The notes under the pieces were generated by a model. The model did no database searches, was not told where the DNA came from, and was given only the letters and a program-made list of their open reading frames with translations. This document shows, piece after piece, positions 1 to 64,000 of a DNA stretch of 64,000 nucleotides; positions within the stretch are counted from its first letter, which is position 1, and each line of letters opens with the position of its first letter. The position numbers were made by a program, and so were the translations under genes. The stretch is from NCBI GenBank assembly GCA_023205875.1, contig CP060761.1:62001-126000 (forward strand), read 5' to 3'. The stretch is from Chloropicon primus (lineage: Eukaryota).

Positions 1-112
1 TCAAGCTCCATCCCAGCGCGATGCAGAGAAGGGCCAGGAGGATGCAAGCGAGCCCGGCGAGCGGGGAGAAGCAGGAGGCGCAGGCACCGGCCGCGGCGGC
101 GTGATCAAGTAG
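1..112 (+). CDS. Probable 3' end of a gene entering from the left edge (product unknown)
   Basis: GC-rich open frames on + end at TGA (~102-104) or TAG (~110-112). An AT-rich stretch follows and converges on the stop of the next gene. The frame cannot be resolved. Confidence 0.35.
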   Translation, partial: QAPSQRDAEKGQEDASEPGERGEAGGAGTGRGGVIK

Positions 113-201
113 TTGTACAAAAGTCGAGGAAGCAAACCCAAATGATATTTATATAAAAATACACACAAAACAACATAAAACCACAAAATCCATCACCTGC
201 T

Positions 202-3200
202 CTACAGGCTGACCTGGAAAAAGTCACTCGAGTAGGAGGAGGACCTCCTGCCTCCGTACAAGTACAAGTCCCCGCCGGCAAAGGCGCATCCGGCATGGAC
301 CTCCTCGTTCTCGCCGCCCGACCCGGCGGAAGACTCGCTGATGGTCAAGTCCACCCACTGATTGTAGAGGAAATCGTACCTGAACAGCTTGCCGGTTGAC
401 TCCTTGACGTACCAGGAAGCGTTGTACACACAAGGCGACACGTTCCAGGGACCGAATTCAGGGGGAGACTTTGGCGTGATGTTCGCCCACTCGAGCGAGT
501 TGTAGTCGAAGCGCCACATTTCCGTGCTCAAGCCGCTGTCGGTGTACCCCCCGAAGACGTACATGCCGTCCTCGAAAGTGGCTGCGGCGTGCCCGTACCT
601 CGGGCTGGGCCCCGTGGACTTGACGGTCGCGTAAGCGTTCTCGTCGATGTCGTACACAAACAAATCGCTCAGCAGCTCTCCCCCGCTCTTTCCTCCGAAC
701 ACGTAGATCTTCTTCCCATGCAAAGCCATGGAGTGGTGCTCTCTCGGGGTGGGCCTCAGGGACCCATAAGGCACCTCGGAAGACCACCTCATCTTGTTGA
801 AGTTGAGAGACCAGACCTTGTCCTCGGCGGCGTGCGGGCCTATTGCTCCGTACGACCCCTGGGATCCACTCGCTCCGTACCTCCCAAAGCCGCCGATCAG
901 GTACATCTTCTCACCGTCCATGACATAGCTCCTCGTCCTCCTGGAAGGTGGGTTGGTCCCCCTGGTGGAAACCTCGTAAAAGGACTTGCCATTGAAGATG
1001 ACGTCCTCCTCCGCCCCGCGGGTGAGCTCGATTCCCGGGGTGTACTTGGCCACAATGACGGAGTCCCAGGCCCCCACAGACCCCCCGCCCGTGTAGAGCA
1101 ACACCCTGTCCAAGGGCCTGGAGGGCCTGGACAGGGAGGGCTCGTGGACCCCGTCAATGGCGAAGGAGGCCACCGTTCCGTTGTCCAGAATTTCGAACGA
1201 GTGCCACCCTGGGGACTGCGGCACGGAGGTCGCTCTCCAAGGGTAGCAGCTCGAGTAGTTCGTCTTGGAGACCTGAGAGTTCACCCCTACGATGAACCCC
1301 TGGGAACACATGTTCGTGGACTCGACTTTGGTGCACGGATCGTAGTTTGGACTGAACCAGTTCACCGCCGAGGTGGTGCTGCCCGCCTCAGAGACGTAGA
1401 AATACCCTTTCACGAGGTAGGTCGCCATGGAGCTCAAAGGCTTTTCGATGCCCCCCCCCGCGGTCGCCAGGGAGTTCACCTTCAGACTGTACTTCCCGCT
1501 GAGGGCAACCTCGGTGCTCACCGTGAAAGCGGCTGGATCCTGGTCACTCGGGATGAAGCAGGCCCCGCAAGGCGAGGTCAGCGTGTACCCGTGGTCCGCA
1601 AAGGTCTTGCCTTTTCCCTCGAAGTCGTCGTGGACCACCATCAGGCTCCCCGCCGACGAGAGAGCCGAGGACTTGGCGTGCGTGTTGCCATAATACATGT
1701 AGCACTCCTTCTCCGTGGGCCGCAACCAGATCGTCGTCTTGTCCGAGTCGCAGCCCTGGAGGGGATCCACCCAGAAGGGAACGTTGCTGGACGTGCTCGA
1801 GGACTTGAAGATGAGGTCGCTGCAGTCCGCGTTCATTTTCCCTTGGCCGATCAGGGACTTCGTGTCTACCGTGAAGGACAAGGCGTGGCTCGGAACGGAG
1901 CTGAAGCTGAGCTTGCTCCTGTACCTCCATGTGTTCTCCTCGAGGTCTGGCTCGTAGCGCCAAACGCTCTCCACAAAGTCCTTGCTGGCACCCCAGCCGT
2001 TGACCACGTAAATGTCTTTCTTGTACGACGCCACCATCGAGTTGTAGAGCTCCCCTGGGCCCTGCGTCAGGACTTTCCTCAGGGAGGGAGAGTCGCAGGT
2101 CACGAGCCTCGGGCTGGACGGAACCTTGACAGAATTCACACCGATGTCCACGTGGTAGGCCCCTGGACTCGGGGTCGTTGCCTTGGCAGAGTAGCTCCCG
2201 TCCCCGTTGTCCTTGACGGTCAACCTCGACACCACAATGTCCGAGCCGTGGAGGGTTCCCTCCTTGGAGGGTTTGCTCACCCGCGTCAGGGCGATGTGCA
2301 CGGTGTCGCCCCCCGTGGTCCTGTCGCATCCGTGGACGTCCACAGTAGTCAGCTTGATCTCGAAAGGGACGCCAGAAACGACGTGCGAAGAGATGGAGAC
2401 CTCTGTCTTGCTCGGATCGGTGACGTGGTTGGACACAAAGCTCACGGCGTAAGGACCCCACGGCTGGTTGTCGATCTTCATGTCAAGGTTCAGGAGCCCG
2501 CAAGACGTCGCCTTGTACTGAAGCTCAAAAGCGTTTGTGCCCACGCAGGAATCGGACTGAGCACTCACGGAGACGTGGGGGAGATCCTTCGCGTTGTTCA
2601 CCGGCGCGACCTTGTCGCCCTGAGAAATTTTTGCGAACGCGACGTCCATCAGAGACGGAGGGACCACGTCGTCCGTGAGCACAGAGTTGAACGGGAACCC
2701 GCACTTGTCGACAAGGGTGACCGTGATGGTGGCATTTTCGCCAACGACCGCGGACGACAGTCCACCTCCCTGGAAGGAGGAAGCGCTCAGATCAAGCACG
2801 CCTGCGTTCGTTGGGGCTTCGTCCGTGCTCCAGGCGGCCCCCTTGAGAGTGCCGTGGGCCATGCTGCTCGAGAGGTCGGCTACCACATCACCGACCTTGT
2901 CGTTCATTCTGTAGTACGCCGAAATCGAGTTGCTGAGGGAAGGGCAGTGCATCGTCGAGGCAATCTCAGCCTTCGTCAGGGCCTGGCCAAAGAACCTCAA
3001 CTCGTCCATGAGTCCAACCAGCCCGTTTCCAATAATGAGCTTCTGGGAGTTTCCCCTGGCGTGCCGGTCCTCCTCGTACGCCTGCTCTCCCACAACCTCC
3101 CCGTCGGCATAGAGGACGAGCTTCTTGCCGTCGTAGGAGACCGCCAAGTGGGTCCAGGCGCCCACGATGGGGGCGTACGAAGTCTCGATGTACCTGTACT

Positions 3201-6200
3201 GCTCAGCCCCGACGTACACCCCGGTGCTCAGCAACCCGCCCGAAAGGCTCACCCAGTAACCGCGGCCGGAAACGGGGGACTCCTTGGAGATCAGCTTGGC
3301 CGAGAGCATCGACTGCGTCGGCTTGACAAAAAAGTCGACGGTGTACTTGTCAGACAAATCGATCGCAGGCGAGTCGGCGACTTCCACGTGGCTGCTGCCA
3401 TCGAACTCCAAGCTCGATCCAAAGCTCGCGTCGATGCAAAACGGGCTCGATGTCCCGTCATAGGAGCCAAACTTAGAGTCTTTCCCCGCGTTGTTCTCCG
3501 TCCACCAGCCCACGCTCTTTCCCTGCAGCCCCTGCATCACGTTGGTTCCCACGTGCTCATCGTCCAGCGTCACCGAAAGCAAGCTTCTTCCCGTGACCAA
3601 GGGCGAGTACTCCAAGCTATAGGTTCCATCACCCAGGTCGACCACGTGGCCTTCCTGGGTGTACTTTCCGCTCAAGAGAACCTTGAAGAGGTCTCCTCCC
3701 TTCTTCTTGATGCAACCGAACTCGTCGATGGCCTGGAGGAAGAACTTGGTGTTCGCTCCGGCGACCGCGGCACTCCTGTCGTCGGTGTCCGGCGTCAGGT
3801 CATTGTCGTCGTACACGAAGCTCAGCGAAGCGTTGGCGACACCAGAGTCGACGTACACCTTGATCGGGGTGTTCTTCGCCAACTTCGCGGCGTGGGTCGT
3901 GTACACAGAACCGTCGGTTACAGGTACGGACGAGTCTTCGACTCTCAGGGCGTAAAACCCGCAAAGATCGGCTTGGTAAGACCCGGAGTACGTGCCGTCA
4001 CCGTTGTCCACCGTGTTGCCGTGAAAAAGATTCAAGTGCGTGTCCAGAGGACCCGCAAGGACGACTTGGACGGGGTCCCCGCCCTTCCTCAGGAGGTTTC
4101 CACACGTGTCCTTCGCCTGGAAGGTGAAGGTGGCCACCTCCCCGGCCTTTGCGGAGACCGTGCCACTGCCGCTCACGGGAGAGTGCGGCCAGTAGATCGT
4201 CGAGGCAGGCTTGCCGTGGTCCGAGGAAACCCACAGGGGTTCCGCGGTGCCGCTGAAGGCCAGGACAAGCAAAGGAGCGCTCCCGGACGAGTACTTCACT
4301 CCAGTCCCTTCGTCGAAGGGAAAGTAAGCGTACAAGTTAGCGTGGGACTTGACTGATGGCTTGCACTGGTAGAAGGAGAGCACTTGGGCCTCCGTGAGGT
4401 CGTCGTTCCACATCCTAACCTCTCCCACATAACCCTTGAAGCTCTCTCCAACAATGATGCTCTTAGTGGATGCCTCGATGGGCTGCTTGTCCAGGGACGT
4501 GGGGTCGGTGACAATGGTCAAGAACGTGTGCTTGGTCGAGTAGGGCTCGTTGACGGTCAGAGACCCGCTGAGGAGGGAACTGACCCCAACCCTTTGCGCG
4601 ACGCCGTTGATCGCGATCATCATGGAAGACTGGTCGTAGGTGACGCTCACAAGCTGCCACTTTCCCGTCTCCACCACCGCGTCGGACGTCGCAATCGACC
4701 TGAAGATTCCAGGAGTCGAGTCACTGTCGAGCATCACCCTGAACTCTACCCTACCGTCGACTACCGAGACGGAGAACCCGAGGGCGTCGTCTCCAGTCGC
4801 CCCGGTCTTCTTGGAGGGCTGGTAAAACACCCTGCTGGTCCCCGTCGTGGAGTCTGGCTTGACCCACACCTCCACCGTGACCTCCGAATTCGTGTGCCAG
4901 CTCGTGCTGTCGAACTGGCTCTCCCCCGCGTCATCGGTCAGCGTGAAGTGGTGAGACCCATCGAGGTGAACGGCGTACTGCTGGTTGTCGTACAGCTTGT
5001 TGACCTCCTTGCTCGAGAGAGCCCTCTCCCACAGCCAGACGTCGTCCAGCTTTCCTTGGAGGTGAGACGCAAGCAGAGCTGTGAGGGACTGGCCAGTGCT
5101 TTGGGAGGCGGCGCTCGTGGCCACCTTCTGGCCAGCCAAGTAGAGGGCAACGCTGGAGCTGCTCCGGGTCGCGCAAACAAATTGCCAGGAATCGAAAATG
5201 ATGGGAGATCCGGCAGATTCGGCGTCGACGCCTGTTTCGCCCTTGAACCTGATGATCCCATCCGAACCGACGGTGAGCTCGTTGTAGACCTCCGTGCTCG
5301 CGCCGCCCCTCTCCGTGTACAGGGTGTGGTTCCCCGGCTCGGCATAGAGCCACAGGCAGACGGTTGAGCTCCCCCCGGTTGTGGACCCCATGACTGCAAC
5401 AGGGACCTCTAGCTTCTGCCCATACTTGAATTGGAGAGCCCTCGTCGGCTTGCCGTTGCGGTCGTCCGTGAAGGTGGCCGAGCCCTGGTACGTGTTCGCA
5501 TTCGTGGCGTCATTTTCGCTCCGCCTCTTGTCCACGTTCTTCACGTGGCCATCAAAGTTGTAGTGGGCCTCCAGGTTGGCGTTCAAGTCCTCCACGATGT
5601 TGTAGGCCAAGGTGAAGTCGAACTCCTTGAAGTTCTGCCCCCCGTTGGTGACCTTGACCTTCTTCTTCAACTCGTCTTGAGAAAAGATGAGGTCGTCTTC
5701 CAGCATGGAAGGCAAGGGGACCAAGAGCTTGGCGGAGCTCGAGTACGTGTAACCCACGGACACGCCATCCAAGGTGACTTTCAGGAAGTCAGTCTCGGCG
5801 AAGTTGGTGCCCGTGACCGTCAAAGTCAACCCAGAAGCCGGACCCTGGTAGTCGGTGTACAGGGAGTTTGAGAAAGGGGACACCTTGGCCACGCTGGCCA
5901 CGGTCAATGCGTCGTAAGGCATGTAGTCGACGGTAACGACTTCGAGATGCCCGTACGTCACCCCATTCGAGGTCGTCGTGGAGGACGTGAGGTCCAGGGA
6001 GGCGATGTCGTCCATGTTCAGGTAAAGCTTCGTCCCCGTTGGGGGCTTGGCGAACGGAAGGTCTCTCGTCTGCTCCGCGGACAGCTCTGAGGCGTACACC
6101 CGCACCTCATCCAGCTGGCCGCTGAAGAACTTCTGCTTCTTGTGCTGCCTGTACTCGAACCCTGCCGTGACGACCGCGCTGGAAAGGTCCGGCAAGACGG

Positions 6201-6663
6201 TCGTGACCTCGAGCTCCTTGGCGCCATCCACGTACAGGGTCACCTTCCTGTGGGACGGTTTGGTGCCGGCAGCATCCAGGTAAACGCCCCTGTCCTCCAC
6301 CGAGGTCGTGATCCCGACGTAGTGCCACTTCTTCCTGTCGTACGTCGTGCTCGTCTCCACCTTTCCCTTGGTGTCATCCCTAAAATAAAACCGTCCAGCG
6401 TTCCAACCTATCGTGGCCGAGTTCTCCTTGGTGCCGTCGGCGAAAGACACCAGGGCCTCCTCGTTGGCGTCCCCTTCCCTCTCCGGCCAGACCCACGCCG
6501 TCGTGGAGAACACTCCGGAGGACAACTCGGTCGTCTCGTCGGCCTCCACGACCGAGTTGATCCCGTTCAGCTTCACCACCGTCTCCCCCGCAACCGCCGT
6601 GGTGAGCAGCGCCACCAGGAGCAAGGAAGCCGCCGCAAGAGCCCTCACCCTGAACAAAGTCAT
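202..6663 (-). CDS. Large secreted multidomain protein: signal peptide, several LamG/concanavalin-like domains, IPT/TIG-like, filamin (Ig) repeats, DUF2341-like, C-terminal Kelch propeller
   Basis: Intronless ORF. First ATG is at 6663 (the ORF track starts at GTG 6669), followed by a hydrophobic leader (LAAASLLLVALLTTAVAG). LamG motifs: WHYVGIT..LYVDG..FSGQLDEVRVY and WTHLAVSYDGKKLVLYADG..GLMDELRFF. Filamin motifs: ATFTFQAKD..GGD..DNGDGTYSGSY. DUF2341-like: CSDLIF..VPFWV..TIWL..YMYYGN. Kelch: PREHHSMAL..IYVFGG and PRYGHAAA..MYVFGG. Confidence 0.85.
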   Translation of the reverse strand: MTLFRVRALAAASLLLVALLTTAVAGETVVKLNGINSVVEADETTELSSGVFSTTAWVWPEREGDANEEALVSFADGTKENSATIGWNAGRFYFRDDTKGKVETSTTYDRKKWHYVGITTSVEDRGVYLDAAGTKPSHRKVTLYVDGAKELEVTTVLPDLSSAVVTAGFEYRQHKKQKFFSGQLDEVRVYASELSAEQTRDLPFAKPPTGTKLYLNMDDIASLDLTSSTTTSNGVTYGHLEVVTVDYMPYDALTVASVAKVSPFSNSLYTDYQGPASGLTLTVTGTNFAETDFLKVTLDGVSVGYTYSSSAKLLVPLPSMLEDDLIFSQDELKKKVKVTNGGQNFKEFDFTLAYNIVEDLNANLEAHYNFDGHVKNVDKRRSENDATNANTYQGSATFTDDRNGKPTRALQFKYGQKLEVPVAVMGSTTGGSSTVCLWLYAEPGNHTLYTERGGASTEVYNELTVGSDGIIRFKGETGVDAESAGSPIIFDSWQFVCATRSSSSVALYLAGQKVATSAASQSTGQSLTALLASHLQGKLDDVWLWERALSSKEVNKLYDNQQYAVHLDGSHHFTLTDDAGESQFDSTSWHTNSEVTVEVWVKPDSTTGTSRVFYQPSKKTGATGDDALGFSVSVVDGRVEFRVMLDSDSTPGIFRSIATSDAVVETGKWQLVSVTYDQSSMMIAINGVAQRVGVSSLLSGSLTVNEPYSTKHTFLTIVTDPTSLDKQPIEASTKSIIVGESFKGYVGEVRMWNDDLTEAQVLSFYQCKPSVKSHANLYAYFPFDEGTGVKYSSGSAPLLVLAFSGTAEPLWVSSDHGKPASTIYWPHSPVSGSGTVSAKAGEVATFTFQAKDTCGNLLRKGGDPVQVVLAGPLDTHLNLFHGNTVDNGDGTYSGSYQADLCGFYALRVEDSSVPVTDGSVYTTHAAKLAKNTPIKVYVDSGVANASLSFVYDDNDLTPDTDDRSAAVAGANTKFFLQAIDEFGCIKKKGGDLFKVLLSGKYTQEGHVVDLGDGTYSLEYSPLVTGRSLLSVTLDDEHVGTNVMQGLQGKSVGWWTENNAGKDSKFGSYDGTSSPFCIDASFGSSLEFDGSSHVEVADSPAIDLSDKYTVDFFVKPTQSMLSAKLISKESPVSGRGYWVSLSGGLLSTGVYVGAEQYRYIETSYAPIVGAWTHLAVSYDGKKLVLYADGEVVGEQAYEEDRHARGNSQKLIIGNGLVGLMDELRFFGQALTKAEIASTMHCPSLSNSISAYYRMNDKVGDVVADLSSSMAHGTLKGAAWSTDEAPTNAGVLDLSASSFQGGGLSSAVVGENATITVTLVDKCGFPFNSVLTDDVVPPSLMDVAFAKISQGDKVAPVNNAKDLPHVSVSAQSDSCVGTNAFELQYKATSCGLLNLDMKIDNQPWGPYAVSFVSNHVTDPSKTEVSISSHVVSGVPFEIKLTTVDVHGCDRTTGGDTVHIALTRVSKPSKEGTLHGSDIVVSRLTVKDNGDGSYSAKATTPSPGAYHVDIGVNSVKVPSSPRLVTCDSPSLRKVLTQGPGELYNSMVASYKKDIYVVNGWGASKDFVESVWRYEPDLEENTWRYRSKLSFSSVPSHALSFTVDTKSLIGQGKMNADCSDLIFKSSSTSSNVPFWVDPLQGCDSDKTTIWLRPTEKECYMYYGNTHAKSSALSSAGSLMVVHDDFEGKGKTFADHGYTLTSPCGACFIPSDQDPAAFTVSTEVALSGKYSLKVNSLATAGGGIEKPLSSMATYLVKGYFYVSEAGSTTSAVNWFSPNYDPCTKVESTNMCSQGFIVGVNSQVSKTNYSSCYPWRATSVPQSPGWHSFEILDNGTVASFAIDGVHEPSLSRPSRPLDRVLLYTGGGSVGAWDSVIVAKYTPGIELTRGAEEDVIFNGKSFYEVSTRGTNPPSRRTRSYVMDGEKMYLIGGFGRYGASGSQGSYGAIGPHAAEDKVWSLNFNKMRWSSEVPYGSLRPTPREHHSMALHGKKIYVFGGKSGGELLSDLFVYDIDENAYATVKSTGPSPRYGHAAATFEDGMYVFGGYTDSGLSTEMWRFDYNSLEWANITPKSPPEFGPWNVSPCVYNASWYVKESTGKLFRYDFLYNQWVDLTISESSAGSGGENEEVHAGCAFAGGDLYLYGGRRSSSYSSDFFQVSL

Positions 6664-6715
6664 TCTCACAAAGTCAATCCGAACGAACCGATCTTCCCTT
6701 CCACTCCCTCTCCCT

Positions 6716-6770
6716 CTGTCTCTCTCTCTGTGTGTGTGTGTCTCTGTGTGTGTCTCTGTGTGACTCTCTG
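6716..6770. repeat. (CT)n/(GT)n compound microsatellite upstream of the LamG-filamin-Kelch gene
   Basis: ctgtctctctctctgtgtgtgtgtgtctctgtgtgtgtctctgtgtga. Confidence 0.8.
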
Positions 6771-7051
6771 CCTCAGGTCAAGCAACCCTACACGGGCCTC
6801 CTCATGACCCACCCACTGGAGTGACTGTTATTCCCCAGCCAAAGCAGTGAGGAGGAGGGGAGGAGTGGGGAGGACACCGTTTCTTGCCGTATAATGCAAT
6901 GCCGTGCCGTACCGTGCCTTGCCCAAAGTCGGTCACAAAGTCGGTCCTCTCCCTCACCGCCTCGTGTGTTGCCAACAATACAATACGATTCAAACCTTTC
7001 CTTGGGATGCATGCCCCGCGGTCAAATCGGATCCCGAGATCCGAAACAAAA

Positions 7052-7088
7052 GGTTTAGGGTTTAGGGTTAGGTTTTAGGTTTTTAGGT
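7052..7088 (+). promoter_or_regulatory. Interstitial telomere-like (telo-box) cluster in a divergent promoter
   Basis: ggtttagggtttagggttaggttttaggtttttagg: two perfect TTTAGGG units plus degenerate ones, lying between the divergent LamG gene and MED8. Confidence 0.65.
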
Positions 7089-7336
7089 GAGCGCGCCCTC
7101 GAGCGCGACGAGCAGCGGCGACGAGCAGCGGCGAGGGAGGGAGGACACGGGGTAAGTTAGAGACGGAGATGGAGGACGAGATCGTGAAGAGAGGAGGAAG
7201 AGAGGCAAAATATTCGAAGCGTGTCGTAGAGATCTTTCGTTTGAGCCGTCGATTGGAAACAATGACGACGGATGGAGGACTGAAAGGGAACACCTTTTGC
7301 AGTTGTTGATTTGTTATCGATATCGATATCGATGCG

Positions 7337-8002
7337 ATGGAGGGGGAGGCGAGGCAGAGGGAGGGGTACGCGGCGAGGGTGCAGGACTTTGCGTTCGGGG
7401 GGGAGCCAGGGAAGTTGAACTTGGGGTCGATACTCAGGAAAGCGAACGAGATGTACGCAAACTTGGTGCGGTTGGAGCAGGAGCTCCGTTTTGGTTTTGA
7501 TGCGAGTCACGGCAGCAACAGCAGCAACACGAACAAGGCGAAGAAGTGGAACCACTTGATCGATCTGTTCAGCATGATTCACAGGCAGTACGCCGCCCTC
7601 GTGACGCAGATGAGGGACAACCTGGGGTACTGGGCCATTTACCCGAGGAGAGTGGACCAGGCTCTCGCCATGAAGCTGCAAGGTGGGATGATATCCCCCA
7701 AGCTGCTGGTGGAGCAGGAGCAAGAGAACGAGGCGGTGGTGAGGGAGAGCGACTTCCGGGACGCCGGGCTGATCGAGGAAACGGTGCGGCACATCGGAGA
7801 GATCGTGGACCGGATCACGAACCACAGAGCAACCGTTCAGGGCTCGGGCGTCCTGGACCCGAGGTCCCCCGAGCTCTCGGGCCTCTGGGCGGAGATGAAG
7901 AAGGACAGGAAGGCGAGGGCGGCGCGCCCGGGGGCAGGGCGAGCCGGGTCCACGAGGCAGCTGAAGGACATGCTCGAGTTCATGCGAACGGGAAACCTGT
8001 AA
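7337..8002 (+). CDS. MED8: Mediator of RNA polymerase II transcription subunit 8
   Basis: Matches the plant MED8 N-terminal pattern: LNLxSI..KA, KWxxLxxxFSM, YPRRVD, MISPKLLxExE. TGTAA signal at 8029-8033. Confidence 0.7.
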   Translation: MEGEARQREGYAARVQDFAFGGEPGKLNLGSILRKANEMYANLVRLEQELRFGFDASHGSNSSNTNKAKKWNHLIDLFSMIHRQYAALVTQMRDNLGYWAIYPRRVDQALAMKLQGGMISPKLLVEQEQENEAVVRESDFRDAGLIEETVRHIGEIVDRITNHRATVQGSGVLDPRSPELSGLWAEMKKDRKARAARPGAGRAGSTRQLKDMLEFMRTGNL

Positions 8003-8072
8003 AGGAACCGACTTGATATAATGTACAATGTAAAATAACAAAATAACCCACTTGACACAGAGAGGAGCCGCC

Positions 8073-10811
8073 TCAAGTGATGGCGAGCTCCTTGAGGACG
8101 GACTGCACCCTCTGCGCCTTGAGCTGAGAGGCCTGCCTCTCCGTCTCCAAAGCCTTGAGGAGCTGCCTCATCTCGTCCTCCACCGCCTCGACGTTTTCCT
8201 TGCTGGTCCTGAGCTGGCCCTCCGTCCTCGCAAGCTTTTCTTCCTTGCTCTGGAGCTTGGTCACGAGGTCCTCGATCGCGGACTTGGACGCCTGGAGCTC
8301 CCTGTCCGCCCTGTCCTTTTCCCTTGAGGACTCGGCCACCTTCTGATTCGCTAGTTTACACTCCTCCCTTAACTCCTCCTCCTTGGCCTCGAACATCTTT
8401 TTCAGGTTCTTGATCTCCGCCCTGACGTACTGGAGCATGTCGTCCTTCTCCTTGTTCTTCTCGCAAGTCTCCTGGAGCTCCTGCTCCAGCCGCGTCGCCT
8501 GGTCCTTGTGGCGGCTAACCACTTGGTCCTGGAGATTGAGCTCCTCGTTCAGGGAGTCCATCGTGTTCTTCATTTGCTCCAGGGCGTGAGAGTGGGACTC
8601 TATGATGACCGTCTTGTCGTCCTGCTCCCTCTTGATCGCCCGCCCCAGCTCCTCGATGCTCTTGTTGCGGTCCTCGAGCAGGGTGTCCTTCAGCTTGATG
8701 ACCTGGCCCAGAGCGTTGATCTCGTCCTGGAGGTGCTGCAGCTTGCTCTCCTGTGCGAGAGCCTGCTTCAAGGTCGCCTCGGCCCTCTGCAGCTCCTCCC
8801 GGCTCACGATTTTGCTGTTCTCAGCCTCCTGGACAGCCTTGGCCGACTTCATGAGCAAGTCGGAGCACTGCCTCTCCAAATTCCGTGACTTTGCGCACTC
8901 GTCCTCGTACTTCTTCTCCAAGCTTTCGTGGTTGACGCACAGCTTGTGGTATTTCTTTGACACCGGCATGTACTTGTCGATCTGCTTGACTTGCTTGCTT
9001 ATCAGTTTCCTCAGCTGGTTCTGCTCGGCGTGCGACTGGGCAAGCTGGTTTTGGAGGTTCTCCGAAACCTTGGCAAGGTCCTCCAGCAGGTTCTCACTTT
9101 CGTTCCTCTCCCTGTACGCCTCGTTCACCGCCTTGTTCGCCCTGATCACGGACGCGGAGAGCTTGCTCTTGAGAATGAACAGGTTGTTCAGCTTCTCCTC
9201 GTTAGCGCTGAGGGAATAGTGCACGTCTTTCTTGAGCTGGTTGGTCGAGGACTCCATCCCGTCGAACCAGTTGAACAGCATATCCTTCACCCTCCTCATC
9301 TCCTCCTTTCTGTCCAGGGCCGCCTTTCGCGAGAACTCCTGTCCAAGCTCTTCCCTCAGAGCCGCCTTCTCCTCCCTCACCTTTGCAAGCGTGGCCGTGA
9401 CCTCGTTGACGCTGTCGTTGAGCCTGCTCATCTTCTGCCTGAGTTCCTCGTTCTGCCCCTCCTTCTCGGCGTACTTGCGGCACTGCACCTGCAACGAGGT
9501 CTCCACCTCCTGCAGCTTGTCTTCCAGGGACTTCTCCCTCCTCTCGCTCTCGAACAGCTCCTCCTGAAGTTGAGACCCTTTCTGGGAAACGGAGGCAAAG
9601 TCGCTGAGGTTGTCGTTCAGCTTCTTCATGGTTTCTTGCGTCTCTATCTCCGCCCGATGCCTCAGGGCACGCTCCACTTCAATCTTCCCCGTGAGCTGTT
9701 CAGCGAATTCTTCCAGAGTGCGAAGCTCGTGGACTGCCCTGTTGTACCTGTCGCCCAAGCTCTTGGCCTCCCTGACCCTCTTCCCCTCCTTCTGCTTCAT
9801 TCCAGCCAAGTCGGACGACAGCTTTGCCTCGCTGCTCTTGAACCTCTCCACCTGGCCCCTCAGAACCTGGTTCTCGAGGTCCTTCTCCTGCACGTAGATC
9901 TCCATCTCTTGCTTCAGAACCTTCTCTTGCCTCTCCAGCTGCGCTCTCTGCTGCTCCTTCAAGTTCTGCACGAGCGACCGCAGAGAATCGTAGTCCTGGA
10001 AGCTCGTTCGGAGGGTCTCAATCTGCTCCCCGAGAGTCTTGGCCTCTTTCTCGAGCTTCTCCACGTGGTCCGGATCCCCAGGCGTCTGCGTGGATGACGA
10101 CTCCAGGGTCTTGGCTCCCCAGTGCCCCTCCTCCCGCTCCCGCCTCGAGGTCGTGTCTGCCGAGCCGGCAGCGCCGGGGAGATCAAGCCCCGTCCCAGAC
10201 CCCGCGCCAGCACCGGCCTCCTCCCTGGTCGCCCGCAGGGGGTCGAGCACTTTGACCTGGGGCAGCAGGTGCAGCAAGTCCTTGTAATAGCTCCTGGTTT
10301 TGCACACAGGGTTGGCGAAGCCACCGCTCTCGAGCTCCAGCAGGTTGAGGTTGCCCACCGTTCTCAAAGGCAGGAGGTCTTGGACGGTCGAGATTCTGTT
10401 GTCCTTCAGCCTGACCTCGCAGAGGGAGTTGCGCGAGGCGTCCAGCTCGTAAAAGCCACTGACGTCCGACACGAGGTTGTGAGACAAGTCGAGTGACCTG
10501 AGAGCTGCGAGCCCCTTGAGGCCTTGGACTTTGCTGATCTTGTTACACGCCAGGCTCAAGGTCTTGAGCAACACAAGGGACTCGAAACCCTCCATCACCT
10601 CGATATGGTTCGAGGACAAGTTCAAAGACACGAGCTTCCCCAAGAGCACGAACGATTGTCCCACACTCGTGATGAAGTTCCCGTGCAGGTTTATGGTCGT
10701 TGTGGTGGGTTCCAGGTCGTCTGGAACCGACCGGATCCCGCATGCTATGAGAGAGACTGCGGAGTCCTCGCCCTCGTAGTAATCCTCGTCCTCGCTCTCC
10801 GTACCACTCAT
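8073..10811 (-). CDS. LRRCC1: Leucine-rich repeat and coiled-coil protein, LRRCC1/CLERC/VFL1-like (centriole/basal body)
   Basis: SDS22-type LRRs (LNLSSNHIEVMEG, LSLACNKISKVQGL, LDLSHNLVSDV) with an LRRcap-like NPVC..Y..LPQVKVLD. About 650 aa of coiled coil follows, with IKLKDTLLED and C-terminal VEDEMRQLL. Likely start is MSGTESED at 10811; an upstream in-frame ATG exists at 11030. Confidence 0.7.
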   Translation of the reverse strand: MSGTESEDEDYYEGEDSAVSLIACGIRSVPDDLEPTTTTINLHGNFITSVGQSFVLLGKLVSLNLSSNHIEVMEGFESLVLLKTLSLACNKISKVQGLKGLAALRSLDLSHNLVSDVSGFYELDASRNSLCEVRLKDNRISTVQDLLPLRTVGNLNLLELESGGFANPVCKTRSYYKDLLHLLPQVKVLDPLRATREEAGAGAGSGTGLDLPGAAGSADTTSRREREEGHWGAKTLESSSTQTPGDPDHVEKLEKEAKTLGEQIETLRTSFQDYDSLRSLVQNLKEQQRAQLERQEKVLKQEMEIYVQEKDLENQVLRGQVERFKSSEAKLSSDLAGMKQKEGKRVREAKSLGDRYNRAVHELRTLEEFAEQLTGKIEVERALRHRAEIETQETMKKLNDNLSDFASVSQKGSQLQEELFESERREKSLEDKLQEVETSLQVQCRKYAEKEGQNEELRQKMSRLNDSVNEVTATLAKVREEKAALREELGQEFSRKAALDRKEEMRRVKDMLFNWFDGMESSTNQLKKDVHYSLSANEEKLNNLFILKSKLSASVIRANKAVNEAYRERNESENLLEDLAKVSENLQNQLAQSHAEQNQLRKLISKQVKQIDKYMPVSKKYHKLCVNHESLEKKYEDECAKSRNLERQCSDLLMKSAKAVQEAENSKIVSREELQRAEATLKQALAQESKLQHLQDEINALGQVIKLKDTLLEDRNKSIEELGRAIKREQDDKTVIIESHSHALEQMKNTMDSLNEELNLQDQVVSRHKDQATRLEQELQETCEKNKEKDDMLQYVRAEIKNLKKMFEAKEEELREECKLANQKVAESSREKDRADRELQASKSAIEDLVTKLQSKEEKLARTEGQLRTSKENVEAVEDEMRQLLKALETERQASQLKAQRVQSVLKELAIT

Positions 10812-11182
10812 GGTGCCCGACCCAGGACGCGGAGTAAGTCGAACCCCTCCTCCGGGTCTGCGCCTCTTCCTGGACTGTGGACCCCTTTTGTACGATTTGG
10901 ATGGGTTCGAAAATCCATCCTTTGGAAATTGAAATTTGAAATCCTCCCATCGAGGGACACAGGGTGGGGTGTGCTGGATGGATTGGGGATGGGGATGGGG
11001 AGGCAGAGGGGGGGGGGGGGGCGATGACATGTGGGTTCGCGGACATCATTATATATAGGAATCCACCGTCCGACTTGTTCTCTTTTTTTTTCTTCAGTTA
11101 CTCGTTACTTTTTCCCTTTACTTGCGTTCCAACCACCCGCCCGCGCGGAAGGGGAGGAACGGACCATACCACAAGAGCCTCG

Positions 11183-12118
11183 TCACTTTGGAGCTTTCTT
11201 TTGATCTTTTCCCGTGTATTTCTGAACCAAGCAAGGGAAAGGAAAGGAGGGGCACGCTTGTTAGCCTCTGAAACGATGGTGGCAAGGAGGAGGGTTGAGG
11301 TTGACCGGTAGCTTACCTTCTTTCCGAAGGAGAAGGGCACGTATTTGTGCTTAATCATATGCTTGATCTGCTTCTTCATCGTCACCGTGAAGAGCATGAC
11401 CCAGTACAGCAACAGGACCGGCCAGAAGACAGGCAGGTCGAACATGGGGAAGAACGTCATAGCGAAACCTATCAGGACAGACTTCGTGGCAGCGCGCCTG
11501 AAAACAAAGGAGGAGTCAGAACTCGGCGCAGGGAAGGAAAGAACAGGAGGAGAAGGGGTTGATCGGAGAGAGGTCACCCCCGTCCAACTGCAGGTGCGTT
11601 GTGCCGCGAGAGAATTGGCGCAAGCAAAGTGGAAACGGAAGCGCACTCACCAGAACTTGAACTCAGGCAGCCTCCTGACAAAGGGTTTGAACTCCTGGTC
11701 GCTCTTGGTCGGAAGAGCGGGGCCCTCGGTCTCAGGATCGATCTGAGGCGAGATGAAGCCGATCAGCAGGTTCAGGTTGTAGATGCCCAAACCATAAGTC
11801 ACAATGTAGAAACCTCGAAGAACGAAAACCTATTTGAATAAGACGAGGAGACCGAAAAGAGCGTCGTTTTCGCGTTCGGTCAGCGCAACTGGCACCAAAA
11901 TCCTTTGGCCCGAACGCCCTTGGCTCGGGACTTTTCCTTCTTACCCTCACAAAGTACAAGAAGACCAGAACTGTGAGAGAGATCCACCTCTCGACGGGCT
12001 TAGGCGTGGTCTTGTCCAAGAGAACTTGCAAGCGCTGGTTCAGCTTTGTTTGGAGCACGCGGGCCTTCTGGGCTACCCCACCCTCCTCCGCTCCCAGACC
12101 TTCGTAAAACTTTTGCAT
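11183..12118 (-). CDS. RER1: RER1 Golgi-to-ER retrieval receptor; 4 exons: 12118-11945, 11829-11651, 11497-11317, 11221-11183
   Basis: The spliced product contains [52 protein letters not shown] and [21 protein letters not shown] junctions keep the frame (donors GTAAGA, GTGAGT, GTAAGC). Confidence 0.95.
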
Positions 12119-12848
12119 AATTTATACCCTTCCGAAGCCTCCAAAGCCTGCAACAACTCTCGTTACCCCCTTCCTCTGTCCTCTGTCTCTCTCTCTCTGT
12201 CTGTCTCTCTCTCCGATCCTATGGTCCTGGTCGCCAGACGACGGAGCGGAGCGGTTCGCGTTGTTGGCACTAAGGCGGGGCGCGTCACAGGCCGGTCGCC
12301 GACCTCGTCACGTCCTCCGCGCGCGCCTCTTGTGTCCGTCCTTGCCTTGCTTGAAGAAGCGAGCGAGCGAGCGAGGTCACCTTCTAAAAAAGCGAGGTTT
12401 GATCCTGAGATCTGTGGGGAGCGTGCGTGCGTTGGGAGAGAGAGAGAGAGGGACTGGGACAGGAGAAGCGGAAGGAGAGGGAGAGGATGGGACGGGAGAA
12501 GCGGAAGGAGATTGTTTTGATTAGTTTTTTTTTGTATCCTGTTTCGGTCGCTCTTCCTCCCTTCCGGCTACCCGTATTACACTAAAGAACCAGGCACCTA
12601 TCCTGGTTGGTTTGCAAATTATATAATAAATTAAATTAGTTTTTCTTTCATATCCAAATGGGGGACAGAACGCAAAACCAACAACCGGTCGATGAAGGTT
12701 GAGTCGGCCCCAGGTACCATGCCGAGGCATTTGCAATCTTTATCACAGCGCTGGTGTGTACTTTCCTTTCCCCCGCCACCTTCTATTGAATCGTATCGAT
12801 TCGTGAGCTATCATGATTTTTTCAAGGAGTGAGCCTCCTTGAAGTTGT

Positions 12849-15800
12849 TCAATTTTGAGCAGAGTCTTTTTCGAGGGTCAGACCCCTTCCCTTGTTCATC
12901 TTGAACTTGCCAATGGCCTTCAGCTTGTTTCTGACTGCCAACCATTCTGGTTCGGCAGACTTGGCAGGCTTTTGGCTCGTGGACTTGGATGCCATTCTAG
13001 CAGTCTCAACGTGTCTCAGCTTGGAACGGGCCTGGTTGATGATAGACATGAAGTTGTTCTTGGCATCCATGCTCATCTTTCCGCTCAACAAGGCTCCCTG
13101 TTCGATCTTGTTCAAACTCTGCTTGAGCTGTGCGAGCTTCTCTGCGTTCATTTCTGCACCGGCAGTCTGCACGTTTCCTTCCACTTGAGAATCGACGAGA
13201 TCAGCATTCAAGTCTTGCCAAGTTTGCATCGCAACCTCAAGCATCTCGTTGTCGCCAGAGTGCTCAAGAACACACTCCGATATTTGCTCAAAGGATGCTT
13301 CGAAATCTGCACCAAGCTTTGACATAATCATCTCGAAACTCTCCTCGTGACCAATGTCCTTTCCTCCCGAACTTCCCGGGACCGTGCTGTACAGAGGGTT
13401 GCTGTACGCTGAACCGGATCCCGAGGCGTCGTGAGCGAGCAACTCGGTCTCCGAATCGCTTGCGTTGGGTGAGTCTGGAATTTCCACGTCGTCCGCAGTA
13501 TCAAACAAAGGATTCGACAAGAAAGACATTCTTCCACCAGAGTTCATGGCATTCGACACACCAGCAGTACTCTTCCTAGTCTTCCCAGAGGAAGCAAACA
13601 TAGGATTCATCAAGAGCATGCTTTGGTTCCTTCCCCCAAAGATGTTGGGTTGGTCTTGTCCGAGTGGTTTGTAAATGCTAGAATTCTGTGGCCTGTGTTC
13701 TCCCCTCTTTCTCTTCTGCCTGACGTACACGAAGGCAAGTCCCATCATGCAGCAGACCGCTGCACCGACGATGCCACCGACCATGACCATGGAAACGGAA
13801 GCAGTGGAAACCTCGCCCTCGGCGTCTCCGGTCTCGGACTCGAGCTTTCCGCCTTCCGTCTCCTCGACCTCGGAGGACGTCGTATCGCTTCCGTCGTGCG
13901 ACTGGCCATCTTCAGAGTCTTGTCCCTCGCCATCAGAGTTAGAATCTTCATCATCCGTCACAAGGCCAGACCCATCTGTCGAGTTCGAGGCTGGAGGTGG
14001 TGGCGGCGGCGACAGCTGCTCGCACCCGCTTGTGGTACAAGACTGGAAGTCCTGCGTGTAAGCACACTCCTTTCCGTTGTTTTCAGCTGCGCTGACGATG
14101 TCGTAGTATCTGCATCTAGTGTAGAGATCACTGTCAGAATCCAATTCACATTCACCGTACTCTGACCATTCTCCAACACAGTTGACAGGTTCACCACATC
14201 CATCAGAAGAGCACTTAATTTCATTGTGCTCGAAAGCGCACTTCTTGCCATTGTATCTGTCTTCAGAAATCATTTCAAACCTCTGGCACTGCATGTTCTT
14301 TCCGCTGCTTTCGTCATAAGAGCAAGTTGAGTAATCCTCCCAGACTCCCGCGCAGTCCACTGGCTGAGCGCAACCGTCGTTGGTGCACTGCTGGAAAGCG
14401 TCAACGTGAGGGCAAGCGTAACCATTGTGGGCCACTGGGATAGAGACCTTGTACAACCTGCACTTCTTGTTCTTGTGAGCGTCCTCGTCATACTCGCAAG
14501 CATCGAATTCATCCCAAGATCCAACACAGTCCACGGGCTGAGTGCAACCAGTTTCAGTGCACTGAACATACTCGTTTGCGTATGGGCAAGCATATCCGTT
14601 GTGAGCAGCAGAGCGAGCCACGGCATAGGTGCGGCACCTCTTGTTCTTGTGCTCAGATTCATCATGTTGGCACAATCCGTAATCTTCCCAAGATCCAACA
14701 CAATCCACGGGCTGAGAGCAGCCTCTAGTTGTGCACTGCTTGTAGGCATTGGCGTATGGGCAACCGTAACCGCTGTGAGCGGCATCTGTGCTGACAACAT
14801 AGTTCCTGCACCTCCTGTTCTTGTGATCATTAGAATCATGGAAGCACGCACCATACGATCCCCAGTCGCCAACGCAGTCGACAGGCTGAGAGCAACCCTC
14901 GGTGATGCAATCCACCTTGCCATTCTTGTGTGGGCATTGCTTTCCGTTCAAGTCTGCCTTGGTGGTCACAGCATATGTTCTGCAGCGCTCGTTCTTGTGG
15001 CCCGCAGCAACATGCGAGCAAGCGCCATAGATGGACCACTCTCCCTCGCAGTCCACGGGCTGGCCACAACCACCCTTGGTGCATTGCCTCAAGTTGTCCT
15101 CGTGTGGGCAAGCATAACCATTGTTCATGGCGACCTGGCTCACACCGTACACGCGGCAGCGCTCGTTCTTGTGGTCAGCCTCAACATATCCACAGGCATC
15201 ATAGTTGCCCCAAGATCCAACGCAGTCCACTGGCTGAGCGCAACCGTCGTTGGTGCACTGCTGGAAAGAGTTGGTGTATGGGCAAGCGTGTCCATTGTGG
15301 GCCGCTGGAACTGCGATCTTGTACAACCTGCACTTCTTGTTCTTGTGAGCGTCATCGTCATGCTCGCAAGAATCATACTGATCCCACGCTCCAACACAGT
15401 CCACTGGCTGAGAACAACCAGTGTCAGTGCACTGCTTGTGGTTGTTGTTGTATGGACATGTGTATCCGTTGTGGGCTGCAGAGCGTGTCACGGCATAGGT
15501 GCGGCACCTCTTGTTCTTGTGCTCAGATTCGTCATAATAGCATGTGCCATACTCCTCCCAAGAGCCCAAGCAGTCCACTGGCTGAGAGCAGCCCTCGGTC
15601 GTGCACTGCTTGTAGGCATTGGCGTATGGGCAACCGTAACCGTTGTGAGCACTGCTTGTACTGATGGCGTAGGTTCTGCATCTCTTGTTATGATGATTTT
15701 CGGTGTCATAAAAGCAAGTTGTGTAATCACCCCAGTCGCCAACACAGTCCACAGGCTGAGAGCATCCTGCCTTTGTGCAATCTTCGTGGTCGTGCACGTA

Positions 15801-18800
15801 CTCACACTGCTTGCCATTCTTTTCCGCCTCCACCTTAATGACATACTTCCTGCATTTGAAACTGTCGTGAGATTTTTCTCTGTACGAGCATTGACCATAA
15901 GGACCCCACTCTCCCTCGCAGTCCACGGGCTGGCCACAACCACCCTTGGTGCATTGCCTCAAGTTGTCCTCGTGTGGGCAAGCATAACCGTTGTTCATGG
16001 CGACCTGGCTCACACTGTACACGCGGCAACGCTCGTTCTCGTGACCTTCACCAACATAATGACAGGCATCATAATTGCCCCAAGATCCAACGCAGTCCAC
16101 TGGCTGAGCGCAACCGTCGTTGGTGCACTGCTGGAAAGAGTTGGTGTATGGGCAAGCGTGTCCATTGTGGGCCGCTGGAACTGCGATCTTGTACAACCTG
16201 CACTTCTTGTTCGTATGATCATCGTCGTGATGACCACAGAATGAATACTCATCCCATCCACCAACACAGTCCACGGGCTGAGTGCAACCAGTTTCAGTGC
16301 ACTGCTTGAAATTCTCCGTATATGCGCACTCGTAACCATTGTGAGCAGCAGAGCGTGTCACGGCATAGGTGCGGCACCTCTTGTTCTTGTGCTCAGATTC
16401 ATCATGTTGGCACAATCCGTAATCTTCCCAAGATCCAACGCAGTCCACGGGCTGAGAGCAACCCTCGGTCGTGCACTGCTTGTAGGCGTTGGCGTATGGG
16501 CAACCGAAACCGTTGTGAGCGGCATGGGTAGTGACCGCGTAGTTCCTGCACCTCCTGTTCTTGTGATCATTAGAATCATGGAAGCACGCACCATACGATC
16601 CCCAGTTACCAATGCAGTCGACAGGCTGAGAGCAACCCTCGGTGATGCAATCCACCTTGCCATTCTTGTGTGGGCATTGCTTTCCGTTCAAGTCTGCCTT
16701 GGTGGTCACAGCATATGTTCTGCAGCGCTCGTTCTTGTGGCCCGCAGCAACATGCGAGCAAGCGCCATAGATGGACCACTCTCCCTCGCAGTCCACGGGC
16801 TGGCCACAACCACCCTTGGTGCATTGCCTCAAGTTGTCCTCGTGTGGGCAAGCATAACCATTGTTCATGGCGACCTGGCTCACACTGTACACGCGGCAGC
16901 GCTCGTTCTTGTGGTCAGCCTCAACATATCCACAGGCATCATAGTTGCCCCAAGATCCAACGCAGTCCACTGGCTGAGCGCAACCGTCGTTGGTGCACTG
17001 CTGGAAAGAGTTGGTGTATGGGCAAGCGTGTCCATTGTGGGCCGCTGGAACTGCGATCTTGTACAACCTGCACTTCTTGTTCTTGTGAGCGTCATCGTCA
17101 TGCTCGCAAGAATCATACTGATCCCACGCTCCAACACAGTCCACGGGCTGGGAGCAACCAGTGTCAGTGCACTGCACGTAGCTATCCACATATGGACAAG
17201 AATATCCTCCATGCGCAGATGCCTTTGTAACAGTATAAGTCCTGCACTTCTTGTTCTTATGGTTTTCACCATCATAAAAGCATGTGCCATACTCCTCCCA
17301 AGATCCAACACAATCCACGGGCTGAGAGCAACCCTCGGTCGTGCACTGCTTGTAGGCATTGGCGTATGGGCAACCGAAACCGTTGTGAGCGGCGTTGGTG
17401 CTGACAACATAGTTCCTGCACCTCCTGTTCTTGTGGTCTGCGGTGTCGTGGTAGCACGTTCCGTAAGCGCCCCAGTCGCCAACGCAGTCGACAGGCTGAG
17501 AGCAACCCTCGGTGATGCAATCCACCTTGCCATTCTTGTGTGGGCATTGCTTTCCGTTCAAGTCTGCCTTGGTGGTCACAGCATATGTTCTGCAGCGCTC
17601 GTTCTTGTGGCCCGCAGCAACATGCGAGCAAGCGCCATAGATGGACCACTCTCCCTCGCAGTCCACGGGCTGGCCACAACCACCCTTGGTGCATTGCCTC
17701 AAGTTGTCCTCGTGTGGGCAAGCATAACCATTGTTCATGGCGACCTGGCTCACACCGTACACGCGGCAGCGCTCGTTCTCGTGGTCAGCCTCAACATATC
17801 CACAGGCATCATAGTTGCCCCAAGATCCAACGCAGTCCACTGGCTGAGCGCAACCGTCGTTGGTGCACTGCTGGAAAGAGTTGGTGTATGGGCAAGCGTG
17901 TCCATTGTGGGCCGCTGGGACAGAGACCTTGTACAACCTGCACTTCTTGTTCTTGTGAGTGTCCTTGTCATGCTCGCAAGAATCATACTGATCCCACGCT
18001 CCAACACAGTCCACGGGCTGGGAGCAACCAGCTTCAGTGCATTCCTTCTCATCGTTCTCGTGTGAACATTCAATTCCGTTGTGAGAAGACTCTAAAGAAA
18101 TTTTGTAGAGTCTGCACTTCTTGTTCTTGTGCTCCTCAGACTTGTAGTCACACATATCGTACTCTTCCCAAGCTCCGGCACAATCCACTGGCTGCGAGCA
18201 ACCAGTCAATGTGCATTGAAGAGTGTTGTCAGAATACGCACAAGCAAAACCATTGTGAGCAGCAGAGCGTGTCACGGCATAGGTGCGGCACCTCTTGTTC
18301 TTGTGCTCAGATTCATCATGTTGGCACAATCCGTAATCTTCCCAAGATCCAACGCAGTCCACGGGCTGAGAGCAACCCTCGGTCGTGCACTGCTTGTAGG
18401 CATTGGCATATGGGCAACCGAAACCGTTGTGAGCGGCGTTGGTGCTGACAACATAGTTCCTGCACCTCCTGTTCTTGTGGTCTGCGGTGTCGTGGTAGCA
18501 CGTTCCGTAAGCGCCCCAGTCGCCAACGCAGTCGACAGGCTGAGAGCAACCCTCGGTGATGCAATCCACCTTGCCATTCTTGTATGGGCATTGCTTTCCA
18601 TTCAAGTCTGCCTTGGTGGTCACAGCATATGTTCTGCAGCGCTCGTTCTTGTGGCCCGCAGCAACATGCGAGCAAGCGCCATAGATGGACCACTCTCCCT
18701 CGCAGTCCACGGGCTGGCCACAACCACCCTTGGTGCATTGCTTCAAGTTGTCCTCGTGTGGGCAAGCATAACCATTGTTCATGGCGACCTGGCTCACACC

Positions 18801-21800
18801 GTACACGCGGCAGCGCTCGTTCTTGTGGTCAGCCTCAACATATCCACAGGCATCATAGTTGCCCCAAGATCCAACGCAGTCCACTGGCTGAGCGCAACCG
18901 TCGTTGGTGCACTGCTGGAAAGAGTTGGTGTATGGGCAAGCGTGTCCATTGTGGGCCGCTGGAACTGCGATCTTGTACAACCTGCACTTCTTGTTCTTGT
19001 GAGCGTCATCGTCATGCTCGCAAGAATCATACTGATCCCACGCTCCAACACAGTCCACGGGCTGGGAGCAACCAGTGTCAGTGCACTGCACGTAGCTATC
19101 CACATATGGACAAGAATATCCTCCATGCGCAGATGCCTTTGTAACAGTATAAGTCCTGCACTTCTTGTTCTTATGGTTTTCACCATCATAAAAGCATGTG
19201 CCATACTCCTCCCAAGATCCAACACAATCCACGGGCTGAGAGCAACCCTCGGTCGTGCACTGCTTGTAGGCATTGGCATATGGGCAACCGAAACCGTTGT
19301 GAGCGGCGTTGGTGCTGACAACATAGTTCCTGCACCTCCTGTTCTTGTGGTCTGCGGTGTCGTGGTAGCACGTTCCGTAAGCGCCCCAGTCGCCAACGCA
19401 GTCGACAGGCTGAGAGCAACCCTCGGTGATGCAATCCACCTTGCCATTCTTGTGTGGGCATTGCTTTCCGTTCAAGTCTGCCTTGGTGGTCACAGCATAT
19501 GTTCTGCAGCGCTCGTTCTTGTGGCCCGCAGCAACATGCGAGCAAGCGCCATAGATGGACCACTCTCCCTCGCAGTCCACGGGCTGGCCACAACCACCCT
19601 TGGTGCATTGCCTCAAGTTGTCCTCGTGTGGGCAAGCATAACCATTGTTCATGGCGACCTGGCTCACACCGTACACGCGGCAGCGCTCGTTCTCGTGGTC
19701 AGCCTCAACATATCCACAGGCATCATAGTTGCCCCAAGATCCAACGCAGTCCACTGGCTGAGCGCAACCGTCGTTGGTGCACTGCTGGAAAGAGTTGGTG
19801 TATGGGCAAGCGTGTCCATTGTGGGCCGCTGGGACAGAGACCTTGTACAACCTGCACTTCTTGTTCTTGTGAGTGTCCTTGTCATGCTCGCAAGAATCAT
19901 ACTGATCCCACGCTCCAACACAGTCCACGGGCTGGGAGCAACCAGCTTCAGTGCATTCCTTCTCATCGTTCTCGTGTGAACATTCAATTCCGTTGTGAGA
20001 AGACTCTAAAGAAATTTTGTAGAGTCTGCACTTCTTGTTCTTGTGCTCCTCAGACTTGTAGTCACACATATCGTACTCTTCCCAAGCTCCGGCACAATCC
20101 ACTGGCTGCGAGCAACCAGTCAATGTGCATTGAAGAGTGTTGTCAGAATACGCACAAGCAAAACCATTGTGAGCAGCAGAGCGTGTCACGGCATAGGTGC
20201 GGCACCTCTTGTTCTTGTGCTCAGATTCATCATGTTGGCACAATCCGTAATCTTCCCAAGATCCAACGCAGTCCACGGGCTGAGAGCAACCCTCGGTCGT
20301 GCACTGCTTGTAGGCATTGGCATATGGGCAACCGAAACCGTTGTGAGCGGCGTTGGTGCTGACAACATAGTTCCTGCACCTCCTGTTCTTGTGGTCTGCG
20401 GTGTCGTGGTAGCACGTTCCGTAAGCGCCCCAGTCGCCAACGCAGTCGACAGGCTGAGAGCAACCCTCGGTGATGCAATCCACCTTGCCATTCTTGTATG
20501 GGCATTGCTTTCCATTCAAGTCTGCCTTGGTGGTCACAGCATATGTTCTGCAGCGCTCGTTCTTGTGGCCCGCAGCAACATGCGAGCAAGCGCCATAGAT
20601 GGACCACTCTCCCTCGCAGTCCACGGGCTGGCCACAACCACCCTTGGTGCATTGCTTCAAGTTGTCCTCGTGTGGGCAAGCATAACCATTGTTCATGGCG
20701 ACCTGGCTCACACCGTACACGCGGCAGCGCTCGTTCTTGTGGTCAGCCTCAACATATCCACAGGCATCATAGTTGCCCCAAGATCCAACGCAGTCCACTG
20801 GCTGAGCGCAACCGTCGTTGGTGCACTGCTGGAAAGAGTTGGTGTATGGGCAAGCGTGTCCATTGTGGGCCGCTGGAACTGCGATCTTGTACAACCTGCA
20901 CTTCTTGTTCTTGTGAGCGTCATCGTCATGCTCGCAAGAATCATACTGATCCCACGCTCCAACACAGTCCACGGGCTGGGAGCAACCAGTGTCAGTGCAC
21001 TGCACGTAGCTATCCACATATGGACAAGAATATCCTCCATGCGCAGATGCCTTTGTAACAGTATAAGTCCTGCACTTCTTGTTCTTATGGTTTTCACCAT
21101 CATAAAAGCATGTGCCATACTCCTCCCAAGATCCAACACAATCCACGGGCTGAGAGCAACCCTCGGTCGTGCACTGCTTGTAGGCATTGGCGTATGGGCA
21201 ACCGAAACCGTTGTGAGCGGCGTTGGTGCTGACAACATAGTTCCTGCACCTCCTGTTCTTGTGGTCTGCGGTGTCGTGGTAGCACGTTCCGTAAGCGCCC
21301 CAGTCGCCAACGCAGTCGACAGGCTGAGAGCAACCCTCGGTGATGCAATCCACCTTGCCATTCTTGTGTGGGCATTGCTTTCCGTTCAAGTCTGCCTTGG
21401 TGGTCACAGCATATGTTCTGCAGCGCTCGTTCTTGTGGCCCGCAGCAACATGCGAGCAAGCGCCATAGATGGACCACTCTCCCTCGCAGTCCACGGGCTG
21501 GCCACAACCACCCTTGGTGCATTGCCTCAAGTTGTCCTCGTGTGGGCAAGCATAACCATTGTTCATGGCGACCTGGCTCACACCGTACACGCGGCAGCGC
21601 TCGTTCTCGTGGTCAGCTTCCTCGTAATGACAGGCATCATAGTTGCCCCAAGATCCAACGCAGTCCACTGGCTGAGCGCAACCGTCGTTGGTGCACTGCT
21701 GGAAAGAGTTGGTGTATGGGCAAGCGTGTCCATTGTGGGCCGCTGGAACTGCGATCTTGTACAACCTGCACTTCTTGTTCTTGTGAGTGTCCTTGTCATG

Positions 21801-24800
21801 CTCGCAAGAATCATACTGATCCCACGCTCCAACACAGTCCACGGGCTGAATGCATCCCATCTTCGTGCACTGCACGTAGCTATCCACATATGGACAAGAA
21901 TATCCGTTGTGAGCAGCAGAAACGCTAATAGTGTAAGTCCTGCACTTCTTGTTCTTGTGCTCAGATACATCATAGGAGCAAGCGTTGTACTCTCCCCAAG
22001 CACCGGCACAGTCCACTGGCTGAGAGCAGCCAGACGTGGTGCACTGCTTGTAGGCATTGGCGTATGGGCAACCGAAACCGTTGTGAGCGGCATCTGTGCT
22101 GACAACATAGTTCCTGCACCTCCTGTTCTTGTGGTCTGCGGTGTCGTGGTAGCACGTTCCGTAAGCGCCCCAGTCGCCAACGCAGTCGACAGGCTGAGAG
22201 CAACCCTCGGTGATGCAATCCACCTTGCCATTCTTGTGTGGGCATTGCTTTCCGTTCAAGTCTGCCTTGGTGGTCACCACATAGGTTCTGCAGCGCTCGT
22301 TCTTGTGTGTGCCAGAGAGGAGAGCCCTTCTGGTGATTGGGTTATCCAGAGGTGGCAACATCTTGCCGTCGAGGTTGTCAGTCAAGTTGCCATTCACACC
22401 CTTGTTGAAGTCGATAGGCAAAACGTCTGGCAACTCTGGGGGCGCCACATCCGGAATGTCGGGCAAGACAGTCTTATCGCCAGCATAGTGACAGCTGGTG
22501 TAGACGGTCCACTCTCCCTCGCAGTCCACGGGCTGGCCACAACCACCCTTGGTGCATTGCTTCAAGTTGTCCTCGTGTGGGCAAGCATAACCATTGTTCA
22601 TGGCGACCTGGCTCACACCGTACACGCGGCAGCGCTCGTTCTCGTGGTCAGCCTCAACATATCCACAGGCATCATAGTTGCCCCAAGATCCAACGCAGTC
22701 CACTGGCTGAGCGCAACCGTCGTTGGTGCACTGCTGGAAAGAGTTGGTGTATGGGCAAGCGTGTCCATTGTGGGCCGCTGGGACGGAGACCTTGTACAAC
22801 CTGCACTTCTTGTTCTTGTGAGTGTCCTTGTCATGCTCGCAAGAATCATACTGATCCCACGCTCCAACACAGTCCACGGGCTGGGTACACAAAGATGGAG
22901 TGCACTGCACGTAGCTATCCACATATGGACAAGAATATCCGTTGTGAGCAGCAGAAACGCTAACAGTGTAAGTCCTGCACTTCTTGTTCTTGTGCTCAGA
23001 TGCATCATAGGAGCAAGCGTTGTACTCTCCCCAAGCACCGGCACAGTCCACGGGCTGAGAGCAACCAGACGTGGTGCACTGCTTGTAGGCATTGGCGTAT
23101 GGGCAACCGTAACCGTTGTGAGCGGCGTTGGTGCTGACAACATAGTTCCTGCACCTCCTGTTCTTGTGGTCTGCGGTGTCGTGGTAGCACGTTCCGTAAG
23201 CGCCCCAGTCGCCAACGCAGTCGACAGGCTGAGAGCAACCCTCGGTGATGCAATCCACCTTGCCATTCTTGTGTGGGCATTGCTTTCCGTTCAATTCTGC
23301 CTTTGTTGCAATTTCATAGGTTCTGCAACGCTGGTTTGAATGGAGTTTTCCCAGCAAGGACCTTCTTTGCATGTCGTTGAGGAACTCAACGAGCTCTTGC
23401 TCACCTGGAAGCACGTCAAGATTCTTAATAGCATCTTGCTCTTCCTTGGAAACGTTGAAATCCTGTAAAATTTCCAACAGCTCGGGCTCGTTCAGTGCCT
23501 TAGCTGGCAAAAGACCCTTTCCGCCGTAGGAACAATCACCGTAAAGAGTCCAATCGCCCTCGCAGTCCACGGGCTGGCCACATCCACCCTTGGTGCATTG
23601 AATTTGCTCATCCTTGAAAGGACAAGCAAATCCGTTGTACTTCACCTCAACCTCTACATGATAGACCCTACATCTCTGATTCGAATGACTATCAGCAACG
23701 TAGTCACAGGCATCATAGTTGCCCCAAGATCCAACGCAGTCCACTGGCTGAGCGCAACCGTCGTTGGTGCACTGCTGGAAAGAGTTGGTGTATGGGCAAG
23801 CGTGTCCATTGTGGGCCGCTGGGACGGAGACCTTGTACAACCTGCACTTCTTGTTCTTGTGAGTGTCCTTGTCATGCTCGCAAGAATCATACTGATCCCA
23901 CGCTCCAACACAGTCCACGGGCTGGGTACACAAAGATGGAGTGCACTGCACGTAGCTATCCACATATGGACAAGAATATCCGTTGTGAGCAGCAGAAACG
24001 CTAACAGTGTAAGTCCTGCACTTCTTGTTCTTGTGCTCAGATGCATCATAGGAGCAAGCGTTGTACTCTCCCCAAGCACCGGCACAGTCCACGGGCTGAG
24101 AGCAACCAGACGTGGTGCACTGCTTGTAGGCATTGGCGTATGGGCAACCGAAACCGTTGTGAGCGGCGTTGGTGCTGACAGCATAGTTCCTGCACCTCCT
24201 GTTCTTGTGGTCTGCGGTGTCGTGGTAGCACGTTCCGTAAGCGCCCCAGTCGCCAACGCAGTCGACAGGCTGAGAGCAACCCTCGGTGATGCAATCCACC
24301 TTGCCATTCTTGTGTGGGCATTGCTTTCCGTTCAAGTCTGCCTTGGTGGTCACCACATAGGTTCTGCAGCGCTCGTTCTTGTGTGTGCCAGAGAGGAGAG
24401 CCCTTCTGGTGATTGGGTTATCCAGAGGTGGCAACATCTTGCCGTCGAGGTTGTCAGTCAAGTTGCCATTCACACCCTTGTTGAAGTCGATAGGCAAAAC
24501 GTCTGGCAACTCTGGGGGCGCCACATCCGGAATGTCGGGCAAGACAGTCTTATCGCCAGCATAGTGACAGCTGGTGTAGACGGTCCACTCTCCCTCGCAG
24601 TCCACGGGCTGGCCACAACCGCTCTTGGTGCATTGCCTCAAGTTGTCCTCGTGTGGGCAAGCATAACCATTGTTCATGGCGACCTGGCTCACACTGTACA
24701 CGCGGCAGCGCTCGTTCTCGTGGTCAGCTTCCTCGTAATGACAGGCATCATAGTTGCCCCAAGATCCAACGCAGTCCACTGGCTGAGCGCAACCGTCGTT

Positions 24801-27800
24801 GGTGCACTGCTGGAAAGAGTTGGTGTATGGGCAAGCGTGTCCATTGTGGGCCGCTGGGACGGAGACCTTGTACAACCTGCACTTCTTGTTCTTGTGAGTG
24901 TCCTTGTCATGCTCGCAAGAATCATACTGATCCCACGCTCCAACACAGTCCACGGGCTGGGTACACAAAGATGGAGTGCACTGCACGTAGCTATCCACAT
25001 ATGGACAAGAATATCCGTTGTGAGCAGCAGAAACGCTAACAGTGTAAGTCCTGCACTTCTTGTTCTTGTGCTCAGATACATCATAGGAGCAAGCGTTGTA
25101 CTCTCCCCAAGCACCGGCACAGTCCACTGGCTGAGAGCAACCAGACGTGGTGCACTGCTTGTAGGCATTGGCGTATGGGCAACCGAAACCGTTGTGAGCG
25201 GCGTTGGTGCTGACAACATAGTTCCTGCACCTCCTGTTCTTGTGGTCTGCGGTGTCGTGGTAGCACGTTCCGTAAGCGCCCCAGTCGCCAACGCAGTCGA
25301 CAGGCTGAGAGCAACCCTCGGTGATGCAATCCACCTTGCCATTCTTGTGTGGGCATTGCTTTCCGTTCAAGTCTGCCTTGGTGGTCACCACATAGGTTCT
25401 GCAGCGCTCGTTCTTGTGTGTGCCAGAGAGGAGAGCCCTTCTGGTGATTGGGTTATCCAGAGGTGGCAACATCTTGCCGTCGAGGTTGTCAGTCAAGTTG
25501 CCATTCACACCCTTGTTGAAGTCGATAGGCAAAACGTCTGGCAACTCTGGGGGCGCCACATCCGGAATGTCGGGCAAGACAGTCTTATCGCCAGCATAGT
25601 GACAGCTGGTGTAGACGGTCCACTCTCCCTCGCAGTCCACGGGCTGGCCACAACCACCCTTGGTGCATTGCCTCAAGTTGTCCTCGTGTGGGCAAGCATA
25701 ACCATTGTTCATGGCGACCTGGCTCACACCGTACACGCGGCAGCGCTCGTTCTTGTGGTCAGCCTCAACATATCCACAGGCATCATAGTTGCCCCAAGAT
25801 CCAACGCAGTCCACTGGCTGAGCGCAACCGTCGTTGGTGCACTGCTGGAAAGAGTTGGTGTATGGGCAAGCGTGTCCATTGTGGGCCGCTGGGACAGAGA
25901 CCTTGTACAACCTGCACTTCTTGTTCTTGTGAGTGTCCTCATCGTGCTCGCAAGAATCATACTGATCCCACGCTCCAACACAGTCCACGGGCTGAGAGCA
26001 GTCGGTCTTTACGCATTGCTTATACAAATTAGTATATGGGCAATCGTAACCATTATGCTCTGGTTCACGGGTAACCATGTAATTGCGGCACCTCTTGTTG
26101 ACTTTCTTTACCGGATCATGCTTGCAGGTGCTGAAAGTAGACTCATCCCACATCCCGAGGCAGTCAACAGGCTGAGCGCAACCAAAGCTGGTGCATTGGA
26201 CAAAATCATTCTGATATGGACAGGCGTAACCATTGGCTTTGCTCTTCACAATCACAGCGTACGTCCGGCACTTCTTGTTCTTGTGCTCAGATGCATCATG
26301 CTTGCACGACCCGTATTCCTCCCAAGACCCAACGCAGTCCACTGGCTGAGAGCAACCCTCGGTCGTGCACTGCTTGTAGGCATTGGCGTATGGGCAACCG
26401 AAACCGTTGTGAGCGGCGTTGGTGCTGACAACATAGTTCCTGCACCTCCTGTTCTTGTGGTCTGCGGTGTCGTGGTAGCACGTTCCGTAAGCGCCCCAGT
26501 CGCCAACGCAGTCGACAGGCTGAGAGCAACCCTCGGTGATGCAATCCACCTTGCCATTCTTGTGTGGGCATTGCTTTCCGTTCAAGTCTGCCTTGGTGGT
26601 CACCACATAGGTTCTGCAGCGCTCGTTCTTGTGTGTGCCAGAGAGGAGAGCCCTTCTGGTGATTGGGTTATCCAGAGGTGGCAACATCTTGCCGTCGAGG
26701 TTGTCAGTCAAGTTGCCATTCACACCCTTGTTGAAGTCGATAGGCAAAACGTCTGGCAACTCTGGGGGCGCCACATCCGGAATGTCGGGCAAGACAGTCT
26801 TATCGCCAGCATAGTGACAGCTGGTGTAGACGGTCCACTCTCCCTCGCAGTCCACGGGCTGGCCACAACCGCTCTTGGTGCATTGCTTCAAGTTGTCCTC
26901 GTGTGGGCAAGCATAACCATTGTTCATGGCGACCTGGCTCACACCGTACACGCGGCAGCGCTCGTTCTCGTGGTCAGCTTCCTCGTAATGACAGGCATCA
27001 TAGTTGCCCCAAGATCCAACGCAGTCCACTGGCTGGGTGCACAAAGCAGTAGTGCATTGAACATATTCGTGAACATATGGGCAGGCGAATCCGTTGTTGT
27101 CAGCAGCCCTTTCAACCAAGTAAGTTCTGCACTTCTTGTTCTTGTGAGTGTCCTTATCATGCTTGCAAGAATCATACTCTGAAAATGCTCCAACACAGTC
27201 CACTGGCTGAGAGCAGCCAGACGTGGTGCACTGCTTGTAGGCATTGGCGTATGGGCAACCGAAACCGTTGTGAGCGGCGTTGGTGCTGACAACATAGTTC
27301 CTGCACCTCCTGTTCTTGTGGTCTGCGGTGTCGTGGTAGCACGTTCCGTAAGCGCCCCAGTCGCCAACGCAGTCGACAGGCTGAGAGCAACCCTCGGTGA
27401 TGCAATCCACCTTGCCATTCTTGTGTGGGCATTGCTTTCCGTTCAAGTCTGCCTTGGTGGTCACCACATAGGTTCTGCAGCGGTGATTCTTGTGTGTGCC
27501 AGAGAGGAGAGCCCTTCTGGTGATTGGGTTATCCAGAGGTGGCAACATCTTGCCGTCGAGGTTGTCAGTCAAGTTGCCATCCACACCCTTGTTGAAGTCG
27601 ATAGGCAAAACGTCTGGCAACTCTGGGGACGCCACATCCGGAATGTCGGGCAAGCCCGGCAAGACAGTCTTATCGCCAGCATAGTGACAGCTGGTGTAGA
27701 CGGTCCACTCTCCCTCGCAGTCCACGGGCTGGCCACAACCGCTCTTGGTGCATTGCCTCAAGTTGTCCTCGTGTGGGCAAGCATAACCATTGTTCATGGA

Positions 27801-30800
27801 AATCTGGCTCACACTGTACACGCGGCAGCGCTCGTTCTCGTGGTCAGCCTCAACATATCCACAGGCATCATAGTTGCCCCAAGATCCAACGCAGTCCACT
27901 GGCTGAGCGCAACCGTCGTTGGTGCACTGCTGGAAAGAGTTGGTGTATGGGCAAGCGTGTCCATTGTGGGCCGCTGGGACGGAGACCTTGTACAACCTGC
28001 ACTTCTTGTTCTTGTGAGTGTCCTTGTCATGCTCGCAAGAATCATACTGATCCCACGCTCCAACACAGTCCACGGGCTGGGCACAGCCATCTTTTGTGCA
28101 CTGTTTGTAACTGTTGGGGAAGGAGCACGTATGTCCATTGTTTTGGTTCGGAATGCTAATGGAATAGATTCTGCACCTGGTATTGGACTTTGTGGTTGAC
28201 GTGTAAGCACAGGAGTCATAGTTGCCCCAAGATCCAACACAATCGATGGGTTGCGCACACCCAGAAACAGTGCACTGCATGTAAGCATTCGAGTACGGAC
28301 AAGTGTATCCGTCGTTGGATGACTCACGCGTTACGATATAAGATCTGCACTTCTTGTTCTGATGGATCGATTTGTCATGCTTACATGTCCCATACTCTTG
28401 CCAAGCACCAAGGCAATCCACTGGCTGAGAGCAACCTGACGTGGTGCACTGCTTGTAGGCATTGGCGTATGGGCAACCGAAACCGTTGTGAGCGGCGTTG
28501 GTGCTGACAACATAGTTCCTGCACCTCCTGTTCTTGTGGTCTGCGGTGTCGTGGTAGCACGTTCCGTAAGCGCCCCAGTCGCCAACGCAGTCGACAGGCT
28601 GAGAGCAACCCTCGGTGATACATTGCGTTGCCCCATTATCAAATGAACACGACTTTCCACTCAGCTCAGCAGGTGTGGTCACCACATAGGTTCTGCAGCG
28701 CTCGTTCTTGTGTGTGCCAGAGAGGAGAGCCCTTCTGGTGATTGGGTTATCCAGAGGTGGCAACATCTTGCCGTCGAGGTTGTCAGTCAAGTTGCCATTC
28801 ACACCCTTGTTGAAGTCGATAGGCAAAACGTCTGGCAACTCTGGGGGCGCCACATCCGGAATGTCGGGCAAGACAGTCTTATCGCCAGCATAGTGACAGC
28901 TGGTGTAGACGGTCCACTCTCCCTCGCAGTCCACGGGCTGGCCACAACCACCCTTGGTGCATTGCTTCAAGTTGTCCTCGTGTGGGCAAGCATAACCATT
29001 GTTCATGGCGACCTGGCTCACACCGTACACGCGGCAGCGCTCGTTCTCGTGGTCAGCTTCCTCGTAATGACAGGCATCATAGTTGCCCCAAGATCCAACG
29101 CAGTCCACTGGCTGAGCGCAACCGTCGTTGGTGCACTGCTGGAAAGAGTTGGTGTATGGGCAAGCGTGTCCATTGTGGGCCGCTGGGACGGAGACCTTGT
29201 ACAACCTGCACTTCTTGTTCTTGTGAGTGTCCTTGTCATGCTCGCAAGAATCATACTGATCCCACGCTCCAACACAGTCCACGGGCTGAGAACAGCCATC
29301 TTTCTTGCACTGTTCAAAATTGTTGGGGAAGGAGCAGGTGTATCCATTATTGCTCGAAGGTCTTTCGACATGATACTTTCTGCACATTTTGTTGATGTGA
29401 GGGAACTCGTCATGCTGACAATGAGAATAGCCAGACCAGCCTCCAAGACAGTCCACTGGTTGAGCGCACCCACTCACTGTACATTGCTTGAAAGTGTTCT
29501 CGTAAGCGCAAGCAAAGCCATTGTTTGCAGCATTGACTGCAACCTGGTACTTTCTGCACCTCTTGTTCTTGTGGTCCTTTCCGTCGTGGTAACAGGAAGC
29601 GTAAGCTCCCCAGGATCCAACACAATCTGTGGGCTGAGCACATCCCAAAACGGTGCAGGATTCAAAGTTGTTGTTGAAGGGGCAGCCAAGACCACCATCC
29701 TTGGCGGTCACACTGACCTTGTAAACTTTGCATCTCCTGTTCTTGTGGTCACCACTGTCATGGTGGCAAGAGTCGTAGGCACCCCAAGACCCAACGCAGT
29801 CCACTGGCTGGTTGCACCCTTGCTCAGTGCACTGCTTGAAGTTGTTGCTGAAAGGACAAGCGTAACCATTGTGGTTTGCATTCACACTGATAGTGTAGAC
29901 TCTGCAGCGCTCGTTCTTGTGGCCATCGCCAAGCAAGGACCTTCTCCTGTCTTGGGTCAAGTCGAAGTCCGGGAAGTCATCCTTTTCCTCCAATTTGGCA
30001 TCTCCGTCGCACATGAACGTCGAAGGATTCTGGGCACAATACTCTGCCACCGTCAAACCAGCTTCGCATGCAAGGCACTGCGCCGTCATTGCCTTGCAGC
30101 ACATTTTAGGTGGCAAGGAAGAATCCTTTCCTTTCGACTCCACATAATTGCAAGAAGAGTAAGCACCCCAGGAGCCAACACAGTCCACAGGCTGAGAGCA
30201 ACCAGACGTGGTGCACTGCTTGAACATGTTGGTGTATGGGCATCCGTAACCGTTTTGGGCAGCGTTGGTTGCGATCTTGTAGAGCCTGCACCTCCTGTTC
30301 TTGTGGTCCTTGGAATCATGGAAGCAAGCACCATAAGCGTCCCAAGCTCCGACACAGTCCACAGGCTGTGAGCAGCCAGACGTGGTGCACTGCTTGTACA
30401 TGTTGGTGTATGGGCACCCATATCCGTTGTGAGCGGCGTTGGTGCTGTACTCGTAGTTCCTGCATCTCTTGTTCTTGTGGTCCTTTCCATCATGGTAGCA
30501 CGATCCGTAAGCACCCCAAGATCCAACGCAGTCCACTGGCTGAGAGCAGCCAGACGTGGTGCACTGCTTGTAGGCATTGGCATATGGGCAACCGAAACCG
30601 TTGTGAGCGGCGTTGGTGCTGACAACATAGTTCCTGCACCTCCTGTTCTTGTGGTCTGCGGTGTCGTGGTAGCACGTTCCGTAAGCGCCCCAGTCGCCAA
30701 CGCAGTCGACAGGCTGAGAGCAACCCTCGGTGATGCAATCCACCTTGCCATTCTTGTGTGGGCATTGCTTTCCGTTCAAGTCTGCCTTGGTGGTCACCAC

Positions 30801-33800
30801 ATAGGTTCTGCAGCGCTCGTTCTTGTGTGTGCCAGAGAGGAGAGCCCTTCTGGTGATTGGGTTATCCAGAGGTGGCAACATCTTGCCGTCGAGGTTGTCA
30901 GTCAAGTTGCCATTCACACCCTTGTTGAAGTCGATAGGCAAAACGTCTGGCAACTCTGGGGGCGCCACATCCGGAATGTCGGGCAAGACAGTCTTATCGC
31001 CAGCATAGTGACAGCTGGTGTAGACGGTCCACTCTCCCTCGCAGTCCACGGGCTGGCCACAACCGCTCTTGGTGCATTGCCTCAAGTTGTCCTCGTGTGG
31101 GCAAGCATAACCATTGTTCATGGCGACCTGGCTCACACTGTACACGCGGCAGCGCTCGTTCTCGTGGTCAGCTTCCTCGTAATGACAGGCATCATAGTTG
31201 CCCCAAGATCCAACGCAGTCCACCGGTTGGATGCACCCCGAGGTTGTGCACGACATCTTTCCAGCTGAGTAAGGACATCCGTGCCCATTTTGAGCAGCCG
31301 GAACAACAATCTTGTAGTTTTTGCACCTGATGTTGGTGTGCTCATCCTTGTCATACTTGCAAGAACCGTAACTTCCCCATTGTCCGGCACAGTTAACAGG
31401 CTGACCGCATCCTTGCACTGTACAAGATTCGTAGTTTTCGCTGAAGGGGCACTGGTAACCACTGTGATCCGATTTCCTGCTGATCTTGTAGTACCTGCAC
31501 CTCTTATTCTTGTGGTTTTTGTCGTCGTACTCGCACGTTCCCCAAAAACCCCATGCCCCAACGCAATCAACTGGTTGGACGCATCCGTTTGCAGTGCAGG
31601 ACTTGTACTTATTTGCATAAGCACACCCGTAACCGTTATACGTCGATGGGCTGGATACCTTGAATTCTTTGCATCTCTTGTTCTTGTGGTCTTTCGAATC
31701 GTAAAAGCAAGCCGCATAAGCACCAAATTCTCCTACGCAGTCCGCAGGCTGCGAGCAACCGTCCTTGGTGCAAGTCTTGTGGTTATGTTCAGTTGGACAT
31801 TGGTAACCATTAGAAGTTGCTGGCTGAACGATTTTGTACGTTTTGCACCGAACATTGACATGCTCATCTTGCTTGTGGGCGCACTGTCCATAGCTAGTCC
31901 ATGCGCCTGCGCAATCCACGGGCTGAACACAGCCTAACACAGTACAAGATTCTGCTTTGTCGGCATAAGGACAGCCTTTTCCATCGTGTGCTGGCGCAGA
32001 AGATATTTTGTAGTATCTGCAGCGCTTGTTCTTGTGACCGTCTTTTTCGTAAATGCAGTTGCCATAACTTTCCCATCCACCAACACAATCACTGGGTTGC
32101 ATGCAACCAGCATTCGTGCAGGATTCCTTGTTTTGAGGGTGAGGGCAGGCAAAACCATTGAATGCTGCCGCAGTCGTAATCTTGTACTTTTTGCACTTGG
32201 TGTTCTGATGTTTGTCTTGCACATAATTACAAGAGCCGTAAGCATCCCAAGATCCAACGCAGTCCACTGGCTGGGAGCAACCCGTCTTGGTGCAGGACAC
32301 GAACCCGTCGGCATAAGGACAGTTGTACCCGTCAAAAGAACTCTTTCTGTCGACCTTGTACGTTCTGCAGCGCTCGTTCTTATGGTCATTACCCAGCAAG
32401 GACCTCCTGTCTTGGGTCAAGTCGAAGTCCGGGAAGTCATCCTGTTCCACATCCTTCACAGCGTTCTTGCCATCAAGGACCACCAACAATGGGTTTGGAT
32501 CTGGAACCTGAAATCCAGCATAGGAGCAGGAGGTGTATGCACCCCAGGAGCCAAGGCAGTCAACAGGCTGGTTGCAGCCGGACAAGGTGCAGGATTCGTA
32601 CATGTTGGTGTATGGGCATCCGTAACCGTTGTGGGCAGCGTGGGTGCTGTACTTGTAGAGCCTGCACCTTCTGTTCTTGTGGTCCTTGGAGTCGTGCTTG
32701 CATGCGCCATATGGAGCCCAAGCACCAGCACAGTCCACTGGCTGAGAGCAACCTTGTGTTGTACAAGACTTGTAGCCAGCAGTGTGGGGACAACTGTAAC
32801 CGTTGTTTGCAGCATTGACTGCAACCTGGTACTTTCTGCACCTCTTGTTCTTGTGGTCCTTTCCGTCGTGGTAACAGGAAGCGTAAGCTCCCCAGGATCC
32901 AACACAATCTGTGGGCTGAGCACATCCCAAAACGGTGCAGGATTCAAAGTTGTTGTTGAAGGGGCAGCCAAGACCACCATCCTTGGCGGTCACACTGACC
33001 TTGTAAACTTTGCATCTCCTGTTCTTGTGGTCACCACTGTCATGGTGGCAAGAGTCGTAGGCACCCCAAGACCCAACGCAGTCCACTGGCTGGTTGCACC
33101 CTTGCTCAGTGCACTGCTTGAAGTTGTTGCTGAAAGGACAAGCGTAACCATTGTGGTTTGCATTCACACTGATAGTGTAGACTCTGCAGCGCTCGTTCTT
33201 GTGGCCATCGCCAAGCAAGGACCTTCTCCTGTCTTGGGTCAAGTCGAAGTCCGGGAAGTCATCCTTTTCCTTCTTCAAGACTTCTTCGCCATCAACGATC
33301 TTCAAAGGTTTCGCGGGCAGAACTGGCATCTGCGATCCGATGTAAGCGCAGGAAGAGTAAGCACCCCAGGAGCCAACACAGTCCACAGGCTGAGAGCAAC
33401 CAGAAGTGGTGCACTGCTTGTACATGTTGGTGAATGGGCATCCGTAACCGTTGTGAGCGGCGTTGGTGCTGTACTTGTAGAGCCTGCACCTCCTGTTCTT
33501 GTGGTCCTTGGAATCATGGAAGCAAGCCGCATAGGAACCCCAAGCACCAGCGCAGTCCACAGGCTGAGAGCAACCAGAAGTGGTGCACTGCTCAAAGTTG
33601 TTGGTGAATGGACATCCATAACCATTGCTGGCGGCGTTGGTCGTGTACTTGTACTTCCTGCACCTCCTGTTCTTGTGGTCTGAGCCATCATGGTAGCACG
33701 ATCCGTAAGCACTCCAAGCACCAGCACAGTCCAAAGGCTGAGAGCAGCCAGACTGAGTGCACTGGTTGTACATGTTGGTGTATGGACAGCCCTTACCGTT

Positions 33801-36800
33801 GTGAGCAACGTTGGTGCTGACAACATAGTTCCTACATCTCTTGTTCTTGTGATCGCTGTTGTCATGGAAGCAAGAGCCGTAAGCACCAAACCCTCCTGCG
33901 CAATTAACAGGCTGGGCACAGCCTTGGACAATGCATTGCATCGTACCTTCCTTGCTTGAGCACTGTTTGCCGTTCAAGTCTGCCTTGGTGGTGTACTTGT
34001 AGGTCCTGCAACGCTCGTTCTTGTGACCTGAAGAAACGTACTTACAGCTACCGTAGCCAGTCCACTCTCCCTCGCAGTCCACGGGCTGGCCGCAGCCACC
34101 CTTGGTGCAATGGCGAAGCTTGTTCGCGTGTGGGCAAGCATAACCATTGTTCAATGCAACCTGAGTCACAGTGTACACGCGGCAGCGCTCGTTCTCGTGG
34201 TCCTTAGAATCATAGTGGCAAGGGCCATAAGCACCCCAGGAGCCAACACAGTCCACAGGCTGAGAGCAACCAGAAGTGGTGCACTGCTCAAAGTTGTTGG
34301 TGAATGGGCATCCATAACCGTTGTGAGCGGCGCTCTTGGTGTACTTGTAGTTCCTGCACCTCCTGTTCTTGTGGTCAGACGCGGTATGCTTACAGGATCC
34401 GTAGGAACCCCAAGCACCAGCGCAGTCCACAGGCTGAGAGCAACCAGACTGAGTGCACTGAATGTAGTTGTTGGCATATGGGCAGCCATTTCCATTGTGG
34501 GCAGCGTTCGTAGTGACCTTGTAAGTTCTGCACTTCTTGTTCTTGTGCGTCGCACCATCGTGGTAGCAAGACCCGTAAGCACCCCAGGAGCCAACACAGT
34601 CCACAGGCTGGGCACAGCCAGACGTGGTGCATGACTTGTACATGTTGGTGTATGGGCACTCGTATCCGTTGTGCGCAGGATTTCTTGTCACCACATAAAG
34701 CCTGCAACGTTTGTTACTGTTTCCACTGAGCAAGGATCTTCTGTCTTCCCTCCACTCGTTAAAACCAGTAGCATCATCGTCAACCGTCTTTATGGACTCA
34801 ACACCAGATCCGCCACCGATGCTGCCGCCACCACTGTTTCCGGAGTTTCCGGTGGGTCCACCTTTGATTGCCCCTGTAGCCGAGCATGGACCATAGGAAT
34901 TCCAGGTTCCAAGACAGTCCACGGGTTGAGAGCAGCCTCCGGTAGTGCATTGGTTGTATCCTTGGCTGTATGGACACCCGCCACCTCCGTTGGCAGCATT
35001 TGTAGCAATGCTGTATTTCCTGCAGCGCTTGTTCTTGTGATCACTGTTGTCGTGACTGCAAGCACCATAAGCCCCGAAGCCTCCCGCGCAATTTACGGGC
35101 TGGGCACAGCCTTGGGTCGTGCAAAACTTGTGGTTGTGTGTGTACGGACAGCTGTATCCGTTGTGAGCAGAATTCTTGCTTATCTTGTAGAACCTGCACC
35201 GCTTCTGGCTTCCTCCTGAGAGTGAGCAGGATCCATAAGCACCCCACGATCCTACGCAGTCCACAGGCTGGGAGCAGCCACTGGTTGTGCAGGACTTGTA
35301 CATGTTGCTGTAAGGGCACCCATAGCCATTGCTGGCGGCGTTGGTTGTCACCTTGTAGTACTTGCACCTCTTGTTCTTGTGGTCTGCACCATCGTGGTAG
35401 CAAGACCCATAAGCGCCCCAAGCACCAGCGCAGTCCACAGGCTGAGAGCCACAGCCAGACGTGGTGCACTGCTTGTAGTTGTTGCTGTACGGGCATCCAT
35501 AACCGTTGTGAGCAGCGCTCTTGCTGTACTTGTAGTACCTGCACCTCTTGTTCTTATGATCCTTGGAATCATGGAAGCAGGAACCGTATGCTTGCCAATA
35601 ACCAGCGCAGTCCACAGGCTGTGAGCAGCCAGAGGTGGTACACTGCTTGTAGTTGAAGCTGAAAGCGCATCCATAGCCGTTGCTGGAAGCTTGGGTGCTG
35701 TACTTGTAGTACCTGCACCTCTCGTTCTTGTGGCTCGCACTCACATGGTAGCAAGCTCCATAGGAACCCCAATAACCTGAACAGTCAACTGGCTGAGAGC
35801 AACCAGAGGTGGTACACTGCTCGTAGTTGTTGGTGTATGGGCATCCGTAACCGTTGTGAGCTGGATTTTTCGTGTACTTGTACTTCCTGCACCGACTGTT
35901 CTTGTGCCCGGAGGAATGCTTGCAAGATCCATAAGCACCCCAAGCACCAGCGCAGTCCACAGGCTGAGAGCAACCAGACTGAGTGCACTGCTTGTAGTTG
36001 TTGCTGTATGGGCATTGAGACCCACCATGCGAGGCGCTCTTGCTGTGCTTGTAGTACCTGCACCTCTTGTTCTTGTGGTCAGAACCATCGTGGTAGCAAG
36101 CCGCATAGGAACCCCAGGAGCCAACACAGTTCACAGGCTGAGAGCACCCAGACGAAGTGCACTGCTTGTAGTTGTTGGCGTATGGACAGCCTTGCCCACC
36201 GTGGGCAGCATTCTTGCTGATCTTGTAGAACCTGCATCGAGTGTTCGACGAAATCTTTAGCAGAGACCTCCTATCTTCCCTCCAATCCCCACGATCGCTG
36301 TTGTCGGTCGCTCCACCGCATGACCCATACGAACCCCACGAACCAACGCAGTTCACGGGCTGAGAGCAACCAGAAGTGGTGCACTGCTGATAGTAGTTGC
36401 TGTATGGGCACCCAGCGCCGTTGCTGGCGGCGTTGGTGGTGATCTTGTAGGTTCTGCACCTCCTGTTCGTTGAACCGCTCTTGTGGCAACCTCCATAGGC
36501 ACCCCAACTTCCGGCACAGTTCACAGGCTGAGAGCAACCACTCGTCGTGCAGGATTGGTAGTAGTTGGAGTAAGGACACCCGCTACCTCCGTGAGCCGCG
36601 GCCCTGGTGATCTTGTACTTCCTGCACCTCTTGTTCTGAGAGCCAGACTTGTGGCAACCTCCATAGCTGCCCCAACTACCGGCACAGTTCACAGGCTGAG
36701 TACAACCGCTGGTGGTACAGGACTGCTGGCCATTGCTGGCTCCACAGCCGGAACCACCGTTGGAAGGGTGGGTGGTGTACCTGTAGGTCTTGCACTTTCT

Positions 36801-37673
36801 GTTTTGGGAGCCAGACTTGTGGCAGCCCCCATAACTTGACCAGTAACCCTTGCAGTTCACCGGCTGAGGGCAACCGCCCGTAGTGCAGTCCGCGTGCCAG
36901 TTACCGTATGGGCAACCAGGTCCTCCGTTCTGAGCAGAAACAGAGTGCCTGTAGTGCCTGCACTTCTGGCCGCCGCTGCAACCTCCGTAGCTGGTCCAGT
37001 AACCTTGGCAGGCCACTGCTTTGGGGCAGCCGGACGTGGAGCAGTCGCCGTGGTAGTTACCGTAAGGGCAACCAGCTCCGCCGTTCTGGGCGGAGGTGGT
37101 GTGCACGTAGTACCTGCACTTCTGACCGCCGCTGCAACCTCCGTAGCTGGTCCAGTACCCCGCGCAGTTCACCGGTTTTGGGCAACCTGAGCTCGTGCAC
37201 TGTGATTCTCCAGTTTTCATACACAGAAGATTTCTGCGTGGCGAGCCTGTTTCCTCCTGCAAGTTCCTCCTCCACCTGTTGTAAGAGTACCTGTTGTACA
37301 TGCTGTTGTACGAGTACCTCGAGGAGTACGAGTACCTGCTGTTGTAGCTATTATACGGCTGATAATAGCTCTTGGGCGCGACATAGGGCGCGACGTAGGG
37401 CGCGACGTAGGGCGCGACGTAAGGCTTTGGTGCAACGTAGGTCGAGGTGTATTTTCTGCACCTCTGGCCTCCGGAGCACGAACCGTACGAGCTCCAGTAC
37501 CCAGAGCACTGGAGCTGACGTCCCACGCGTCCTTCCTGGTCCGCTTCGATCCACTCCCCCCCCTCGCTCTCCTTCGCCTCGACCTGCAAGCTCAGCGGTC
37601 CCAGCGAACATGCGAGCACGAGGCAAGCGAGGAGCAAGAAAGCACGAAAAGTAAAAGTCTTCCTCGAATCCAT
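12849..37673 (-). CDS. Giant (8274 aa) type-I membrane protein with ~120 thrombospondin type-1 (spondin-like) repeats
   Basis: Single uninterrupted ORF with an N-terminal signal peptide. The 58-aa, 6-Cys repeat reads PVDCxGxWxxYxxC..N.RCRxYxxxxxAxHNGxxCP..QC...GC. A Pro/acidic stalk, TM helix (MVMVGGIVGAAVCCMMGLAFVYV, ~13723-13791) and RQKRKR stop-transfer precede a ~290-aa cytoplasmic tail. Confidence 0.9.
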   Translation of the reverse strand: MDSRKTFTFRAFLLLACLVLACSLGPLSLQVEAKESEGGEWIEADQEGRVGRQLQCSGYWSSYGSCSGGQRCRKYTSTYVAPKPYVAPYVAPYVAPYVAPKSYYQPYNSYNSRYSYSSRYSYNSMYNRYSYNRWRRNLQEETGSPRRNLLCMKTGESQCTSSGCPKPVNCAGYWTSYGGCSGGQKCRYYVHTTSAQNGGAGCPYGNYHGDCSTSGCPKAVACQGYWTSYGGCSGGQKCRHYRHSVSAQNGGPGCPYGNWHADCTTGGCPQPVNCKGYWSSYGGCHKSGSQNRKCKTYRYTTHPSNGGSGCGASNGQQSCTTSGCTQPVNCAGSWGSYGGCHKSGSQNKRCRKYKITRAAAHGGSGCPYSNYYQSCTTSGCSQPVNCAGSWGAYGGCHKSGSTNRRCRTYKITTNAASNGAGCPYSNYYQQCTTSGCSQPVNCVGSWGSYGSCGGATDNSDRGDWREDRRSLLKISSNTRCRFYKISKNAAHGGQGCPYANNYKQCTSSGCSQPVNCVGSWGSYAACYHDGSDHKNKRCRYYKHSKSASHGGSQCPYSNNYKQCTQSGCSQPVDCAGAWGAYGSCKHSSGHKNSRCRKYKYTKNPAHNGYGCPYTNNYEQCTTSGCSQPVDCSGYWGSYGACYHVSASHKNERCRYYKYSTQASSNGYGCAFSFNYKQCTTSGCSQPVDCAGYWQAYGSCFHDSKDHKNKRCRYYKYSKSAAHNGYGCPYSNNYKQCTTSGCGSQPVDCAGAWGAYGSCYHDGADHKNKRCKYYKVTTNAASNGYGCPYSNMYKSCTTSGCSQPVDCVGSWGAYGSCSLSGGSQKRCRFYKISKNSAHNGYSCPYTHNHKFCTTQGCAQPVNCAGGFGAYGACSHDNSDHKNKRCRKYSIATNAANGGGGCPYSQGYNQCTTGGCSQPVDCLGTWNSYGPCSATGAIKGGPTGNSGNSGGGSIGGGSGVESIKTVDDDATGFNEWREDRRSLLSGNSNKRCRLYVVTRNPAHNGYECPYTNMYKSCTTSGCAQPVDCVGSWGAYGSCYHDGATHKNKKCRTYKVTTNAAHNGNGCPYANNYIQCTQSGCSQPVDCAGAWGSYGSCKHTASDHKNRRCRNYKYTKSAAHNGYGCPFTNNFEQCTTSGCSQPVDCVGSWGAYGPCHYDSKDHENERCRVYTVTQVALNNGYACPHANKLRHCTKGGCGQPVDCEGEWTGYGSCKYVSSGHKNERCRTYKYTTKADLNGKQCSSKEGTMQCIVQGCAQPVNCAGGFGAYGSCFHDNSDHKNKRCRNYVVSTNVAHNGKGCPYTNMYNQCTQSGCSQPLDCAGAWSAYGSCYHDGSDHKNRRCRKYKYTTNAASNGYGCPFTNNFEQCTTSGCSQPVDCAGAWGSYAACFHDSKDHKNRRCRLYKYSTNAAHNGYGCPFTNMYKQCTTSGCSQPVDCVGSWGAYSSCAYIGSQMPVLPAKPLKIVDGEEVLKKEKDDFPDFDLTQDRRRSLLGDGHKNERCRVYTISVNANHNGYACPFSNNFKQCTEQGCNQPVDCVGSWGAYDSCHHDSGDHKNRRCKVYKVSVTAKDGGLGCPFNNNFESCTVLGCAQPTDCVGSWGAYASCYHDGKDHKNKRCRKYQVAVNAANNGYSCPHTAGYKSCTTQGCSQPVDCAGAWAPYGACKHDSKDHKNRRCRLYKYSTHAAHNGYGCPYTNMYESCTLSGCNQPVDCLGSWGAYTSCSYAGFQVPDPNPLLVVLDGKNAVKDVEQDDFPDFDLTQDRRSLLGNDHKNERCRTYKVDRKSSFDGYNCPYADGFVSCTKTGCSQPVDCVGSWDAYGSCNYVQDKHQNTKCKKYKITTAAAFNGFACPHPQNKESCTNAGCMQPSDCVGGWESYGNCIYEKDGHKNKRCRYYKISSAPAHDGKGCPYADKAESCTVLGCVQPVDCAGAWTSYGQCAHKQDEHVNVRCKTYKIVQPATSNGYQCPTEHNHKTCTKDGCSQPADCVGEFGAYAACFYDSKDHKNKRCKEFKVSSPSTYNGYGCAYANKYKSCTANGCVQPVDCVGAWGFWGTCEYDDKNHKNKRCRYYKISRKSDHSGYQCPFSENYESCTVQGCGQPVNCAGQWGSYGSCKYDKDEHTNIRCKNYKIVVPAAQNGHGCPYSAGKMSCTTSGCIQPVDCVGSWGNYDACHYEEADHENERCRVYSVSQVAMNNGYACPHEDNLRQCTKSGCGQPVDCEGEWTVYTSCHYAGDKTVLPDIPDVAPPELPDVLPIDFNKGVNGNLTDNLDGKMLPPLDNPITRRALLSGTHKNERCRTYVVTTKADLNGKQCPHKNGKVDCITEGCSQPVDCVGDWGAYGTCYHDTADHKNRRCRNYVVSTNAAHNGFGCPYANAYKQCTTSGCSQPVDCVGSWGAYGSCYHDGKDHKNKRCRNYEYSTNAAHNGYGCPYTNMYKQCTTSGCSQPVDCVGAWDAYGACFHDSKDHKNRRCRLYKIATNAAQNGYGCPYTNMFKQCTTSGCSQPVDCVGSWGAYSSCNYVESKGKDSSLPPKMCCKAMTAQCLACEAGLTVAEYCAQNPSTFMCDGDAKLEEKDDFPDFDLTQDRRRSLLGDGHKNERCRVYTISVNANHNGYACPFSNNFKQCTEQGCNQPVDCVGSWGAYDSCHHDSGDHKNRRCKVYKVSVTAKDGGLGCPFNNNFESCTVLGCAQPTDCVGSWGAYASCYHDGKDHKNKRCRKYQVAVNAANNGFACAYENTFKQCTVSGCAQPVDCLGGWSGYSHCQHDEFPHINKMCRKYHVERPSSNNGYTCSFPNNFEQCKKDGCSQPVDCVGAWDQYDSCEHDKDTHKNKKCRLYKVSVPAAHNGHACPYTNSFQQCTNDGCAQPVDCVGSWGNYDACHYEEADHENERCRVYGVSQVAMNNGYACPHEDNLKQCTKGGCGQPVDCEGEWTVYTSCHYAGDKTVLPDIPDVAPPELPDVLPIDFNKGVNGNLTDNLDGKMLPPLDNPITRRALLSGTHKNERCRTYVVTTPAELSGKSCSFDNGATQCITEGCSQPVDCVGDWGAYGTCYHDTADHKNRRCRNYVVSTNAAHNGFGCPYANAYKQCTTSGCSQPVDCLGAWQEYGTCKHDKSIHQNKKCRSYIVTRESSNDGYTCPYSNAYMQCTVSGCAQPIDCVGSWGNYDSCAYTSTTKSNTRCRIYSISIPNQNNGHTCSFPNSYKQCTKDGCAQPVDCVGAWDQYDSCEHDKDTHKNKKCRLYKVSVPAAHNGHACPYTNSFQQCTNDGCAQPVDCVGSWGNYDACGYVEADHENERCRVYSVSQISMNNGYACPHEDNLRQCTKSGCGQPVDCEGEWTVYTSCHYAGDKTVLPGLPDIPDVASPELPDVLPIDFNKGVDGNLTDNLDGKMLPPLDNPITRRALLSGTHKNHRCRTYVVTTKADLNGKQCPHKNGKVDCITEGCSQPVDCVGDWGAYGTCYHDTADHKNRRCRNYVVSTNAAHNGFGCPYANAYKQCTTSGCSQPVDCVGAFSEYDSCKHDKDTHKNKKCRTYLVERAADNNGFACPYVHEYVQCTTALCTQPVDCVGSWGNYDACHYEEADHENERCRVYGVSQVAMNNGYACPHEDNLKQCTKSGCGQPVDCEGEWTVYTSCHYAGDKTVLPDIPDVAPPELPDVLPIDFNKGVNGNLTDNLDGKMLPPLDNPITRRALLSGTHKNERCRTYVVTTKADLNGKQCPHKNGKVDCITEGCSQPVDCVGDWGAYGTCYHDTADHKNRRCRNYVVSTNAAHNGFGCPYANAYKQCTTEGCSQPVDCVGSWEEYGSCKHDASEHKNKKCRTYAVIVKSKANGYACPYQNDFVQCTSFGCAQPVDCLGMWDESTFSTCKHDPVKKVNKRCRNYMVTREPEHNGYDCPYTNLYKQCVKTDCSQPVDCVGAWDQYDSCEHDEDTHKNKKCRLYKVSVPAAHNGHACPYTNSFQQCTNDGCAQPVDCVGSWGNYDACGYVEADHKNERCRVYGVSQVAMNNGYACPHEDNLRQCTKGGCGQPVDCEGEWTVYTSCHYAGDKTVLPDIPDVAPPELPDVLPIDFNKGVNGNLTDNLDGKMLPPLDNPITRRALLSGTHKNERCRTYVVTTKADLNGKQCPHKNGKVDCITEGCSQPVDCVGDWGAYGTCYHDTADHKNRRCRNYVVSTNAAHNGFGCPYANAYKQCTTSGCSQPVDCAGAWGEYNACSYDVSEHKNKKCRTYTVSVSAAHNGYSCPYVDSYVQCTPSLCTQPVDCVGAWDQYDSCEHDKDTHKNKKCRLYKVSVPAAHNGHACPYTNSFQQCTNDGCAQPVDCVGSWGNYDACHYEEADHENERCRVYSVSQVAMNNGYACPHEDNLRQCTKSGCGQPVDCEGEWTVYTSCHYAGDKTVLPDIPDVAPPELPDVLPIDFNKGVNGNLTDNLDGKMLPPLDNPITRRALLSGTHKNERCRTYVVTTKADLNGKQCPHKNGKVDCITEGCSQPVDCVGDWGAYGTCYHDTADHKNRRCRNYAVSTNAAHNGFGCPYANAYKQCTTSGCSQPVDCAGAWGEYNACSYDASEHKNKKCRTYTVSVSAAHNGYSCPYVDSYVQCTPSLCTQPVDCVGAWDQYDSCEHDKDTHKNKKCRLYKVSVPAAHNGHACPYTNSFQQCTNDGCAQPVDCVGSWGNYDACDYVADSHSNQRCRVYHVEVEVKYNGFACPFKDEQIQCTKGGCGQPVDCEGDWTLYGDCSYGGKGLLPAKALNEPELLEILQDFNVSKEEQDAIKNLDVLPGEQELVEFLNDMQRRSLLGKLHSNQRCRTYEIATKAELNGKQCPHKNGKVDCITEGCSQPVDCVGDWGAYGTCYHDTADHKNRRCRNYVVSTNAAHNGYGCPYANAYKQCTTSGCSQPVDCAGAWGEYNACSYDASEHKNKKCRTYTVSVSAAHNGYSCPYVDSYVQCTPSLCTQPVDCVGAWDQYDSCEHDKDTHKNKKCRLYKVSVPAAHNGHACPYTNSFQQCTNDGCAQPVDCVGSWGNYDACGYVEADHENERCRVYGVSQVAMNNGYACPHEDNLKQCTKGGCGQPVDCEGEWTVYTSCHYAGDKTVLPDIPDVAPPELPDVLPIDFNKGVNGNLTDNLDGKMLPPLDNPITRRALLSGTHKNERCRTYVVTTKADLNGKQCPHKNGKVDCITEGCSQPVDCVGDWGAYGTCYHDTADHKNRRCRNYVVSTDAAHNGFGCPYANAYKQCTTSGCSQPVDCAGAWGEYNACSYDVSEHKNKKCRTYTISVSAAHNGYSCPYVDSYVQCTKMGCIQPVDCVGAWDQYDSCEHDKDTHKNKKCRLYKIAVPAAHNGHACPYTNSFQQCTNDGCAQPVDCVGSWGNYDACHYEEADHENERCRVYGVSQVAMNNGYACPHEDNLRQCTKGGCGQPVDCEGEWSIYGACSHVAAGHKNERCRTYAVTTKADLNGKQCPHKNGKVDCITEGCSQPVDCVGDWGAYGTCYHDTADHKNRRCRNYVVSTNAAHNGFGCPYANAYKQCTTEGCSQPVDCVGSWEEYGTCFYDGENHKNKKCRTYTVTKASAHGGYSCPYVDSYVQCTDTGCSQPVDCVGAWDQYDSCEHDDDAHKNKKCRLYKIAVPAAHNGHACPYTNSFQQCTNDGCAQPVDCVGSWGNYDACGYVEADHKNERCRVYGVSQVAMNNGYACPHEDNLKQCTKGGCGQPVDCEGEWSIYGACSHVAAGHKNERCRTYAVTTKADLNGKQCPYKNGKVDCITEGCSQPVDCVGDWGAYGTCYHDTADHKNRRCRNYVVSTNAAHNGFGCPYANAYKQCTTEGCSQPVDCVGSWEDYGLCQHDESEHKNKRCRTYAVTRSAAHNGFACAYSDNTLQCTLTGCSQPVDCAGAWEEYDMCDYKSEEHKNKKCRLYKISLESSHNGIECSHENDEKECTEAGCSQPVDCVGAWDQYDSCEHDKDTHKNKKCRLYKVSVPAAHNGHACPYTNSFQQCTNDGCAQPVDCVGSWGNYDACGYVEADHENERCRVYGVSQVAMNNGYACPHEDNLRQCTKGGCGQPVDCEGEWSIYGACSHVAAGHKNERCRTYAVTTKADLNGKQCPHKNGKVDCITEGCSQPVDCVGDWGAYGTCYHDTADHKNRRCRNYVVSTNAAHNGFGCPYANAYKQCTTEGCSQPVDCVGSWEEYGTCFYDGENHKNKKCRTYTVTKASAHGGYSCPYVDSYVQCTDTGCSQPVDCVGAWDQYDSCEHDDDAHKNKKCRLYKIAVPAAHNGHACPYTNSFQQCTNDGCAQPVDCVGSWGNYDACGYVEADHKNERCRVYGVSQVAMNNGYACPHEDNLKQCTKGGCGQPVDCEGEWSIYGACSHVAAGHKNERCRTYAVTTKADLNGKQCPYKNGKVDCITEGCSQPVDCVGDWGAYGTCYHDTADHKNRRCRNYVVSTNAAHNGFGCPYANAYKQCTTEGCSQPVDCVGSWEDYGLCQHDESEHKNKRCRTYAVTRSAAHNGFACAYSDNTLQCTLTGCSQPVDCAGAWEEYDMCDYKSEEHKNKKCRLYKISLESSHNGIECSHENDEKECTEAGCSQPVDCVGAWDQYDSCEHDKDTHKNKKCRLYKVSVPAAHNGHACPYTNSFQQCTNDGCAQPVDCVGSWGNYDACGYVEADHENERCRVYGVSQVAMNNGYACPHEDNLRQCTKGGCGQPVDCEGEWSIYGACSHVAAGHKNERCRTYAVTTKADLNGKQCPHKNGKVDCITEGCSQPVDCVGDWGAYGTCYHDTADHKNRRCRNYVVSTNAAHNGFGCPYANAYKQCTTEGCSQPVDCVGSWEEYGTCFYDGENHKNKKCRTYTVTKASAHGGYSCPYVDSYVQCTDTGCSQPVDCVGAWDQYDSCEHDDDAHKNKKCRLYKIAVPAAHNGHACPYTNSFQQCTNDGCAQPVDCVGSWGNYDACGYVEADHKNERCRVYSVSQVAMNNGYACPHEDNLRQCTKGGCGQPVDCEGEWSIYGACSHVAAGHKNERCRTYAVTTKADLNGKQCPHKNGKVDCITEGCSQPVDCIGNWGSYGACFHDSNDHKNRRCRNYAVTTHAAHNGFGCPYANAYKQCTTEGCSQPVDCVGSWEDYGLCQHDESEHKNKRCRTYAVTRSAAHNGYECAYTENFKQCTETGCTQPVDCVGGWDEYSFCGHHDDDHTNKKCRLYKIAVPAAHNGHACPYTNSFQQCTNDGCAQPVDCVGSWGNYDACHYVGEGHENERCRVYSVSQVAMNNGYACPHEDNLRQCTKGGCGQPVDCEGEWGPYGQCSYREKSHDSFKCRKYVIKVEAEKNGKQCEYVHDHEDCTKAGCSQPVDCVGDWGDYTTCFYDTENHHNKRCRTYAISTSSAHNGYGCPYANAYKQCTTEGCSQPVDCLGSWEEYGTCYYDESEHKNKRCRTYAVTRSAAHNGYTCPYNNNHKQCTDTGCSQPVDCVGAWDQYDSCEHDDDAHKNKKCRLYKIAVPAAHNGHACPYTNSFQQCTNDGCAQPVDCVGSWGNYDACGYVEADHKNERCRVYGVSQVAMNNGYACPHEDNLRQCTKGGCGQPVDCEGEWSIYGACSHVAAGHKNERCRTYAVTTKADLNGKQCPHKNGKVDCITEGCSQPVDCVGDWGSYGACFHDSNDHKNRRCRNYVVSTDAAHSGYGCPYANAYKQCTTRGCSQPVDCVGSWEDYGLCQHDESEHKNKRCRTYAVARSAAHNGYACPYANEYVQCTETGCTQPVDCVGSWDEFDACEYDEDAHKNKKCRLYKVSIPVAHNGYACPHVDAFQQCTNDGCAQPVDCAGVWEDYSTCSYDESSGKNMQCQRFEMISEDRYNGKKCAFEHNEIKCSSDGCGEPVNCVGEWSEYGECELDSDSDLYTRCRYYDIVSAAENNGKECAYTQDFQSCTTSGCEQLSPPPPPPASNSTDGSGLVTDDEDSNSDGEGQDSEDGQSHDGSDTTSSEVEETEGGKLESETGDAEGEVSTASVSMVMVGGIVGAAVCCMMGLAFVYVRQKRKRGEHRPQNSSIYKPLGQDQPNIFGGRNQSMLLMNPMFASSGKTRKSTAGVSNAMNSGGRMSFLSNPLFDTADDVEIPDSPNASDSETELLAHDASGSGSAYSNPLYSTVPGSSGGKDIGHEESFEMIMSKLGADFEASFEQISECVLEHSGDNEMLEVAMQTWQDLNADLVDSQVEGNVQTAGAEMNAEKLAQLKQSLNKIEQGALLSGKMSMDAKNNFMSIINQARSKLRHVETARMASKSTSQKPAKSAEPEWLAVRNKLKAIGKFKMNKGRGLTLEKDSAQN
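14020..37200 (-). repeat. Coding tandem array with a 174-bp monomer and 870/1044/1035/1914-bp higher-order units
   Basis: Identical shadow ORFs recur at fixed offsets: 16670, 17540, 18584, 19454, 20498, 21368 (870/1044 alternating) and 24379/25414 (1035). The monomer is 58 codons. Confidence 0.9.
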
Positions 37674-38407
37674 GTTGGTCCCTTTCTCTCTCTCTCTCTA
37701 TCTATATAATAATATCCCTTCACCCTTTCCCTCCCGGAGCGAGGCCTTGTCCAGGTCTTAGAGACCCAAAGGCGCCATCTTGGCCCCTCTCTTTCGGCTC
37801 CTCCCCTCCCCTCCGTCCACGACACTCCTCGTGACGCAAACCAAAGGTTCCACCTCTCACGCTCCTCCCGGCGTGGCCTTCTGCCCCCGACCCTCACTCC
37901 TTCGTGCGTTCGAGGATTGATTCTACAACCCAAGACGTTCCATGGGACCACCAAGAGAACACCAAGATCATGTACTTTTACCATCTTGGGACCCACTGGG
38001 GATCCACTCGTGGTATGTCGTCTATCATGGAACGAAGAAAGGGTTGGAGTGCCGCCAATTCCTCCTCCTCTCCTGTAGCTTTCCCGTCTCATGGGACCAA
38101 GAAAACCAAGTCCCACACGCCAACCTGGAAGACTAGCATCGAGTGTGAAATAATGGTACACCTCATACTAGCCTTATCCATTTTATCGCGTTTTTTCGCG
38201 TCCAGAGGGAGAGGAGGAGTTGGATTGAAGCGGAACCAGGAAGGACGCGGCGGTTGAGGGGACTGACGGGCGAGTGATTGTGCGGACGAGGAATCGAGTC
38301 GAAAGAGATTCTCTTTATCTTTCCAGAGGTACCGGCATTGGTGGGATTTGGCCGAGGGTGACGCCAGAACGAGCGACACTTGGGTCGTGGGTCTGGACTG
38401 GGGGGTG

Positions 38408-39328
38408 ATGGGGATGGCGTTGAGGTGCTCGGCGCGGAGGGGGGGAGTGCGCTGTGGGAATGCGTCGTCGTCCTCGGCCTCCTCAGACTCGTCCTCATTT
38501 TCGTCGCAAGCGTCCGCTCGGAGGACGAGACGGGCGGGGACCAGCAACGGGAGAGGCCGGGCCAAGACGACGACCTTGGCGCTGGGAGGAGGATCGTCGT
38601 CGTCCTCCTCCAGCCTCTTGGCGTTGCACGAAACAGTGTTGTTCTTGGCCGATGCGAGTGCCCCCACGTCGACGGAGGCCGAGAACGAGGAGTTGAGGAG
38701 GAAGCTGGCTGAGCTCACGGAGGAGCTGGCCAAGGCGAATTCCCAGGCGAGCGAGGCCCTGCCGACCACCGGAACGACGGACCCCGTCGTGGAGACGGTG
38801 CAGAACAGCGTCGACGGTGGCGACGTTGCCGCGAAGGCAGCGGACGCTCTGCAGGGCGTGGAAAGGGTCGCGGGCTCGGAACAGATCGTCCTGTCTGTCC
38901 TGACGACGCTGGCCTTCGCCCTGCTGTTCGTCCTCACGTTGGGGGTAGGCTTCCTCAGCTACAAGAGCTGGCAGGACGACAAGAACTCGAAGAGCGAGGC
39001 CACGGGGCTGCAGAGCTCGCTGGGTCTGGGCGCCAAGCCCGGCAAGGGGGAGGCGGGCAAGCCGGTCTTGTCCAAGGTGGGGAAAGGGTTTGCGAAAGGA
39101 GGTGGCCGCACCACGGGCACCGGGGTGAGCACGAGGGCCGCGGGAAGCAACAAGGACCTGAAGGACCTGCAGAAGCAAGCAGAAGCGGCCATCAGTCTCC
39201 CCGAAGGCTGGAAGGCTTACACGGACAAGGAGAGCGGGCGGGAGTACTACTACAACGAGGCGAAGGACCAGACGCAGTGGGACAGGCCGGAGAGCGGGGC
39301 ACAAGCTTTGAAGGTGCCAAAATCATAA
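38408..39328 (+). CDS. Probable plastid-targeted single-pass membrane protein with a C-terminal WW domain
   Basis: ATG at 38408 or 38414. Arg/Ser-rich transit-peptide-like N-terminus, short coiled coil, TM helix IVLSVLTTLAFALLFVLTLGVGFLSY, and WW domain LPEGWKAYTDKESGREYYYNEAKDQTQWDRP. TGTAA at 39360-39364. Confidence 0.75.
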   Translation: MGMALRCSARRGGVRCGNASSSSASSDSSSFSSQASARRTRRAGTSNGRGRAKTTTLALGGGSSSSSSSLLALHETVLFLADASAPTSTEAENEELRRKLAELTEELAKANSQASEALPTTGTTDPVVETVQNSVDGGDVAAKAADALQGVERVAGSEQIVLSVLTTLAFALLFVLTLGVGFLSYKSWQDDKNSKSEATGLQSSLGLGAKPGKGEAGKPVLSKVGKGFAKGGGRTTGTGVSTRAAGSNKDLKDLQKQAEAAISLPEGWKAYTDKESGREYYYNEAKDQTQWDRPESGAQALKVPKS

Positions 39329-39379
39329 TCATTTGCGTGCTATATATATCTCGTATCCATGTAAGTCTTCTAGTTCTCC

Positions 39380-41026
39380 CTAGTCCCAAACGATGACGTC
39401 TCCCTTCTGATCCGCGCTCGCCAGCATGGCCGAGGAAGGGGACCAGGCGCAAGCCAGGACCCCGTTCTTGTGCTTCTTGAGCTCGTGCTCCAAGCCGCCA
39501 GTCCTCACGCTCCACATGTAGATGCTTCCGTTGTTCGAACCGCAAGCCACGGTCGAGTCGTCCGGACTGATGCAGGGGACCACCTTGTTGCCCCCGCACC
39601 TGAGCCCCGGATTCTCCAACACCTGGACGGTCTCAAAGTTGACCAAATCCACGACCTTGATCGTGTTGTCCTTCCCCGCGCTCACCAGGTACCTGTCGCT
39701 CATGGGGGACGTGACGACCGAGGAGACCTGAGACGTGTGAAGCTGAGAGAGTTGCTTCTCGAGGGAGCCCGTTCTGAAGTCCCACACCCGGACAGAGCCG
39801 TCAAAGTGGCCAGAATAGACGAAGGACCCGTTCTGGCTCATGGCCACGCTGAAGCAGGTGCTCCCGCACGCGATGTTCTGGACGCAGTAGCCCTTGTTGA
39901 GGTCCCAAATCCTTATGGTTCGGTCCTGCCCACCCGAGACGCACTTCTTGCTCTCGCTGGACGCAAAGGACACCGAGTGCACCTTGTCCCTGTGGCCCGT
40001 CAGGGTGTGCTTGCACCTGCCCGACTCGACGCTCCACATCCTCAGGGCCCCGTCCGCTCCTGCCGCTACAACAAAGTTGTCGTCCGGAGTGAACTTCACG
40101 TCCAAAATGCTACCCAGCGCTCCCCGCAGAGTCGAGGAACAGCTCCCCTTCTTCGGCTCCCAGAGCTTCACGATCTGGTCCGCCCCACCCGTCGCGAGAA
40201 GGGTCCCCTTGTTGCTGAAGCAAGCCGCGTGGACAAACCCCTCGTGGGTGTCCGAGAGGACGTGCTTCACGGACTTGGGGAGGTAACCTCCCCCGAACTC
40301 CGCCGCGTCGAGGCCCTCCCAGTCCCCTCCCAGTCCCCCTCCCTGGGCCCCTTGGCTCATCTTTCTCATGGCCTGCAGGTTCGCGTTGGACACCACGTTG
40401 TCGTAGTAGTCGTTCGCGGCGTTCATCCTCTCCGCCTCCTTCTCCTTCATCTCCAAGAGCATGTCCACGAGCTTGCGGTTCTCCACCTTGACGTCGCCAA
40501 TCTGCTTCTCCAACCCTTGCTTCTCCTCGGATATCGTGTCAAGCTCCACGTGGAGCACCCTGCAGTTGTTCTTCTCGTCCTCCAGCTGCTGCAGCAGCTC
40601 CTTGTTCCTGGCTCCCAGCTCGCTTATCGTCAAGTGAAGCTTCTCGTTCTCGGTCGTGCTCTTGTCGAACTCCTCCCGCAGCACCGTGATTTCGGACACC
40701 TTGGCCGCGAGCTCCTGGGCTATCCGCGCGTTCTCCTTGTAGCTCTGCATGACCTCCTCCCCGAGCTCCGCGTTCCTCGTCGTCAGCTGCTCCGCCAGGG
40801 CGGCCTTGCCCTCGTTGTCATCCTTGTCGAGAAGCTCCCTCTTGAGCGTGTCCTTCTCCTCCGCGAGAGCCTTCGTCCTCTTGTCGAACGCGGAAACCTC
40901 CCTCCGGAGCCTCGCCTTCTCCTGCAAAACAACCAGGTACGACTCCACCACCGGGCGAAGCGCGTCCACCTCCAAGGCGTTCCGCTTCTTCAGCCCCGAC
41001 AGCAACAACGTCTCCAACTCCGTCAT
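39380..41026 (-). CDS. ATG16: Autophagy protein ATG16 (coiled coil plus 7 WD40 repeats)
   Basis: N-terminal LKKRN helix, coiled coil ending ENRKLVDMLLEMKEKEAERMNAAN, and WD40 repeats including LTGHRDKV..DRTIRIWDL and SGHFDGSVRVWD. Confidence 0.9.
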   Translation of the reverse strand: MTELETLLLSGLKKRNALEVDALRPVVESYLVVLQEKARLRREVSAFDKRTKALAEEKDTLKRELLDKDDNEGKAALAEQLTTRNAELGEEVMQSYKENARIAQELAAKVSEITVLREEFDKSTTENEKLHLTISELGARNKELLQQLEDEKNNCRVLHVELDTISEEKQGLEKQIGDVKVENRKLVDMLLEMKEKEAERMNAANDYYDNVVSNANLQAMRKMSQGAQGGGLGGDWEGLDAAEFGGGYLPKSVKHVLSDTHEGFVHAACFSNKGTLLATGGADQIVKLWEPKKGSCSSTLRGALGSILDVKFTPDDNFVVAAGADGALRMWSVESGRCKHTLTGHRDKVHSVSFASSESKKCVSGGQDRTIRIWDLNKGYCVQNIACGSTCFSVAMSQNGSFVYSGHFDGSVRVWDFRTGSLEKQLSQLHTSQVSSVVTSPMSDRYLVSAGKDNTIKVVDLVNFETVQVLENPGLRCGGNKVVPCISPDDSTVACGSNNGSIYMWSVRTGGLEHELKKHKNGVLACAWSPSSAMLASADQKGDVIVWD

Positions 41027-41652
41027 CCCTCCCCTCCTCCCTGTGTCTCTTCCTCCTCACCACTGCGCCGTTCTTTTTCGAAAGCTGGAGGCTTCTCTTC
41101 TCTCCTCCCGCCCTTCTCTGGCGGGAAAAAAAAAGGGAAGGAAGGGGAAGGAAGGGTGTGCGGTGCATCGGACTTGAATCGGTTCAGTCCACTCCACTCC
41201 ACGTCACTGGGGGAGAATCTGTTCGTGATCGGCTCGGCTCTCGAGGAGCGAACGAACGAGCATACACAAAACAAAACAAAGCAAAATTATAATCAAGTAT
41301 TAAATATTTAATATATTTTTCTTCCCATGGGGACAGTTCTCTCCTTCCCCCACACGCACTGCTTGCTGTCCTCCCACTCAGTAAAAGATCGTGAGGACCC
41401 TGTGGTGGGGATCGGAGACGTCTCTCCTCTTCTCTCCCTCCTTCCTGAGGAACCAGTCCAGCTCGATGCTCATCGGGACCACACTCGCAGTCCTTGAAGG
41501 TCCTCCACTCCCAACGTCGATCGTCGTTTCCATTGACCAAAGCACTCATCTTTCTCGAACCCAGGACAGGAGGAGGTTCCCTCCCTATCCTCGTCTCTCT
41601 CCTTGCCCAACTCCCGTCCCTGTCTCTCCTCCCGAGGCCTCTCCTCTCCTCT

Positions 41653-41776
41653 CCTCTCCTCTGCCCGGGCGTTAACTCTCGGATTGCCAAGATTTTTCGA
41701 GGAGAATTCCCGAGTGCTGTGGTTAATTCCGTGGCTAATGGATAAGCCGAGAGTTAACGCCCGGGCAGAGGAGAGG
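41653..41776. repeat. 30-bp perfect inverted repeat with a 64-bp spacer (MITE-like or hairpin)
   Basis: 41653-41682 cctctcctctgcccgggcgttaactctcgg is the exact reverse complement of 41747-41776. Confidence 0.9.
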
Positions 41777-42047
41777 GGAGGAGGGCGACCACCAGAGGGA
41801 GAGGGAGGGGACGAGGGGACGAGAACGCGTCCACGACAACGCAACGAAACGACACGACGCGCAGGAAGGGAACCCCTCCGTCGAAAGCGCTTTTCTCTTC
41901 GTGAAGGGAAACGGAACGGAACGGAGAGGAGGGAGGGAGAGAGGGAAAGGCGGCGGGGACGAAGAGAGAAGCGACGTGAGCAGAAGGCGCTCGGTGGTTG
42001 ACCGCTGCGGAGCCGAACAACAACAACAACAACTGAAAAAATAAAAA

Positions 42048-45000
42048 ATGAAAAAGAACGTCGAGTGGTTGTGCGTTTGGCTGGCCGTGGTGGTGGTGGT
42101 GGCCGCCGCCACGCCTGTGTACGGCCAGAGGTGGGGGAGGCCCCACAGCTACGGAAGGTCCAAGGCGAGCACCGTTGGGAGCAGCGGTATTGGCATCGCG
42201 AGCGAAACAAGCAAGGCGGAAGTCGACGGCAGCGGCACCTTCATGGCCTCCGCTGAGGCCGACGCCGGAGACACCAAAGCAAAGGTCATGGCGATGACCA
42301 CCGATGGCGCTGCTCAAGGCAGCAGCACCGCCTCCATGAGTGGTGCGGGTGAGATGGTCATGACCGAGGTTTCTGGTGACGGAATGTTGACGGGCGAAGC
42401 AAAAGGTTCGTCGTCCACCGCAAGTGCTACGGCTGACGGCGGGGACGACAATGACCTCCGCGCTTCGGCTGTCGGCTCGGGGAACACCGTCTCTACTGTT
42501 GTTGAGGATGCTGACATGAATCACGTTGAAGCCGTGGCTCATGGTGACGGCAATACAGTGACTGCAACTGCTGAGTTTGGTGCTGAAATGAATCGTGTTG
42601 GTGCCGCGGCTCGCGGTGATCGCAATGAAGTGGAGGCTTTTGCTGGGTTTACTGCTGACATGAATCGTGTTGGTGCCGTGGCTCGTGGTGATGACAACAC
42701 AGTGATGGCTTCAGCTTCTGAGACTGCTACCATGAATCGTGTTGGTGCCGCGGCTCGCGGTGAGAACAACACAGTGATTGCTGGTGCTGTTGAGGATGCG
42801 GAGGACAATCGTGTTGGTGCCGTGGCTCGTGGTGATCGCAATGAAGTGGAGGCTTCTGCTGAGGCTGGTGTTGGCATGAATCGTGTTGGTGCCGTGGCTC
42901 GCGGTGATGACAATATGGTGATGGCTGTTGCTGAGGGTGCTGACATGAATCGTGTTGATGCCGTCGCTCGTGGTGATGACAATATGGTGATGGCTGTTGC
43001 TGAATTTGCTGACATGAATCGTGTTGATGCCGTCGCTCGTGGTGATGACAATATGGTGATGGCTGTTGCTGAATTTGCTGACATGAATCGTGTTGGTGCC
43101 GCGGCTCGTGGTGACAACAATACAGTGGAGGCTTTTGCTGAGTTTGCTGACATGAATCGTGTTGATGCCGTGGCTCGTGGTGATGACAACACAGTGATTG
43201 CTGAGGCTGTTGAGGATGCGGACGACAATCGTGTTGGTGCCGTGGCTCGTGGTGAGAACAACACAGTGATTGCTGGTGCTGAAGGTGCTGACATGAATCG
43301 TGTTGGTGCCGTGGCTCGTGGTGATGACAACACAGTGAATGCTGGTGCTTTTGAGGATGCGGACGACAATCGTGTTGATGCCGTGGCTCGTGGTGATGAC
43401 AACACAGTGATTGCTGAGGCTTCTGAGGGTGCGGACGACAATCGTGTTGGTGCCGCGGCTCGTGGTGATGACAACACAGTGATTGCTGAGGCTTCTGCTG
43501 AATTTGCTGACATGAATCGTGTTGGTGCCGTGGCTCGTGGTGATGACAACACAGTGACTGCAACTGCTGAATTTGCTGACATGAATCGTGTTGGTGCCGT
43601 GGCTCGTGGTGATGACAACACAGTGAATGCTGGTGCTCAATTTGCTGACATGAATCGTGTTGATGCCGTCGCTCGTGGTGATGACAATATGGTGATGGCT
43701 GTTGCTGAATTTGCTGACATGAATCGTGTTGGTGCCGCGGCTCGTGGTGACAACAATACAGTGGAGGCTTTTGCTGAGTTTGCTGACATGAATCGTGTTG
43801 ATGCCGTGGCTCGTGGTGATGACAACACAGTGATTGCTGAGGCTGTTGAGGATGCGGACGACAATCGTGTTGGTGCCGTGGCTCGTGGTGAGAACAACAC
43901 AGTGATTGCTGGTGCTGAAGGTGCTGACATGAATCGTGTTGGTGCCGTGGCTCGTGGTGATGACAACACAGTGAATGCTGGTGCTTTTGAGGATGCGGAC
44001 GACAATCGTGTTGGTGCCGTGGCTCGTGGTGAGAACAACACAGTGATTGCTGGTGCTGAAGGTGAAGCTGACATGAATCGTGTTGGTGCCGTGGCTCGTG
44101 GTGATGGCAATGAAGTGGAGGCTTTTGCTGAGTCTGGTGCTGACATGAATCGTGTTGATGCCGTGGCTCGTGGTGAGGGCAACACAGTGGAGGCTGAAGC
44201 TCTATGGGATGCTACCATGAATGATGTTGATGCCGTGGCTCGTGGTGATGACAATATGGTGATGGCTGTTGCTGAATTTGCTGACATGAATCGTGTTGAT
44301 GCCGTCGCTCGTGGTGATGACAATATGGTGATGGCTGTTGCTGAATTTGCTGACATGAATCGTGTTGATGCCGTCGCTCGTGGTGATGACAATATGGTGA
44401 TGGCTGTTGCTGAATTTGCTGACATGAATCGTGTTGATGCCGTCGCTCGTGGTGATGACAATATGGTGATGGCTGTTGCTGAAGGTGCTGACATGAATCG
44501 TGTTGGTGCCGCGGCTCGTGGCGATCGCAATGAAGTGGAGGCTTTTGCTGAGTCTGGTGCTGAAATGAATCGTGTTGATGCCGTGGCTCGTGGTGATGAC
44601 AACACAGTGATTGCTGAGGCTTTTGAGGGTGCGGACGACAATCGTGTTGGTGCCGTGGCTCGTGGTGATGACAATACAGTGACTGCAACTGCTGAGTTTC
44701 GTGCTAACATGAATCGTGTTGGTGCCGTGGCTCGTGGTGATGACAACACAGTGAATGCTGGTGCTCAATCTGCTGACATGAATCGCGTTGATGCCGTGGC
44801 TCGTGGTGAGAACAACACAGTTGTTGCTGGTGCTGTTGTAGATTCCTTTGGCAATCGTGTTGGTGCCGCGGCTCGCGGTGATGACAATATGGTGATGGCT
44901 TTGGCTATTGAGGGTGCGGACGACAATCGTGTTGGTGCCGTGGCTCGCGGTGATGACAATATGGTGATGGCTTTGGCTGTTGACGATGCGGACGACAATC

Positions 45001-46892
45001 GTGTTGGTGCCGTGGCTCGTGGTGATGACAACACAGTGAATGCTGGTGCTCAATTTGCTGACATGAATCGTGTTGGTGCCGTGGCTCGTGGTGATGGCAA
45101 CACAGTGAATGCAACTGCTGAGCCTGGTGCTGACATGAATCGTGTTGGTGCCGTGGCTCGTGGTGATGACAACACAGTGATTGCTGAGGCTATTGAGGAT
45201 GCGGACGACAATCGTGTTGGTGCCGCGGCTCGTGGTGATCGCAATGAAGTGGAGGCTTTTGCTGAGTTTGGTGCTGACATGAATCGCGTTGATGCCGTGG
45301 CTCGTGGTGAGAACAACACAGTGATTGCTGGTGCTGTTGTAGATTCCTTTGGCAATCGTGTTGGTGCCGCGGCTCGCGGTGATGACAACACAGTGAATGC
45401 TGGTGCTATTGAGGGTGCGGACGACAATCGCGTTGATGCCGTGGCTCGTGGTGATGACAACACAGTGATTGCTTTTGCTGTTGACGATGCGGACGACAAT
45501 CGTGTTGGTGCCGTGGCTCGTGGTGATGACAACACAGTGATTGCTGAGGCTGAAGGTGAAGCTGACATGAATCGTGTTGGTGCCGCGGCTCGTGGTGATC
45601 GCAATGAAGTGGAGGCTTTTGCTGAGTCTGGTGCTGACATGAATCGTGTTGATGCCGTGGCTCGTGGTGATGACAATATGGTGATGGCTGATGCTCAGGG
45701 TGCGGACGACAATCGTGTTGGTGCCGTGGCTCGTGGTGAGAACAACACAGTGATTGCTGGTGCTGAAGGTGCTGACATGAATCGTGTTGGTGCCGTGGCT
45801 CGTGGTGATGGCAATGAAGTGGAGGCTTTTGCTGAGTCTGGTGCTGACATGAATCGTGTTGATGCCGTGGCTCGTGGTGAGGGCAACACAGTGGAGGCTG
45901 AAGCTCTATGGGATGCTACCATGAATGATGTTGATGCCGTGGCTCGTGGTGATGACAATATGGTGATGGCTGTTGCTGAATTTGCTGACATGAATCGTGT
46001 TGATGCCGTCGCTCGTGGTGATGACAATATGGTGATGGCTGTTGCTGAATTTGCTGACATGAATCGTGTTGATGCCGTCGCTCGTGGTGATGACAATATG
46101 GTGATGGCTGTTGCTGAATTTGCTGACATGAATCGTGTTGATGCCGTCGCTCGTGGTGATGACAATATGGTGATGGCTGTTGCTGAAGGTGCTGACATGA
46201 ATCGTGTTGGTGCCGCGGCTCGTGGCGATCGCAATGAAGTGGAGGCTTTTGCTGAGTTTGGTGCTGAAATGAATCGTGTTGATGCCGTGGCTCGTGGTGA
46301 TGACAACACAGTGATTGCTGAGGCTTTTGAGGATGCGGACGACAATCGTGTTGGTGCCGTGGCTCGTGGTGATGACAACACAGTGATTGCTGAGGCTTCT
46401 GAGGGTGCGGACGACAATCGCGTTGATGCCGTGGCTCGTGGTGATCGCAATGAAGTGGAGGCTATTGCTGAGTTTGGTGCTGACATGAATCGCGTTGATG
46501 CCGTGGCTCGTGGAGACCGCAACGACGTGACCGTCAAGGCCAAGAAATCTGATCGCAACAGGCTCAGCGCCATGGCTCGCGGAAACCGCAACAACGTGAC
46601 CGTCAAGGCCAAGAAATCTGATCGCAACAGGCTCCGCGCCATGGCTCGCGGAAACCGCAACGACGTGACCGTCAAGGCCAAGAAATCTGATCGCAACAGG
46701 CTCAGCGCCATGGCTCGCGGAAACCGCAACGACGTGACCGTCAAGGCCAAGAAATCTGATCGCAACAGGCTCCGCGCCTTGGCTCGCGGAAACCGCAACG
46801 ACGTGACCGTCAAGGCCAAGAAAGCGGAAGGCGTGGTCAGGCCGGTCCTTGTTCGTGGTAATGGCAGGTCGAAGACAGTTAACGTGCCTTAA
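42048..46892 (+). CDS. Secreted RGD-repeat protein (long paralog, 1614 aa), predicted beta-solenoid
   Basis: Signal peptide MKKNVEWLCVWLAVVVVVAAATPVYG. About 60 repeats of 23-24 aa (e.g. ADMNRVDAVARGDDNMVMAVAEF, 69/72 bp), then basic C-terminal repeats RGNRNDVTVKAKKSDRNRLSAMA. No TM anchor. Confidence 0.85.
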   Translation: MKKNVEWLCVWLAVVVVVAAATPVYGQRWGRPHSYGRSKASTVGSSGIGIASETSKAEVDGSGTFMASAEADAGDTKAKVMAMTTDGAAQGSSTASMSGAGEMVMTEVSGDGMLTGEAKGSSSTASATADGGDDNDLRASAVGSGNTVSTVVEDADMNHVEAVAHGDGNTVTATAEFGAEMNRVGAAARGDRNEVEAFAGFTADMNRVGAVARGDDNTVMASASETATMNRVGAAARGENNTVIAGAVEDAEDNRVGAVARGDRNEVEASAEAGVGMNRVGAVARGDDNMVMAVAEGADMNRVDAVARGDDNMVMAVAEFADMNRVDAVARGDDNMVMAVAEFADMNRVGAAARGDNNTVEAFAEFADMNRVDAVARGDDNTVIAEAVEDADDNRVGAVARGENNTVIAGAEGADMNRVGAVARGDDNTVNAGAFEDADDNRVDAVARGDDNTVIAEASEGADDNRVGAAARGDDNTVIAEASAEFADMNRVGAVARGDDNTVTATAEFADMNRVGAVARGDDNTVNAGAQFADMNRVDAVARGDDNMVMAVAEFADMNRVGAAARGDNNTVEAFAEFADMNRVDAVARGDDNTVIAEAVEDADDNRVGAVARGENNTVIAGAEGADMNRVGAVARGDDNTVNAGAFEDADDNRVGAVARGENNTVIAGAEGEADMNRVGAVARGDGNEVEAFAESGADMNRVDAVARGEGNTVEAEALWDATMNDVDAVARGDDNMVMAVAEFADMNRVDAVARGDDNMVMAVAEFADMNRVDAVARGDDNMVMAVAEFADMNRVDAVARGDDNMVMAVAEGADMNRVGAAARGDRNEVEAFAESGAEMNRVDAVARGDDNTVIAEAFEGADDNRVGAVARGDDNTVTATAEFRANMNRVGAVARGDDNTVNAGAQSADMNRVDAVARGENNTVVAGAVVDSFGNRVGAAARGDDNMVMALAIEGADDNRVGAVARGDDNMVMALAVDDADDNRVGAVARGDDNTVNAGAQFADMNRVGAVARGDGNTVNATAEPGADMNRVGAVARGDDNTVIAEAIEDADDNRVGAAARGDRNEVEAFAEFGADMNRVDAVARGENNTVIAGAVVDSFGNRVGAAARGDDNTVNAGAIEGADDNRVDAVARGDDNTVIAFAVDDADDNRVGAVARGDDNTVIAEAEGEADMNRVGAAARGDRNEVEAFAESGADMNRVDAVARGDDNMVMADAQGADDNRVGAVARGENNTVIAGAEGADMNRVGAVARGDGNEVEAFAESGADMNRVDAVARGEGNTVEAEALWDATMNDVDAVARGDDNMVMAVAEFADMNRVDAVARGDDNMVMAVAEFADMNRVDAVARGDDNMVMAVAEFADMNRVDAVARGDDNMVMAVAEGADMNRVGAAARGDRNEVEAFAEFGAEMNRVDAVARGDDNTVIAEAFEDADDNRVGAVARGDDNTVIAEASEGADDNRVDAVARGDRNEVEAIAEFGADMNRVDAVARGDRNDVTVKAKKSDRNRLSAMARGNRNNVTVKAKKSDRNRLRAMARGNRNDVTVKAKKSDRNRLSAMARGNRNDVTVKAKKSDRNRLRALARGNRNDVTVKAKKAEGVVRPVLVRGNGRSKTVNVP

Positions 46893-47614
46893 TTCAAAGA
46901 AACCGTGGATCAAGTGTTTGGGGTTTTAGCAACGACCACTGGTCCTGCTTCGAGCCTCCCAAGATTCCTCCTTTGTTCCTTTTCAAGATCTAAAAGTACA
47001 CAAACAATCATGCATGTTATTCCCTCTTTCAGCTCTTGCCGGATCTTTCGAAACCGGGGCAGGAATCTCCTCAACAGGACAGGACAGGAGGTTCCCTCCT
47101 TGTCCTCGTCTCTCTCTCTCCTTGGCCAACTCCCGTCCCCATCTACGATGCTGGTGGTGGTCTTGGTCCTCCTCCCATCGCGGAAGCTGGTCTGTCGTCA
47201 TCGAGCTCTCGAGGAGCGAACGAACGAGCAAACACAAAACAAAACAAAACAAAATTATAATCAAGTATTAAATATTTAATATATTTTTCTTCCCTGGACA
47301 GTCCTCTCCTTCTCCCACACGCACTGCTTGCTGTCCTCCCACTCAGTAAAAGATCGTGAGGACACTGTGGTGGGGATCGGAGACGTCTCTCCTCTTCTCT
47401 CCCTCCTTCCTGAGGAACCAGTCCAGCTCGATGCTCATCGGGACCACACTCGCAGTCCTTGAAGGTCCTCCACTCCCAACGTCGATCGTCGTTTCCATTG
47501 ACCAAAGCACTCATCTTTCTCGAACCCAGGACAGGAGGAGGTTCCCTCCCTATCCTCGTCTCTCTCCTTGCCCAACTCCCGTCCCCGTCTCTCCCGAGGC
47601 CTCTCCTCTCCTCT

Positions 47615-47738
47615 CCTCTCCTCTGCCCGGGCGTTAACTCTCGGATTGCCAAGATTTTTCGAGGAGAATTCCCGAGTGCTGTGGTTAATTCCGTTGCTAA
47701 TGGATGAGCCGAGAGTTAACGCCCGGGCAGAGGAGAGG
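47615..47738. repeat. Second copy of the 30-bp perfect inverted repeat
   Basis: Arms at 47615-47644 and 47709-47738 are identical to copy 1. The spacer differs by a couple of substitutions. Confidence 0.9.
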
Positions 47739-48010
47739 GGAGGAGGGCGACCACCAGAGGGAGAGGGAGGGGACGAGGGGACGAGAACGCGTCCACGACA
47801 ACGCAACGAAACGACACGACGCGCAGGAAGGGAACCCCTCCGTCGAAAGCGCTTTTCTCTTCGTGAAGGGAAACGGAACGGAACGGAGAGGAGGGAGGGA
47901 GGGAAAGGCGGCGAGGACGAAGAAAAGAAGCGACGTGAGCAGAAGGCGCTCGGTGGTTGACCGCTGCGGAGCCGAACAACAACAACAACAACTGGGAAAA
48001 AAAAGAAAAA

Positions 48011-49660
48011 ATGAAAAAGAACGTCGAGTGGTTGTGCGTTTGGCTGGCCGTGGTGGTGGTGGTGGCCGCCGCCACGCCTGTGTACGGCCAGAGGTGGGGG
48101 AGGCCCCACAGCTACGGAAGGTCCAAGGCGAGCACCGTTGGGAGCAGCGGTATTGGCATCGCGAGCGAAACAAGCAAGGCGGAAGTCGACGGCAGCGGCA
48201 CCTTCATGGCCTCCGCTGAGGCCGACGCCGGAGACACCAAAGCAAAGGTCATGGCGATGACCACCGATGGCGCTGCTCAAGGCAGCAGCACCGCCTCCAT
48301 GAGTGGTGCGGGTGAGATGGTCATGACCGAGGTTTCTGGTGACGGAATGTTGACGGGCGAAGCAAAAGGTTCGTCGTCCACCGCAAGTGCTACGGCTGAC
48401 GGCGGGGACGACAATGACCTCCGCGCTTCGGCTGTCGGCTCGGGGAACACCGTCTCTACTGTTGTTGAGGATGCTGACATGAATCACGTTGAAGCCGTGG
48501 CTCATGGTGACGGCAATACAGTGACTGCAACTGCTGAGTTTGGTGCTGAAATGAATCGTGTTGGTGCCGCGGCTCGCGGTGATCGCAATGAAGTGGAGGC
48601 TTTTGCTGGGTTTACTGCTGACATGAATCGTGTTGGTGCCGTGGCTCATGGTGACGGCAATACAGTGATTGCTTTTGCTGTTGACGATGCGGAGGACAAT
48701 CGTGTTGGTGCCGTGGCTCGTGGTGATCGCAATGAAGTGGAGGCTTCTGCTGAGGCTGGTGTTGGCATGAATCGTGTTGGTGCCGTGGCTCGCGGTGATG
48801 ACAATATGGTGATGGCTGTTGCTGAGGGTGCTGACATGAATCGTGTTGATGCCGTCGCTCGTGGTGATGACAATATGGTGATGGCTGTTGCTGAATTTGC
48901 TGACATGAATCGTGTTGATGCCGTCGCTCGTGGTGATGACAATATGGTGATGGCTGTTGCTGAATTTGCTGACATGAATCGTGTTGATGCCGTCGCTCGT
49001 GGTGATGACAATATGGTGATGGCTGTTGCTGAATTTGCTGACATGAATCGTGTTGGTGCCGCGGCTCGTGGTGACAACAATACAGTGGAGGCTTTTGCTG
49101 AGTTTGCTTACATGAATCGTGTTGATGCCGTGGCTCGTGGTGATGACAACACAGTGATTGCTGAGGCTTCTGAGGATGCGGACGACAATCGTGTTGATGC
49201 CGTGGCTCGCGGAAACCGCAACGACGTGACCGTCAAGGCCAAGAAATCTGATCGCAACAGGCTCAGCGCCATGGCTCGCGGAAACCGCAACGACGTGACC
49301 GTCAAGGCCAAGAAATCTGATCGCAACAGGCTCCGCGCCTTGGCTCGCGGAAACCGCAACAACGTGACCGTCGAGACCGAGGAATCTGATCGCAACAGGC
49401 TCAGCGCCATGGCTCGCGGAAACCGCAACGACGTGACCGTCGAGACCGAGGAATCTGATCGCAACAGGCTCCGCGCCATGGCTCGCGGAAACCGCAACGA
49501 CGTGACCGTCAAGGCCAAGAAATCTGATCGCAACAGGCTCCGCGCCTTGGCTCGCGGAAACCGCAACGACGTGACCGTCAAGGCCAAGAAAGCGGAAGGC
49601 GTGGTCAGGCCGGTCCTTGTTCGTGGTAATGGCAGGTCGAAGACAGTTAACGTGCCTTAA
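48011..49660 (+). CDS. Secreted RGD-repeat protein (short paralog, 549 aa)
   Basis: ATG at 48011. Signal peptide, N-terminus and C-terminus are identical to 42048-46892. About 10 acidic repeats and 6 cap-type repeats. Confidence 0.85.
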   Translation: MKKNVEWLCVWLAVVVVVAAATPVYGQRWGRPHSYGRSKASTVGSSGIGIASETSKAEVDGSGTFMASAEADAGDTKAKVMAMTTDGAAQGSSTASMSGAGEMVMTEVSGDGMLTGEAKGSSSTASATADGGDDNDLRASAVGSGNTVSTVVEDADMNHVEAVAHGDGNTVTATAEFGAEMNRVGAAARGDRNEVEAFAGFTADMNRVGAVAHGDGNTVIAFAVDDAEDNRVGAVARGDRNEVEASAEAGVGMNRVGAVARGDDNMVMAVAEGADMNRVDAVARGDDNMVMAVAEFADMNRVDAVARGDDNMVMAVAEFADMNRVDAVARGDDNMVMAVAEFADMNRVGAAARGDNNTVEAFAEFAYMNRVDAVARGDDNTVIAEASEDADDNRVDAVARGNRNDVTVKAKKSDRNRLSAMARGNRNDVTVKAKKSDRNRLRALARGNRNNVTVETEESDRNRLSAMARGNRNDVTVETEESDRNRLRAMARGNRNDVTVKAKKSDRNRLRALARGNRNDVTVKAKKAEGVVRPVLVRGNGRSKTVNVP

Positions 49661-50021
49661 TTCAAAGAAACCGTGGATCAAGTGTTCGGGGTTTTAGCAA
49701 CGACCACTGGTCCTGCTTCGAGCCTCCCAAGGTTCCTCCTTTGTTCCTTTTCAAGATCTAAAAGTACACAAACACAAACGTTGTCCTTTTTATGCATGTT
49801 TTTTCCCTCTTTCAGCCAGCTCTCCTCCATCAGAAGGCAGAAGACGAGGAGGAAAACGAACCCAAACTCAACCTGGAGGAGGAGAGGAGGGGGTTGGGAA
49901 GAGGGGCAGCACGCGCTGAAGCCAGCTCGAGGAAGGTGTCGTCCCTTTTTCGTGAACTCAACCTTCCCATACTTCTCCATGGCCAGGGAGAGAAGTATGC
50001 TTCCCTAGTGCTGATATAATC

Positions 50022-53000
50022 ATGATGAACACAACGACGGGGGAAGAGAAGGAAGACCTCGAGCAGGCCGTGGAAGAAGGTGTAATGGAGGATCACGACG
50101 GGTCCTCCCTCGCTTTAAGCGATGTGGATAGCGAGCCAGAGCTCTTGCACGCGCTCGAGCCCATGGATGTTGTCCCGGGTAACGGAGGCCTCGTGGCCAA
50201 GTTTGCAGCGAGGCACACGAAGACAGAGAGCCAGGCTTCGCTGAACGCTTGGCTCGGTGCCGAGGACGAGGCCGAGGAGGGAGAGAGCGTGCAGGCTCAG
50301 GATGTCGGGAAGGAGGGGGAGGGCAGAGAGAGTTCGAGCTCTCTGGCTGCCTCTCCGAGCGGGGAGTATGACGGATGGGTGCTCAAGCTGTGTGGCCTCA
50401 TCGACAGCCTCAAGACGACTCTTGGGAGGGAGGAGTGCGTTGGGCTGCAGAGGCACCAAGGGGAGTACCTCCTGCAGCAGGGTCAGGATCTGCTTGCGGA
50501 GAGGAGGGCCCAGGCTGCCATGCAACACGTCACTTCCTCGACTGCGCCCTCTACTCCGTCACCAACCCGGTCGAGGTCGAGGTCGAGGTCGAGGAGGGAG
50601 CCCTTGGAGGTTGAGAGTGTGGAGGCCTTCATGAAGAGGGCGAAGGAGGCTGTGAACAACCTGCTGGCGTCTGGCGTGGATCAAAACGCGGATGAAAGGG
50701 GTTTCGGTGGAATCAAAGTCGTGTATGATTCAGAGAACGTGACGAAAGTAACGAGTCTGGTGGAGTCCTTCTTGTCCAGAGGCCTGAGGTCCCAGCCTTT
50801 GCATCCACTGGAGCAGGGAATGGAGGTCGTGGATTCGTCCAAGAATGGGGACAGGTCAGAAACCCGGGTGTCTCCGAGGAAAAAGGGGGGGACATGGATC
50901 AAAGGCTTGAGGTGGATGGTTAGCAAACCTCAGCCCTTCAATGTTCTGTATGCAGCGGAGGGCCACGGGATCGACTTGGGCCTGAAAGTGATCACTCCAA
51001 GGCAAAACAGGAACGCCAAGGGGCTGAACAAGCTCCATGCGTGGATGAGGAATTCTTTGGTGGAGGGCTCTCTTGCCTCCAGATTAGACGATCTCTTGCA
51101 GCAGCATTCCTTCCTTAAGATATGGTACGATGACGGCTCTTTCATGCGTTCGGAGGACACTTCCTCTTTCTTTGTGGGACTCCTCAAGCCCCTAAGTGAA
51201 TTGCAGTTCAACATCTTGCTGTGGCCAGCGCAGGATTTCCGGTCAGAGCCTCCAAAGACTCAAGCATATTTCTCCGCCGGCAGGCTTGCGAGAGAGAAGA
51301 AGAATGAGATGGATGCATTTGCCAAGGCGGTGGAGCAGTTTCAAGCCCAGGAGAGGCTCGTTACTGTCATCGGTGAGCACTCGCCTCAGCTGCACGACAT
51401 TGATGAGATTTTAAATTCTCCCAGACAGAAGGGAAAGGGCAAGAAACAATCGAAGAAGGGAAAAAAAAGGTTGGTGGACGCTGCGGAGATTGGCAGAGAA
51501 AAGCTAGAAAGGTCCACGCCTTCACAATCAGACCAAACATTCTCTTTCGACCACTCCTTCTCGTTTACTGAGCTGGTGCCTCCTCCTATCAAGGTTGGAT
51601 TTGAGGTGCCTCCAGTTGACACGAGTAATGGCGCAGCAGACCCTGCAAGCCCATTGCAACAGGAGGCAGTGAACAGTGTGAGCTCACTCAGCAGGGATAT
51701 TGCGGGCAGGATGCATTTTGAGGAAGAGTTGGATTCAGTTAGGGACAAACATGCGCAGGAAGATTCAGAAAAGTCCATCCCGCCAGCAATGGAAAGGAGC
51801 GAGGCCTTCCTGAAGAAGACTGAAGCTGACACAAATAAGATTCTGGAGAGCTTGGAAAGCCACGTGGCCACTTCCCTGGAGAATAACGCAAACGCTTTCT
51901 TGCTGAACAATTACGAGGTGACTGATCCTGATCGGGGTGATGAGGAGCAAAAGGTGATTGAGGAGATAAGCCTGATGGTCGGCTTGGAAGAGAGGATAAG
52001 TGCTTTGAGGGAGGACCCAGATCCGGAGAAGGAAACCGCAGAGTTTCTACGGCGGCACAAGAGTGAATCAGCAGAACATGCCGTGCCAGCTTCCGACAAG
52101 TTTGCGCACAGCGACTTTGGTACCAACAGTCTTCTCGACCATTGTGCTGAGGTTGAGGGTGACATCTCTTTGGATTTGCCTGACGTTCCAACCACGTCTC
52201 TGATTCCTCCGAAGGCAACAACAGAAGGAGCGAAGGGGACAGGTGGCGATGACCATCATTTGCCGTTGGATTTGCCTAACGTTCCAACCACGTCTCTGAT
52301 TCCTCCGAAGGCAACAACAGAAGGAGCAAAGGGGACAGGTGGCGATGACCATCATTTGCCTTTGGATTTGCCTGACGTTCCAACCACGTCTCTGATTCCT
52401 CCGAAGGCAACAACAGAAGCCGCCGATCACGTGGAGGGGGGCGAGGATGACCGCACCTTAGAGCGAGATGACCTGCCTCACCGCTTTTTGCAGCGCATTG
52501 AAGGTCTTGAAAACCCAACACCACCGCCAATCCTCCCGGGTAAATGCGATGGGGAACAGGCAAGGAGTGGTTTGGAGAAAACGATTTCTGATTTGAACAC
52601 GATAAACGACTTGAAGAGCATTCTCACCGATTCGGAGGAACCCTCCCCCAGCCATCGGAAGAATGAATCCTCTGTCGGCATTCTCAATGTTGGAATCATG
52701 GGCATAGAGACTCATGGTGACAAGTGGAGCTCCTACACGGTGTACCAGGTGTATGTCCAGAGCGGGAGCGGCCCCTCCTGGCTCCTGAGAAAGAGGTACA
52801 GCGACTTTGTTCAACTTCACAAAGAGCTCAAGGTCCTCTTTGGTAGTCTTCCAAAGCCCTGGGAGGAGATCAAGCTGGACAAATTTCTTAATTTTGGCCA
52901 CTTGCGATTCAACGCCTCGGTCATCGAGGAGAGGAGGGAGTTGCTCCAGGAGTGCTTGCGGGTGGCTGCAAGCTCGGCGCCACCACTATGCACCTCGGAA

Positions 53001-53753
53001 CCCCTTCTCCGGTTCCTCTCTCCCGAGGAGGGGGAACACGGGATATTAGAGCAGATAGGCTTTAACGGGTCCAACCAGGAGGACCTGAAGATGACCTACG
53101 ATGAGCCCCGCGGCACTGGGCAGTCCGTGCGGCTTGTTGTGGAGGAGCCCTTTGGGAAGGCAGTCCTGGAACAGCTCCAGGTGCAACATGGCCGTTGCTG
53201 CGGGTGTTCGGTGAGGATAAGGGGGAGCACCTGGACGATACCCTCTTCCTTCATCCCCCTCCCCTTTGCCAGCAACAAAGGCTTTGCCCTGTGTGAGTAC
53301 ACCAAGCAGCTCTACTGCACGTCCTGCCACACCAACCAGAAGATGATCCTCCCGTGGGCTGTTTTGCAGGATTGGGATTTCAGGCCAAGGAAGGTCTCCG
53401 GCGTTGCTTATGAGTATCTTTCTTCCATCTTTGAGCAACCCATCCTGTGCGTTTCTGCCATCAGGCCACAGCTCTTTCAGAGGATTTCGCTGTTGGACAC
53501 TGTTCGATTGAGGAGGATCAACCTCCACAAGCGATTTCTGCAGCTCCAGGGGACGGACTTTGAGAAGCCTCTGCTAAATGCGCTTGGGTCAAGGAGCTAC
53601 TTGCTGGAGAACGTGGAGTTCTGGTCCCTCAGAGATCTCATGGATCTCTCCAAGGGCGCCTTCGCGGAGCTCCCAGGGCTTTTGGACAACTTTGAGGCAA
53701 AACTGCAGCAAGCGACGTGGGACTCGCTGAAGAGCAACTTGGCAATGAGCTAA
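50022..53753 (+). CDS. RUN + PX + Rubicon-homology (zf-RING_9/DUF4206) protein, PLEKHM/Rubicon-like
   Basis: RUN: LVESFLSRGLR..AWMRNSL..WYDDGSFM..LKPLSELQFN. PX: YTVYQVYV..WLLRKRYSDFVQLHKEL..IEERRELLQECL..FL. Rubicon homology: Q..RCCGC..CEYTKQLYCTSCH..ILPWAVLQDWDFRPRKVS..WSLRDL. TGTAA at 53771-53775. Confidence 0.85.
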   Translation: MMNTTTGEEKEDLEQAVEEGVMEDHDGSSLALSDVDSEPELLHALEPMDVVPGNGGLVAKFAARHTKTESQASLNAWLGAEDEAEEGESVQAQDVGKEGEGRESSSSLAASPSGEYDGWVLKLCGLIDSLKTTLGREECVGLQRHQGEYLLQQGQDLLAERRAQAAMQHVTSSTAPSTPSPTRSRSRSRSRREPLEVESVEAFMKRAKEAVNNLLASGVDQNADERGFGGIKVVYDSENVTKVTSLVESFLSRGLRSQPLHPLEQGMEVVDSSKNGDRSETRVSPRKKGGTWIKGLRWMVSKPQPFNVLYAAEGHGIDLGLKVITPRQNRNAKGLNKLHAWMRNSLVEGSLASRLDDLLQQHSFLKIWYDDGSFMRSEDTSSFFVGLLKPLSELQFNILLWPAQDFRSEPPKTQAYFSAGRLAREKKNEMDAFAKAVEQFQAQERLVTVIGEHSPQLHDIDEILNSPRQKGKGKKQSKKGKKRLVDAAEIGREKLERSTPSQSDQTFSFDHSFSFTELVPPPIKVGFEVPPVDTSNGAADPASPLQQEAVNSVSSLSRDIAGRMHFEEELDSVRDKHAQEDSEKSIPPAMERSEAFLKKTEADTNKILESLESHVATSLENNANAFLLNNYEVTDPDRGDEEQKVIEEISLMVGLEERISALREDPDPEKETAEFLRRHKSESAEHAVPASDKFAHSDFGTNSLLDHCAEVEGDISLDLPDVPTTSLIPPKATTEGAKGTGGDDHHLPLDLPNVPTTSLIPPKATTEGAKGTGGDDHHLPLDLPDVPTTSLIPPKATTEAADHVEGGEDDRTLERDDLPHRFLQRIEGLENPTPPPILPGKCDGEQARSGLEKTISDLNTINDLKSILTDSEEPSPSHRKNESSVGILNVGIMGIETHGDKWSSYTVYQVYVQSGSGPSWLLRKRYSDFVQLHKELKVLFGSLPKPWEEIKLDKFLNFGHLRFNASVIEERRELLQECLRVAASSAPPLCTSEPLLRFLSPEEGEHGILEQIGFNGSNQEDLKMTYDEPRGTGQSVRLVVEEPFGKAVLEQLQVQHGRCCGCSVRIRGSTWTIPSSFIPLPFASNKGFALCEYTKQLYCTSCHTNQKMILPWAVLQDWDFRPRKVSGVAYEYLSSIFEQPILCVSAIRPQLFQRISLLDTVRLRRINLHKRFLQLQGTDFEKPLLNALGSRSYLLENVEFWSLRDLMDLSKGAFAELPGLLDNFEAKLQQATWDSLKSNLAMS
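52170..52418 (+). repeat. 96-bp coding tandem repeat (~2.6 copies) in the RUN-PX-RH gene
   Basis: Units start at 52170, 52266 and 52362 and encode LDLP(D/N)VPTTSLIPPKATTEGAKGTGGDDHHLP. Confidence 0.9.
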
Positions 53754-53835
53754 GTAACTCTCACAAAATTTGTAATTTTGTATCAACAAAACGACTCGGA
53801 AAAGGCGACCAAGTACCGCGAGGACAATTTACTTG

Positions 53836-55409
53836 CTACGAGAAACAAGAGCCGCACACGTACTCTGTCAATCTTTCCATCTGGATCGAAGGCGCTTCGG
53901 TTCTCATCAGCTCAAGCACGTAGTGAGACTCGACGCCGCTCTTGAGCTTAAAATCTTCCTGCGCCCTTTGAATCCTGTCCTGGTCTGACTCCATCTGCGT
54001 TTTTAGCTGAGCTTCCAAGACGGCGCAGACCCTCTGGCACCAAGCCTCGAAGTCACGGAAACCTTCGGTCTCAAAGAGGAACATATCCCTGCTTTCGTTT
54101 CGTTCATACCGGCCTATCAGCTTCCGCATGCGAGGGGACTCATAAAGGCAACTTTTGAGCTTTTGAGCTGAATCAATCTCTTCGTCTAAACACGGTGCGG
54201 CATAACGAACCATGAGCGCGCACTGATTCGAGAACTCTGCGTCAGCGCACGTTTCTGCAAACTGATCTATAACGGGAGGAGAGAGTGAGTTCGAGCTGAC
54301 GGCAAAGGACGCCTCATCGTTTCTCACGCCGTGGAGTGTTGCCGAAGGCAGGTAGACCCAGTCGCCCGCGTTCACGGTGCCCTCGTAAACCTTGACGTTC
54401 TCCAACTCGGGGAACGCCTCGAGATCGGGATCGAAGATCTCGAGCTGCTTCGTCACGTACGTTCCCGTGGAGTCGTCGTAGAGCCTCTTCTCGGCCCTCG
54501 CAAACTCCTTGTAGTAATTCAAGTGCGTCCTGGAATCCTCGTAACGTATGGTTCGGAAGGTTTTTCTCCCGATGTACACGCTCATCCAAAAGGGCACGAG
54601 CCAAGCTTGATCAAGCGCAAGGATTCGATTGGCAAGGAAGAAGCCAAAGGCAAAAAGACGCAAAAGTCAGAAGGGCACTCGGTGGAGTTCTTTCGTGTCC
54701 CCTTACCATCCATGTGCAGCTCAGTAATTGTGCCCGGTGGTCCAATGAAAATCTCCGGCTGGCCCAACAGGACGTCGTGGGTGCCACTGGACAGAAACCT
54801 CGACTTGGCTTCCGTCGCGTCATTCTGCGCCAACTCGCGCTCAACCTCGCGGGGCGTCAGCGCGAGGGCCACGAATCTAGGGACAGGCGTGTACTGTCCA
54901 AGAGCAGGGCAAGTCTTCGGTACTCCCGAAGCGCCTCCCGCGTACCTCAGTTCCTTCGCAACGCCTCCCTCGTTCAGAATGATGTAGTCGTCAAGGTACT
55001 CGCCGAGAGGCAGGAGCTTGTGCCTGCTCTGCCCGCCCCAAGAGTTGCTGGAGGGGTCGTAGAGATTCGTCTGAACACTGCCTCCTTTGCACAAGCCTCT
55101 CAGCCCCTGCCAGCCAAGCTTGAACGCCCCGTGGTGCCGCACCTCGTTCTCCACGATCACGACTTGATCCCCGTACTTGTCGAAGAACTCCTTGGTGCTG
55201 CCTATGGAGTCGGCAGGGACCCTGAGGATGGGCACCGTCTTCAGTCCCGCTCGAGGCGGTCGCGATTCTTCTTCAAGAGGTGCACGGGTTGTGATGGCTG
55301 AGAGCAACCCGGAGGACACGTACCACGCGAGAACCACCGCGAGACTCACCACAGCAGGCCAGACCCTCCTCCTCCTCCTCCCCTTCCCCCCTCTCCGCCG
55401 CCGCATCAT
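53836..55409 (-). CDS. JmjC/cupin-like 2-oxoglutarate dioxygenase with an N-terminal signal anchor; exons 55409-54707 and 54605-53836
   Basis: Motifs PEIFIGPPGTITELHMD|AWLVPFWMSVYIGRKTF and GTVNAGDWVYLPSATLHGVRN give the HxD..H triad. A 101-nt GTAAG..AG intron joins the two ORFs in frame. The N-terminus is a basic stretch plus the hydrophobic segment VWPAVVSLAVVLAWYV. Confidence 0.8.
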
Positions 55410-55601
55410 CCTAAACACCCTTTAAACTCGGCCGTTAACATATTTATAAAAAGTATATTCCCCTTTCGAAGGAGAGGAGCCAAGCCATCGCCATCGCCAT
55501 CGCCATCGCCCCTGGTGGCCGGGGATGAAGGACGAGGAGGGCGGGAGGGGGTCGCCGGTGTCCGCTTTCGTCACGGTACACGCACTGCTTGCTCCAGCGT
55601 T

Positions 55602-56957
55602 ATGGCCAGCGAGGCGAACCTCGTGGTCAGCGGCGTGCCCAAGGTAAGCCTTCGAAACCAATTCGAGAGCCATCACTCCTCCCTGTGACTTGTCGTACGA
55701 GGGAGAGGCAGAGGGAGAGATCCCATCGCACGCATCGCGGAGCTCTGACGTTCCCAGCCTCCTCTCTCTTTCTCTTTCTCTTTCTCTCTCTCTCTCTCTC
55801 TCTGTGTTTGTGTGTGTGTGTGTTGTTTTGATGATGAGAAGGGCGTGACAGTGGTGCTGGACTACCAGTGGTTCGACGTGAGCCAGGTGAGCTGCTGGAC
55901 GGGTGTGAGGGGGCTGAGCGCGGGGGTTCACTTCTGTGCGACGACCATGGCGAGCGGAAGGGTCGGGCAGGCGGCGGCGGGGTGCTTCCCAACGGGGTTC
56001 TTCTTCGTCGTCGAGAGGGAAGGCCAAAACCTGTGCAGGGAGTGGAGCGAGGAGTTGGAGTGCCTGGTGGAGGTGGAGGACGAGGGCAAGCGCAGGGTGC
56101 TGGAGGAGCGGAGTCGCTCTGACGCGGAATTCCTCATGGGGATGCTCCGTTACGACCCTCAGTGGGAAGAGCCTTGGCGCAAGGTCGCTGGCTACGTCAC
56201 CCCGGCGACGATAGCGAGGGTGAGCCCCGTGAGCAAGTGCATTGGGGTGGGGGGGGAGCCCGACGATTTGGGGGACTCCGTGCACGAGGCCAGGCTCCAG
56301 GAGCAGCTGGGTTCCGCCTCCCGGGAGGGGGGAGGGGGCTGCCGCGCGAGCTCCAAGTGCTTTTACTTGGACATTCCCAAGGGCAAGGCGGCGCTGGCGA
56401 GGCAGGGGAGGGCGAGGGGGATCGTGGGCGGCCGGGACCTCACCCGCCTCCACCTGGACAAGTCCCCGATCCTCGAGGACCTGGTGGGGAGCAAGCTCGG
56501 CGGAGACTTCGACGAGCTCCTGGGGGAGCTGCAGTTCGCCTTCGTGTGCTTCCTCATGTGCCAGAGCCTCGCGGGCTTCCTGCACTGGAGGGACATCCTG
56601 ACCCTCGTCTTCCAGTCGGAGCGGGCGGCCCTCGAGACCCAGGTGGACTTCTCCCTGGGCGTCCTCAGAGTCCTGAGGAGCCAGCTGGACCTCGCCCTGA
56701 GAGCCCAGGGGGGCGACGCCTCGGCCCTGGTGGACGACATCTTCCGGGGCGAGGACCACTTCCTCAAAAGAAGTCTCAAGGAGTTCTTTCTGGCGGTGCA
56801 GGAGGCCGACGCGGTCCCCCTCGCCCTGGAGGAGGCCGCGGAGTCCCTCAAGGGCCTCCTGCAGCGGAGGCTCGGCCTGTTCCTTCCTGCGGATGGCGAG
56901 GGGGGCGGCAGCGACGACGACGACGACGAGTACGCCCCCGTCGTCGTCCAGCTCTAA
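55602..56957 (+). CDS. AAR2: AAR2 (U5 snRNP assembly factor); exons 55602-55643 and ~55842-56957
   Basis: The spliced N-terminus ANLVVSGVPK|GVTVVLDYQWFDV..GVRGLSAGVHF matches AAR2. C-terminal motifs are LDKS..LLGELQFAFVCFLMCQSL..W..IL and DDDDEYAPVVV. GTAAG donor. Confidence 0.9.
55763..55823. repeat. (CT)n(GT)n microsatellite in the AAR2 intron
   Basis: tctctctttctctttctctttctctctctctctctctctgtgtttgtgtgtgtgtgtg. Confidence 0.8.
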
Positions 56958-57212
56958 GAGAGTACGGGGAGGAGCGGGGACTGCTGCGTGAGAAAGAAAC
57001 TGTTCATGTAATCTTACAAGCACCGCATTCGTCTTACCCCCCAAACCCAGGAACAATACCTCTCAATTCCGGTTTTCGCTTTCGCGCCAATTTTTTTTAC
57101 AATTTTGTAACTGCCGCTGTGGCGCGAAAAATGACTTGTTCCTGTGTGGAGGGCGAGGGCGGCGAGGACGAGGACGAGGGCGGCGAAGAGTCAAGAGTCC
57201 TTCTTCGAGGCC

Positions 57213-57650
57213 ATGCGCAAGGGTCTTTCTTCGAGGCACTTGGTCCTGAAGAGGAGGAGCTCGGCGGGGTCCTCCTCCTCCCTGATGATGTCGAGGGCGA
57301 GGGAGTTCGTGGAGCAGGGGGTGGTCCGACGCATCGAGGCCCTGGACTACAAGAACGACTTTGTTCTGAGAAAGAGGGTGAGCAGGATGTACCAGGCGGT
57401 GTACGAGGAGCCCCTGGAGGGGCGAGGACGGTGCGCGCTGCTTCGGAGGAGGTTGGGCCCTATTCTGACGTACCAGGTGCTGAGGGGCTTCCGCGAGGAG
57501 GTGGTCGCGGCCAAGGCCCTGGAGGTCGGGGAGTGCCCCCTCATGATGGGAGAGTGCGTCATCAGGCACCTCGAGATGCTTCTCCACCACTACGCCCTCC
57601 GGCTCAGGAAAAGAGGTCGAGACCCCGCCCCTCGGCGCCCGGGGGCCTAG
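57213..57650 (+). CDS. Hypothetical small protein
   Basis: This frame has GC3-rich codon usage like neighbouring genes (MRKGLSSRH..AREFVEQGVVRRIEALDYKNDF..) and is flanked by AT-rich spacers. No family recognised; the start is uncertain. Confidence 0.5.
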   Translation: MRKGLSSRHLVLKRRSSAGSSSSLMMSRAREFVEQGVVRRIEALDYKNDFVLRKRVSRMYQAVYEEPLEGRGRCALLRRRLGPILTYQVLRGFREEVVAAKALEVGECPLMMGECVIRHLEMLLHHYALRLRKRGRDPAPRRPGA

Positions 57651-57810
57651 GAAGGGGGAGGGGAGGGGGAGGAAGATTGTAGTGAGCGGCGGGTGCATGG
57701 TGTGTGTAGCGCTCTTGCTCGTTTTTTCGTAAAAGAAAGTAACGTAAGATTTACCAACATTAAAACTTTTGATGATAGGGCTTGCTTGTCTCGACGACCG
57801 CGCGAGGCTC

Positions 57811-59819
57811 TTACCACAAGCCGAGGACCTTCCACCACGCTCCGCCGATGCCGAGCCAGACGAAGAGGTAGTAGACGGAGAGGATGCCTCCAAGGGTGTA
57901 CCACTTGTTGAGCGGGACGTAGCCGGTTCCAAAGATCGGAGGGGCGGATCCAATTCCGTAGGTGGTGAAGCAGCCCATGATGTTGGAGAGCATTCCAAGG
58001 CAGAGGGCGGCCATCAGCGGTGGGGCCCCGCAGGCCACGGCGACGCTCAAGAAAGCGGTGTACATGGCACCGATGTGGGCCGCACCGCTCGCAAAGAGGT
58101 AGTGCGAGTAGTAGTAGAGCAGCACGATGATCAGGAAGGCTGGCTGCCAGGCGAGTCCCCAGCCCCCGACAACGCTGACGACCTGCTGGGAGAACCAAGG
58201 GATCAGTCCGAACTTGTTCAGGCACCCCGCCATGGAGATCAGGGCGGCGAACCAGGTGAAGGTATTCCAGGCCCCGTTCTCGTTCAAGCACTCCTTCCAG
58301 CTGATGACCCCGGTCACCAAGAGGATGGTGAGCCCGGAGAGCGCAGCGGCAACGGCGTTGATTCCGTAGTTGGCACCAAAGACCCACATGGCCACCGTGG
58401 AAAGCAGGGAGACGGCCATGATTTTCTCGTCCCCGCTCATGGGTCCGAGCTTGGCGAGCTCCTCCTTGGCCTTGGCTGGGGCCTCGGGGCTGTCCTTGAC
58501 CTCAGGCGGGTAGATGACGTAAAGAATCAGGGGCATGGTGATCAGGCACACGAGGCCAGGCACGAAGGCGGCCACGGCCCACTGGGTCCATGAGATCGTC
58601 TCCCCGATGGCGGCCGCCGCGAGGTTGACGGACAGCGGGTTCGCGGCCATAGCCGTGATGAACATGGCAGAAGAGATGCAAGTGCCCTGGAAGAAAGTTT
58701 TCATCAGGTAAGATCCCATCCTGCTCTCGGTGCCGTTCTCGGGGTCGCTTCCGCAAGCAACGCAGAGGGCCTTGGCCAGAGGAAGGAAGATTCCTCCGGC
58801 ACGGGCGGCCAAAGACGGAATCGCCGGGGCGAGCAAGGCCTCGCTGAAGACCAGGCTGTACGTCAAGCCCAAGGTGGTCTTGCCGAAGATGGACACGACG
58901 TAGTAGGCAATCCTCGTTCCGAGGCCGGTCTTGATGAAGCCCTTGGCCAAGAAGAAAGCAATGGCGATGAGCCAAGGAATCTGGTTGGAGAAGGCGGCAA
59001 AGGCCTGGGCGAAAGTGAGGGTCTTGGTCATCATGGAGGCGCAGAGGCCAATCATGGCGACAGCTCCCAGGGGGAGCGGGGCCGTGATGATTCCGATGAT
59101 GGTGCCCACGAACACGGCGAGCAGGTGCCATGCCTGCGTGGTGATCCCGGCGGGGTGGGGGCAAAAGTAGATCGCGGCGCCGACGGCAACGGCAAGCCCC
59201 AAGTTCTTCAGGTCCGCGCCCTTCCACTCGGAGGGGGCAGCCGCGGCAGCGTTCACGACAGCAGGCGTAGCCTTCCTTCCCGTGGCGCAGGTCACAACCT
59301 GGGACCTGCCAAAGAAAAAAAGAAACGAAGAAGAGAGAGAGAGAAAGGGGCGAGGCATGGAGAGCGTCCTCGTCGAATCAGTCCGTCCGTCCCTCGGCAA
59401 GGATCAATGCACGGGCAGGCATCATCATCCGAAACAACCCCCATCAAAAAGGAGAGGAGGATTAAAAAGGAGAGGATTGCAAAAAAAGAAAAGAAAAGGT
59501 CCCACACGACGACGCGCGAAAGAGCAAAGTCCGGAAAGAAAGGCATGCCGTGTTTCGTCTCCCTACGCCCTTCCCACCGAAGCGTGAACCGAGAACCCGT
59601 CCCCTCCTCCTTGAAAACTTACCACCTCTTGGTCTCCTCCCCCTCCTCCTTGCGGGTCACGCGTTGTGCCCAAGGCCTCCTCGCCTCGGTGGCGACCTTC
59701 CTGAGCGTCCTCCCGGTCGTCCTGAAAACGCCTGTCGCCCTTCCGAGTCCCGCATTCGCCTTGACGGTCCTCCCATCGCGTTGCTTGACGTTGCGTTTGG
59801 TCATGTGGTTCGCCGCCAT
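57811..59819 (-). CDS. DIT1: Plastid 2-oxoglutarate/malate translocator (DASS family); exons 59819-59623 and 59305-57811
   Basis: Motifs AWHLLAVFVGTIIGII..PLPLGAVA, GFIKTGLGTRIAY, PAIPSLAARAGGIFLP, SSAMFITAMAANPL, HYLFASGAAHIGAM and C-terminal GGAWWKVLGLW. Exon 1 encodes an Arg-rich transit peptide; the intron is phase-2 GTAAG..CAG. Confidence 0.93.
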
Positions 59820-60001
59820 GTTGGCTCTCCTTCTCCTCCTCACAATTGGTTCGCGCGTTCGAAAATCTCCAATTTCGCGGATCTTCGCCAGGAGCAAAAA
59901 AAAAAAGAAGGGTTTTTTAAGGAGAGGGAGGAGATCTTGGGGCTCATTGGGGAGAGGATGAGGATAAGGAGCCAAGGGACACAATCCATCTTGGTGACGG
60001 A

Positions 60002-60285
60002 CATCATCATCATCATCAAGGAGGTCAGGACGGTGAATGGTGATGGTGGGATGGCAATGGCAATGGTAATGGCAATGGTCGCACACACGCACAGGGGGCA
60101 GGGGGGCAGCGAGGAGGGACACCATTAATCTTGGTTGGTGAAGGGACCAGGGCATCATCATCATCATCATCATCAAGGAGGTCAGGACGGTGAATGGTGA
60201 TGGTGGGATGGCAATGGCAATGGTAATGGTAATGGTCGCACACACGCACACACAGGGGCAGGGGCGGGCAGCGAGGAGGGACACC
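60002..60285. repeat. Intergenic direct duplication (~125-bp unit, two copies) with (CAT)n and (ATGGCA)n elements
   Basis: catcatcatcaaggaggtcaggacggtgaatggtgatggtgggatggcaatggcaatggtaatgg..gcacacacgcaca..ggcagcgaggagggacacc appears at ~60002 and ~60160, with a degenerate third fragment at ~60330-60375. Confidence 0.8.
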
Positions 60286-60484
60286 CTCAATCTTTTTTTT
60301 TTTTTTCCCAAGGTGGAGGTGAGGGAGGGCCAGGACGGTGAATGCTCAATATAATGGTAAATGGTGGGATGGTAATCGGGATGCGTGAGCTCTCTCTCTC
60401 TCTCCTTTGCGTGGATGGAGCAGGTCCAAATGAAATGAAATCGGAAAAATGGTCTAGACAACAAAAAAGTTTTTTTTTTGTGAC

Positions 60485-60519
60485 AACTTTGAACTTTGAA
60501 CTTTGAACTTTGAACTTTG
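60485..60519. repeat. (AACTTTG)x5 heptamer minisatellite
   Basis: aactttgaactttgaactttgaactttgaactttg, just downstream of the TRF-like gene stop. Confidence 0.85.
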
Positions 60520-60540
60520 TTTTTGTCTTGCGCGCGTCTT

Positions 60541-61704
60541 CTACTCGTAGGCCTCCTCGGCCTCCTTAAGCTTCATGTACTGCATGTGCAAGTTCCTGAA
60601 CTTGTCCTTGAGGTCCACGCCCGTTCGGCCCTTAAAGTAGCCCGCAGCCTTGCCTTGCGCCAAGATCTTTTCCCACTTTTTCCCCTTCTGGTTCACGGCC
60701 TCGACGAGGTACTCCGCCTCCACGGGGTTCCAGCGATTCGTCGGCCGCCTCTTCGTCTTGGTTTCGGGGGTGACCCTCGACGCGGTGGGGGACTGCGGCG
60801 ACGACTTGAGCCGGCCCGCGGTCTCCCCCTCGTCCCTGTTGTCCCACTCCACCGTCCTCGCATTCTGCTGCTTCGCGATCAGCTTCTTCGGTTTGGCGAG
60901 GCTGGCCATGGCGAGGCTGGCCTCGAGGGGGTCCAGACCCCCCTTGGCCCGCATCGTGTCTCTGGACTCCTGCAGGGACTTGATGGCGGCCTGGTCCTCG
61001 CCCGTGACTTTGACGTCCTCTTCCTCCGAGCTCTCGATGGCGATTCGCTTTCGCCTCTTCCCGCTCCTCGTCTGCTTCCCCGCGACCCCCTTGGCGGCGC
61101 GACGCTGCGGCGGGGGCGCTCTGGTCTCCTCCTCCTTCCACGCCTCCTCCTCCTCCGCGGGGGCCCTCGTCGCGTCGGCGTCCGACCGAGCCTCGTCCCT
61201 CCGCTTGATCAGAATTTCAATCAAGGACGGCCCCAAGTGCTTCTCGGCCTTGGCGACGTACGCCTCCACCGCCTTGAGCGTGCCTGGCAAGTCCCCGGAC
61301 TTCACATACATTAAAGTCGCAGTAGGGACTTTCAAGCCCTTCCTCGCCTTCTCGCCCCCGTGGTACTCTCCGTCCCTCCCAGTCTCTGAGGACAAGTTCT
61401 GCATGCCCTCGAGCAAGTTTTTCGCGGTTGCAATCTCGGCAGCGGCGTCCTCCCCGGTGTTGTCCCCCCTCCTCGCCAGACTCTTCGCGAGGTCGTGGGC
61501 CCACGCCCTCAGTTGCCTGAGAGTGAACCTCGCCAACACGGACGCAGGATAGTCATCGTCGTCCACGTCCAGAAGGAACTCCGCCAAGAGGGAATCGGGC
61601 ACACTCGCCACGTGCTGTTTGCACAGCCAATCCACCACATGCCAGAACTGCTCCCCCTTCTCCACCAAACCACCATCAGCGCCTCCCTCCCTCGGTCCTC
61701 CCAT
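60541..61704 (-). CDS. TRF-like (telobox) Myb/SANT telomeric-repeat-binding protein
   Basis: C-terminal single Myb repeat RWNPVEAEYLVEAVNQKGKKWEKIL..FKGRTGVDLKDKFRNL carries the telobox signature LKDK(W/F)RN. First ATG at 61704. Confidence 0.8.
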   Translation of the reverse strand: MGGPREGGADGGLVEKGEQFWHVVDWLCKQHVASVPDSLLAEFLLDVDDDDYPASVLARFTLRQLRAWAHDLAKSLARRGDNTGEDAAAEIATAKNLLEGMQNLSSETGRDGEYHGGEKARKGLKVPTATLMYVKSGDLPGTLKAVEAYVAKAEKHLGPSLIEILIKRRDEARSDADATRAPAEEEEAWKEEETRAPPPQRRAAKGVAGKQTRSGKRRKRIAIESSEEEDVKVTGEDQAAIKSLQESRDTMRAKGGLDPLEASLAMASLAKPKKLIAKQQNARTVEWDNRDEGETAGRLKSSPQSPTASRVTPETKTKRRPTNRWNPVEAEYLVEAVNQKGKKWEKILAQGKAAGYFKGRTGVDLKDKFRNLHMQYMKLKEAEEAYE

Positions 61705-62148
61705 CGCCAAACAGTCCCTCCGTCAAAACTCTCTCTTTCTCTCAAGAGGGGGTGAGCTCCAAATCAAGCTTACCGCGCGTCGTCCTGGGTCGAGTCGAGC
61801 GCGAAGACGAAGCAAGAAAAAACCTGTTTCAGTCCTCCAAAATCCTCGCCCCAAGCATCGCTGGCGTCTCTCTCGTCCAACACTCACTTACCTGCGTCCA
61901 TCATCATCCAAAGCGAAGTTGGGCAAACAAACAAACAATCTCAGCGTTTCAGTCTCCCCCCAAATCCTCACCACTGGTCCAAACTCCACAACCGAGGACT
62001 CTTTCGAAAGAGAAAACGGAGACGCTTCCACCGATACCTCCCTCCCCCGTCCCCGTCCCCATCCCAAGCACCTCTCTCGTCCAACACCTTACCTTGTCTC
62101 GGGCGCGACCCTCCCCTCGCGTTTGGGTTTGGGAAAAGCTTTCCCGCC

Positions 62149-62184
62149 TTTAGGGTTTTTGAACGTTTTAGTTTTAGGGTTTAG
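62149..62184 (+). promoter_or_regulatory. Telo-box motifs (TTTAGGG twice) in the divergent promoter of the TRF-like and PPR genes
   Basis: tttagggttttt at 62149 and tttagggtttag at 62173. Confidence 0.55.
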
Positions 62185-62462
62185 ACATTTCCATACGGGA
62201 AACTCAAAAAACTGGATAAGAAAAGCGGAAACGTGGGGTGGAGAACGGGGGACACGGGGGAGGGGCGAGGAAGGGAGTGTTTGGGAGGAGCGGGGACGCG
62301 GAGGGGAAGAGGGAAGGGGTAGAGACCGGGGCAGGACGAAAGTACGCGAAGAGGGCTTTCGTTTGAGGCCTTGGTGGAAGGATTTGACCTCGGATTGGCC
62401 TGGTTCCGTTGGGCAGAGGGAGGCAGAGGCAAGACGTCTTGAGGCCTCGAGGCGGGAAGGTG

Positions 62463-64000
62463 ATGAGGGCAGGGAGGGTGCGAGGGTCGAGTGGGGTGGG
62501 GAGGACGGCGCAGCAGGGAAGGGTCGTCAAGGCGCCCGGAAGCAAGGTCGGGAGGGCGACGGCGGCGGGGGGGCTGGGGGAGAGGAGGGGGAGGGAGGTT
62601 CTTTCCGGCCGAGGCAGGGACGTTGCCGTGAGGGCGGGCTCGCCCAGGAGGAGCGGCGGCGGCGGCGGTCGGAAGGGGAAGAAAGGGCACCACCACCACC
62701 ACCACCAGAACACGCCCCAGGTGGAGGAGCTCCTGGCGCTGACGAGGAAGAACAAGCTCTCGGACTTCGTGCGAGCCCTGTCGCGGTACTCCAAGGAGGA
62801 GAGGAAGTCGGTCTTCGAGAGCAAGTTCCTTCGCAGGACGTTCCTGGACTACTGCAAGAAGAACGGCTCGGCGAAGGAGGCGTACGCCTTTTTGATAGAG
62901 GCGGACAAGGTGGACGCGAACCTGGTCACGAGCAGCCAGCTGGCTCACCAGGAGAATTCCCGCGGGAACCTTATCTACTACGACACGAGGATGGCCTCCA
63001 GGGTGATAGGCGTGTGCGCGAGGGGAGGGGACAGCGCCCTCGCCCAGAAAGCCATGAACTACCTCTCCGTGGACAAGGGACTGCAGCTCGACGTTTACAT
63101 GTACACGGGCGCGATCAACGCCTGCGCCAAGAAGGGGGAGGTGCAGAAGGCCTGCAAGCTCTTCAGGCAGTCGGAGGTCGAGGACGGGCTCCAGCCCGAC
63201 GTCTTCATGTACTGCGCCCTGCTCAAGGTGTTCAGGCAAGGCATCAGCAACTGCAGCGGCTCGGACGAGGGGGAGGGGGAGGGGGAGCAGGGGAGCGGCC
63301 AGAACAGGCCTCTCTTTGGCGGCGGGGACAGGCCGCCCCTCGCGGGTTCTGACGAGGCCTCGTCCTCCGTGCCCCGCACCAAGCAGGGCCTGCTGGAGCA
63401 GGCTCTCGAGTACATCGATCACATGCAGGAAGAAGGCATCGTCGGTGACGTGGTGCTGTACAATTGTCTGATCAGCACGTGCGGGAGGGCCCTCAACCTG
63501 GAGAAGGCGGAGTCGTACTTTTGGGAGATGCAGTCCCTCGGCGTGGAGCCGAACTCGAAGACGTACTCCATCTTGATCCACGCCTGCCTGTCCGCCAAGG
63601 AGGGGGAGAAGGCCCTTCAGTACTTTAGGGATGCCAGGGAGCAGAGCGGCGTCATTAACGCCCACTTGTGCGCGCAGGCGGTGCAGGCCCACGCCATGCT
63701 GAACACCACCAAGACCGACCCGGGGGAGACGCTCGAGGGGGCCTTGAAGCTCTACAGGGAGCTGGAGATTGAGGGGGTTCAGATCGACGGGGTGGCCTCG
63801 GCATCCCTGATCTCCCTGGCCAGCGACCTGGGCTACCATGACAGGGCTCTGGAGATTTTGAACGCCATCTCCCACTCGGCGGGGGCGAGCGAGAGGCCGC
63901 CGCCGGAGCCCTTTGCGGTCGCCGCCGACATGTGCGCCAAGCAGAATGACATCGAGGGGGCGAAAGGAATCCTCAGGCAGATCAAGGACAACGAGAACTT
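62463..64000 (+). CDS. Pentatricopeptide repeat (PPR) protein, probably plastid-targeted, possibly MRL1-like; truncated by the window end (missing from the ORF track)
   Basis: Open frame from ATG 62463 with an Arg/Gly-rich leader. PPR motifs: DVYMYTGAINACAKKGEVQKACKLF, PDVFMYCALLKVF, DVVLYNCLISTCGRALNLEKAESYFWEMQSLGVEPNSKTYSILIHAC. FLDYCKKNGSAKEAYAF resembles the MRL1 pre-PPR segment. Confidence 0.85.
   Translation, partial: MRAGRVRGSSGVGRTAQQGRVVKAPGSKVGRATAAGGLGERRGREVLSGRGRDVAVRAGSPRRSGGGGGRKGKKGHHHHHHQNTPQVEELLALTRKNKLSDFVRALSRYSKEERKSVFESKFLRRTFLDYCKKNGSAKEAYAFLIEADKVDANLVTSSQLAHQENSRGNLIYYDTRMASRVIGVCARGGDSALAQKAMNYLSVDKGLQLDVYMYTGAINACAKKGEVQKACKLFRQSEVEDGLQPDVFMYCALLKVFRQGISNCSGSDEGEGEGEQGSGQNRPLFGGGDRPPLAGSDEASSSVPRTKQGLLEQALEYIDHMQEEGIVGDVVLYNCLISTCGRALNLEKAESYFWEMQSLGVEPNSKTYSILIHACLSAKEGEKALQYFRDAREQSGVINAHLCAQAVQAHAMLNTTKTDPGETLEGALKLYRELEIEGVQIDGVASASLISLASDLGYHDRALEILNAISHSAGASERPPPEPFAVAADMCAKQNDIEGAKGILRQIKDNEN

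Follow-up and report, generated by a model that had tools for sequence, protein, structure and literature searches.

A giant predicted membrane protein of 123 TSP1-like repeats with RRxLL-ended loop inserts in the green alga Chloropicon primus

In our analysis of a 64,000-nucleotide window of the Chloropicon primus genome (the whole stretch of DNA analysed, positions 62,001 to 126,000 of contig CP060761.1), we found a single minus-strand ORF (37673..12849; 24,825 nt, no internal stops) encoding 8,274 aa plus the stop, with a mass of 908 kDa. The stop-to-stop frame upstream of the Met adds only 8 codons, and the intron-free state of the gene is read from the open frame and not from RNA. In a Kyte-Doolittle scan only two hydrophobic segments were found (aa ~5-29 and aa ~7955-7984), and the layout from N- to C-terminus is a signal-like N-terminus, 123 Cys-rich repeats (aa 55-7887), a poly-Pro/acidic stalk, a single TM helix, and a tail of 290 aa. 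A sequence-only reading of the locus had described one uninterrupted ORF of 8274 aa with a signal peptide, about 120 six-Cys repeats, a stalk, one TM helix, and a long tail in type I topology, and all of these elements were recovered; it had overlooked the RRxLL-ended inserts, the moved Cys, the conserved tail motifs, and the small gene family. The features of the gene are as follows.

12849..37673 (-): single ORF, type I membrane protein of 8,274 aa (open frame and hydropathy)
37575..37673 (-): predicted signal peptide, aa 1-~33, cut site placed by eye (hydropathy; hydrophobic N-termini in the relatives P0195, P0003, and P0007)
37512..37574 (-): short pro-segment with a GRQLQ end (RxL-type motif), directly before repeat 1 (sequence)
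22188..37511 (-): repeats 1-76, aa 55-5162, the distal part with all 14 loop inserts (repeat parsing)
14013..22187 (-): repeats 77-123, aa 5163-7887, 47 repeats without inserts and with a 5/6/11-repeat higher-order period (repeat parsing)
17365..21191 (-): exact 1,913-bp tandem duplicate (11 repeats), a recent duplication or local assembly uncertainty
13824..14012 (-): stalk, poly-Pro and acidic Ser/Gly, aa 7888-7950 (sequence)
13722..13790 (-): TM helix, aa ~7962-7984, with a conserved CC pair, then RQKRKR (hydropathy and alignment)
13389..13607 (-): tail motifs NPMF (8023), NPLF (8054), and NPLY (8092) (six of six aligned tails)
13002..13052 (-): WH2-like helix and LRHV, aa 8208-8224 (motif resemblance, without profile match)
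12912..12950 (-): conserved C-terminal PEW..R.KLK helix, aa 8242-8254 (alignment of tails)

The neighbours are ordinary eukaryotic genes (e.g., ATG16-like WD40, LRR coiled-coil, RUN-PX-Rubicon, plastid-type dicarboxylate transporter, and PPR). The lower GC content reported earlier was reproduced, the giant ORF having 53.7% against 57.7% in the rest of the window; the gap lies mostly at silent sites, with 46% GC at four-fold sites compared with 78-89% in seven of the ten ORFs around it, the remaining three having 35%, 53%, and 62%. Recent horizontal transfer as the cause of the low GC was rejected because syntenic orthologs exist. In X14, a presumed RNA run with low-depth contigs, two neighbouring genes were covered and the parts of the giant ORF examined (31000-37673 and 12849-17000) were not, which speaks neither for nor against transcription. 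Another large surface protein is encoded nearby at 205-6663 (-); it is of secreted type, 2,153 aa long, and combines LamG, IPT/TIG, filamin, DUF2341, and Kelch domains. Two tandem paralogs of 1,614 and 549 aa (42048-46889 and 48011-49657, both +) have a signal-like N-terminus and 23-24-aa Asn/Asp/Gly/Ala/Val repeats. Their first 637 nt and last 185 nt are identical, their silent-site GC is low, and Pfam gave no match; the repeats resemble those of a curlin- or ice-binding-type beta-solenoid.

Parsing of the ectodomain gave 122 repeats with six Cys and one with twelve (due to a Cys-rich insert), and 99 of the 123 are exactly 58 aa long. In the Pfam search, TSP1_spondin (PF19028) matched six of eight protein pieces, the matches covering aa 201-7884, with 55-203 bits in five multi-repeat pieces and 23 bits for single repeats against a cut-off of 41, and TSP_1 (PF00090) matched none of the pieces. 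The AlphaFold (AF2) model of repeats 22-25 has a mean pLDDT of 84 (cores ~90, insert <50), and its pTM of 0.48 means that domain-to-domain angles are not fixed. With this four-repeat model, Foldseek placed properdin first in the PDB (E 6e-5) and thrombospondin-1 TSRs ninth, and VIA-align placed thrombospondin-1 TSR2-3 first with a modest Z of 4.1 (rmsd 4.7, 103 aligned) and gave a weak match to the MIC2 TSR (Z 2.2). In a viral structure library, the named top matches were TSP1 proteins of prasinoviruses, with identities of 16-20%. When three repeats were searched by sequence in the PDB, only chance matches were returned, and the ESM Atlas search with repeats gave TSP1 clusters at 0.84-0.89, which are leads only. 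Pfam, AlphaFold, and Foldseek support the TSP1/spondin-like assignment proposed earlier, with the predicted fold in a variant that lacks the CSxTCG loop. A TSR is about 4-5 nm long, and from the repeat count the predicted contour of the array is ~0.5-0.6 µm.

The variant is defined by the position of one cysteine. The canonical CSxTCG loop, in which the third Cys lies four residues after the second, has no match in the giant protein, and a moved-Cys pattern has 109; the corresponding counts are 0 and 74 in P0195, its C. roscoffensis ortholog. The moved Cys sits between two ladder arginines of strand B (R-C-R/K). Furthermore, WxxY/F-xxC occurs at 117 places and WxxW once in the whole protein. 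Among the 150 best representatives of 1.84 billion proteins, 16 carry the moved Cys, 111 the canonical loop only, and 23 neither, and the named member identified among those 16 is a Chloropicon primus protein. The absence of CSxTCG and the W-x-x-Y in place of W-x-x-W indicate that ligand knowledge from animal TSRs may not transfer to this protein, and the moved cysteine defines a TSR variant worth structure determination. Like the arrays of F-spondin, SCO-spondin, THSD7A, properdin, and thrombospondin-1, the giant protein has a predicted tandem rod of three-stranded TSRs with an N-terminal Cys, six Cys, and, by sequence, a putative W/Y-R ladder; unlike the spondin-type arrays, it has 123 repeats and no other domain, a Cys between the ladder arginines, WxxY for WxxW, no CSxTCG in any repeat, RRxLL inserts, and a green-algal host. 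The TSR ectodomain, single TM helix, and conserved Trp near the tail end are shared with apicomplexan TRAP/MIC2/CTRP, but the giant protein differs from these in having no vWA domain, far more repeats, and a tail of 290 aa that contains helices and NPx[FY] motifs. No giant-protein piece matched a vWA (I) domain in Pfam, and the TRAP/MIC2-type short acidic tail is also absent; gliding is not known in this alga. Single-pass proteins with TSP1 repeats are already known, and this family departs from them in size, Cys position, the repeated RRxLL loops, and the tail. In other unnamed proteins, up to 53 repeats were matched. On an unrelated marine contig (L005, 2-7921, +), we noticed a canonical spondin-TSR array of at least 2,640 aa with a Thr-rich stalk and a TM helix, so that other plankton also have membrane proteins with long TSR arrays.

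We then compared the gene with its relatives. The ortholog P0195 (HKI87_01g08990, WZN59373.1) has 5,961 aa and 85 repeats and shares the layout; its first ~45 repeats follow the order of those in the giant protein, and the period of five repeats recurs. C. roscoffensis genomes have been assembled to chromosome scale (PMC12301720; papers are cited by PMC number throughout). P0195 came from a cluster look-up, as a non-representative member, and a search for relatives of 4,550-14,480 aa had listed none. A search with the tail found relatives in metagenome assemblies and in C. roscoffensis, and the downstream neighbours are syntenic in two metagenome contigs (one gene in L001 and two in L002). The named homologues come from Chloropicon, which agrees with the algal host suggested earlier. 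Based on tail identity, subfamily A (the giant protein, P0195, and P0002) is 63-68% identical within itself, and subfamily B (P0188, P0185, and P0186) is 70-75% identical within itself and 45-54% identical to A, with P0189 as one more distant copy. A further C. primus paralog, A3770_18p81450, has a tail identity of 28-32% and ~35 repeats. To the giant protein itself, tail identity is 68% for P0195, 51% for the subfamily-B paralog WZN58774.1, and 32% for the distant paralog. In databases the relatives are named 'hypothetical' or, in the case of P0188 (WZN58774.1), 'ricin B-type lectin domain-containing protein', for which Pfam gives TSP1_spondin only; P0188 starts mid-array (68+ repeats) without a signal peptide, so its gene model is probably truncated. 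The GRQLQ end of the pro-segment recurs in P0195 and P0183, as GRKLQ in P0003 and as RRQLQ in P0043. Against four related loci, using unsaturated dS only, dN/dS is 0.08-0.19 in the repeats and the tail and 0.26-0.41 in the stalk; between repeats of the giant gene itself it is 0.17-0.29. The gene is real, conserved in the Chloropicon lineage, and under purifying selection, and among the collections searched its family is seen only in this lineage. The exact giant protein is absent from a collection of 15 billion proteins, and no close relatives were found among viral contigs.

The repetitiveness of the array raises the question of whether the real gene is much shorter and its length an assembly artefact. 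Such an error would fit the long blocks of near-identical sequence and the exact tandem duplicate of 1,913 bp, no examined contig crosses the whole array, and metagenome assemblies give versions of 1,155-2,938 aa. Nevertheless, the separate chromosome-scale assembly of C. roscoffensis has 5,961 aa in the same order and period, and 93 of the 123 repeat units are distinct in DNA. Contig depth over baseline in runs X1 and X2 also tracks k-mer copy number in the window (5.7/6.8 against 6.8; 13.4 against 11.5; 2.2 against 2.0), a rough comparison, and X1 and X2 may themselves derive from the source sample. The match fails in four of 14 segments, namely the stalk/TM segment in both runs (2.1-2.5 against 1) and two others (1.7-1.8 against 1). 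We consider such an artefact very improbable, with the tandem duplicate leaving the repeat count uncertain by about eleven. The stalk/TM stretch (13705-14075) is single-copy in the window at a contig depth of 2.1-2.5x in X1/X2, and in another species the A and B paralogs (L002 ~784-1030 against L003) are 93-97% identical in DNA at this place and 54-82% elsewhere, which suggests gene conversion between paralogs or an assembly join. An X1 contig carries 16 clustered differences at 36825-36867 (repeats 3-4), from another allele or a paralog N-terminus.

Could the protein defend the cell against viruses or grazers, as a coat or a decoy that is shed, and be related to algal-virus TSP1 rods? Prasinovirus TSP1 proteins (Ostreococcus mediterraneus virus 2, E 4e-9; Micromonas virus SP1) are among the closest structural matches in the viral library, and like the giant protein the prasinovirus and giant-virus rods consist of tandem spondin-like TSRs, though much shorter ones (the 16 matches at E<=0.001 are 179-671 aa); repeat number also varies by species (123 against 85). 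However, the identity of these matches is only 16-20%, the viral contigs gave no close relative, the moved-Cys repeat is confined to 16 of the 150 top representatives with the named one from Chloropicon, and there is no sign of diversifying selection. We give the decoy a slim chance.

In the distal part of the array, we found loop inserts in 14 repeats (1, 7, 15, 23, 27, 35, 39, 45, 51, 55, 61, 66, 71, and 76), placed between C2 and C3 in thirteen and between C3 and C4 in one. Every one of the 14 is closed by RR(S/A/N)LL, and all 14 occurrences of RxLL in the giant protein lie inside inserts, compared with a mean of 0.44 and a maximum of 4 in 10,000 shuffles of the inserts; seven of the inserts are copies of one type and hence not independent. 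The same motif ends inserts of P0006, P0008, and P0003, and in P0195 RSL[LQ] occurs in 11 of 11 inserts, with insert positions shared at repeats 1, 7, 15, 23, 27, 35, 39, and 45. In four orthologous repeat pairs with P0183, inserts are 36-64% identical and cores 71-82%. Across 134 other TSP1 proteins, RRxL[LQ] occurs four times in 165,325 aa. The spacing between internal RRxLL sites is 273-519 aa, and no site lies in the final 3,155 aa. Eight of the nine N-glycosylation sequons of the ectodomain also fall in loop inserts. Two inserts have additional features. The insert of repeat 39 (29802-30185, -) contains a mini-module of six Cys, CC..C...C........C......C, which P0195 and P0006 share and which is possibly a displayed disulfide domain; the insert of repeat 1 (37170-37511, -) has PYVA repeats and a Tyr/Ser/Asn-rich stretch followed by two RRNL motifs, varies among species, and is a candidate binding or cross-linking tip.

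Sites of the Arabidopsis protease S1P/SBT6.1, which acts in the early Golgi, are RRxL and RxxL/RxLx (PMC13082318), and diatom wall proteins lose RXL segments, silicanin-1 being an RXL-processed single-pass wall protein (PMC5525289). By sequence and model, all 14 inserts fit the S1P/SBT6.1 pattern (RxxL/RxLx in an exposed lumenal loop), the insert loop being disordered in the AF2 model. RRxLL is thus a site-1-protease-type motif kept while the rest of the insert diverges, and likely a cut site, as judged from sequence. In the AF2 model, C1 and C2 lie ten residues apart on the extended strand A before the loop and C3-C6 lie after it; C1 and C2 on an extended strand most likely pair with Cys after the loop, so that a cut would nick the chain without release, a pairing deduced from this arrangement and not read from coordinates. 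The giant protein resembles the S1P substrates RALF23 and CLEL6 and the diatom RXL proteins (silaffins, silicanin-1) in carrying RRxL/RxLx in a secretory protein, but unlike S1P substrates it has the motif 14 times inside folded, disulfide-closed domains, where a cut would release no peptide or pro-domain. Subfamily-B P0188 has no insert in 68 repeats (its N-terminus is apparently missing), P0005 has none in the parts seen, and the distant paralog P0007 has several shorter inserts without RxLL, which indicates that nicking is not needed family-wide.

The cytosolic tail is also conserved. All six aligned tails keep NPMF, NPLF, and NPL(Y/F) (the third motif is NPLF in L004), along with KL..LKQSLNKIEQG, NQAR..LR(H/S)VE, and EW...R.KL, and the tail is basic at its end. 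The helical motifs are also present in the tail of the distant paralog, there with LRRV, and across relatives the LRHV position reads LRHV, LRSV, or LRRV. NPxY is an integrin-beta and endocytic adaptor motif; a weak Pfam match to Integrin_b_cyt on one relative (E 0.22) is not significant. The helix and LRHV resemble WH2/beta-thymosin at the level of the motif, fitting the WH2 pattern of an amphipathic helix and then an LKKT/LRRV-type motif. No WH2 profile or solved WH2 sequence matched in Pfam (E<=1, E<=10) or among PDB sequences. The structure model of the tail is poor (mean pLDDT 39), with a helix at 372-401 in the model preceding LRHV, and co-folding of tail aa 8171-8264 with a stand-in actin scored 0.00, in a run without alignment and with the partner poorly folded. 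A genome-paper supplement lists actin and Arp2/3 genes in C. primus. Actin binding by the helix-LRHV stretch is a lead only. With the tail as query, the ESM Atlas gave no usable match, and Pfam, ESM Atlas, and PDB-sequence searches gave no catalytic or known signalling domain.

These tail features bear on the possibility that the protein is a wall-integrity or mechanical sensor like a signalling mucin, with an ectodomain that reaches across the wall and comes off in pieces under stress or reduction, and a tail that signals through NPx[FY] binders. The type I layout, the long conserved tail with three such motifs, and the repeated predicted cut sites are in line with a sensor, but the tail has no catalytic or known signalling domain and the ~0.5-µm length far exceeds the need of a thin wall; we regard it as quite unlikely.

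Chloropicon species are picoalgae that abound in the open ocean; their genomes are streamlined, and surface structures are not known from them (PMC5656628, PMC6731263, PMC12301720). Vegetative cells are 2-4 µm in size, have smooth, thin, layered walls in EM, and lack flagella and known sex, while fibrils can occur on the wall in Chloroparvula (PMC5656628), and the genomes keep meiosis and near-complete flagellar gene sets, with meiosis genes barely expressed vegetatively (PMC6731263, PMC12301720). A description of the giant family was not found in our literature searches, whose coverage lay outside subscription journals; 'TSP' and 'spondin' are absent from the main text of both Chloropicon genome papers (PMC6731263, PMC12301720), 'spondin' from 12 of 20 supplement files of one set and one other file, and the available part of PMC12906663 has no mention of TSP. 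The smooth wall surface argues against a constitutive appendage on vegetative cells. Of the long filamentous appendage proposed in the sequence-only reading, the hundreds-of-nm rod is predicted from repeat count and TSR length, while the smooth wall in EM (PMC5656628) speaks against its constitutive display on such cells. A receptor function and the roles proposed with it (adhesion, cell-coat fibrils, gamete recognition, and virus or grazer interaction) are candidates.

The main rival to a free appendage is a structural wall scaffold or polyprotein, a rod lying within the layered wall or a wall-forming vesicle, matured at RRxLL and with a tail that ties assembly to the cortex. Such a scaffold fits the smooth layered wall (PMC5656628), the RXL-processed single-pass wall proteins of diatoms (silicanin-1; PMC5525289), and selection that is purifying and not diversifying. 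However, silent-site GC far under that of most neighbours would be odd for an abundant housekeeping protein, and the proximal 47 repeats have no cut site. We consider the scaffold somewhat unlikely, with the sensor and the decoy weaker still.

The explanation we favour, at a little short of an even chance, is a membrane-anchored ~0.5-µm rod of 123 TSP1 repeats that is likely nicked at 14 RRxLL loops, stays joined by disulfides, and probably acts as a tether or adhesin. Conceivably, secretion and folding with ~370 disulfides would be followed by cutting of the disordered loops, directly behind RRxLL, by a Golgi protease of site-1 type, a step that the motifs make fairly probable. The cut domains would stay stapled, so that the distal two-thirds would bear mostly acidic side arms of 25-80 aa above a base of 47 uncut repeats, and reduction would shed pieces of 270-520 aa. 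The NPx[FY] motifs may then recruit sorting or PTB/FERM-type adaptors and helix-LRHV may bind actin in a WH2-like manner, which we put forward quite tentatively. Attachment between cells or to surfaces would come last, most plausibly in an unobserved flagellate or sexual stage, which we hold to be a real possibility though short of probable; the smooth vegetative walls, together with flagellar and meiotic genes kept for a never-seen stage, are best fitted by a stage-specific adhesin. A bolder version of the tether, a 'perforated' half-micrometre structure with 14 nick sites that is joined by disulfides alone, could be shed in pieces by redox or force, has a WH2-type actin link, and mediates gamete or swimming-stage adhesion, is in our estimate unlikely.

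If this bolder version is correct, the protein would be an adhesion machine of a hidden stage, and its processing would be of a kind new for giant surface proteins. The nick-but-stapled design, if confirmed, would extend site-1-protease biology from peptide release to the tailoring of giant rods. Despite its streamlined genomes, Chloropicon retains more than one TSP1 membrane protein of very large size, held by purifying selection, and the family offers a marker and an antibody target for a suspected hidden life stage or for wall building. As a separate observation, eukaryotic actin motif matches were found in 47 stretches of prokaryotic genome assemblies (L016-L062), many on short contaminant-like contigs and some on long cyanobacterial or other MAG contigs; one contig has five copies.

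Follow-up and report, generated by a model that had tools for sequence, protein, structure and literature searches.

The window, the 64,000-nucleotide stretch of Chloropicon primus DNA that was analysed here, carries on its minus strand a gene for a giant membrane protein, whose features are collected in Table 1. In the 7,960-aa ectodomain, the TSP1 units are spaced by 58 aa in 99 of the 122 intervals, and 746 cysteines are distributed over 123 units, corresponding to six per unit. The Pfam family PF19028 was matched both in the last 1,000 aa (E 8e-35) and in the first 1,000 aa (E 2e-12), with scores of 119 and 48 bits, both exceeding the curated cut-off of 41, which places the repeats in the spondin-type TSP1 family; the Pfam scan covered 2,000 of the 7,960 aa, the middle being assigned by the repeat pattern alone. 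Neither these two 1,000-aa stretches nor the complete homologues P0030 and P0022 contained a vWA or integrin domain, and TSP1_spondin was the only domain found in them. The transmembrane helix is the only internal hydrophobic segment in the ORF, and the motifs discussed below lie downstream of it, so that they would be cytoplasmic if the protein is of type I, within a tail of 290 residues. In two sequencing runs presumed to be RNA, neither the tail nor the 5' end of this gene copy was covered by a contig, a result that was given no weight. Additionally, no paper pairing Chloropicon with thrombospondin was found, and the word "spondin" did not occur in the main text of PMC12301720 or in the searched supplements of both genome papers, these sources being available in part.

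Table 1. Features of the giant TSP1-repeat gene, in positions of the window
Feature	Positions	Strand	Basis or conservation
Single-frame, intron-free ORF, 8,274 aa, type I membrane protein	12849..37673	minus	
Likely signal peptide (N-terminal hydrophobic segment, aa about 5-33)	37575..37661	minus	hydropathy
Array of about 123 spondin-type TSP1 units (ends approximate)	14020..37510	minus	Pfam PF19028 and repeat pattern
Stalk, Pro-rich, then acidic Ser/Gly-rich	13794..14018	minus	sequence
Transmembrane helix, then basic stop-transfer run RQKRKR	13722..13787	minus	hydropathy
NPxF motif 1, NPMF, in predicted disordered region	13596..13607	minus	kept in 10/10 types
NPxF motif 2, NPLF	13503..13514	minus	kept in 9/10 types; NPLG in C. 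primus P0030
Motif 3, YSNPLY, full [FYW]xNPx[FY] form (NPLY at 13389-13400)	13389..13406	minus	9/9 types
Predicted up-down four-helix bundle, tail aa 129-247	12981..13337	minus	AlphaFold models, structure superposition
Helix 3 core KQSLNKIEQ, most conserved part of the predicted folded domain	13098..13124	minus	
WH2-like K-x6-I-x6-LRHV, helix 4 of the predicted bundle	13008..13061	minus	models, homologue alignment
Basic amphipathic 1-8-14 helix (W260, L267, F273), likely Ca2+/calmodulin-binding site (predicted)	12903..12944	minus	

The evolutionary comparison is based on 14 types of homologous tail, which extend down to 25-27% identity and for which Chloropicon primus is the sole named source. 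P0034 (E 1.9e-5), a repeat protein matched through "SFLS.P.F"-like stretches, was left out of all counts, as were P0023 and P0027, the tails of which depart from the family sequence partway. When the window is compared with four metagenome loci, synonymous sites approach saturation (pS 0.60-0.84), and pN differs widely among the regions of the tail, amounting to 0.057 in the NPxF cores, 0.082 in helix 3, 0.18 in helix 4, 0.21 in the last helix and 0.61 in the linker that precedes it.

The original prediction had described three NPxF/Y motifs in the cytoplasmic tail, and each was recovered at exactly the position it had given, all in one minus-strand frame; the topology of a single-pass TSP1 protein and the conservation of the motifs in homologues, the latter being the check that the prediction had itself named, both uphold this part of it. 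These are the only NPx[FY] sequences in the whole 8,274-aa protein, three of them were obtained in none of 200,000 shuffles of the tail (mean 0.03), and there are none in the 13 other ORFs of the window, which total 8,319 aa. One of L/M/F/Y/W stands two residues before the Asn in all 28 intact NPxF/Y motifs of the 10 types, and motif 3 has been lost in the variant P0044, which reads TPLY. In the AlphaFold tail model the motifs fall in low-pLDDT coil, the first half of the tail being predicted as disordered, and the pN of their cores contrasts with a value of 0.39 in the remaining disordered part across the same four loci. PTB domains are known to be bound by NPXY and NPXF sequences (PMC7759532, available in part), and the sites in the tail are quite probably adaptor-binding motifs. 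Three such motifs under strong constraint in a green-algal receptor family imply that an NPxF/Y reader exists in the green lineage.

Following the disordered part, two AlphaFold models built on shallow alignments (6 and 14 rows) agree on a bundle and a separate last helix, with a pLDDT of 71-80 in helices 3-4, a mean pLDDT of 55 and 61, and a pTM of 0.36 and 0.51. The bundle models superpose on four-helix bundles over 115-125 residues with an rmsd of 2.3-2.7 A. In the structure comparison, talin R2 (Z 12.4-12.7) ranks first for model 1 and third for model 2, and R13 reaches Z 11.5-11.6, the talin-bundle matches having an rmsd of 2.4-3.3 A over 118-120 residues at 7-12% identity; since these scores tie with those of designed bundles and Tweety helices, the fold is uninformative on actin, and what the tail has in common with talin R2, R3 and R13 is only an up-down helical bundle of similar size. 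Neither the tail nor the homologues scanned gave an I/LWEQ or talin Pfam match, Foldseek returned no match for the tail model at E<=0.001, and the ESM Atlas gave no usable match when queried with the helical domain or with aa 188-280, a result that says nothing on novelty or absence. No WH2-actin structure was present among the matches listed in the VIA structure comparison of either model, with which membership of that family is still compatible. Sub-cut-off Pfam matches on the tail (SH3BP5, Cob_adeno_trans, UME, spectrin-like, DUF7380) were attributed to generic helix likeness, and a weak profile match to K. lactis KLLA0E05809p (5t58_B, E 0.028) to coiled-coil likeness. On the models, the bundle would be an undescribed folded domain that is apparently restricted to Chloropicon, and its helices 3-4 carry the invariant polar or basic residues N204, E207, Q208, K221, R232 and R236.

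Helix 4 of this bundle contains the first of two segments that had been proposed as WH2-like actin-binding motifs, and the peptide MDAKNN...LRHVET was found exactly where it had been placed, at 13002-13070. WH2 motifs are defined by a helix followed by an LKKV motif, carry A/S/Q/D/E immediately before a conserved Ile, and are disordered when free (PMC8102491, available in part). The first of these characteristics is shared by motif 1, as by the WH2 motifs of WASP, WAVE, Spire and Cobl (PF02205): it is helical in both models with a hydrophobic moment of 0.39-0.54 in 7 of 7 rows, the pattern K-x6-[IL]-x6-LR-x-V is kept in 13 of 13 types, LR[HSKRN]V likewise (including LRKV or LRRV in 4), and L235 and V238 are, together with K221, R232 and R236, invariant in all 14 aligned rows. 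Motif 1 departs from the WH2 pattern in the residue before the conserved Ile, which is I/V/L/M in 13 of 13 types with the Ile of INQA as reference; as to disorder, both models predict it as a helix of the bundle, at the modest pTM values given above. If the preceding Ile is used as reference instead, this residue is Ser in the window protein and the fit elsewhere is poorer. Relative to common WH2 motifs, motif 1 presumably also lacks the Gly that terminates the helix and has a spacer longer by one residue. In a helical wheel, F224, I227, I228, A231, L235 and V238 occupy one face, as is required of a continuous bundle helix.

The Pfam WH2 scan that the prediction had suggested gave no match for motif 1, the tail or six homologues, and none was obtained against Pfam or PDB WH2 at E<=10 with 5-row and 9-row motif alignments, in searches run without a positive control and with HMMER filters that drop weak matches. 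Short divergent WH2 motifs can escape profile searches. The pattern of a helix followed by an LKKV-type motif occurred in 0.13% of 50,000 shuffles and in no control ORF, a figure that is optimistic because the pattern was written after the motif had been seen. Prediction of a complex between tail aa 211-250 and conventional actin (L016) gave 0.02, 0.63 and 0.02 in successive runs, in which the controls were unfolded and the alignments unused, and was given weight in neither direction; ten actins from giant-virus contigs were dropped as partners, being too divergent. By title and abstract, no paper on a WH2 transmembrane protein and actin in green algae was found.

The second segment that had been called WH2-like, expected at about 12907-12951, corresponds to PEWLAVRNKLKAIG at 12909-12950 on the minus strand, so that its position was nearly right, but the label is not supported, as the segment lacks an LKKV-type motif. 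The corresponding residues are LKAI, LRAI, LRSI, LKTV, MKAV or LKAV across 13 types, and L[RK][KRHPS][VT] occurs just once in the protein, as the LRHV of motif 1. A better fit is provided by the 1-8-14 class of calmodulin-binding helices, [FILVW]x6[FAILVW]x5[FILVW] (PMC7795363, Table 1), whose anchors are strictly present in 11 of 13 types, the other two having Met at anchor 8 or 14; the net charge is +4 to +7 in all 13, and in both models the helix is separate from the bundle and follows the variable linker. The calmodulin site had been proposed ahead of the PDB profile search, which gave three matches at E<=10, the top two being the calcineurin A calmodulin-binding peptides 2r28_C (E 0.25) and 2jzi_B (E 0.29). 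The calcineurin match covers 10 residues (VRNKLKAIGK in the window, IRNKIRAIGK in calcineurin), its E of 0.25 is not significant alone, and neither the 154-position domain profile nor P0033 as a single homologue recovered it. The pattern of W-x6-hydrophobic-x5-hydrophobic is itself weak, occurring in 7.7% of shuffles and 5 times in control ORFs. Because a basic 1-8-14 helix coincides with calcineurin peptides as the best PDB sequence matches, Ca2+/calmodulin likely binds the last helix. It shares a basic amphipathic character and W...L...F anchors with the calmodulin helices of calcineurin A and MLCK (1-14 and 1-8-14 classes), but lies at the end of a receptor tail and not in an enzyme, and its binding is predicted. 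A supposed likeness of the last helix to the dimerisation helix of talin found no support in the PDB profile search.

The original prediction had also seen an integrin/TRAP-like design, in which the conserved NPxF/Y tail stands, whereas the likeness to TRAP is confined to the TSP1 repeats. The apicomplexan proteins TRAP and MIC2 have a TSP1 ectodomain, a single membrane pass and a proposed link to the actin system, all of which can be compared with the window protein; TRAP, however, has a short acidic tail with a Trp close to its end and a vWA domain on the outside, while the tail described here is long, terminates in a basic helix and bears NPxF/Y motifs. With LDLR and megalin (LRP2) the protein has in common a giant Cys-rich repeat ectodomain and several NPxY-type motifs, one of them of [FY]xNPx[FY] form, but its repeats are spondin-type TSP1 instead of LDLa, EGF or beta-propeller, and to our knowledge the folded tail domain has no counterpart in that family. 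Integrin beta tails and Dictyostelium SibA, which has two NPXY motifs thought to bind talin (PMC12686525, available in part), likewise belong to single-pass adhesion-type receptors with repeated NPxY/F in the cytoplasmic tail. Here, in contrast, the regions scanned contain neither a vWA nor an integrin domain, the three motifs are mostly Phe-ended, and the tail carries its own predicted folded domain and a likely calmodulin helix.

Candidate partners can be sought in the gene content of the alga. C. primus has genes for actin, Arp2/3 subunits, profilin, calmodulin, myosin and clathrin, and the searched supplement rows for this species yielded no FERM domain, KCBP or MyTH4 (PMC6731263, available in part). 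Talin is assigned to Amorphea and not to green plants (PMC12686525, available in part). FERM is confined in Arabidopsis to KCBP, a calmodulin-regulated, FERM-bearing kinesin, and a MyTH4/band 4.1 kinesin-14 is present in Chlamydomonas (PMC1434745, available in part).

The reading that we tentatively prefer, to which we give somewhat less than an even chance, is that the protein serves as an integrin-style anchor. Its ectodomain, as inferred, would adhere to a surface or a partner cell, the NPxF/Y sites would dock a PTB/FERM-fold adaptor for sorting or force coupling, with KCBP as a candidate reader, the conserved polar and basic face of helices 3-4 would bind a cytoskeletal partner, most probably actin, and Ca2+/calmodulin on the last helix would gate the coupling. 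Binding of the predicted helix 3-helix 4 face to actin in some mode is a fair way from assured, though quite possible, and binding of G-actin in a true WH2 mode, for which helix 4 would have to leave the bundle, is doubtful.

A more specific alternative holds that helix 4 is a cryptic WH2 motif, buried in a talin-rod-like bundle and freed by force on the ectodomain or by the adjacent calmodulin, so that actin would be recruited only when the receptor is loaded. Talin bundles hold cryptic helices, talin R2 ranks high for both models, the WH2-like pattern and its invariant residues are kept throughout, and the calmodulin-like helix follows a linker of high pN. Nevertheless, the talin scores are tied with those of generic bundles, the residue before the conserved Ile departs from WH2, and bundle packing alone accounts for the hydrophobic residues, because L235 and V238 fall, by helical register, on the side that is buried; we consider this alternative unlikely. 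Equally unlikely is its extension to an all-in-one "integrin plus talin" that arose independently, combining the adhesive ectodomain, the NPxF/Y sites and a bundle opened by force or calmodulin to expose the cryptic WH2 and recruit actin under load.

Slightly less probable still is a coupling to microtubules or cilia without actin, in which the protein would act in adhesion during a hidden stage of flagellates or gametes, the NPxF motifs docking the FERM domain of the minus-end kinesin KCBP or IFT adaptors and calmodulin causing release. Chloropicon retains an almost full set of flagellar genes together with meiosis genes, its vegetative cells being without flagella (PMC6731263, available in part), the flagellar surface motility of Chlamydomonas is Ca2+-dependent with KCBP once proposed as its motor (PMC3679542, available in part), and KCBP combines calmodulin regulation with a FERM domain, the tail having a likely calmodulin site. 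The same work, however, credits the gliding force to IFT dynein and not to KCBP, KCBP is missing from the supplement rows mentioned above, and the WH2-like pattern is left unexplained.

We regard as improbable a capture receptor of LDLR/megalin-like kind for sorting only, in which the NPxF/Y motifs would signal endocytosis or recycling and the bundle would serve oligomerisation or folding without a cytoskeletal role. The full form of motif 3, the clathrin of C. primus and the generic fold of the bundle agree with it, but the invariant polar and basic residues of helices 3-4 point to a surface that binds some conserved partner, neither the WH2-like nor the calmodulin-like motif is explained, and we know of no PTB-type clathrin adaptors from green algae. 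The combination of three motifs with a giant array of Cys-rich repeats also resembles megalin, whose NPXY motifs act in endocytosis through Dab2 (PMC7759532, available in part). Just as improbable is the first reading, in which two free, disordered, tandem WH2 motifs would make direct contact with G-actin and would nucleate filaments at the receptor or hold them there: it draws on the amphipathic helix and LR-x-V of motif 1 and on the amphipathic last helix, but motif 2 matches a calcineurin calmodulin site, motif 1 has a hydrophobic residue before its Ile and is predicted inside a bundle, no WH2 profile is matched (a weak point, as short divergent motifs can be missed), and the stronger conservation of helix 3 is not accounted for.

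If the preferred anchor reading is right, the family would tie adhesion on the outside to the cytoskeleton in a lineage without known talin. NPxY-based adhesion has been tied to talin, and the tail provides a bait for the green-lineage reader, for which the FERM of KCBP is a candidate. The protein is also a candidate marker of a hidden stage of adhesion, feeding or mating in a picoalga that is abundant but known just as a non-motile sphere, and if the WH2-like helix were indeed cryptic and released by load, the receptor would contain a built-in mechanosensitive recruiter of actin. On the ectodomain side, 15 RRxL[LQ] motifs occur inside inserted loops of the TSP1 array.

The tail under study lies at the 3' end of a single minus-strand open frame, the giant ORF, which encodes 8,274 aa without interruption; its architecture, its motifs and the constraint upon them are established. 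Hydropathy detects two hydrophobic segments only, one N-terminal (aa ~5-33) and one directly followed by RQKRKR, and between them lie approximately 123 units beginning C-x-G-x-[WFY], with a spacing of 58 aa in 99 of 122 cases and 746 Cys. Pfam TSP1_spondin exceeds its cut-off in the first and last 1,000 aa, the middle of the array being assessed by repeat pattern alone. Since the two segments flank a TSP1-type array, the product is, as read from its sequence, a type I membrane protein with a cytoplasmic tail of 290 aa (numbered aa 1-290).

Features of the giant ORF and its surroundings (window coordinates)
Feature	Position	Strand	Detail
Giant ORF	12849-37673	minus	8,274 aa
Membrane segment	13722-13787	minus	hydrophobic
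Cytoplasmic tail	13721-12852	minus	290 aa
NPxF/Y motif 1	13596-13607	minus	NPMF
NPxF/Y motif 2	13503-13514	minus	NPLF
NPxF/Y motif 3	13389-13406	minus	YSNPLY
Helix 3 core	13098-13124	minus	
Helix-4 peptide	13008-13061	minus	LRHV
Last helix	12903-12950	minus	
Stalk and membrane helix shared between copies	13705-14075	minus	also L003:573-1151; P0002
RRxL[LQ] motifs	22300-37530	minus	15; aa 51-5115
Exact long internal duplications	14300-29000	minus	86/122 units distinct
Tyr/Ser/Pro-rich insert	~37200-37450	minus	YVAP, YNSRY-type repeats
Downstream neighbours (short intron-split gene; LRR/coiled-coil protein)	8073-11030 and ~11200-12100	minus	LRR matches
Multidomain protein	202-6663	minus	2,153 aa; LamG-like, filamin/TIG, DUF2341, Kelch
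ATG16-like WD40 protein	39380-41026	minus	
RUN-PX-Rubicon-homology protein	50022-53753	plus	
Putative ORF	42048-46892	plus	1,614 aa; no Pfam match; GC skew +0.26 to +0.33

The RRxL[LQ] motifs (mostly RRSLL or RRALL), also present in homologues, terminate acidic loops inserted in TSP1 units. We take them to resemble site-1-protease (SKI-1/S1P-type) cleavage motifs; if cleaved, the fragments would stay joined by disulphides. The low-complexity insert interrupts the first TSP1 unit and is found in homologue type P0005 as well. Identical copies of a unit number up to seven; the repeat count is as assembled, and full-length-looking homologues range widely from 1,155 to 2,522 aa, partly perhaps through assembly collapse.

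The original prediction placed three NPx[FY] motifs and two WH2-like peptides in the tail, through which the receptor may couple to actin and endocytosis. The coordinates of the motifs and of the first peptide match exactly; the second peptide is present, at 12909-12950 rather than at ~12907-12951. NPx[FY] occurs nowhere else in the giant ORF or in 13 other ORFs of the window (8,319 aa), and three copies arose in 0 of 200,000 tail shuffles. Homologues came from a searched 5.8-billion set, a metagenome scan (four loci, L001-L004, from 111 candidates) and 1.84 billion representatives queried with a profile (13 hits), giving 14 distinct tail types, the window's own included. P0034, an unrelated repeat protein, was dropped, as were P0023 and P0027, whose tails depart from the family sequence partway. 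All 10 types covering the site retain motif 1, nine of ten retain motif 2 (NPLG in the exception, P0030) and nine of nine retain motif 3, each time as [FYW]xNPx[FY], with TPLY in one variant of the P0002 type; K-x6-[IL]-x6-LR-x-V and the last helix are each kept in 13/13. Measured against L001-L004, where synonymous sites are almost saturated, the NPxF/Y cores have a pN of 0.057 and the remainder of the disordered half 0.39. Among the helices, pN is lowest for helix 3 (0.082), followed by helix 4 (0.18), the last helix (0.21) and helices 1-2 (0.34); the linker reaches 0.61. The tail is real and conserved, and the worry that its motifs might be unconserved in homologues is answered by their retention across types and low pN. 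The family's sole named member is the C. primus hypothetical protein QDZ25627.1 (P0030; 27% tail identity); the family is undescribed in the literature searched, including the searched portions of the C. primus genome-paper supplements, with no mention in the text and supplement of PMC12301720 and no match for the terms sought in PMC4574192.

Because the downstream neighbour is the same in L001 and L002, and the next one also in L002, these loci are likely orthologues. Other copies combine similar outer parts with different tails. In DNA run X1, possibly the one from which the window itself came, one contig spans the stalk and membrane helix, and a contig at the joints has different letters throughout the tail. 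A further contig, from run X4 (RNA by guess), differs from the window's stalk at 3 of 378 letters and then runs into a diverged tail; its loose end, on manual reading, encodes a tail of the P0003/L003 type. Identity between P0002 and L003 is 87% over the stalk and membrane helix and 54% over the tail. In a 12-row tree (three near-duplicates omitted; long-branch warnings), L003, P0018 and P0035 group apart, while P0029, P0033, P0032 and P0030 form a distant clade. This sharing, together with the tree groups, suggests several paralogues with homogenised outer parts and distinct tails, the common stalk and membrane helix likely reflecting gene conversion. Chimeric metagenome assembly could imitate such conversion for L003 and P0002.

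An AlphaFold2 model of the whole tail, built on a 6-row alignment (mean pLDDT 55, pTM 0.36), predicts a low-confidence coil over aa 1-128 that holds each of the three NPxF/Y motifs, with five helices after it, and a model of the helical part only (14 rows; pLDDT 61, pTM 0.51) agrees. In both, aa ~126-250 superpose on up-down four-helix bundles, the WH2-like motif forms the fourth helix and the last helix stands apart. Among 48,161 chains, the first model is matched best by talin R2 (Z 12.4; 120 residues aligned at rmsd 2.4 Å), on a par with a designed maquette and YtfE (both 11.7) and with talin R13 (11.5). For the second model, Tweety helices come first (14.6 and 13.3), and talin R2 follows at 12.7, level with designed bundles. 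The models support a predicted disordered motif region, four-helix bundle and separate last helix, without pointing to any specific family.

A WH2 motif pairs an amphipathic helix with an LKKV motif, stays disordered when no partner is bound and has A/S/Q/D/E ahead of a conserved Ile (PMC8102491). The helix-4 peptide is amphipathic, as predicted, and its LR-x-V is invariant in 13/13 types (LRKV or LRRV in four distant ones). The residue before Ile, unlike that of WH2, is I/V/L/M in 13/13; F224, I227, I228, A231, L235 and V238 share one helical face, as a continuous bundle helix would show; and conservation is stronger in helix 3 than in helix 4, a pattern for which a free WH2 would have no need. 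Searches for WH2 in Pfam and PDB with 5-row and 9-row motif alignments, the tail and six homologues gave no match, a weak negative without a positive control. The motif is not classed as WH2 and is unproven as such. A cryptic WH2 in the tail is unlikely; it is doubtful that the motif, whether free or cryptic, binds G-actin in the manner of WH2, and actin binding by the tail domain in whatever mode has rather less than an even chance.

The NPXY/NPXF motifs of LDLR, megalin and integrins are ligands of PTB domains (PMC7759532). In SibA, two NPXY motifs act with talin, whose origin is placed in Amorphea (PMC12686525). The giant protein probably works like an NPxY-tailed adhesion receptor, but is no member of the integrin, SibA, LDLR or TRAP families. 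FERM is confined in Arabidopsis to KCBP, a minus-end kinesin under calmodulin regulation, and a kinesin-14 with MyTH4/band 4.1 occurs in Chlamydomonas (PMC1434745); KCBP is thus a candidate reader of the NPxF/Y motifs. The available rows of the PMC6731263 supplements, whose gene table is incomplete, list C. primus actin, Arp2/3 subunits, profilin, calmodulin, myosin and clathrin; the terms KCBP, MyTH4 and FERM were not found in the part searched. Flagellar and meiosis genes are reported in these non-motile cells (PMC6731263), which leaves room for a ciliary adhesin as a rival reading (PMC3679542). Microtubule or ciliary coupling is held to be unlikely.

The last helix lacks an LKKV-type motif, and its designation as a second WH2 is probably wrong; two free WH2 motifs are very unlikely. 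A 1-8-14 calmodulin-binding reading was put forward ahead of a profile search in which the 5-row last-helix profile gave three matches at E<=10 among 177,635 PDB sequences, the top two being calcineurin A calmodulin-binding peptides (E 0.25 and 0.29, not significant); neither the whole-domain profile nor P0033 alone brought this match back. The strict pattern (PMC7795363, Table 1) is present in 11/13 types, and the helix carries a net charge of +4 to +7 in 13/13; the bare pattern arises in 7.7% of shuffles. A Ca2+/calmodulin-binding site here is reasonably probable.

In the preferred mechanism, the long TSP1 array would adhere, the NPxF/Y sites would dock a PTB-fold adaptor, the polar and basic helix 3-4 face, on which N204, E207, Q208, K221, R232 and R236 are invariant, would bind the cytoskeleton, most probably actin, and Ca2+/calmodulin on the last helix would gate this coupling. 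The whole chain stands a little short of an even chance; a tail serving sorting only is very unlikely.

Of the downstream neighbours, the short intron-split gene, presumably RER1-like, adjoins the gene in L001 and L002, and the LRR/coiled-coil protein, which we take to resemble the centriole protein LRRCC1/VFL1, is present in L002. The 2,153-aa protein is another large multidomain protein close to the locus. The ATG16-like and RUN-PX-Rubicon-homology genes form an autophagy or LAP-type pair less than 10 kb apart, and several shorter minus-strand ORFs overlap the putative plus-strand ORF, where either strand may be coding. Among actin-bearing metagenome loci, L017, L030, L032, L036 and L041 hold intron-free eukaryote-like genes, 82-91% identical to conventional actin, on 6-243 kb contigs labelled cyanobacteria, myxobacteria and Rickettsiales, possibly through transfer or mis-binning; other matches are mostly on short contaminant contigs. 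L005-L014 are divergent actins on ten viral-collection contigs, mostly giant-virus bins, and the six aligned are 68-72% identical to conventional actin.

Follow-up and report, generated by a model that had tools for sequence, protein, structure and literature searches.

What might be the function of a motif that resembles a protease cleavage site and recurs inside the repeats of a single giant protein? The locus that raises this question lies in a window of 64,000 nt of the Chloropicon primus contig CP060761.1 (the whole stretch of DNA that was analysed; all coordinates below are positions in this window and all features are on the minus strand). A stop-free open reading frame (12849..37673) encodes 8,274 aa (~908 kDa), a predicted type I membrane protein in which hydropathy analysis detects only two hydrophobic stretches, one at the N-terminus, where a signal peptide is predicted (aa 1 to ~33, the end being set by eye; 37575..37673), and the other near aa 7960-7985, where a transmembrane helix is predicted (13719..13790). 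Repeat parsing, Pfam and structure comparison delineate an array of 123 six-Cys spondin-like thrombospondin (TSP) repeats, mostly of 58 aa (14016..37514), and the helix is followed by a predicted cytoplasmic tail (12849..13718) with NPMF, NPLF and NPLY motifs, conserved in homologues, and an end that we take to be WH2-like, without support from Pfam. Searches with the tail yielded no match in PDB and no meaningful match in Pfam. The sequence thus predicts that this tiny marine green alga encodes a giant protein that is membrane-anchored at the cell surface.

The motif in question is RR(S/A)LL. An earlier note on this DNA had described about 13 TSP repeats that carry an insert ending in this motif in the same loop after the second Cys, and all 13 are where it had placed them, in frame within the single ORF. 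In each case the motif is the end of an insert in the Cys2-Cys3 loop, 7-8 residues ahead of the third Cys. RRSLL is found in repeat 7 (36135..36356, motif 36258-36272; the site is present in the orthologue), repeat 15, with a Gly-rich insert (34605..34922, motif 34728-34742), repeats 23 (33087..33386, motif 33213-33227) and 27 (32268..32564, motif 32394-32408), repeat 39, the insert of which contains a six-Cys mini-module (29805..30188, motif 29931-29945), and repeat 71, with an acidic insert of its own type (23226..23570, motif 23352-23366). RRALL is found in repeat 35, with a Pro-rich and acidic insert (30711..31049, motif 30837-30851), and in repeats 45 (28596..28934, motif 28722-28736), 51 (27378..27725, motif 27504-27518), 55 (26517..26855, motif 26643-26657), 61 (25302..25640, motif 25428-25442), 66 (24267..24605, motif 24393-24407) and 76, the last site of the array (22191..22529, motif 22317-22331). 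The claim that the insert bodies are unrelated stands only in part: they form five classes (repeat 7; repeat 15; repeats 23, 27 and 39; the seven RRALL-type copies; repeat 71), and among the window inserts alignment z scores do not exceed 3.9 between classes but reach 8-27 within them. Judged by these alignments, the independent inserts would number about five rather than 13, seven being near-identical duplicates. An ESM Atlas search with the mini-module of repeat 39 returned nothing. N-glycan sequons are concentrated in the window inserts (8/9), but not in those of the C. roscoffensis orthologue.

The sites are spaced fairly regularly, every 4-8 repeats (273-519 aa), and all six Cys are retained in 13/13 insert-bearing repeats. 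The 47 membrane-proximal repeats (14016..22190) are net acidic and have neither insert nor site, and the final 2,840 residues of the ectodomain lack any site. At the opposite end, the RRNLQ and RRNLL that had been noticed earlier are both in repeat 1, the former (37257..37271) after a Tyr-rich insert between Cys3 and Cys4 and the latter (37224..37238) adjoining Cys4 on its N-terminal side, such that cuts at both would excise an 11-aa spacer. A third site, previously missed, is GRQLQ (37509..37523) at the end of an acidic propeptide that adjoins Cys1 of repeat 1; orthologues have RQLQ, RKLQ or RNLL here. The total is therefore 13 internal and 3 N-terminal sites, or 16, of which 15 are located inside repeats with predicted disulfide bonds.

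Placed between the N-terminal and the single C-terminal hydrophobic stretch, the RR(S/A)LL motifs are predicted from hydropathy to be lumenal. Several familiar signals were considered and rejected. Both an acidic dileucine sorting signal and a D-box require a cytosolic location, and the RRSLQ and TRRALL variants also break the dileucine pattern. The apicomplexan PEXEL/TEXEL motif is RxLxE/Q/D, or a strict RRL near the N-terminus; the internal algal sites read RRS or RRA, with G, S or K as the next residue after the motif.

Could the motif recur by chance? Among the 121 of 123 repeats that could be parsed, R-x-L-[LQ] is present in 13/13 repeats with a long Cys2-Cys3 loop vs 0/108 with a short one. 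The ectodomain holds 16 such motifs; 1,000 shuffles gave 0.51 on average and never more than 5. When the 8 distinct loops are each shuffled alone, RR-x-LL arises in 0.04-0.35% of the shuffles. The codons used vary between motif classes, so conservation appears to act on the protein rather than on the DNA.

The comparison with relatives (122 listed of 150 matches) points in the same direction. Fourteen homologues contain 25 occurrences of RR-x-L-[LQ] (0.09 expected); 94 others among the matches listed contain 6 (1.4 expected), none of which ends a TSP-repeat loop insert. The C. roscoffensis orthologue P0124 has 13 sites, 3 N-terminal and 10 internal, at corresponding repeats (7, 15, 23, 26, 34, 38, 44 and on), and in both P0124 and the window protein all sites fall within the outermost 64-71% of the ectodomain. 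In the orthologue P0005 the insert bodies are 34-62% identical and the repeat cores 72-81%, with the motif retained in 4/4 cases. To judge from these alignments, the motif has been kept between species as the insert bodies drifted apart. Paralogues ~35% identical also carry the motif, and the inter-repeat linkers of the window protein and the 14 homologues contain none. The association is not universal: the motif is absent from 17/33 long-insert homologue repeats (by eye, it is lacking in 13/16 of the Cys1-Cys2 inserts and in 3/16 of the Cys2-Cys3 inserts, the remaining case being a parsing artefact), a 67-repeat paralogue segment (P0004) has 0 sites, and a site common to P0007 and P0008 is missing at the orthologous place in P0009 and P0010. 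A gain of the repeat 35 insert in the present lineage, suggested by its absence from P0005, was rejected because the longer record, from C. roscoffensis, contains it; the assembly behind P0005 has probably collapsed.

The fold of the repeats bears on what a cut would do. The PF19028 profile matches aa 1-1024 with 53 bits (gathering cut-off, 41), whereas two shorter pieces score 28-29 bits, under the cut-off. An AlphaFold model of a plain repeat has a pLDDT of 89.9, and its 13 best structural matches (VIA) are TSP1-type repeats or the related pleiotrophin domain, with modest scores, all Z <5 (the best: Z 4.6, rmsd 3.1, 52/58 residues aligned). Foldseek with the plain repeat gives probabilities up to 0.98, yet E >0.2, and with the insert-bearing model E >2 throughout; ESM Atlas yields weak TSP leads, and the repeat profile found a single weak, irrelevant match among PDB sequences. 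In the model of repeat 35, which represents one insert class of five, the insert has pLDDT <50 at residues 42-69 and the core strands 87-90, so that the motif-bearing loop is predicted to be disordered and exposed within a domain that keeps its cysteines, in agreement with the earlier placement of the motif inside a disulfide-stapled domain. Canonical group-2 TSRs have the disulfides 1-4, 2-5 and 3-6. Among 302 canonical repeats of the algal family, Cys3 and Cys5 are both present in 294, both absent in 6 and singly lost in 2, one of the latter being a register artefact. This joint loss suggests that Cys3 pairs with Cys5, a variant disulfide pattern, and, taken together with TSP topology, makes it likely that two disulfides would bridge each nick. 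With Cys1 and Cys2 bonded to Cys4 and Cys6 across the cut, the cut pieces would remain a single filament.

Which protease, then, might read these sites? The earlier note had proposed site-1 protease (S1P), and the motif fits this assignment. The S1P consensus, as given in the accessible part of PMC8310232, is R-X-aliphatic-Z, where X is not Pro or Cys and Z is not Val, Pro, Cys or Glu, and 16/16 window sites match it. Of the 43 distinct sites compared, 32 have Arg at P5 and 7 have Gly; the basic pair thus seems dispensable, as in S1P and unlike furin-type enzymes. C. primus possesses a candidate S1P gene, A3770_04p31680, annotated K08653/MBTPS1 (PMC6731263 Supplementary Data 2), and MBTPS1 is also listed for Micromonas and Ostreococcus. 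From the sequence evidence, we consider it likely, with a probability of roughly 0.6, that the 16 R-x-L-L/Q motifs of the 123-repeat protein are cut by Golgi S1P/SBT6.1 and that the pieces stay joined by disulfides. Under this scenario, S1P would remove the acidic propeptide at GRQLQ, make two cuts inside repeat 1 and cut after LL in the 13 flexible Cys2-Cys3 loops; the 15 cut pieces, calculated at about 10, 30-57 and 347 kDa before glycosylation, would stay one membrane-bound filament. Each loop, closed until then, would turn into an arm with a free end, mostly acidic and 20-73 residues long, and such arms would line the distal two-thirds of the rod. The product would thus probably be a single filament, stapled and bearing released acidic arms, and not, as the earlier note had also suggested, a polyprotein releasing subunits, a notion at odds with the lack of linker sites and with the disulfides that likely span each nick. 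The weakest step concerns purpose. Most plausibly, cutting would mature a filament associated with the wall, releasing the arms so that they can be displayed or can bind wall material. The rapid divergence of the arm sequences speaks against specific binding.

Cleavage by a different enzyme, namely a diatom-silaffin-type algal RXL protease, another subtilase or a dibasic convertase acting after RR, is unlikely but has precedent: diatom silaffins lose RRIL/RRNL to a protease described as unidentified in the portions available of PMC4557024 and PMC5525289, C. primus has further subtilisin-like genes (PMC6731263), and RR is present in 13/13 internal sites. Nevertheless, the first Arg is replaced by Gly or Lys at orthologous sites (GRSLL, GRNLL, KRSLL) with L-L/Q retained, on which ground dibasic-only cleavage was rejected, and reports of plant SBT1-5 are confined to streptophytes, while members of the S1P clade are found throughout Archaeplastida (PMC6713707).

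Alternatively, the nicks could be pre-installed break points, at which a reductase or thiol exchange later opens the two disulfides across each nick, so that the outer filament comes off as 30-57 kDa pieces, for example in wall release. The nicked repeats would be the sole reduction-labile points of the chain, and their regular spacing and outer location fit this idea. However, there are 0 linker sites and none near the membrane, the insert-bearing repeats keep all their cysteines, no reductant or partner has been identified, and a conserved freed arm would not be needed. We regard this possibility as quite unlikely; the redox-controlled shedding proposed in the earlier note finds no direct support, given also the site-free paralogue segment. 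An equally speculative picture, which we would entertain with the same reserve, is that of a ~half-micron surface filament in which fuses, already cut but held by disulfides, recur every 4-8 repeats; a redox switch could shorten or shed the coat piecewise at division or attack and the freed loops could serve as exchangeable display arms, one with a six-Cys module.

Still more doubtful is that the motif goes uncut and serves in the lumen as an epitope for binding or sorting, or as a docking site that paces Golgi passage. Conservation by itself fits cutting and binding equally, and a single nick leaves the insert attached; against this, the same motif ends the propeptide directly before Cys1, a classic processing position, and small residues predominate after it. 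Finally, it is scarcely credible that introns or misassembly account for the inserts and that the motif is a by-product of duplication, even with 7/13 inserts near-identical and the full ORF not found as a single sequence in the protein collection, since the inserts are all in frame and stop-free, none starts with GT, the repeat 23 loop lacks any GT[AG], and a 1.79-Mb C. roscoffensis contig as well as independent assemblies contain homologous inserts.

How does S1P cleavage into a stapled filament, the reading that we favor, compare with known systems? Furin-nicked chains such as the integrin alpha heavy and light chains, insulin receptor and complement C3/C4 are held together by disulfides after cleavage at one or two dibasic sites per protein. 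The predicted algal cut, likewise in a flexible loop of chains that remain linked, differs in that an S1P-type design is repeated along an array. Compared with spondin-like TSP1 arrays (PF19028; thrombospondin-1 TSR, PDB 1LSL; SCO-spondin-like), the algal repeats share the Pfam match and a three-strand TSR-like fold, but their six-Cys pattern is divergent, with Cys3 between two basic residues of strand B and, judging from co-loss, paired with Cys5. S1P substrates include pro-RALF23 (RRXL), CLEL6/GLV1 (RRLR, RRAL), the S1P prodomain and viral glycoprotein precursors (RRLL), according to the accessible parts of PMC8310232, PMC7162652 and PMC11371470; they resemble the algal protein in having R-X-aliphatic-Z in a secretory precursor and Golgi cleavage (here predicted), but, as described there, have one or a few sites parting a pro-region or two subunits, against 16 here, 15 of them within repeats predicted to be disulfide-bonded. 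The diatom RXL precursors (silaffin Sil1p, with RRIL/RRNL ending R1-R7, silacidins, frustulins, cingulins and Silicanin-1), in the portions available of PMC4557024 and PMC5525289, are likewise algal surface or wall proteins with RRxL repeated after acidic or low-complexity stretches; there the motif ends repeats and yields free peptides, whereas in Chloropicon, a green alga, it lies within folded repeats that are predicted to keep their disulfides. Our searches found no report joining Chloropicon with thrombospondin, only unrelated matches for TSR with S1P and, among the papers listed for algal RRLL, no such design. With plant RRxL substrates and the repeats of diatom silaffins as precedents, what appears new is the presence of many sites within domains predicted to be disulfide-bonded.

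Should this be confirmed, S1P, an enzyme known above all for activating its substrates by single cuts, would pattern an entire surface filament through more than 12 nicks inside folded domains, a design midway between a polyprotein and an intact rod. Chloropicon would also offer a clean system for asking which protease reads the algal RXL/RRxL motif, a question that the diatom work, in the portions cited, leaves unanswered (PMC4557024, PMC5525289). The wall of a Chloropicon-type picoalga has been described, in the available part of PMC5656628, mainly through microscopy; the present analysis puts forward a family of candidate structural proteins at the surface of this abundant open-ocean picoalga.

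The minus-strand ORF at 12849-37673 is single, free of stops and 8,274 residues long, and hydropathy reveals one N-terminal hydrophobic stretch, one near residues 7962-7985 and none other, which suggests a type I membrane topology, the tail being about 290 residues long. Its ectodomain comprises 123 repeats, mostly of 58 residues with six Cys each, that match Pfam TSP1_spondin; a plain repeat has a predicted fold of mean pLDDT 89.9, with TSP1-type repeats as its best structural matches, at modest scores (Z 4.6, rmsd 3.1, 52 aligned). The nearest named relatives among the matches listed come from Chloropicon roscoffensis and C. primus; residues 431-1800 are identical to the C. roscoffensis orthologue P0124 at 995 of 1,370 positions. 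On this basis, the window is taken to come from a green alga of Chloropicon type. Given the near-exact blocks of 5, 6 and 11 repeats in the proximal array (14000-22000, minus strand; periods of 870, 1,044 and 1,914 bp), copy number is probably variable; 83 repeats were parsed in the orthologue vs 123 here. The tail (12849-13718, minus) carries three NPx[FY] motifs and, close to its end, two WH2-like segments, with no WH2 match in Pfam; these motifs are kept in both orthologues and paralogues, and the tail sequence suggests a link to actin or endocytosis.

All 13 RR(S/A)LL motifs reported by the earlier note were located, each terminating an insert between Cys2 and Cys3, as it had described, 7-8 residues ahead of Cys3. 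The general pattern R-x-L-[LQ] is present in 13/13 long-loop and 0/108 short-loop repeats (121 parsed), and 16 times in the ectodomain, against 0.51 in shuffles; the three additional sites are GRQLQ, abutting the first Cys on its N-side, and RRNLQ and RRNLL within repeat 1. The claim that the insert bodies are unrelated is overstated: they fall into five classes, and seven bodies are near-identical; the 13 inserts do not represent 13 independent events, and these seven arose by tandem duplication. Introns were rejected: all inserts are in frame and stop-free, with no donor at their starts. The RRALL DNA can also be read as RRALL on the plus strand (22318, 24394, 25429, 26644, 27505, 28723 and 30838), in frames with stops close by, a codon coincidence. 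The repeat 39 insert (29988-30131, minus) holds a six-Cys mini-module, CCxAxxAxCxAC..., without a match in Pfam or Atlas and retained in the corresponding inserts of P0124 and P0012. At 37270-37460 (minus), YVAP repeats and a Tyr/Ser/Asn-rich stretch, resembling cross-linkable wall-protein sequence, divide repeat 1 between Cys3 and Cys4; the latter stretch terminates in two sites, and the whole arrangement is retained in orthologues.

P0124 (5,961 residues) has three N-terminal and 10 internal sites at matching repeats, its inserts in the RRALL-type repeat being strongly diverged (alignment z only 1.5-4.7 vs the class of the window). Compared with a second orthologue record, P0005, insert bodies are 34-62% identical and cores 72-81%, with the motif retained in 4/4 inserts. 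Paralogues (34-36% identity) carry it in three loops, Cys1-2, Cys2-3 and Cys3-4, and never in inter-repeat linkers. RR-x-L-[LQ] occurs 25 times in 14 homologues vs 0.09 expected, and six times in 94 other matches vs 1.4 expected, where none of the six terminates a TSP loop insert. Conversely, the motif is absent from 17 of the 33 homologue repeats with long inserts (by eye, 13 Cys1-2, three Cys2-3 and one parsing artefact), one orthologous site is missing from two paralogues, and the paralogue P0004 has no site across 67 repeats. Thus, where they occur, the sites are under selection, yet they are dispensable in some loops and arrays. We consider the insert pattern real and conserved. In three further TSP-containing proteins (P0097, P0100 and P0110), RRRLQ occupies a loop that joins two predicted strands in a domain other than TSP, SEA-like on visual inspection; this hints at a wider occurrence of intradomain RRL sites among protist surface proteins.

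Which protease could be responsible? Site-1 protease (S1P) cleaves at R-X-aliphatic-Z, with Leu best at Z (PMC8310232), and 16/16 sites match this consensus, in agreement with the earlier assignment. A collection of 43 distinct sites, gathered with the pattern R-x-L-[LQ], has Arg just before the pattern in 32 cases and Gly in seven, and Arg is exchanged for Gly or Lys at orthologous positions, so the basic pair is unnecessary. The S1P clade is described throughout Archaeplastida and plant SBT1-5 in streptophytes only (PMC6713707); Chlamydomonas Cre14.g628800 is S1P-like (PMC6313938), and C. primus A3770_04p31680, assigned to K08653/MBTPS1, matches it at E 3e-164 (PMC6731263 Supplementary Data 2). 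The TSP giant is a likely S1P substrate, and we regard cutting by a different protease as unlikely.

What would cutting do? AlphaFold predicts a disordered insert (pLDDT under 50) on folded core strands, and all six core Cys are present in 13/13 insert-bearing repeats. Of 302 distinct canonical-length repeats, 294 have both Cys3 and Cys5, six have neither and two have only one of them, one of these two being a register artefact; this co-loss points to a Cys3-Cys5 disulfide. Taken together with TSR topology, this bond would leave Cys1 and Cys2 paired with Cys4 and Cys6, and since both of these disulfides would span the cut, the chain should stay whole and membrane-bound. The nicked filament would consist of 15 linked pieces, one of 10 kDa, 13 of 30-57 kDa and one of 347 kDa, releasing the propeptide and an 11-residue spacer, nothing else, and every insert would become an arm with a free end. 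We put the joint reading, cut sites, stapled chain and freed arms, at roughly 0.6. The earlier note envisaged shedding points or a polyprotein; redox shedding at nicked repeats is physically possible but finds no support in the evidence and seems doubtful. That the motif is an uncut epitope is improbable.

Integrins and complement offer the precedent of single convertase nicks with disulfide-held chains. Silaffin repeats of diatoms have RRIL/RRNL removed by a protease that these papers do not name (PMC4557024; PMC5525289). The likeness lies in repeated RRxL sites in an algal surface precursor, but the silaffin motif terminates each unit and peptides are freed, features that the TSP giant lacks. 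Searches of the open-access literature turned up neither a study of thrombospondin proteins in Chloropicon nor one describing S1P sites within TSP repeats. Nearby, a tandem paralogous gene pair (42045-46892 and 47939-49660, plus) encodes products whose N-termini are identical and start like a signal peptide. They are built of 23-24-residue repeats that turn from acidic to basic at the end and look beta-solenoid-like by eye; for the longer gene there is no Pfam match, and neither product has an RxLL site. The protein of 2,153 aa at 205-6663 (minus), whose start is also signal-like, matches LamG, filamin, TIG, DUF2341 and Kelch.

The last site, 2,840 residues short of the membrane, marks the 64% point along the ectodomain (71% in P0124). 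Toward the membrane the repeat cores grow more acidic, with a mean charge of +2.9 in repeats 2-33, -0.9 in 34-76 and -2.0 in 77-123; on this gradient and site limit, the mostly acidic arms would adorn the basic-to-neutral outer part of the array. The purpose of such cutting is most likely the maturation of a wall-associated filament.

What the first reader, a model, noticed from the sequence alone, without database searches (positions are those of the whole stretch)
42048..46892. Secreted curlin-like beta-solenoid displaying dozens of RGD motifs, with an acidic body and basic cap
Seen: about 60 repeats, each with two half-units N-x-V-x-A-x-A (NRVDAVARGDD / NMVMAVAEFADM). Residues alternate hydrophobic and polar, Asn is invariant, and RGD (sometimes RGE) sits at the same turn. 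The mature chain has no Cys. The last ~5 repeats become strongly basic. Known: bacterial curlin repeats are ~22-23 aa of the form N-x-A-x-x-x-Q-x-G-x-x-N and build functional amyloid; RGD is the integrin ligand. Inference: a eukaryotic functional-amyloid or fibril protein with an aligned RGD ladder and charge polarity favouring self-assembly or ion binding. RGD may be only a structural turn here.
Basis: partly seen in the sequence, partly recalled or inferred. Interest (0 to 1): 0.85.

Follow-up and report, generated by a model that had tools for sequence, protein, structure and literature searches.

The report
Glutamine-free curli-like rods in picoalga
A tiny marine green alga carries two side-by-side genes for long repeat proteins, likely secreted, whose predicted shape is closest to the bacterial biofilm fibre protein curli but which lack curli's glutamine ladder; they likely form fibres or a coat outside the cell, and their many RGD triplets are likely structural turns, not integrin ligands.

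Summary
ORF 42048-46892 encodes 1614 aa with 61 repeats of 23-25 aa (47 RGD, 9 RGE), an acidic body (-160) and a basic end (+29).

The repeat sits in the curlin register N-x-h-x-h-x-Q-X-G-X-X, but Ala replaces both Gln columns. Inward codons never change amino acid, while the outward codons between them vary freely, which indicates a real protein under solenoid constraint. AlphaFold gives a two-strand-per-repeat solenoid (pLDDT 92.5). Its best match among 48,161 PDB chains is curli CsgA 8C50 (Z 22.2, next 14.5; rmsd 8.0).

RGD is the curlin X-G-X turn; bacterial curlin hits carry RGD or RGN there too. One annotated copy is Chloropicon primus; its published orthogroup has 7 hypothetical genes and is species-specific.

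Not a curlin family member: no Gln ladder, no Pfam hit, no csg genes among the window's scanned ORFs. Best reading: a secreted curli-like rod that self-assembles electrostatically outside the cell. Secretion, expression, fibre formation and bacterial origin are all untested.

The parts
42048..46892 (+). Copy 1: single-exon ORF, 1614 aa, curlin-register beta-solenoid protein (P0001)
42048..42125 (+). Likely signal peptide, aa 1-26 (basic start, hydrophobic core; cleavage after VYG is inferred, no predictor was run)
   Evidence: Only strongly hydrophobic stretch: Kyte-Doolittle 11-mer 3.29 against at most 1.67 beyond aa 40; no TM or C-terminal anchor. Helix 6-17 in the paralogue's model.
42126..42449 (+). 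Ser/Gly/Ala/Thr-rich leader with degenerate strands, aa 27-134; low confidence up to about aa 90
42450..46487 (+). Acidic solenoid body: one degenerate repeat plus 56 repeats N-R-V-[GD]-A-[VA]-A-R-G-[DE]-x-N-x-V-x-A-x-A-xxxx(x); Arg ladders on face 1, variable face 2
46488..46832 (+). Five basic cap repeats (+3 to +6 per full repeat), host-like codon use, 48% nt different from body repeats
46833..46892 (+). Degenerate Pro-containing C-terminal tail (possible end cap; pLDDT about 60) and stop
48011..49660 (+). Copy 2: tandem paralogue, 549 aa, 10 acidic and 6 cap-type repeats (P0002)
41215..42047 (+). Upstream region duplicated with the gene (second copy 47183-48010)
41646..41783 (.). 40-nt inverted repeat (95% complementary, 58-nt spacer) about 265 bp upstream of the ATG; second copy near 47608-47745
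   Evidence: (z -10.2)

Best explanation
These are two tandem genes for likely secreted repeat proteins predicted to fold as long two-sided curli-type beta-solenoid rods, with Ala in place of curli's Gln ladders, that likely self-assemble through charge into fibres or a coat outside the algal cell. Shown by sequence: the repeat register, Asn/Val/Ala inward columns that never change amino acid, an Arg-rich face, an acidic and hypervariable opposite face, acidic arcs, a basic C-terminal cap, and recent expansion and duplication. Predicted: each 23-25 aa repeat is one strand-arc-strand coil, giving a rod of about 29 nm for copy 1 and about 8 nm for copy 2 (0.48 nm per coil, recalled value). Inferred: ER secretion through the signal peptide, with no anchor. 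RGD is the X-G-X turn of arc 1.
For: Register: curlin is N-$-h-$-h-$-Q-X-G-X-X-N-$-h-$-h-$-Q, repeat 23 +/- 5 aa, 4-62 repeats (PMC10192328). The algal protein matches it 62 times with Ala at position 7 (62 of 62) and 18 (61 of 62). Selection on the fold, among 35 distinct acidic repeats of both copies: inward pN 0.000 / pS 0.116, face-2 outward pN 0.564 / pS 0.341. First and second codon positions vary at 0 of 16 inward and 13 of 16 outward sites (Fisher p 3e-6, sites treated as independent). AlphaFold: pLDDT 77.8 from one sequence and 92.5, pTM 0.89, for the C-terminal 228 aa with a self-alignment. Best of 48,161 PDB representatives: CsgA 8C50, Z 22.2, rmsd 8.0, 214 aligned, 17% identity; next Z 14.5. 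The top two BFVD hits are 'Curlin associated' phage proteins (TM 0.59 and 0.55, E 6e-4 and 2e-3). 3 of the 17 representative hits other than P0003 pass the Pfam Curlin_rpt cutoff, including the best, P0004, at E 9e-8. For these three and the curlin-like P0015, reversed and shuffled controls score at most 2.7 bits against 35-48. Charge per body repeat: face 1 +1.46, face 2 -1.16, arcs -1.48 and -1.68. Precedent for acidic coils plus C-terminal Arg coils driving solenoid fibres: PMC10727499.
Against: Nothing here shows secretion, translation or polymerisation. Most beta-solenoids do not polymerise, because their ends are capped or imperfect (PMC10192328 Discussion). This protein has a degenerate leader and a Pro-containing tail that may be such caps. 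The Gln ladder, described as a major stabiliser of curli sheets, is absent. The rmsd to 8C50 is 8.0 A; the other good matches are known (recalled) right-handed helices, so the model is probably of the opposite hand. AlphaFold makes the same error for CsgA with sparse alignments, so handedness is open. Foldseek found no PDB match at E <= 0.001 for either model. Unrelated repeats score as high against the repeat profile as curlins do (DUF346-type 52.6 and ankyrin 47.9 bits, against 29-46), so homology is not proven. Chloropicon walls are described as thin, layered and smooth; fibrils are reported for the sister genus Chloroparvula (PMC5656628). The family is listed as specific to C. primus, which fits an accessory role better than a core wall component.
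Confidence: 0.5

Rival explanations
1. A capped, non-polymerising solenoid rod that acts as a variable binding surface (adhesin, self-recognition protein, or decoy for viruses or grazers), held on the anionic wall by its basic cap.
For: Face-2 positions 13, 15, 17 and 19 take 3-9 amino acids each, with at least 24 non-synonymous against 6 synonymous changes, and are 40% hydrophobic. Repeat number differs between paralogues, 61 against 16. The family is multicopy and species-specific. Most solenoids are monomer scaffolds.
Against: 24:6 changes on 9:3 sites is only slightly above neutral, and curli's outward residues also vary freely. No ligand or anchor was identified.
Confidence: 0.25
2. A polyanionic scaffold for Ca2+/Mg2+ or mineral binding, with Asp ladders at the arcs spaced one coil apart.
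For: Mature pI 4.3; body charge -160; about 3 net negative charges per repeat at the arcs.
Against: Solved CsgA 8C50 also has acidic D-G-x-x-N arcs. The passages read on this class describe no mineralised covering. The Arg ladders could neutralise the arcs internally.
Confidence: 0.1
3. An ice-binding or ice-nucleating protein.
For: The layout of acidic coils plus C-terminal basic coils, and the 61-65 coil count, resemble bacterial INPs (for the layout, listing for 65 coils). Weak Pfam LbR_Ice_bind match (best E 0.013, 4 of 20 overlapping segments). Antifreeze protein 3P4G scores Z 13.4.
Against: Thr/Ser-x-Thr/Ser occurs in only 3 of 61 repeats at each face-2 pair and in 0 on face 1. The faces carry bulky, charged, variable residues. 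The repeat is 23-25 aa, not 16. Z 13.4 is in the background range.
Confidence: 0.05
4. A multivalent RGD ligand for integrins or integrin-like receptors of grazers or hosts.
For: 47 RGD motifs at one turn. R8 and D10 show pN below pS (0.054/0.304 and 0.095/0.408), so they are under some constraint. RGE does not abolish binding for all integrins (PMC7644020, search listing only).
Against: The same arc reads RGD or RGN in bacterial curlin hits (FRGDRN, VRGDFN, VRGNRN). RGD is replaced in 14 of 61 repeats and 8 of 16 in the paralogue. It lies at a strand end and in a 4-residue stacked arc, whereas integrin ligands present RGD on a protruding loop (recalled). Several synonymous sites are also fixed, so the count reflects recent DNA copying.
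Confidence: 0.05
5. An unstable coding minisatellite with no function.
For: Exact block duplications of 487 and 375 nt. Body GC3 is 0.37 against 0.64-0.88 in seven other genes of the window. One annotated copy, P0003, ends after 96 aa, as a frameshift would give.
Against: All 60 repeat intervals keep the frame; there are no stops in 1614 codons; conservation alternates codon by codon with the predicted inside/outside pattern.
Confidence: 0.05

Closest known systems
Bacterial curli subunit CsgA/CsgB (Pfam PF07012), centrosymmetric class, e.g. Pontibacter R15.5, PDB 8C50
   Same: 23-residue strand-arc-strand repeat; Asn at 1 and 12; inward residues at 3, 5, 7, 14, 16, 18; X-G-X-X arc 1; near-identical inward residues in both half-repeats; repeat count at the top of the bacterial range of 4-62; best structural match.
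   Different: Ala replaces both Gln ladders (6 Gln in 1614 aa, no QX10Q). No Pfam hit. Eukaryotic gene flanked by ATG16-like and RUN/PX/Rubicon-homology genes, not csg genes. Arg face and basic cap. Ends possibly capped. Handedness open.
Bacterial ice-nucleation proteins (InaZ/PbINP) with WO-coils and R-coils
   Same: Long solenoid of about 60-65 coils, acidic body of variable length, C-terminal basic coils proposed to drive electrostatic fibre assembly.
   Different: 16-aa coils with TxT/SxT and Tyr ladders; here 23-25 aa and almost no TxT. No sequence match. 5-6 cap coils against 10-12.
Grass ice-binding beta-roll (Pfam PF21300 LbR_Ice_bind)
   Same: Plant two-sided beta-roll; its N-x-V-x-G repeat with inner Asn/Val ladders is recalled, not from a call. 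Weak Pfam match, best E 0.013.
   Different: Shorter coils and flat Thr/Ser faces (recalled); the match is not significant.
Mortierellaceae fungal INPs (PMC12978214, abstract only)
   Same: Precedent for a bacterial self-assembling beta-solenoid acquired by a eukaryote and working without the bacterial membrane.
   Different: InaZ orthologues with shown activity; here neither origin nor activity is shown.

Membership tests
Curlin CsgA/CsgB (PF07012) | Gln at positions 7 and 18 (QX10Q kernel) | tested here: not met
   Ala in 62 of 62 at position 7; Ala 61, Val 1 at position 18; 0 QX10Q
Curlin CsgA/CsgB (PF07012) | Asn at positions 1 and 12, hydrophobic inward residues at 3, 5, 14, 16 | tested here: met
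   N 61 of 61 at both positions; V/L, A, V, A/V
Curlin CsgA/CsgB (PF07012) | X-G-X-X arc 1 and repeat length 23 +/- 5 | tested here: met
   G9 in 61 of 61; repeats of 23-25 aa
Curlin CsgA/CsgB (PF07012) | Pfam Curlin_rpt score above the gathering cutoff | tested here: not met
   No Curlin_rpt hit at E <= 1 for either protein
Curlin CsgA/CsgB (PF07012) | Two-sided beta-solenoid, one repeat per coil | tested here: met
   By prediction only; top VIA match 8C50, Z 22.2, rmsd 8.0, 214 aligned
Curlin CsgA/CsgB (PF07012) | Left-handed, untwisted solenoid | tested here: inconclusive
Curlin CsgA/CsgB (PF07012) | csg operon and CsgG secretion channel | tested here: not met
   Window only: the neighbours scanned are eukaryotic ATG16/WD40, WW, RUN-PX-RH, AAR2 and others; the whole genome is not held
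Curlin CsgA/CsgB (PF07012) | Open ends and polymerisation into cross-beta amyloid fibres | not testable with these tools
Bacterial ice-nucleation protein | 16-residue coils with TxT/SxT water-organising motifs | tested here: not met
   23-25 aa coils; T/S-x-T/S in 3 of 61 at each face-2 pair, 0 on face 1
Bacterial ice-nucleation protein | Acidic coils followed by C-terminal basic coils | tested here: met
   -160 body, +29 cap and tail; cf.
RGD integrin ligand | RGD kept specifically, beyond what the repeat fold explains | tested here: inconclusive
   47 of 61 and 8 of 16; RGE, RGN and HGD substitutions; some constraint on R8 and D10; same arc in bacterial curlins
RGD integrin ligand | Binding to an integrin | not testable with these tools
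   Needs a binding assay

The most novel reading that the evidence does not exclude
A eukaryote has its own curli: a bacterial or phage curlin gene taken up by Chloropicon primus, rebuilt with an all-Ala core in place of the Gln ladder, expanded into a family of about seven genes, secreted without the Csg machinery, and assembled into functional amyloid-like fibres by an ice-nucleator-style charge clamp.
Probability: 0.25. Interest if true: 0.85.

Novelty: new variant of a known kind. Interest (0 to 1): 0.6.

Why it matters
Curli are described as a Gram-negative bacterial system that depends on a Gln/Asn zipper and the CsgG channel. A eukaryotic, Gln-free version would show that the curlin coil can be stabilised by an Ala/Val core alone and exported by another route. 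It would also give a named gene for extracellular protein fibres in green algae, where amyloid-like adhesive is reported for Prasiola (review passage). It offers a first handle on the surface of an abundant oceanic picoalga, and a very regular, Cys-free, two-faced protein rod for materials work. If it proves monomeric, it is still an uncharacterised species-specific repeat family with a clean inside/outside selection signal.

Tried and rejected
Family and sequence searches
- Pfam and NCBIfam: nothing significant for either protein.
- PDB by sequence: 0 hits for P0002. The repeat profile hit only Photorhabdus lectins, through the shared ARG-x-DN word; rejected as repeat noise.
- Homologue searches at near, longer and shorter lengths returned only P0003. 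About 8000 candidates were scored each time, so this is weak evidence of absence.
- Of the 17 other representative hits, 3 are Pfam curlins and 1 (P0015) is curlin-like by eye. The other 13 are unrelated repeats (WD40, ankyrin, DUF346, mucin-like and others) and were set aside.
- The A2 profile hit on 8C50 (E 1e-11) is driven by its three bacterial rows. It shows those are curlin relatives, not that the algal protein is.
- ESM Atlas: best score 0.78, no usable lead.
- Pattern scans of metagenome, viral and prokaryote genome contigs: no relative confirmed among 363, 35 and 60 pattern matches.

Structure
- Foldseek against PDB: no match at E <= 0.001. E. coli CsgA and the grass beta-roll were not among the 50 VIA rows shown, which excludes nothing.
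- The wide VIA search of the 549-aa model never ran, so the N-terminal leader has no fold comparison.

Expression
- No RNA holder was listed.
- Two runs only guessed to be RNA were laid. Short contigs cover 42807-42925, 46642-46740, 48045-48233, 48439-48727, 49115-49232 (X1) and 42997-43095 (X2). Of the five pieces checked, four match both copies, and any may come from other paralogues. This shows presence, not transcription; whether the runs are RNA remains open.

Other
- No whole genome is held, so the other family members could not be read.
- Rfam: 0 hits in the window.
- Earlier scan findings: none.

Full report
Observation. The ORF at 42048-46892 (+) is open for 1614 aa. After a hydrophobic N-terminus and a Ser/Gly/Ala-rich leader come 61 repeats of 23-25 aa, all 60 intervals in frame. 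N1, A5, A7, G9, N12, V14 and A18 are invariant. Positions 8-10 read RGD in 47, RGE in 9, RGN in 4 and HGD in 1 of 61; shuffles give 1.85 RGD on average, at most 7 in 2000. The single Cys is in the signal peptide. The body (aa 158-1480) has charge -160 and the last 134 aa +29.

Surroundings. A second copy follows at 48011-49660: 549 aa, 16 repeats, 8 RGD, first 630 nt identical. About 830 bp of upstream DNA was duplicated with it (807 of 821 aligned bases), including a 40-nt inverted repeat. 10 of its 16 repeats are identical in DNA to repeats of copy 1. Copy 1 holds exact block duplications of 487 and 375 nt, so the array is young and still changing length. Neighbours are an ATG16/WD40 gene and a RUN-PX-Rubicon-homology gene. 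The one strong hit among 1.84 billion representatives, P0003, is identical over aa 1-95 and is named by its source as Chloropicon primus hypothetical protein A3770_13p69490. It ends in Pro-stop, which is what the +1 frame of the window's gene reads there, so that copy looks frameshifted or mis-assembled. Supplementary file S1 of PMC12301720 places it in OG0000223: seven hypothetical genes on chromosomes 3, 8, 10 and 13, listed as specific to C. primus. OG0000274 has seven genes on the same chromosomes in a second strain. I have not seen the other sequences; that they share the repeats, and that the two orthogroups are one family, is inferred.

Is it a real protein? Among 35 distinct acidic repeats of both copies, the eight inward codons show no amino-acid change (pN 0.000, pS 0.116), while the outward codons of strand 2 between them show pN 0.564, pS 0.341. 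First and second codon positions vary at 0 of 16 inward and 13 of 16 outward sites. Codon-by-codon alternation is hard to get from DNA slippage alone and matches a beta-strand inside/outside pattern. Against over-reading: several synonymous sites are also fixed, so much of the uniformity is recent copying. Expression is not shown (see Tried and rejected).

Fold. AlphaFold gives two strands per repeat from one sequence (pLDDT 77.8; residues 1-79 and 85-90 below 50). For the last 228 aa with a 20-row self-alignment it gives pLDDT 92.5, pTM 0.89. Foldseek found nothing in PDB at E <= 0.001. The wide VIA search ranked curli CsgA 8C50 first of 48,161 (Z 22.2, rmsd 8.0, 214 aligned, 17% identity), well above the next row (Z 14.5). 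The two best viral-model hits are 'Curlin associated' phage proteins. The high rmsd, with good fits to helices recalled as right-handed, suggests the model has the opposite hand to curli. Sleutel et al. report the same flip for CsgA with sparse alignments, so handedness is undecided.

Relation to curlin. The curlin kernel is N-$-h-$-h-$-Q-X-G-X-X-N-$-h-$-h-$-Q, 23 +/- 5 aa, 4-62 repeats (PMC10192328). The algal repeat fits this register 62 times, but with Ala at position 7 in 62 of 62 and at 18 in 61 of 62, and has no QX10Q. Pfam Curlin_rpt is not hit. Of the 17 other representative hits, three pass the Curlin_rpt cutoff, including the best (E 9e-8), and one more looks curlin-like. Reversed and shuffled controls score near zero, and the match is best over the basic cap. 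However, unrelated repeats score as high against the repeat profile, so common descent is plausible but unproven. Verdict: it is built like a centrosymmetric curlin, but it is not a member by the family's defining Gln ladder.

RGD. It occupies X-G-X of arc 1. The bacterial curlin hits read FRGDRN, VRGDFN, VRGNRN and QRGNKN at that arc. It is substituted in 14 of 61 and 8 of 16 repeats. R8 and D10 are modestly constrained, which an Arg ladder and acidic arc would explain. RGE is the usual inactive control but is reported to keep alpha-v binding (PMC2064432 and PMC7644020, search listings only), so RGE alone does not settle the matter. An integrin role is unlikely but untested.

Mechanism. Per body repeat, face 1 carries +1.46 (R2 and R8 ladders), face 2 -1.16 (40% hydrophobic, highly variable), and the arcs -1.48 and -1.68; in the cap all four are positive. 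The protein has one hydrophobic segment, at the N-terminus, and no anchor, so export is inferred. A long acidic solenoid of variable length with a short block of basic C-terminal coils is the layout of bacterial ice-nucleation proteins, where the basic coils are needed for activity and are proposed to clamp rods into fibres (PMC10727499). The ice-ordering TxT motifs are missing here. I therefore favour an extracellular structural rod that assembles electrostatically (0.5). A capped monomeric binding rod with a variable face is the main rival (0.25): most solenoids do not polymerise, charged ends can simply stabilise a solenoid (PMC13288671, abstract), and Chloropicon walls are described as smooth. 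Dimer modelling was not available.

Novelty. 'Curli' does not occur in the main text of either Chloropicon genome paper or in the 2025 paper's supplement. Library searches listed no paper on a curlin-like protein in green algae; I judged these from titles and abstract starts, searches showed only 20 of 24 and 20 of 285 papers, and the library lacks most subscription papers. Eight of 20 supplementary files of PMC6731263 were not searched. I rate it a new variant of a known kind, interest 0.6.

Papers seen. PMC10192328: passages and sections 6 and 13. PMC10727499, PMC5656628, PMC6628237: passages. PMC12301720: passages, a supplement search and parts 1-2 of 24 of the supplement. PMC6731263: passages and a supplement search. 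PMC12978214 and PMC13288671: abstracts. PMC7644020, PMC2064432 and PMC9418140: search listings. Recalled, from no call: 0.48 nm rise per coil, the handedness of SufB and pectate-lyase-type helices, the grass beta-roll motif, and the loop presentation of RGD in integrin ligands.

Noticed in passing
window 12849-37673 (-): Single 8274-aa ORF with signal peptide, 9% Cys, 119 CxGxW motifs, TSP1_spondin similarity (E 4e-37 over aa 1-4224, 126.8 bits against a cutoff of 41, though no single stretch passed alone), kilobase internal duplications and one hydrophobic segment near aa 7963: a giant, likely membrane-anchored surface protein.
   Followed up: partly
window 41646-41783 and about 47608-47745: 40-nt inverted repeat, 95% complementary, -54 kcal/mol as DNA, z -10.2, upstream of both genes; no Rfam match. 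Could be a small mobile element or a regulatory hairpin.
   Followed up: partly
window 42519-46487: Body repeats have GC3 0.37 while the leader and cap have 0.78 and 0.73. Third-position T is 0.86 before G and 0.56 otherwise; a CpG-biased C-to-T drift is possible, but the counts descend from few ancestral units.
   Followed up: partly
window 48493-48638: A contig of run X1 skips 144 nt, two repeats in frame; the full joined form is not in the window, so it may be another paralogue, an allele or a repeat artefact.
   Followed up: partly
window 202-6663 (-): 2153-aa protein with a likely signal peptide and LamG, filamin, DUF2341 and Kelch domains; another large surface-type protein nearby.
   Followed up: no
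window 39380-41026 (-) and 50022-53753 (+): The gene pair sits between two autophagy-type genes, ATG16 with WD40 and RUN-PX-Rubicon homology; probably coincidence.
   Followed up: no
window 49325-49531 (+), cap repeats 3-4 of copy 2: Two of the six cap-type repeats of copy 2 have switched the basic KAKK stretch to acidic ETEE, weakening the cap locally (charges +1 and -1).
   Followed up: no
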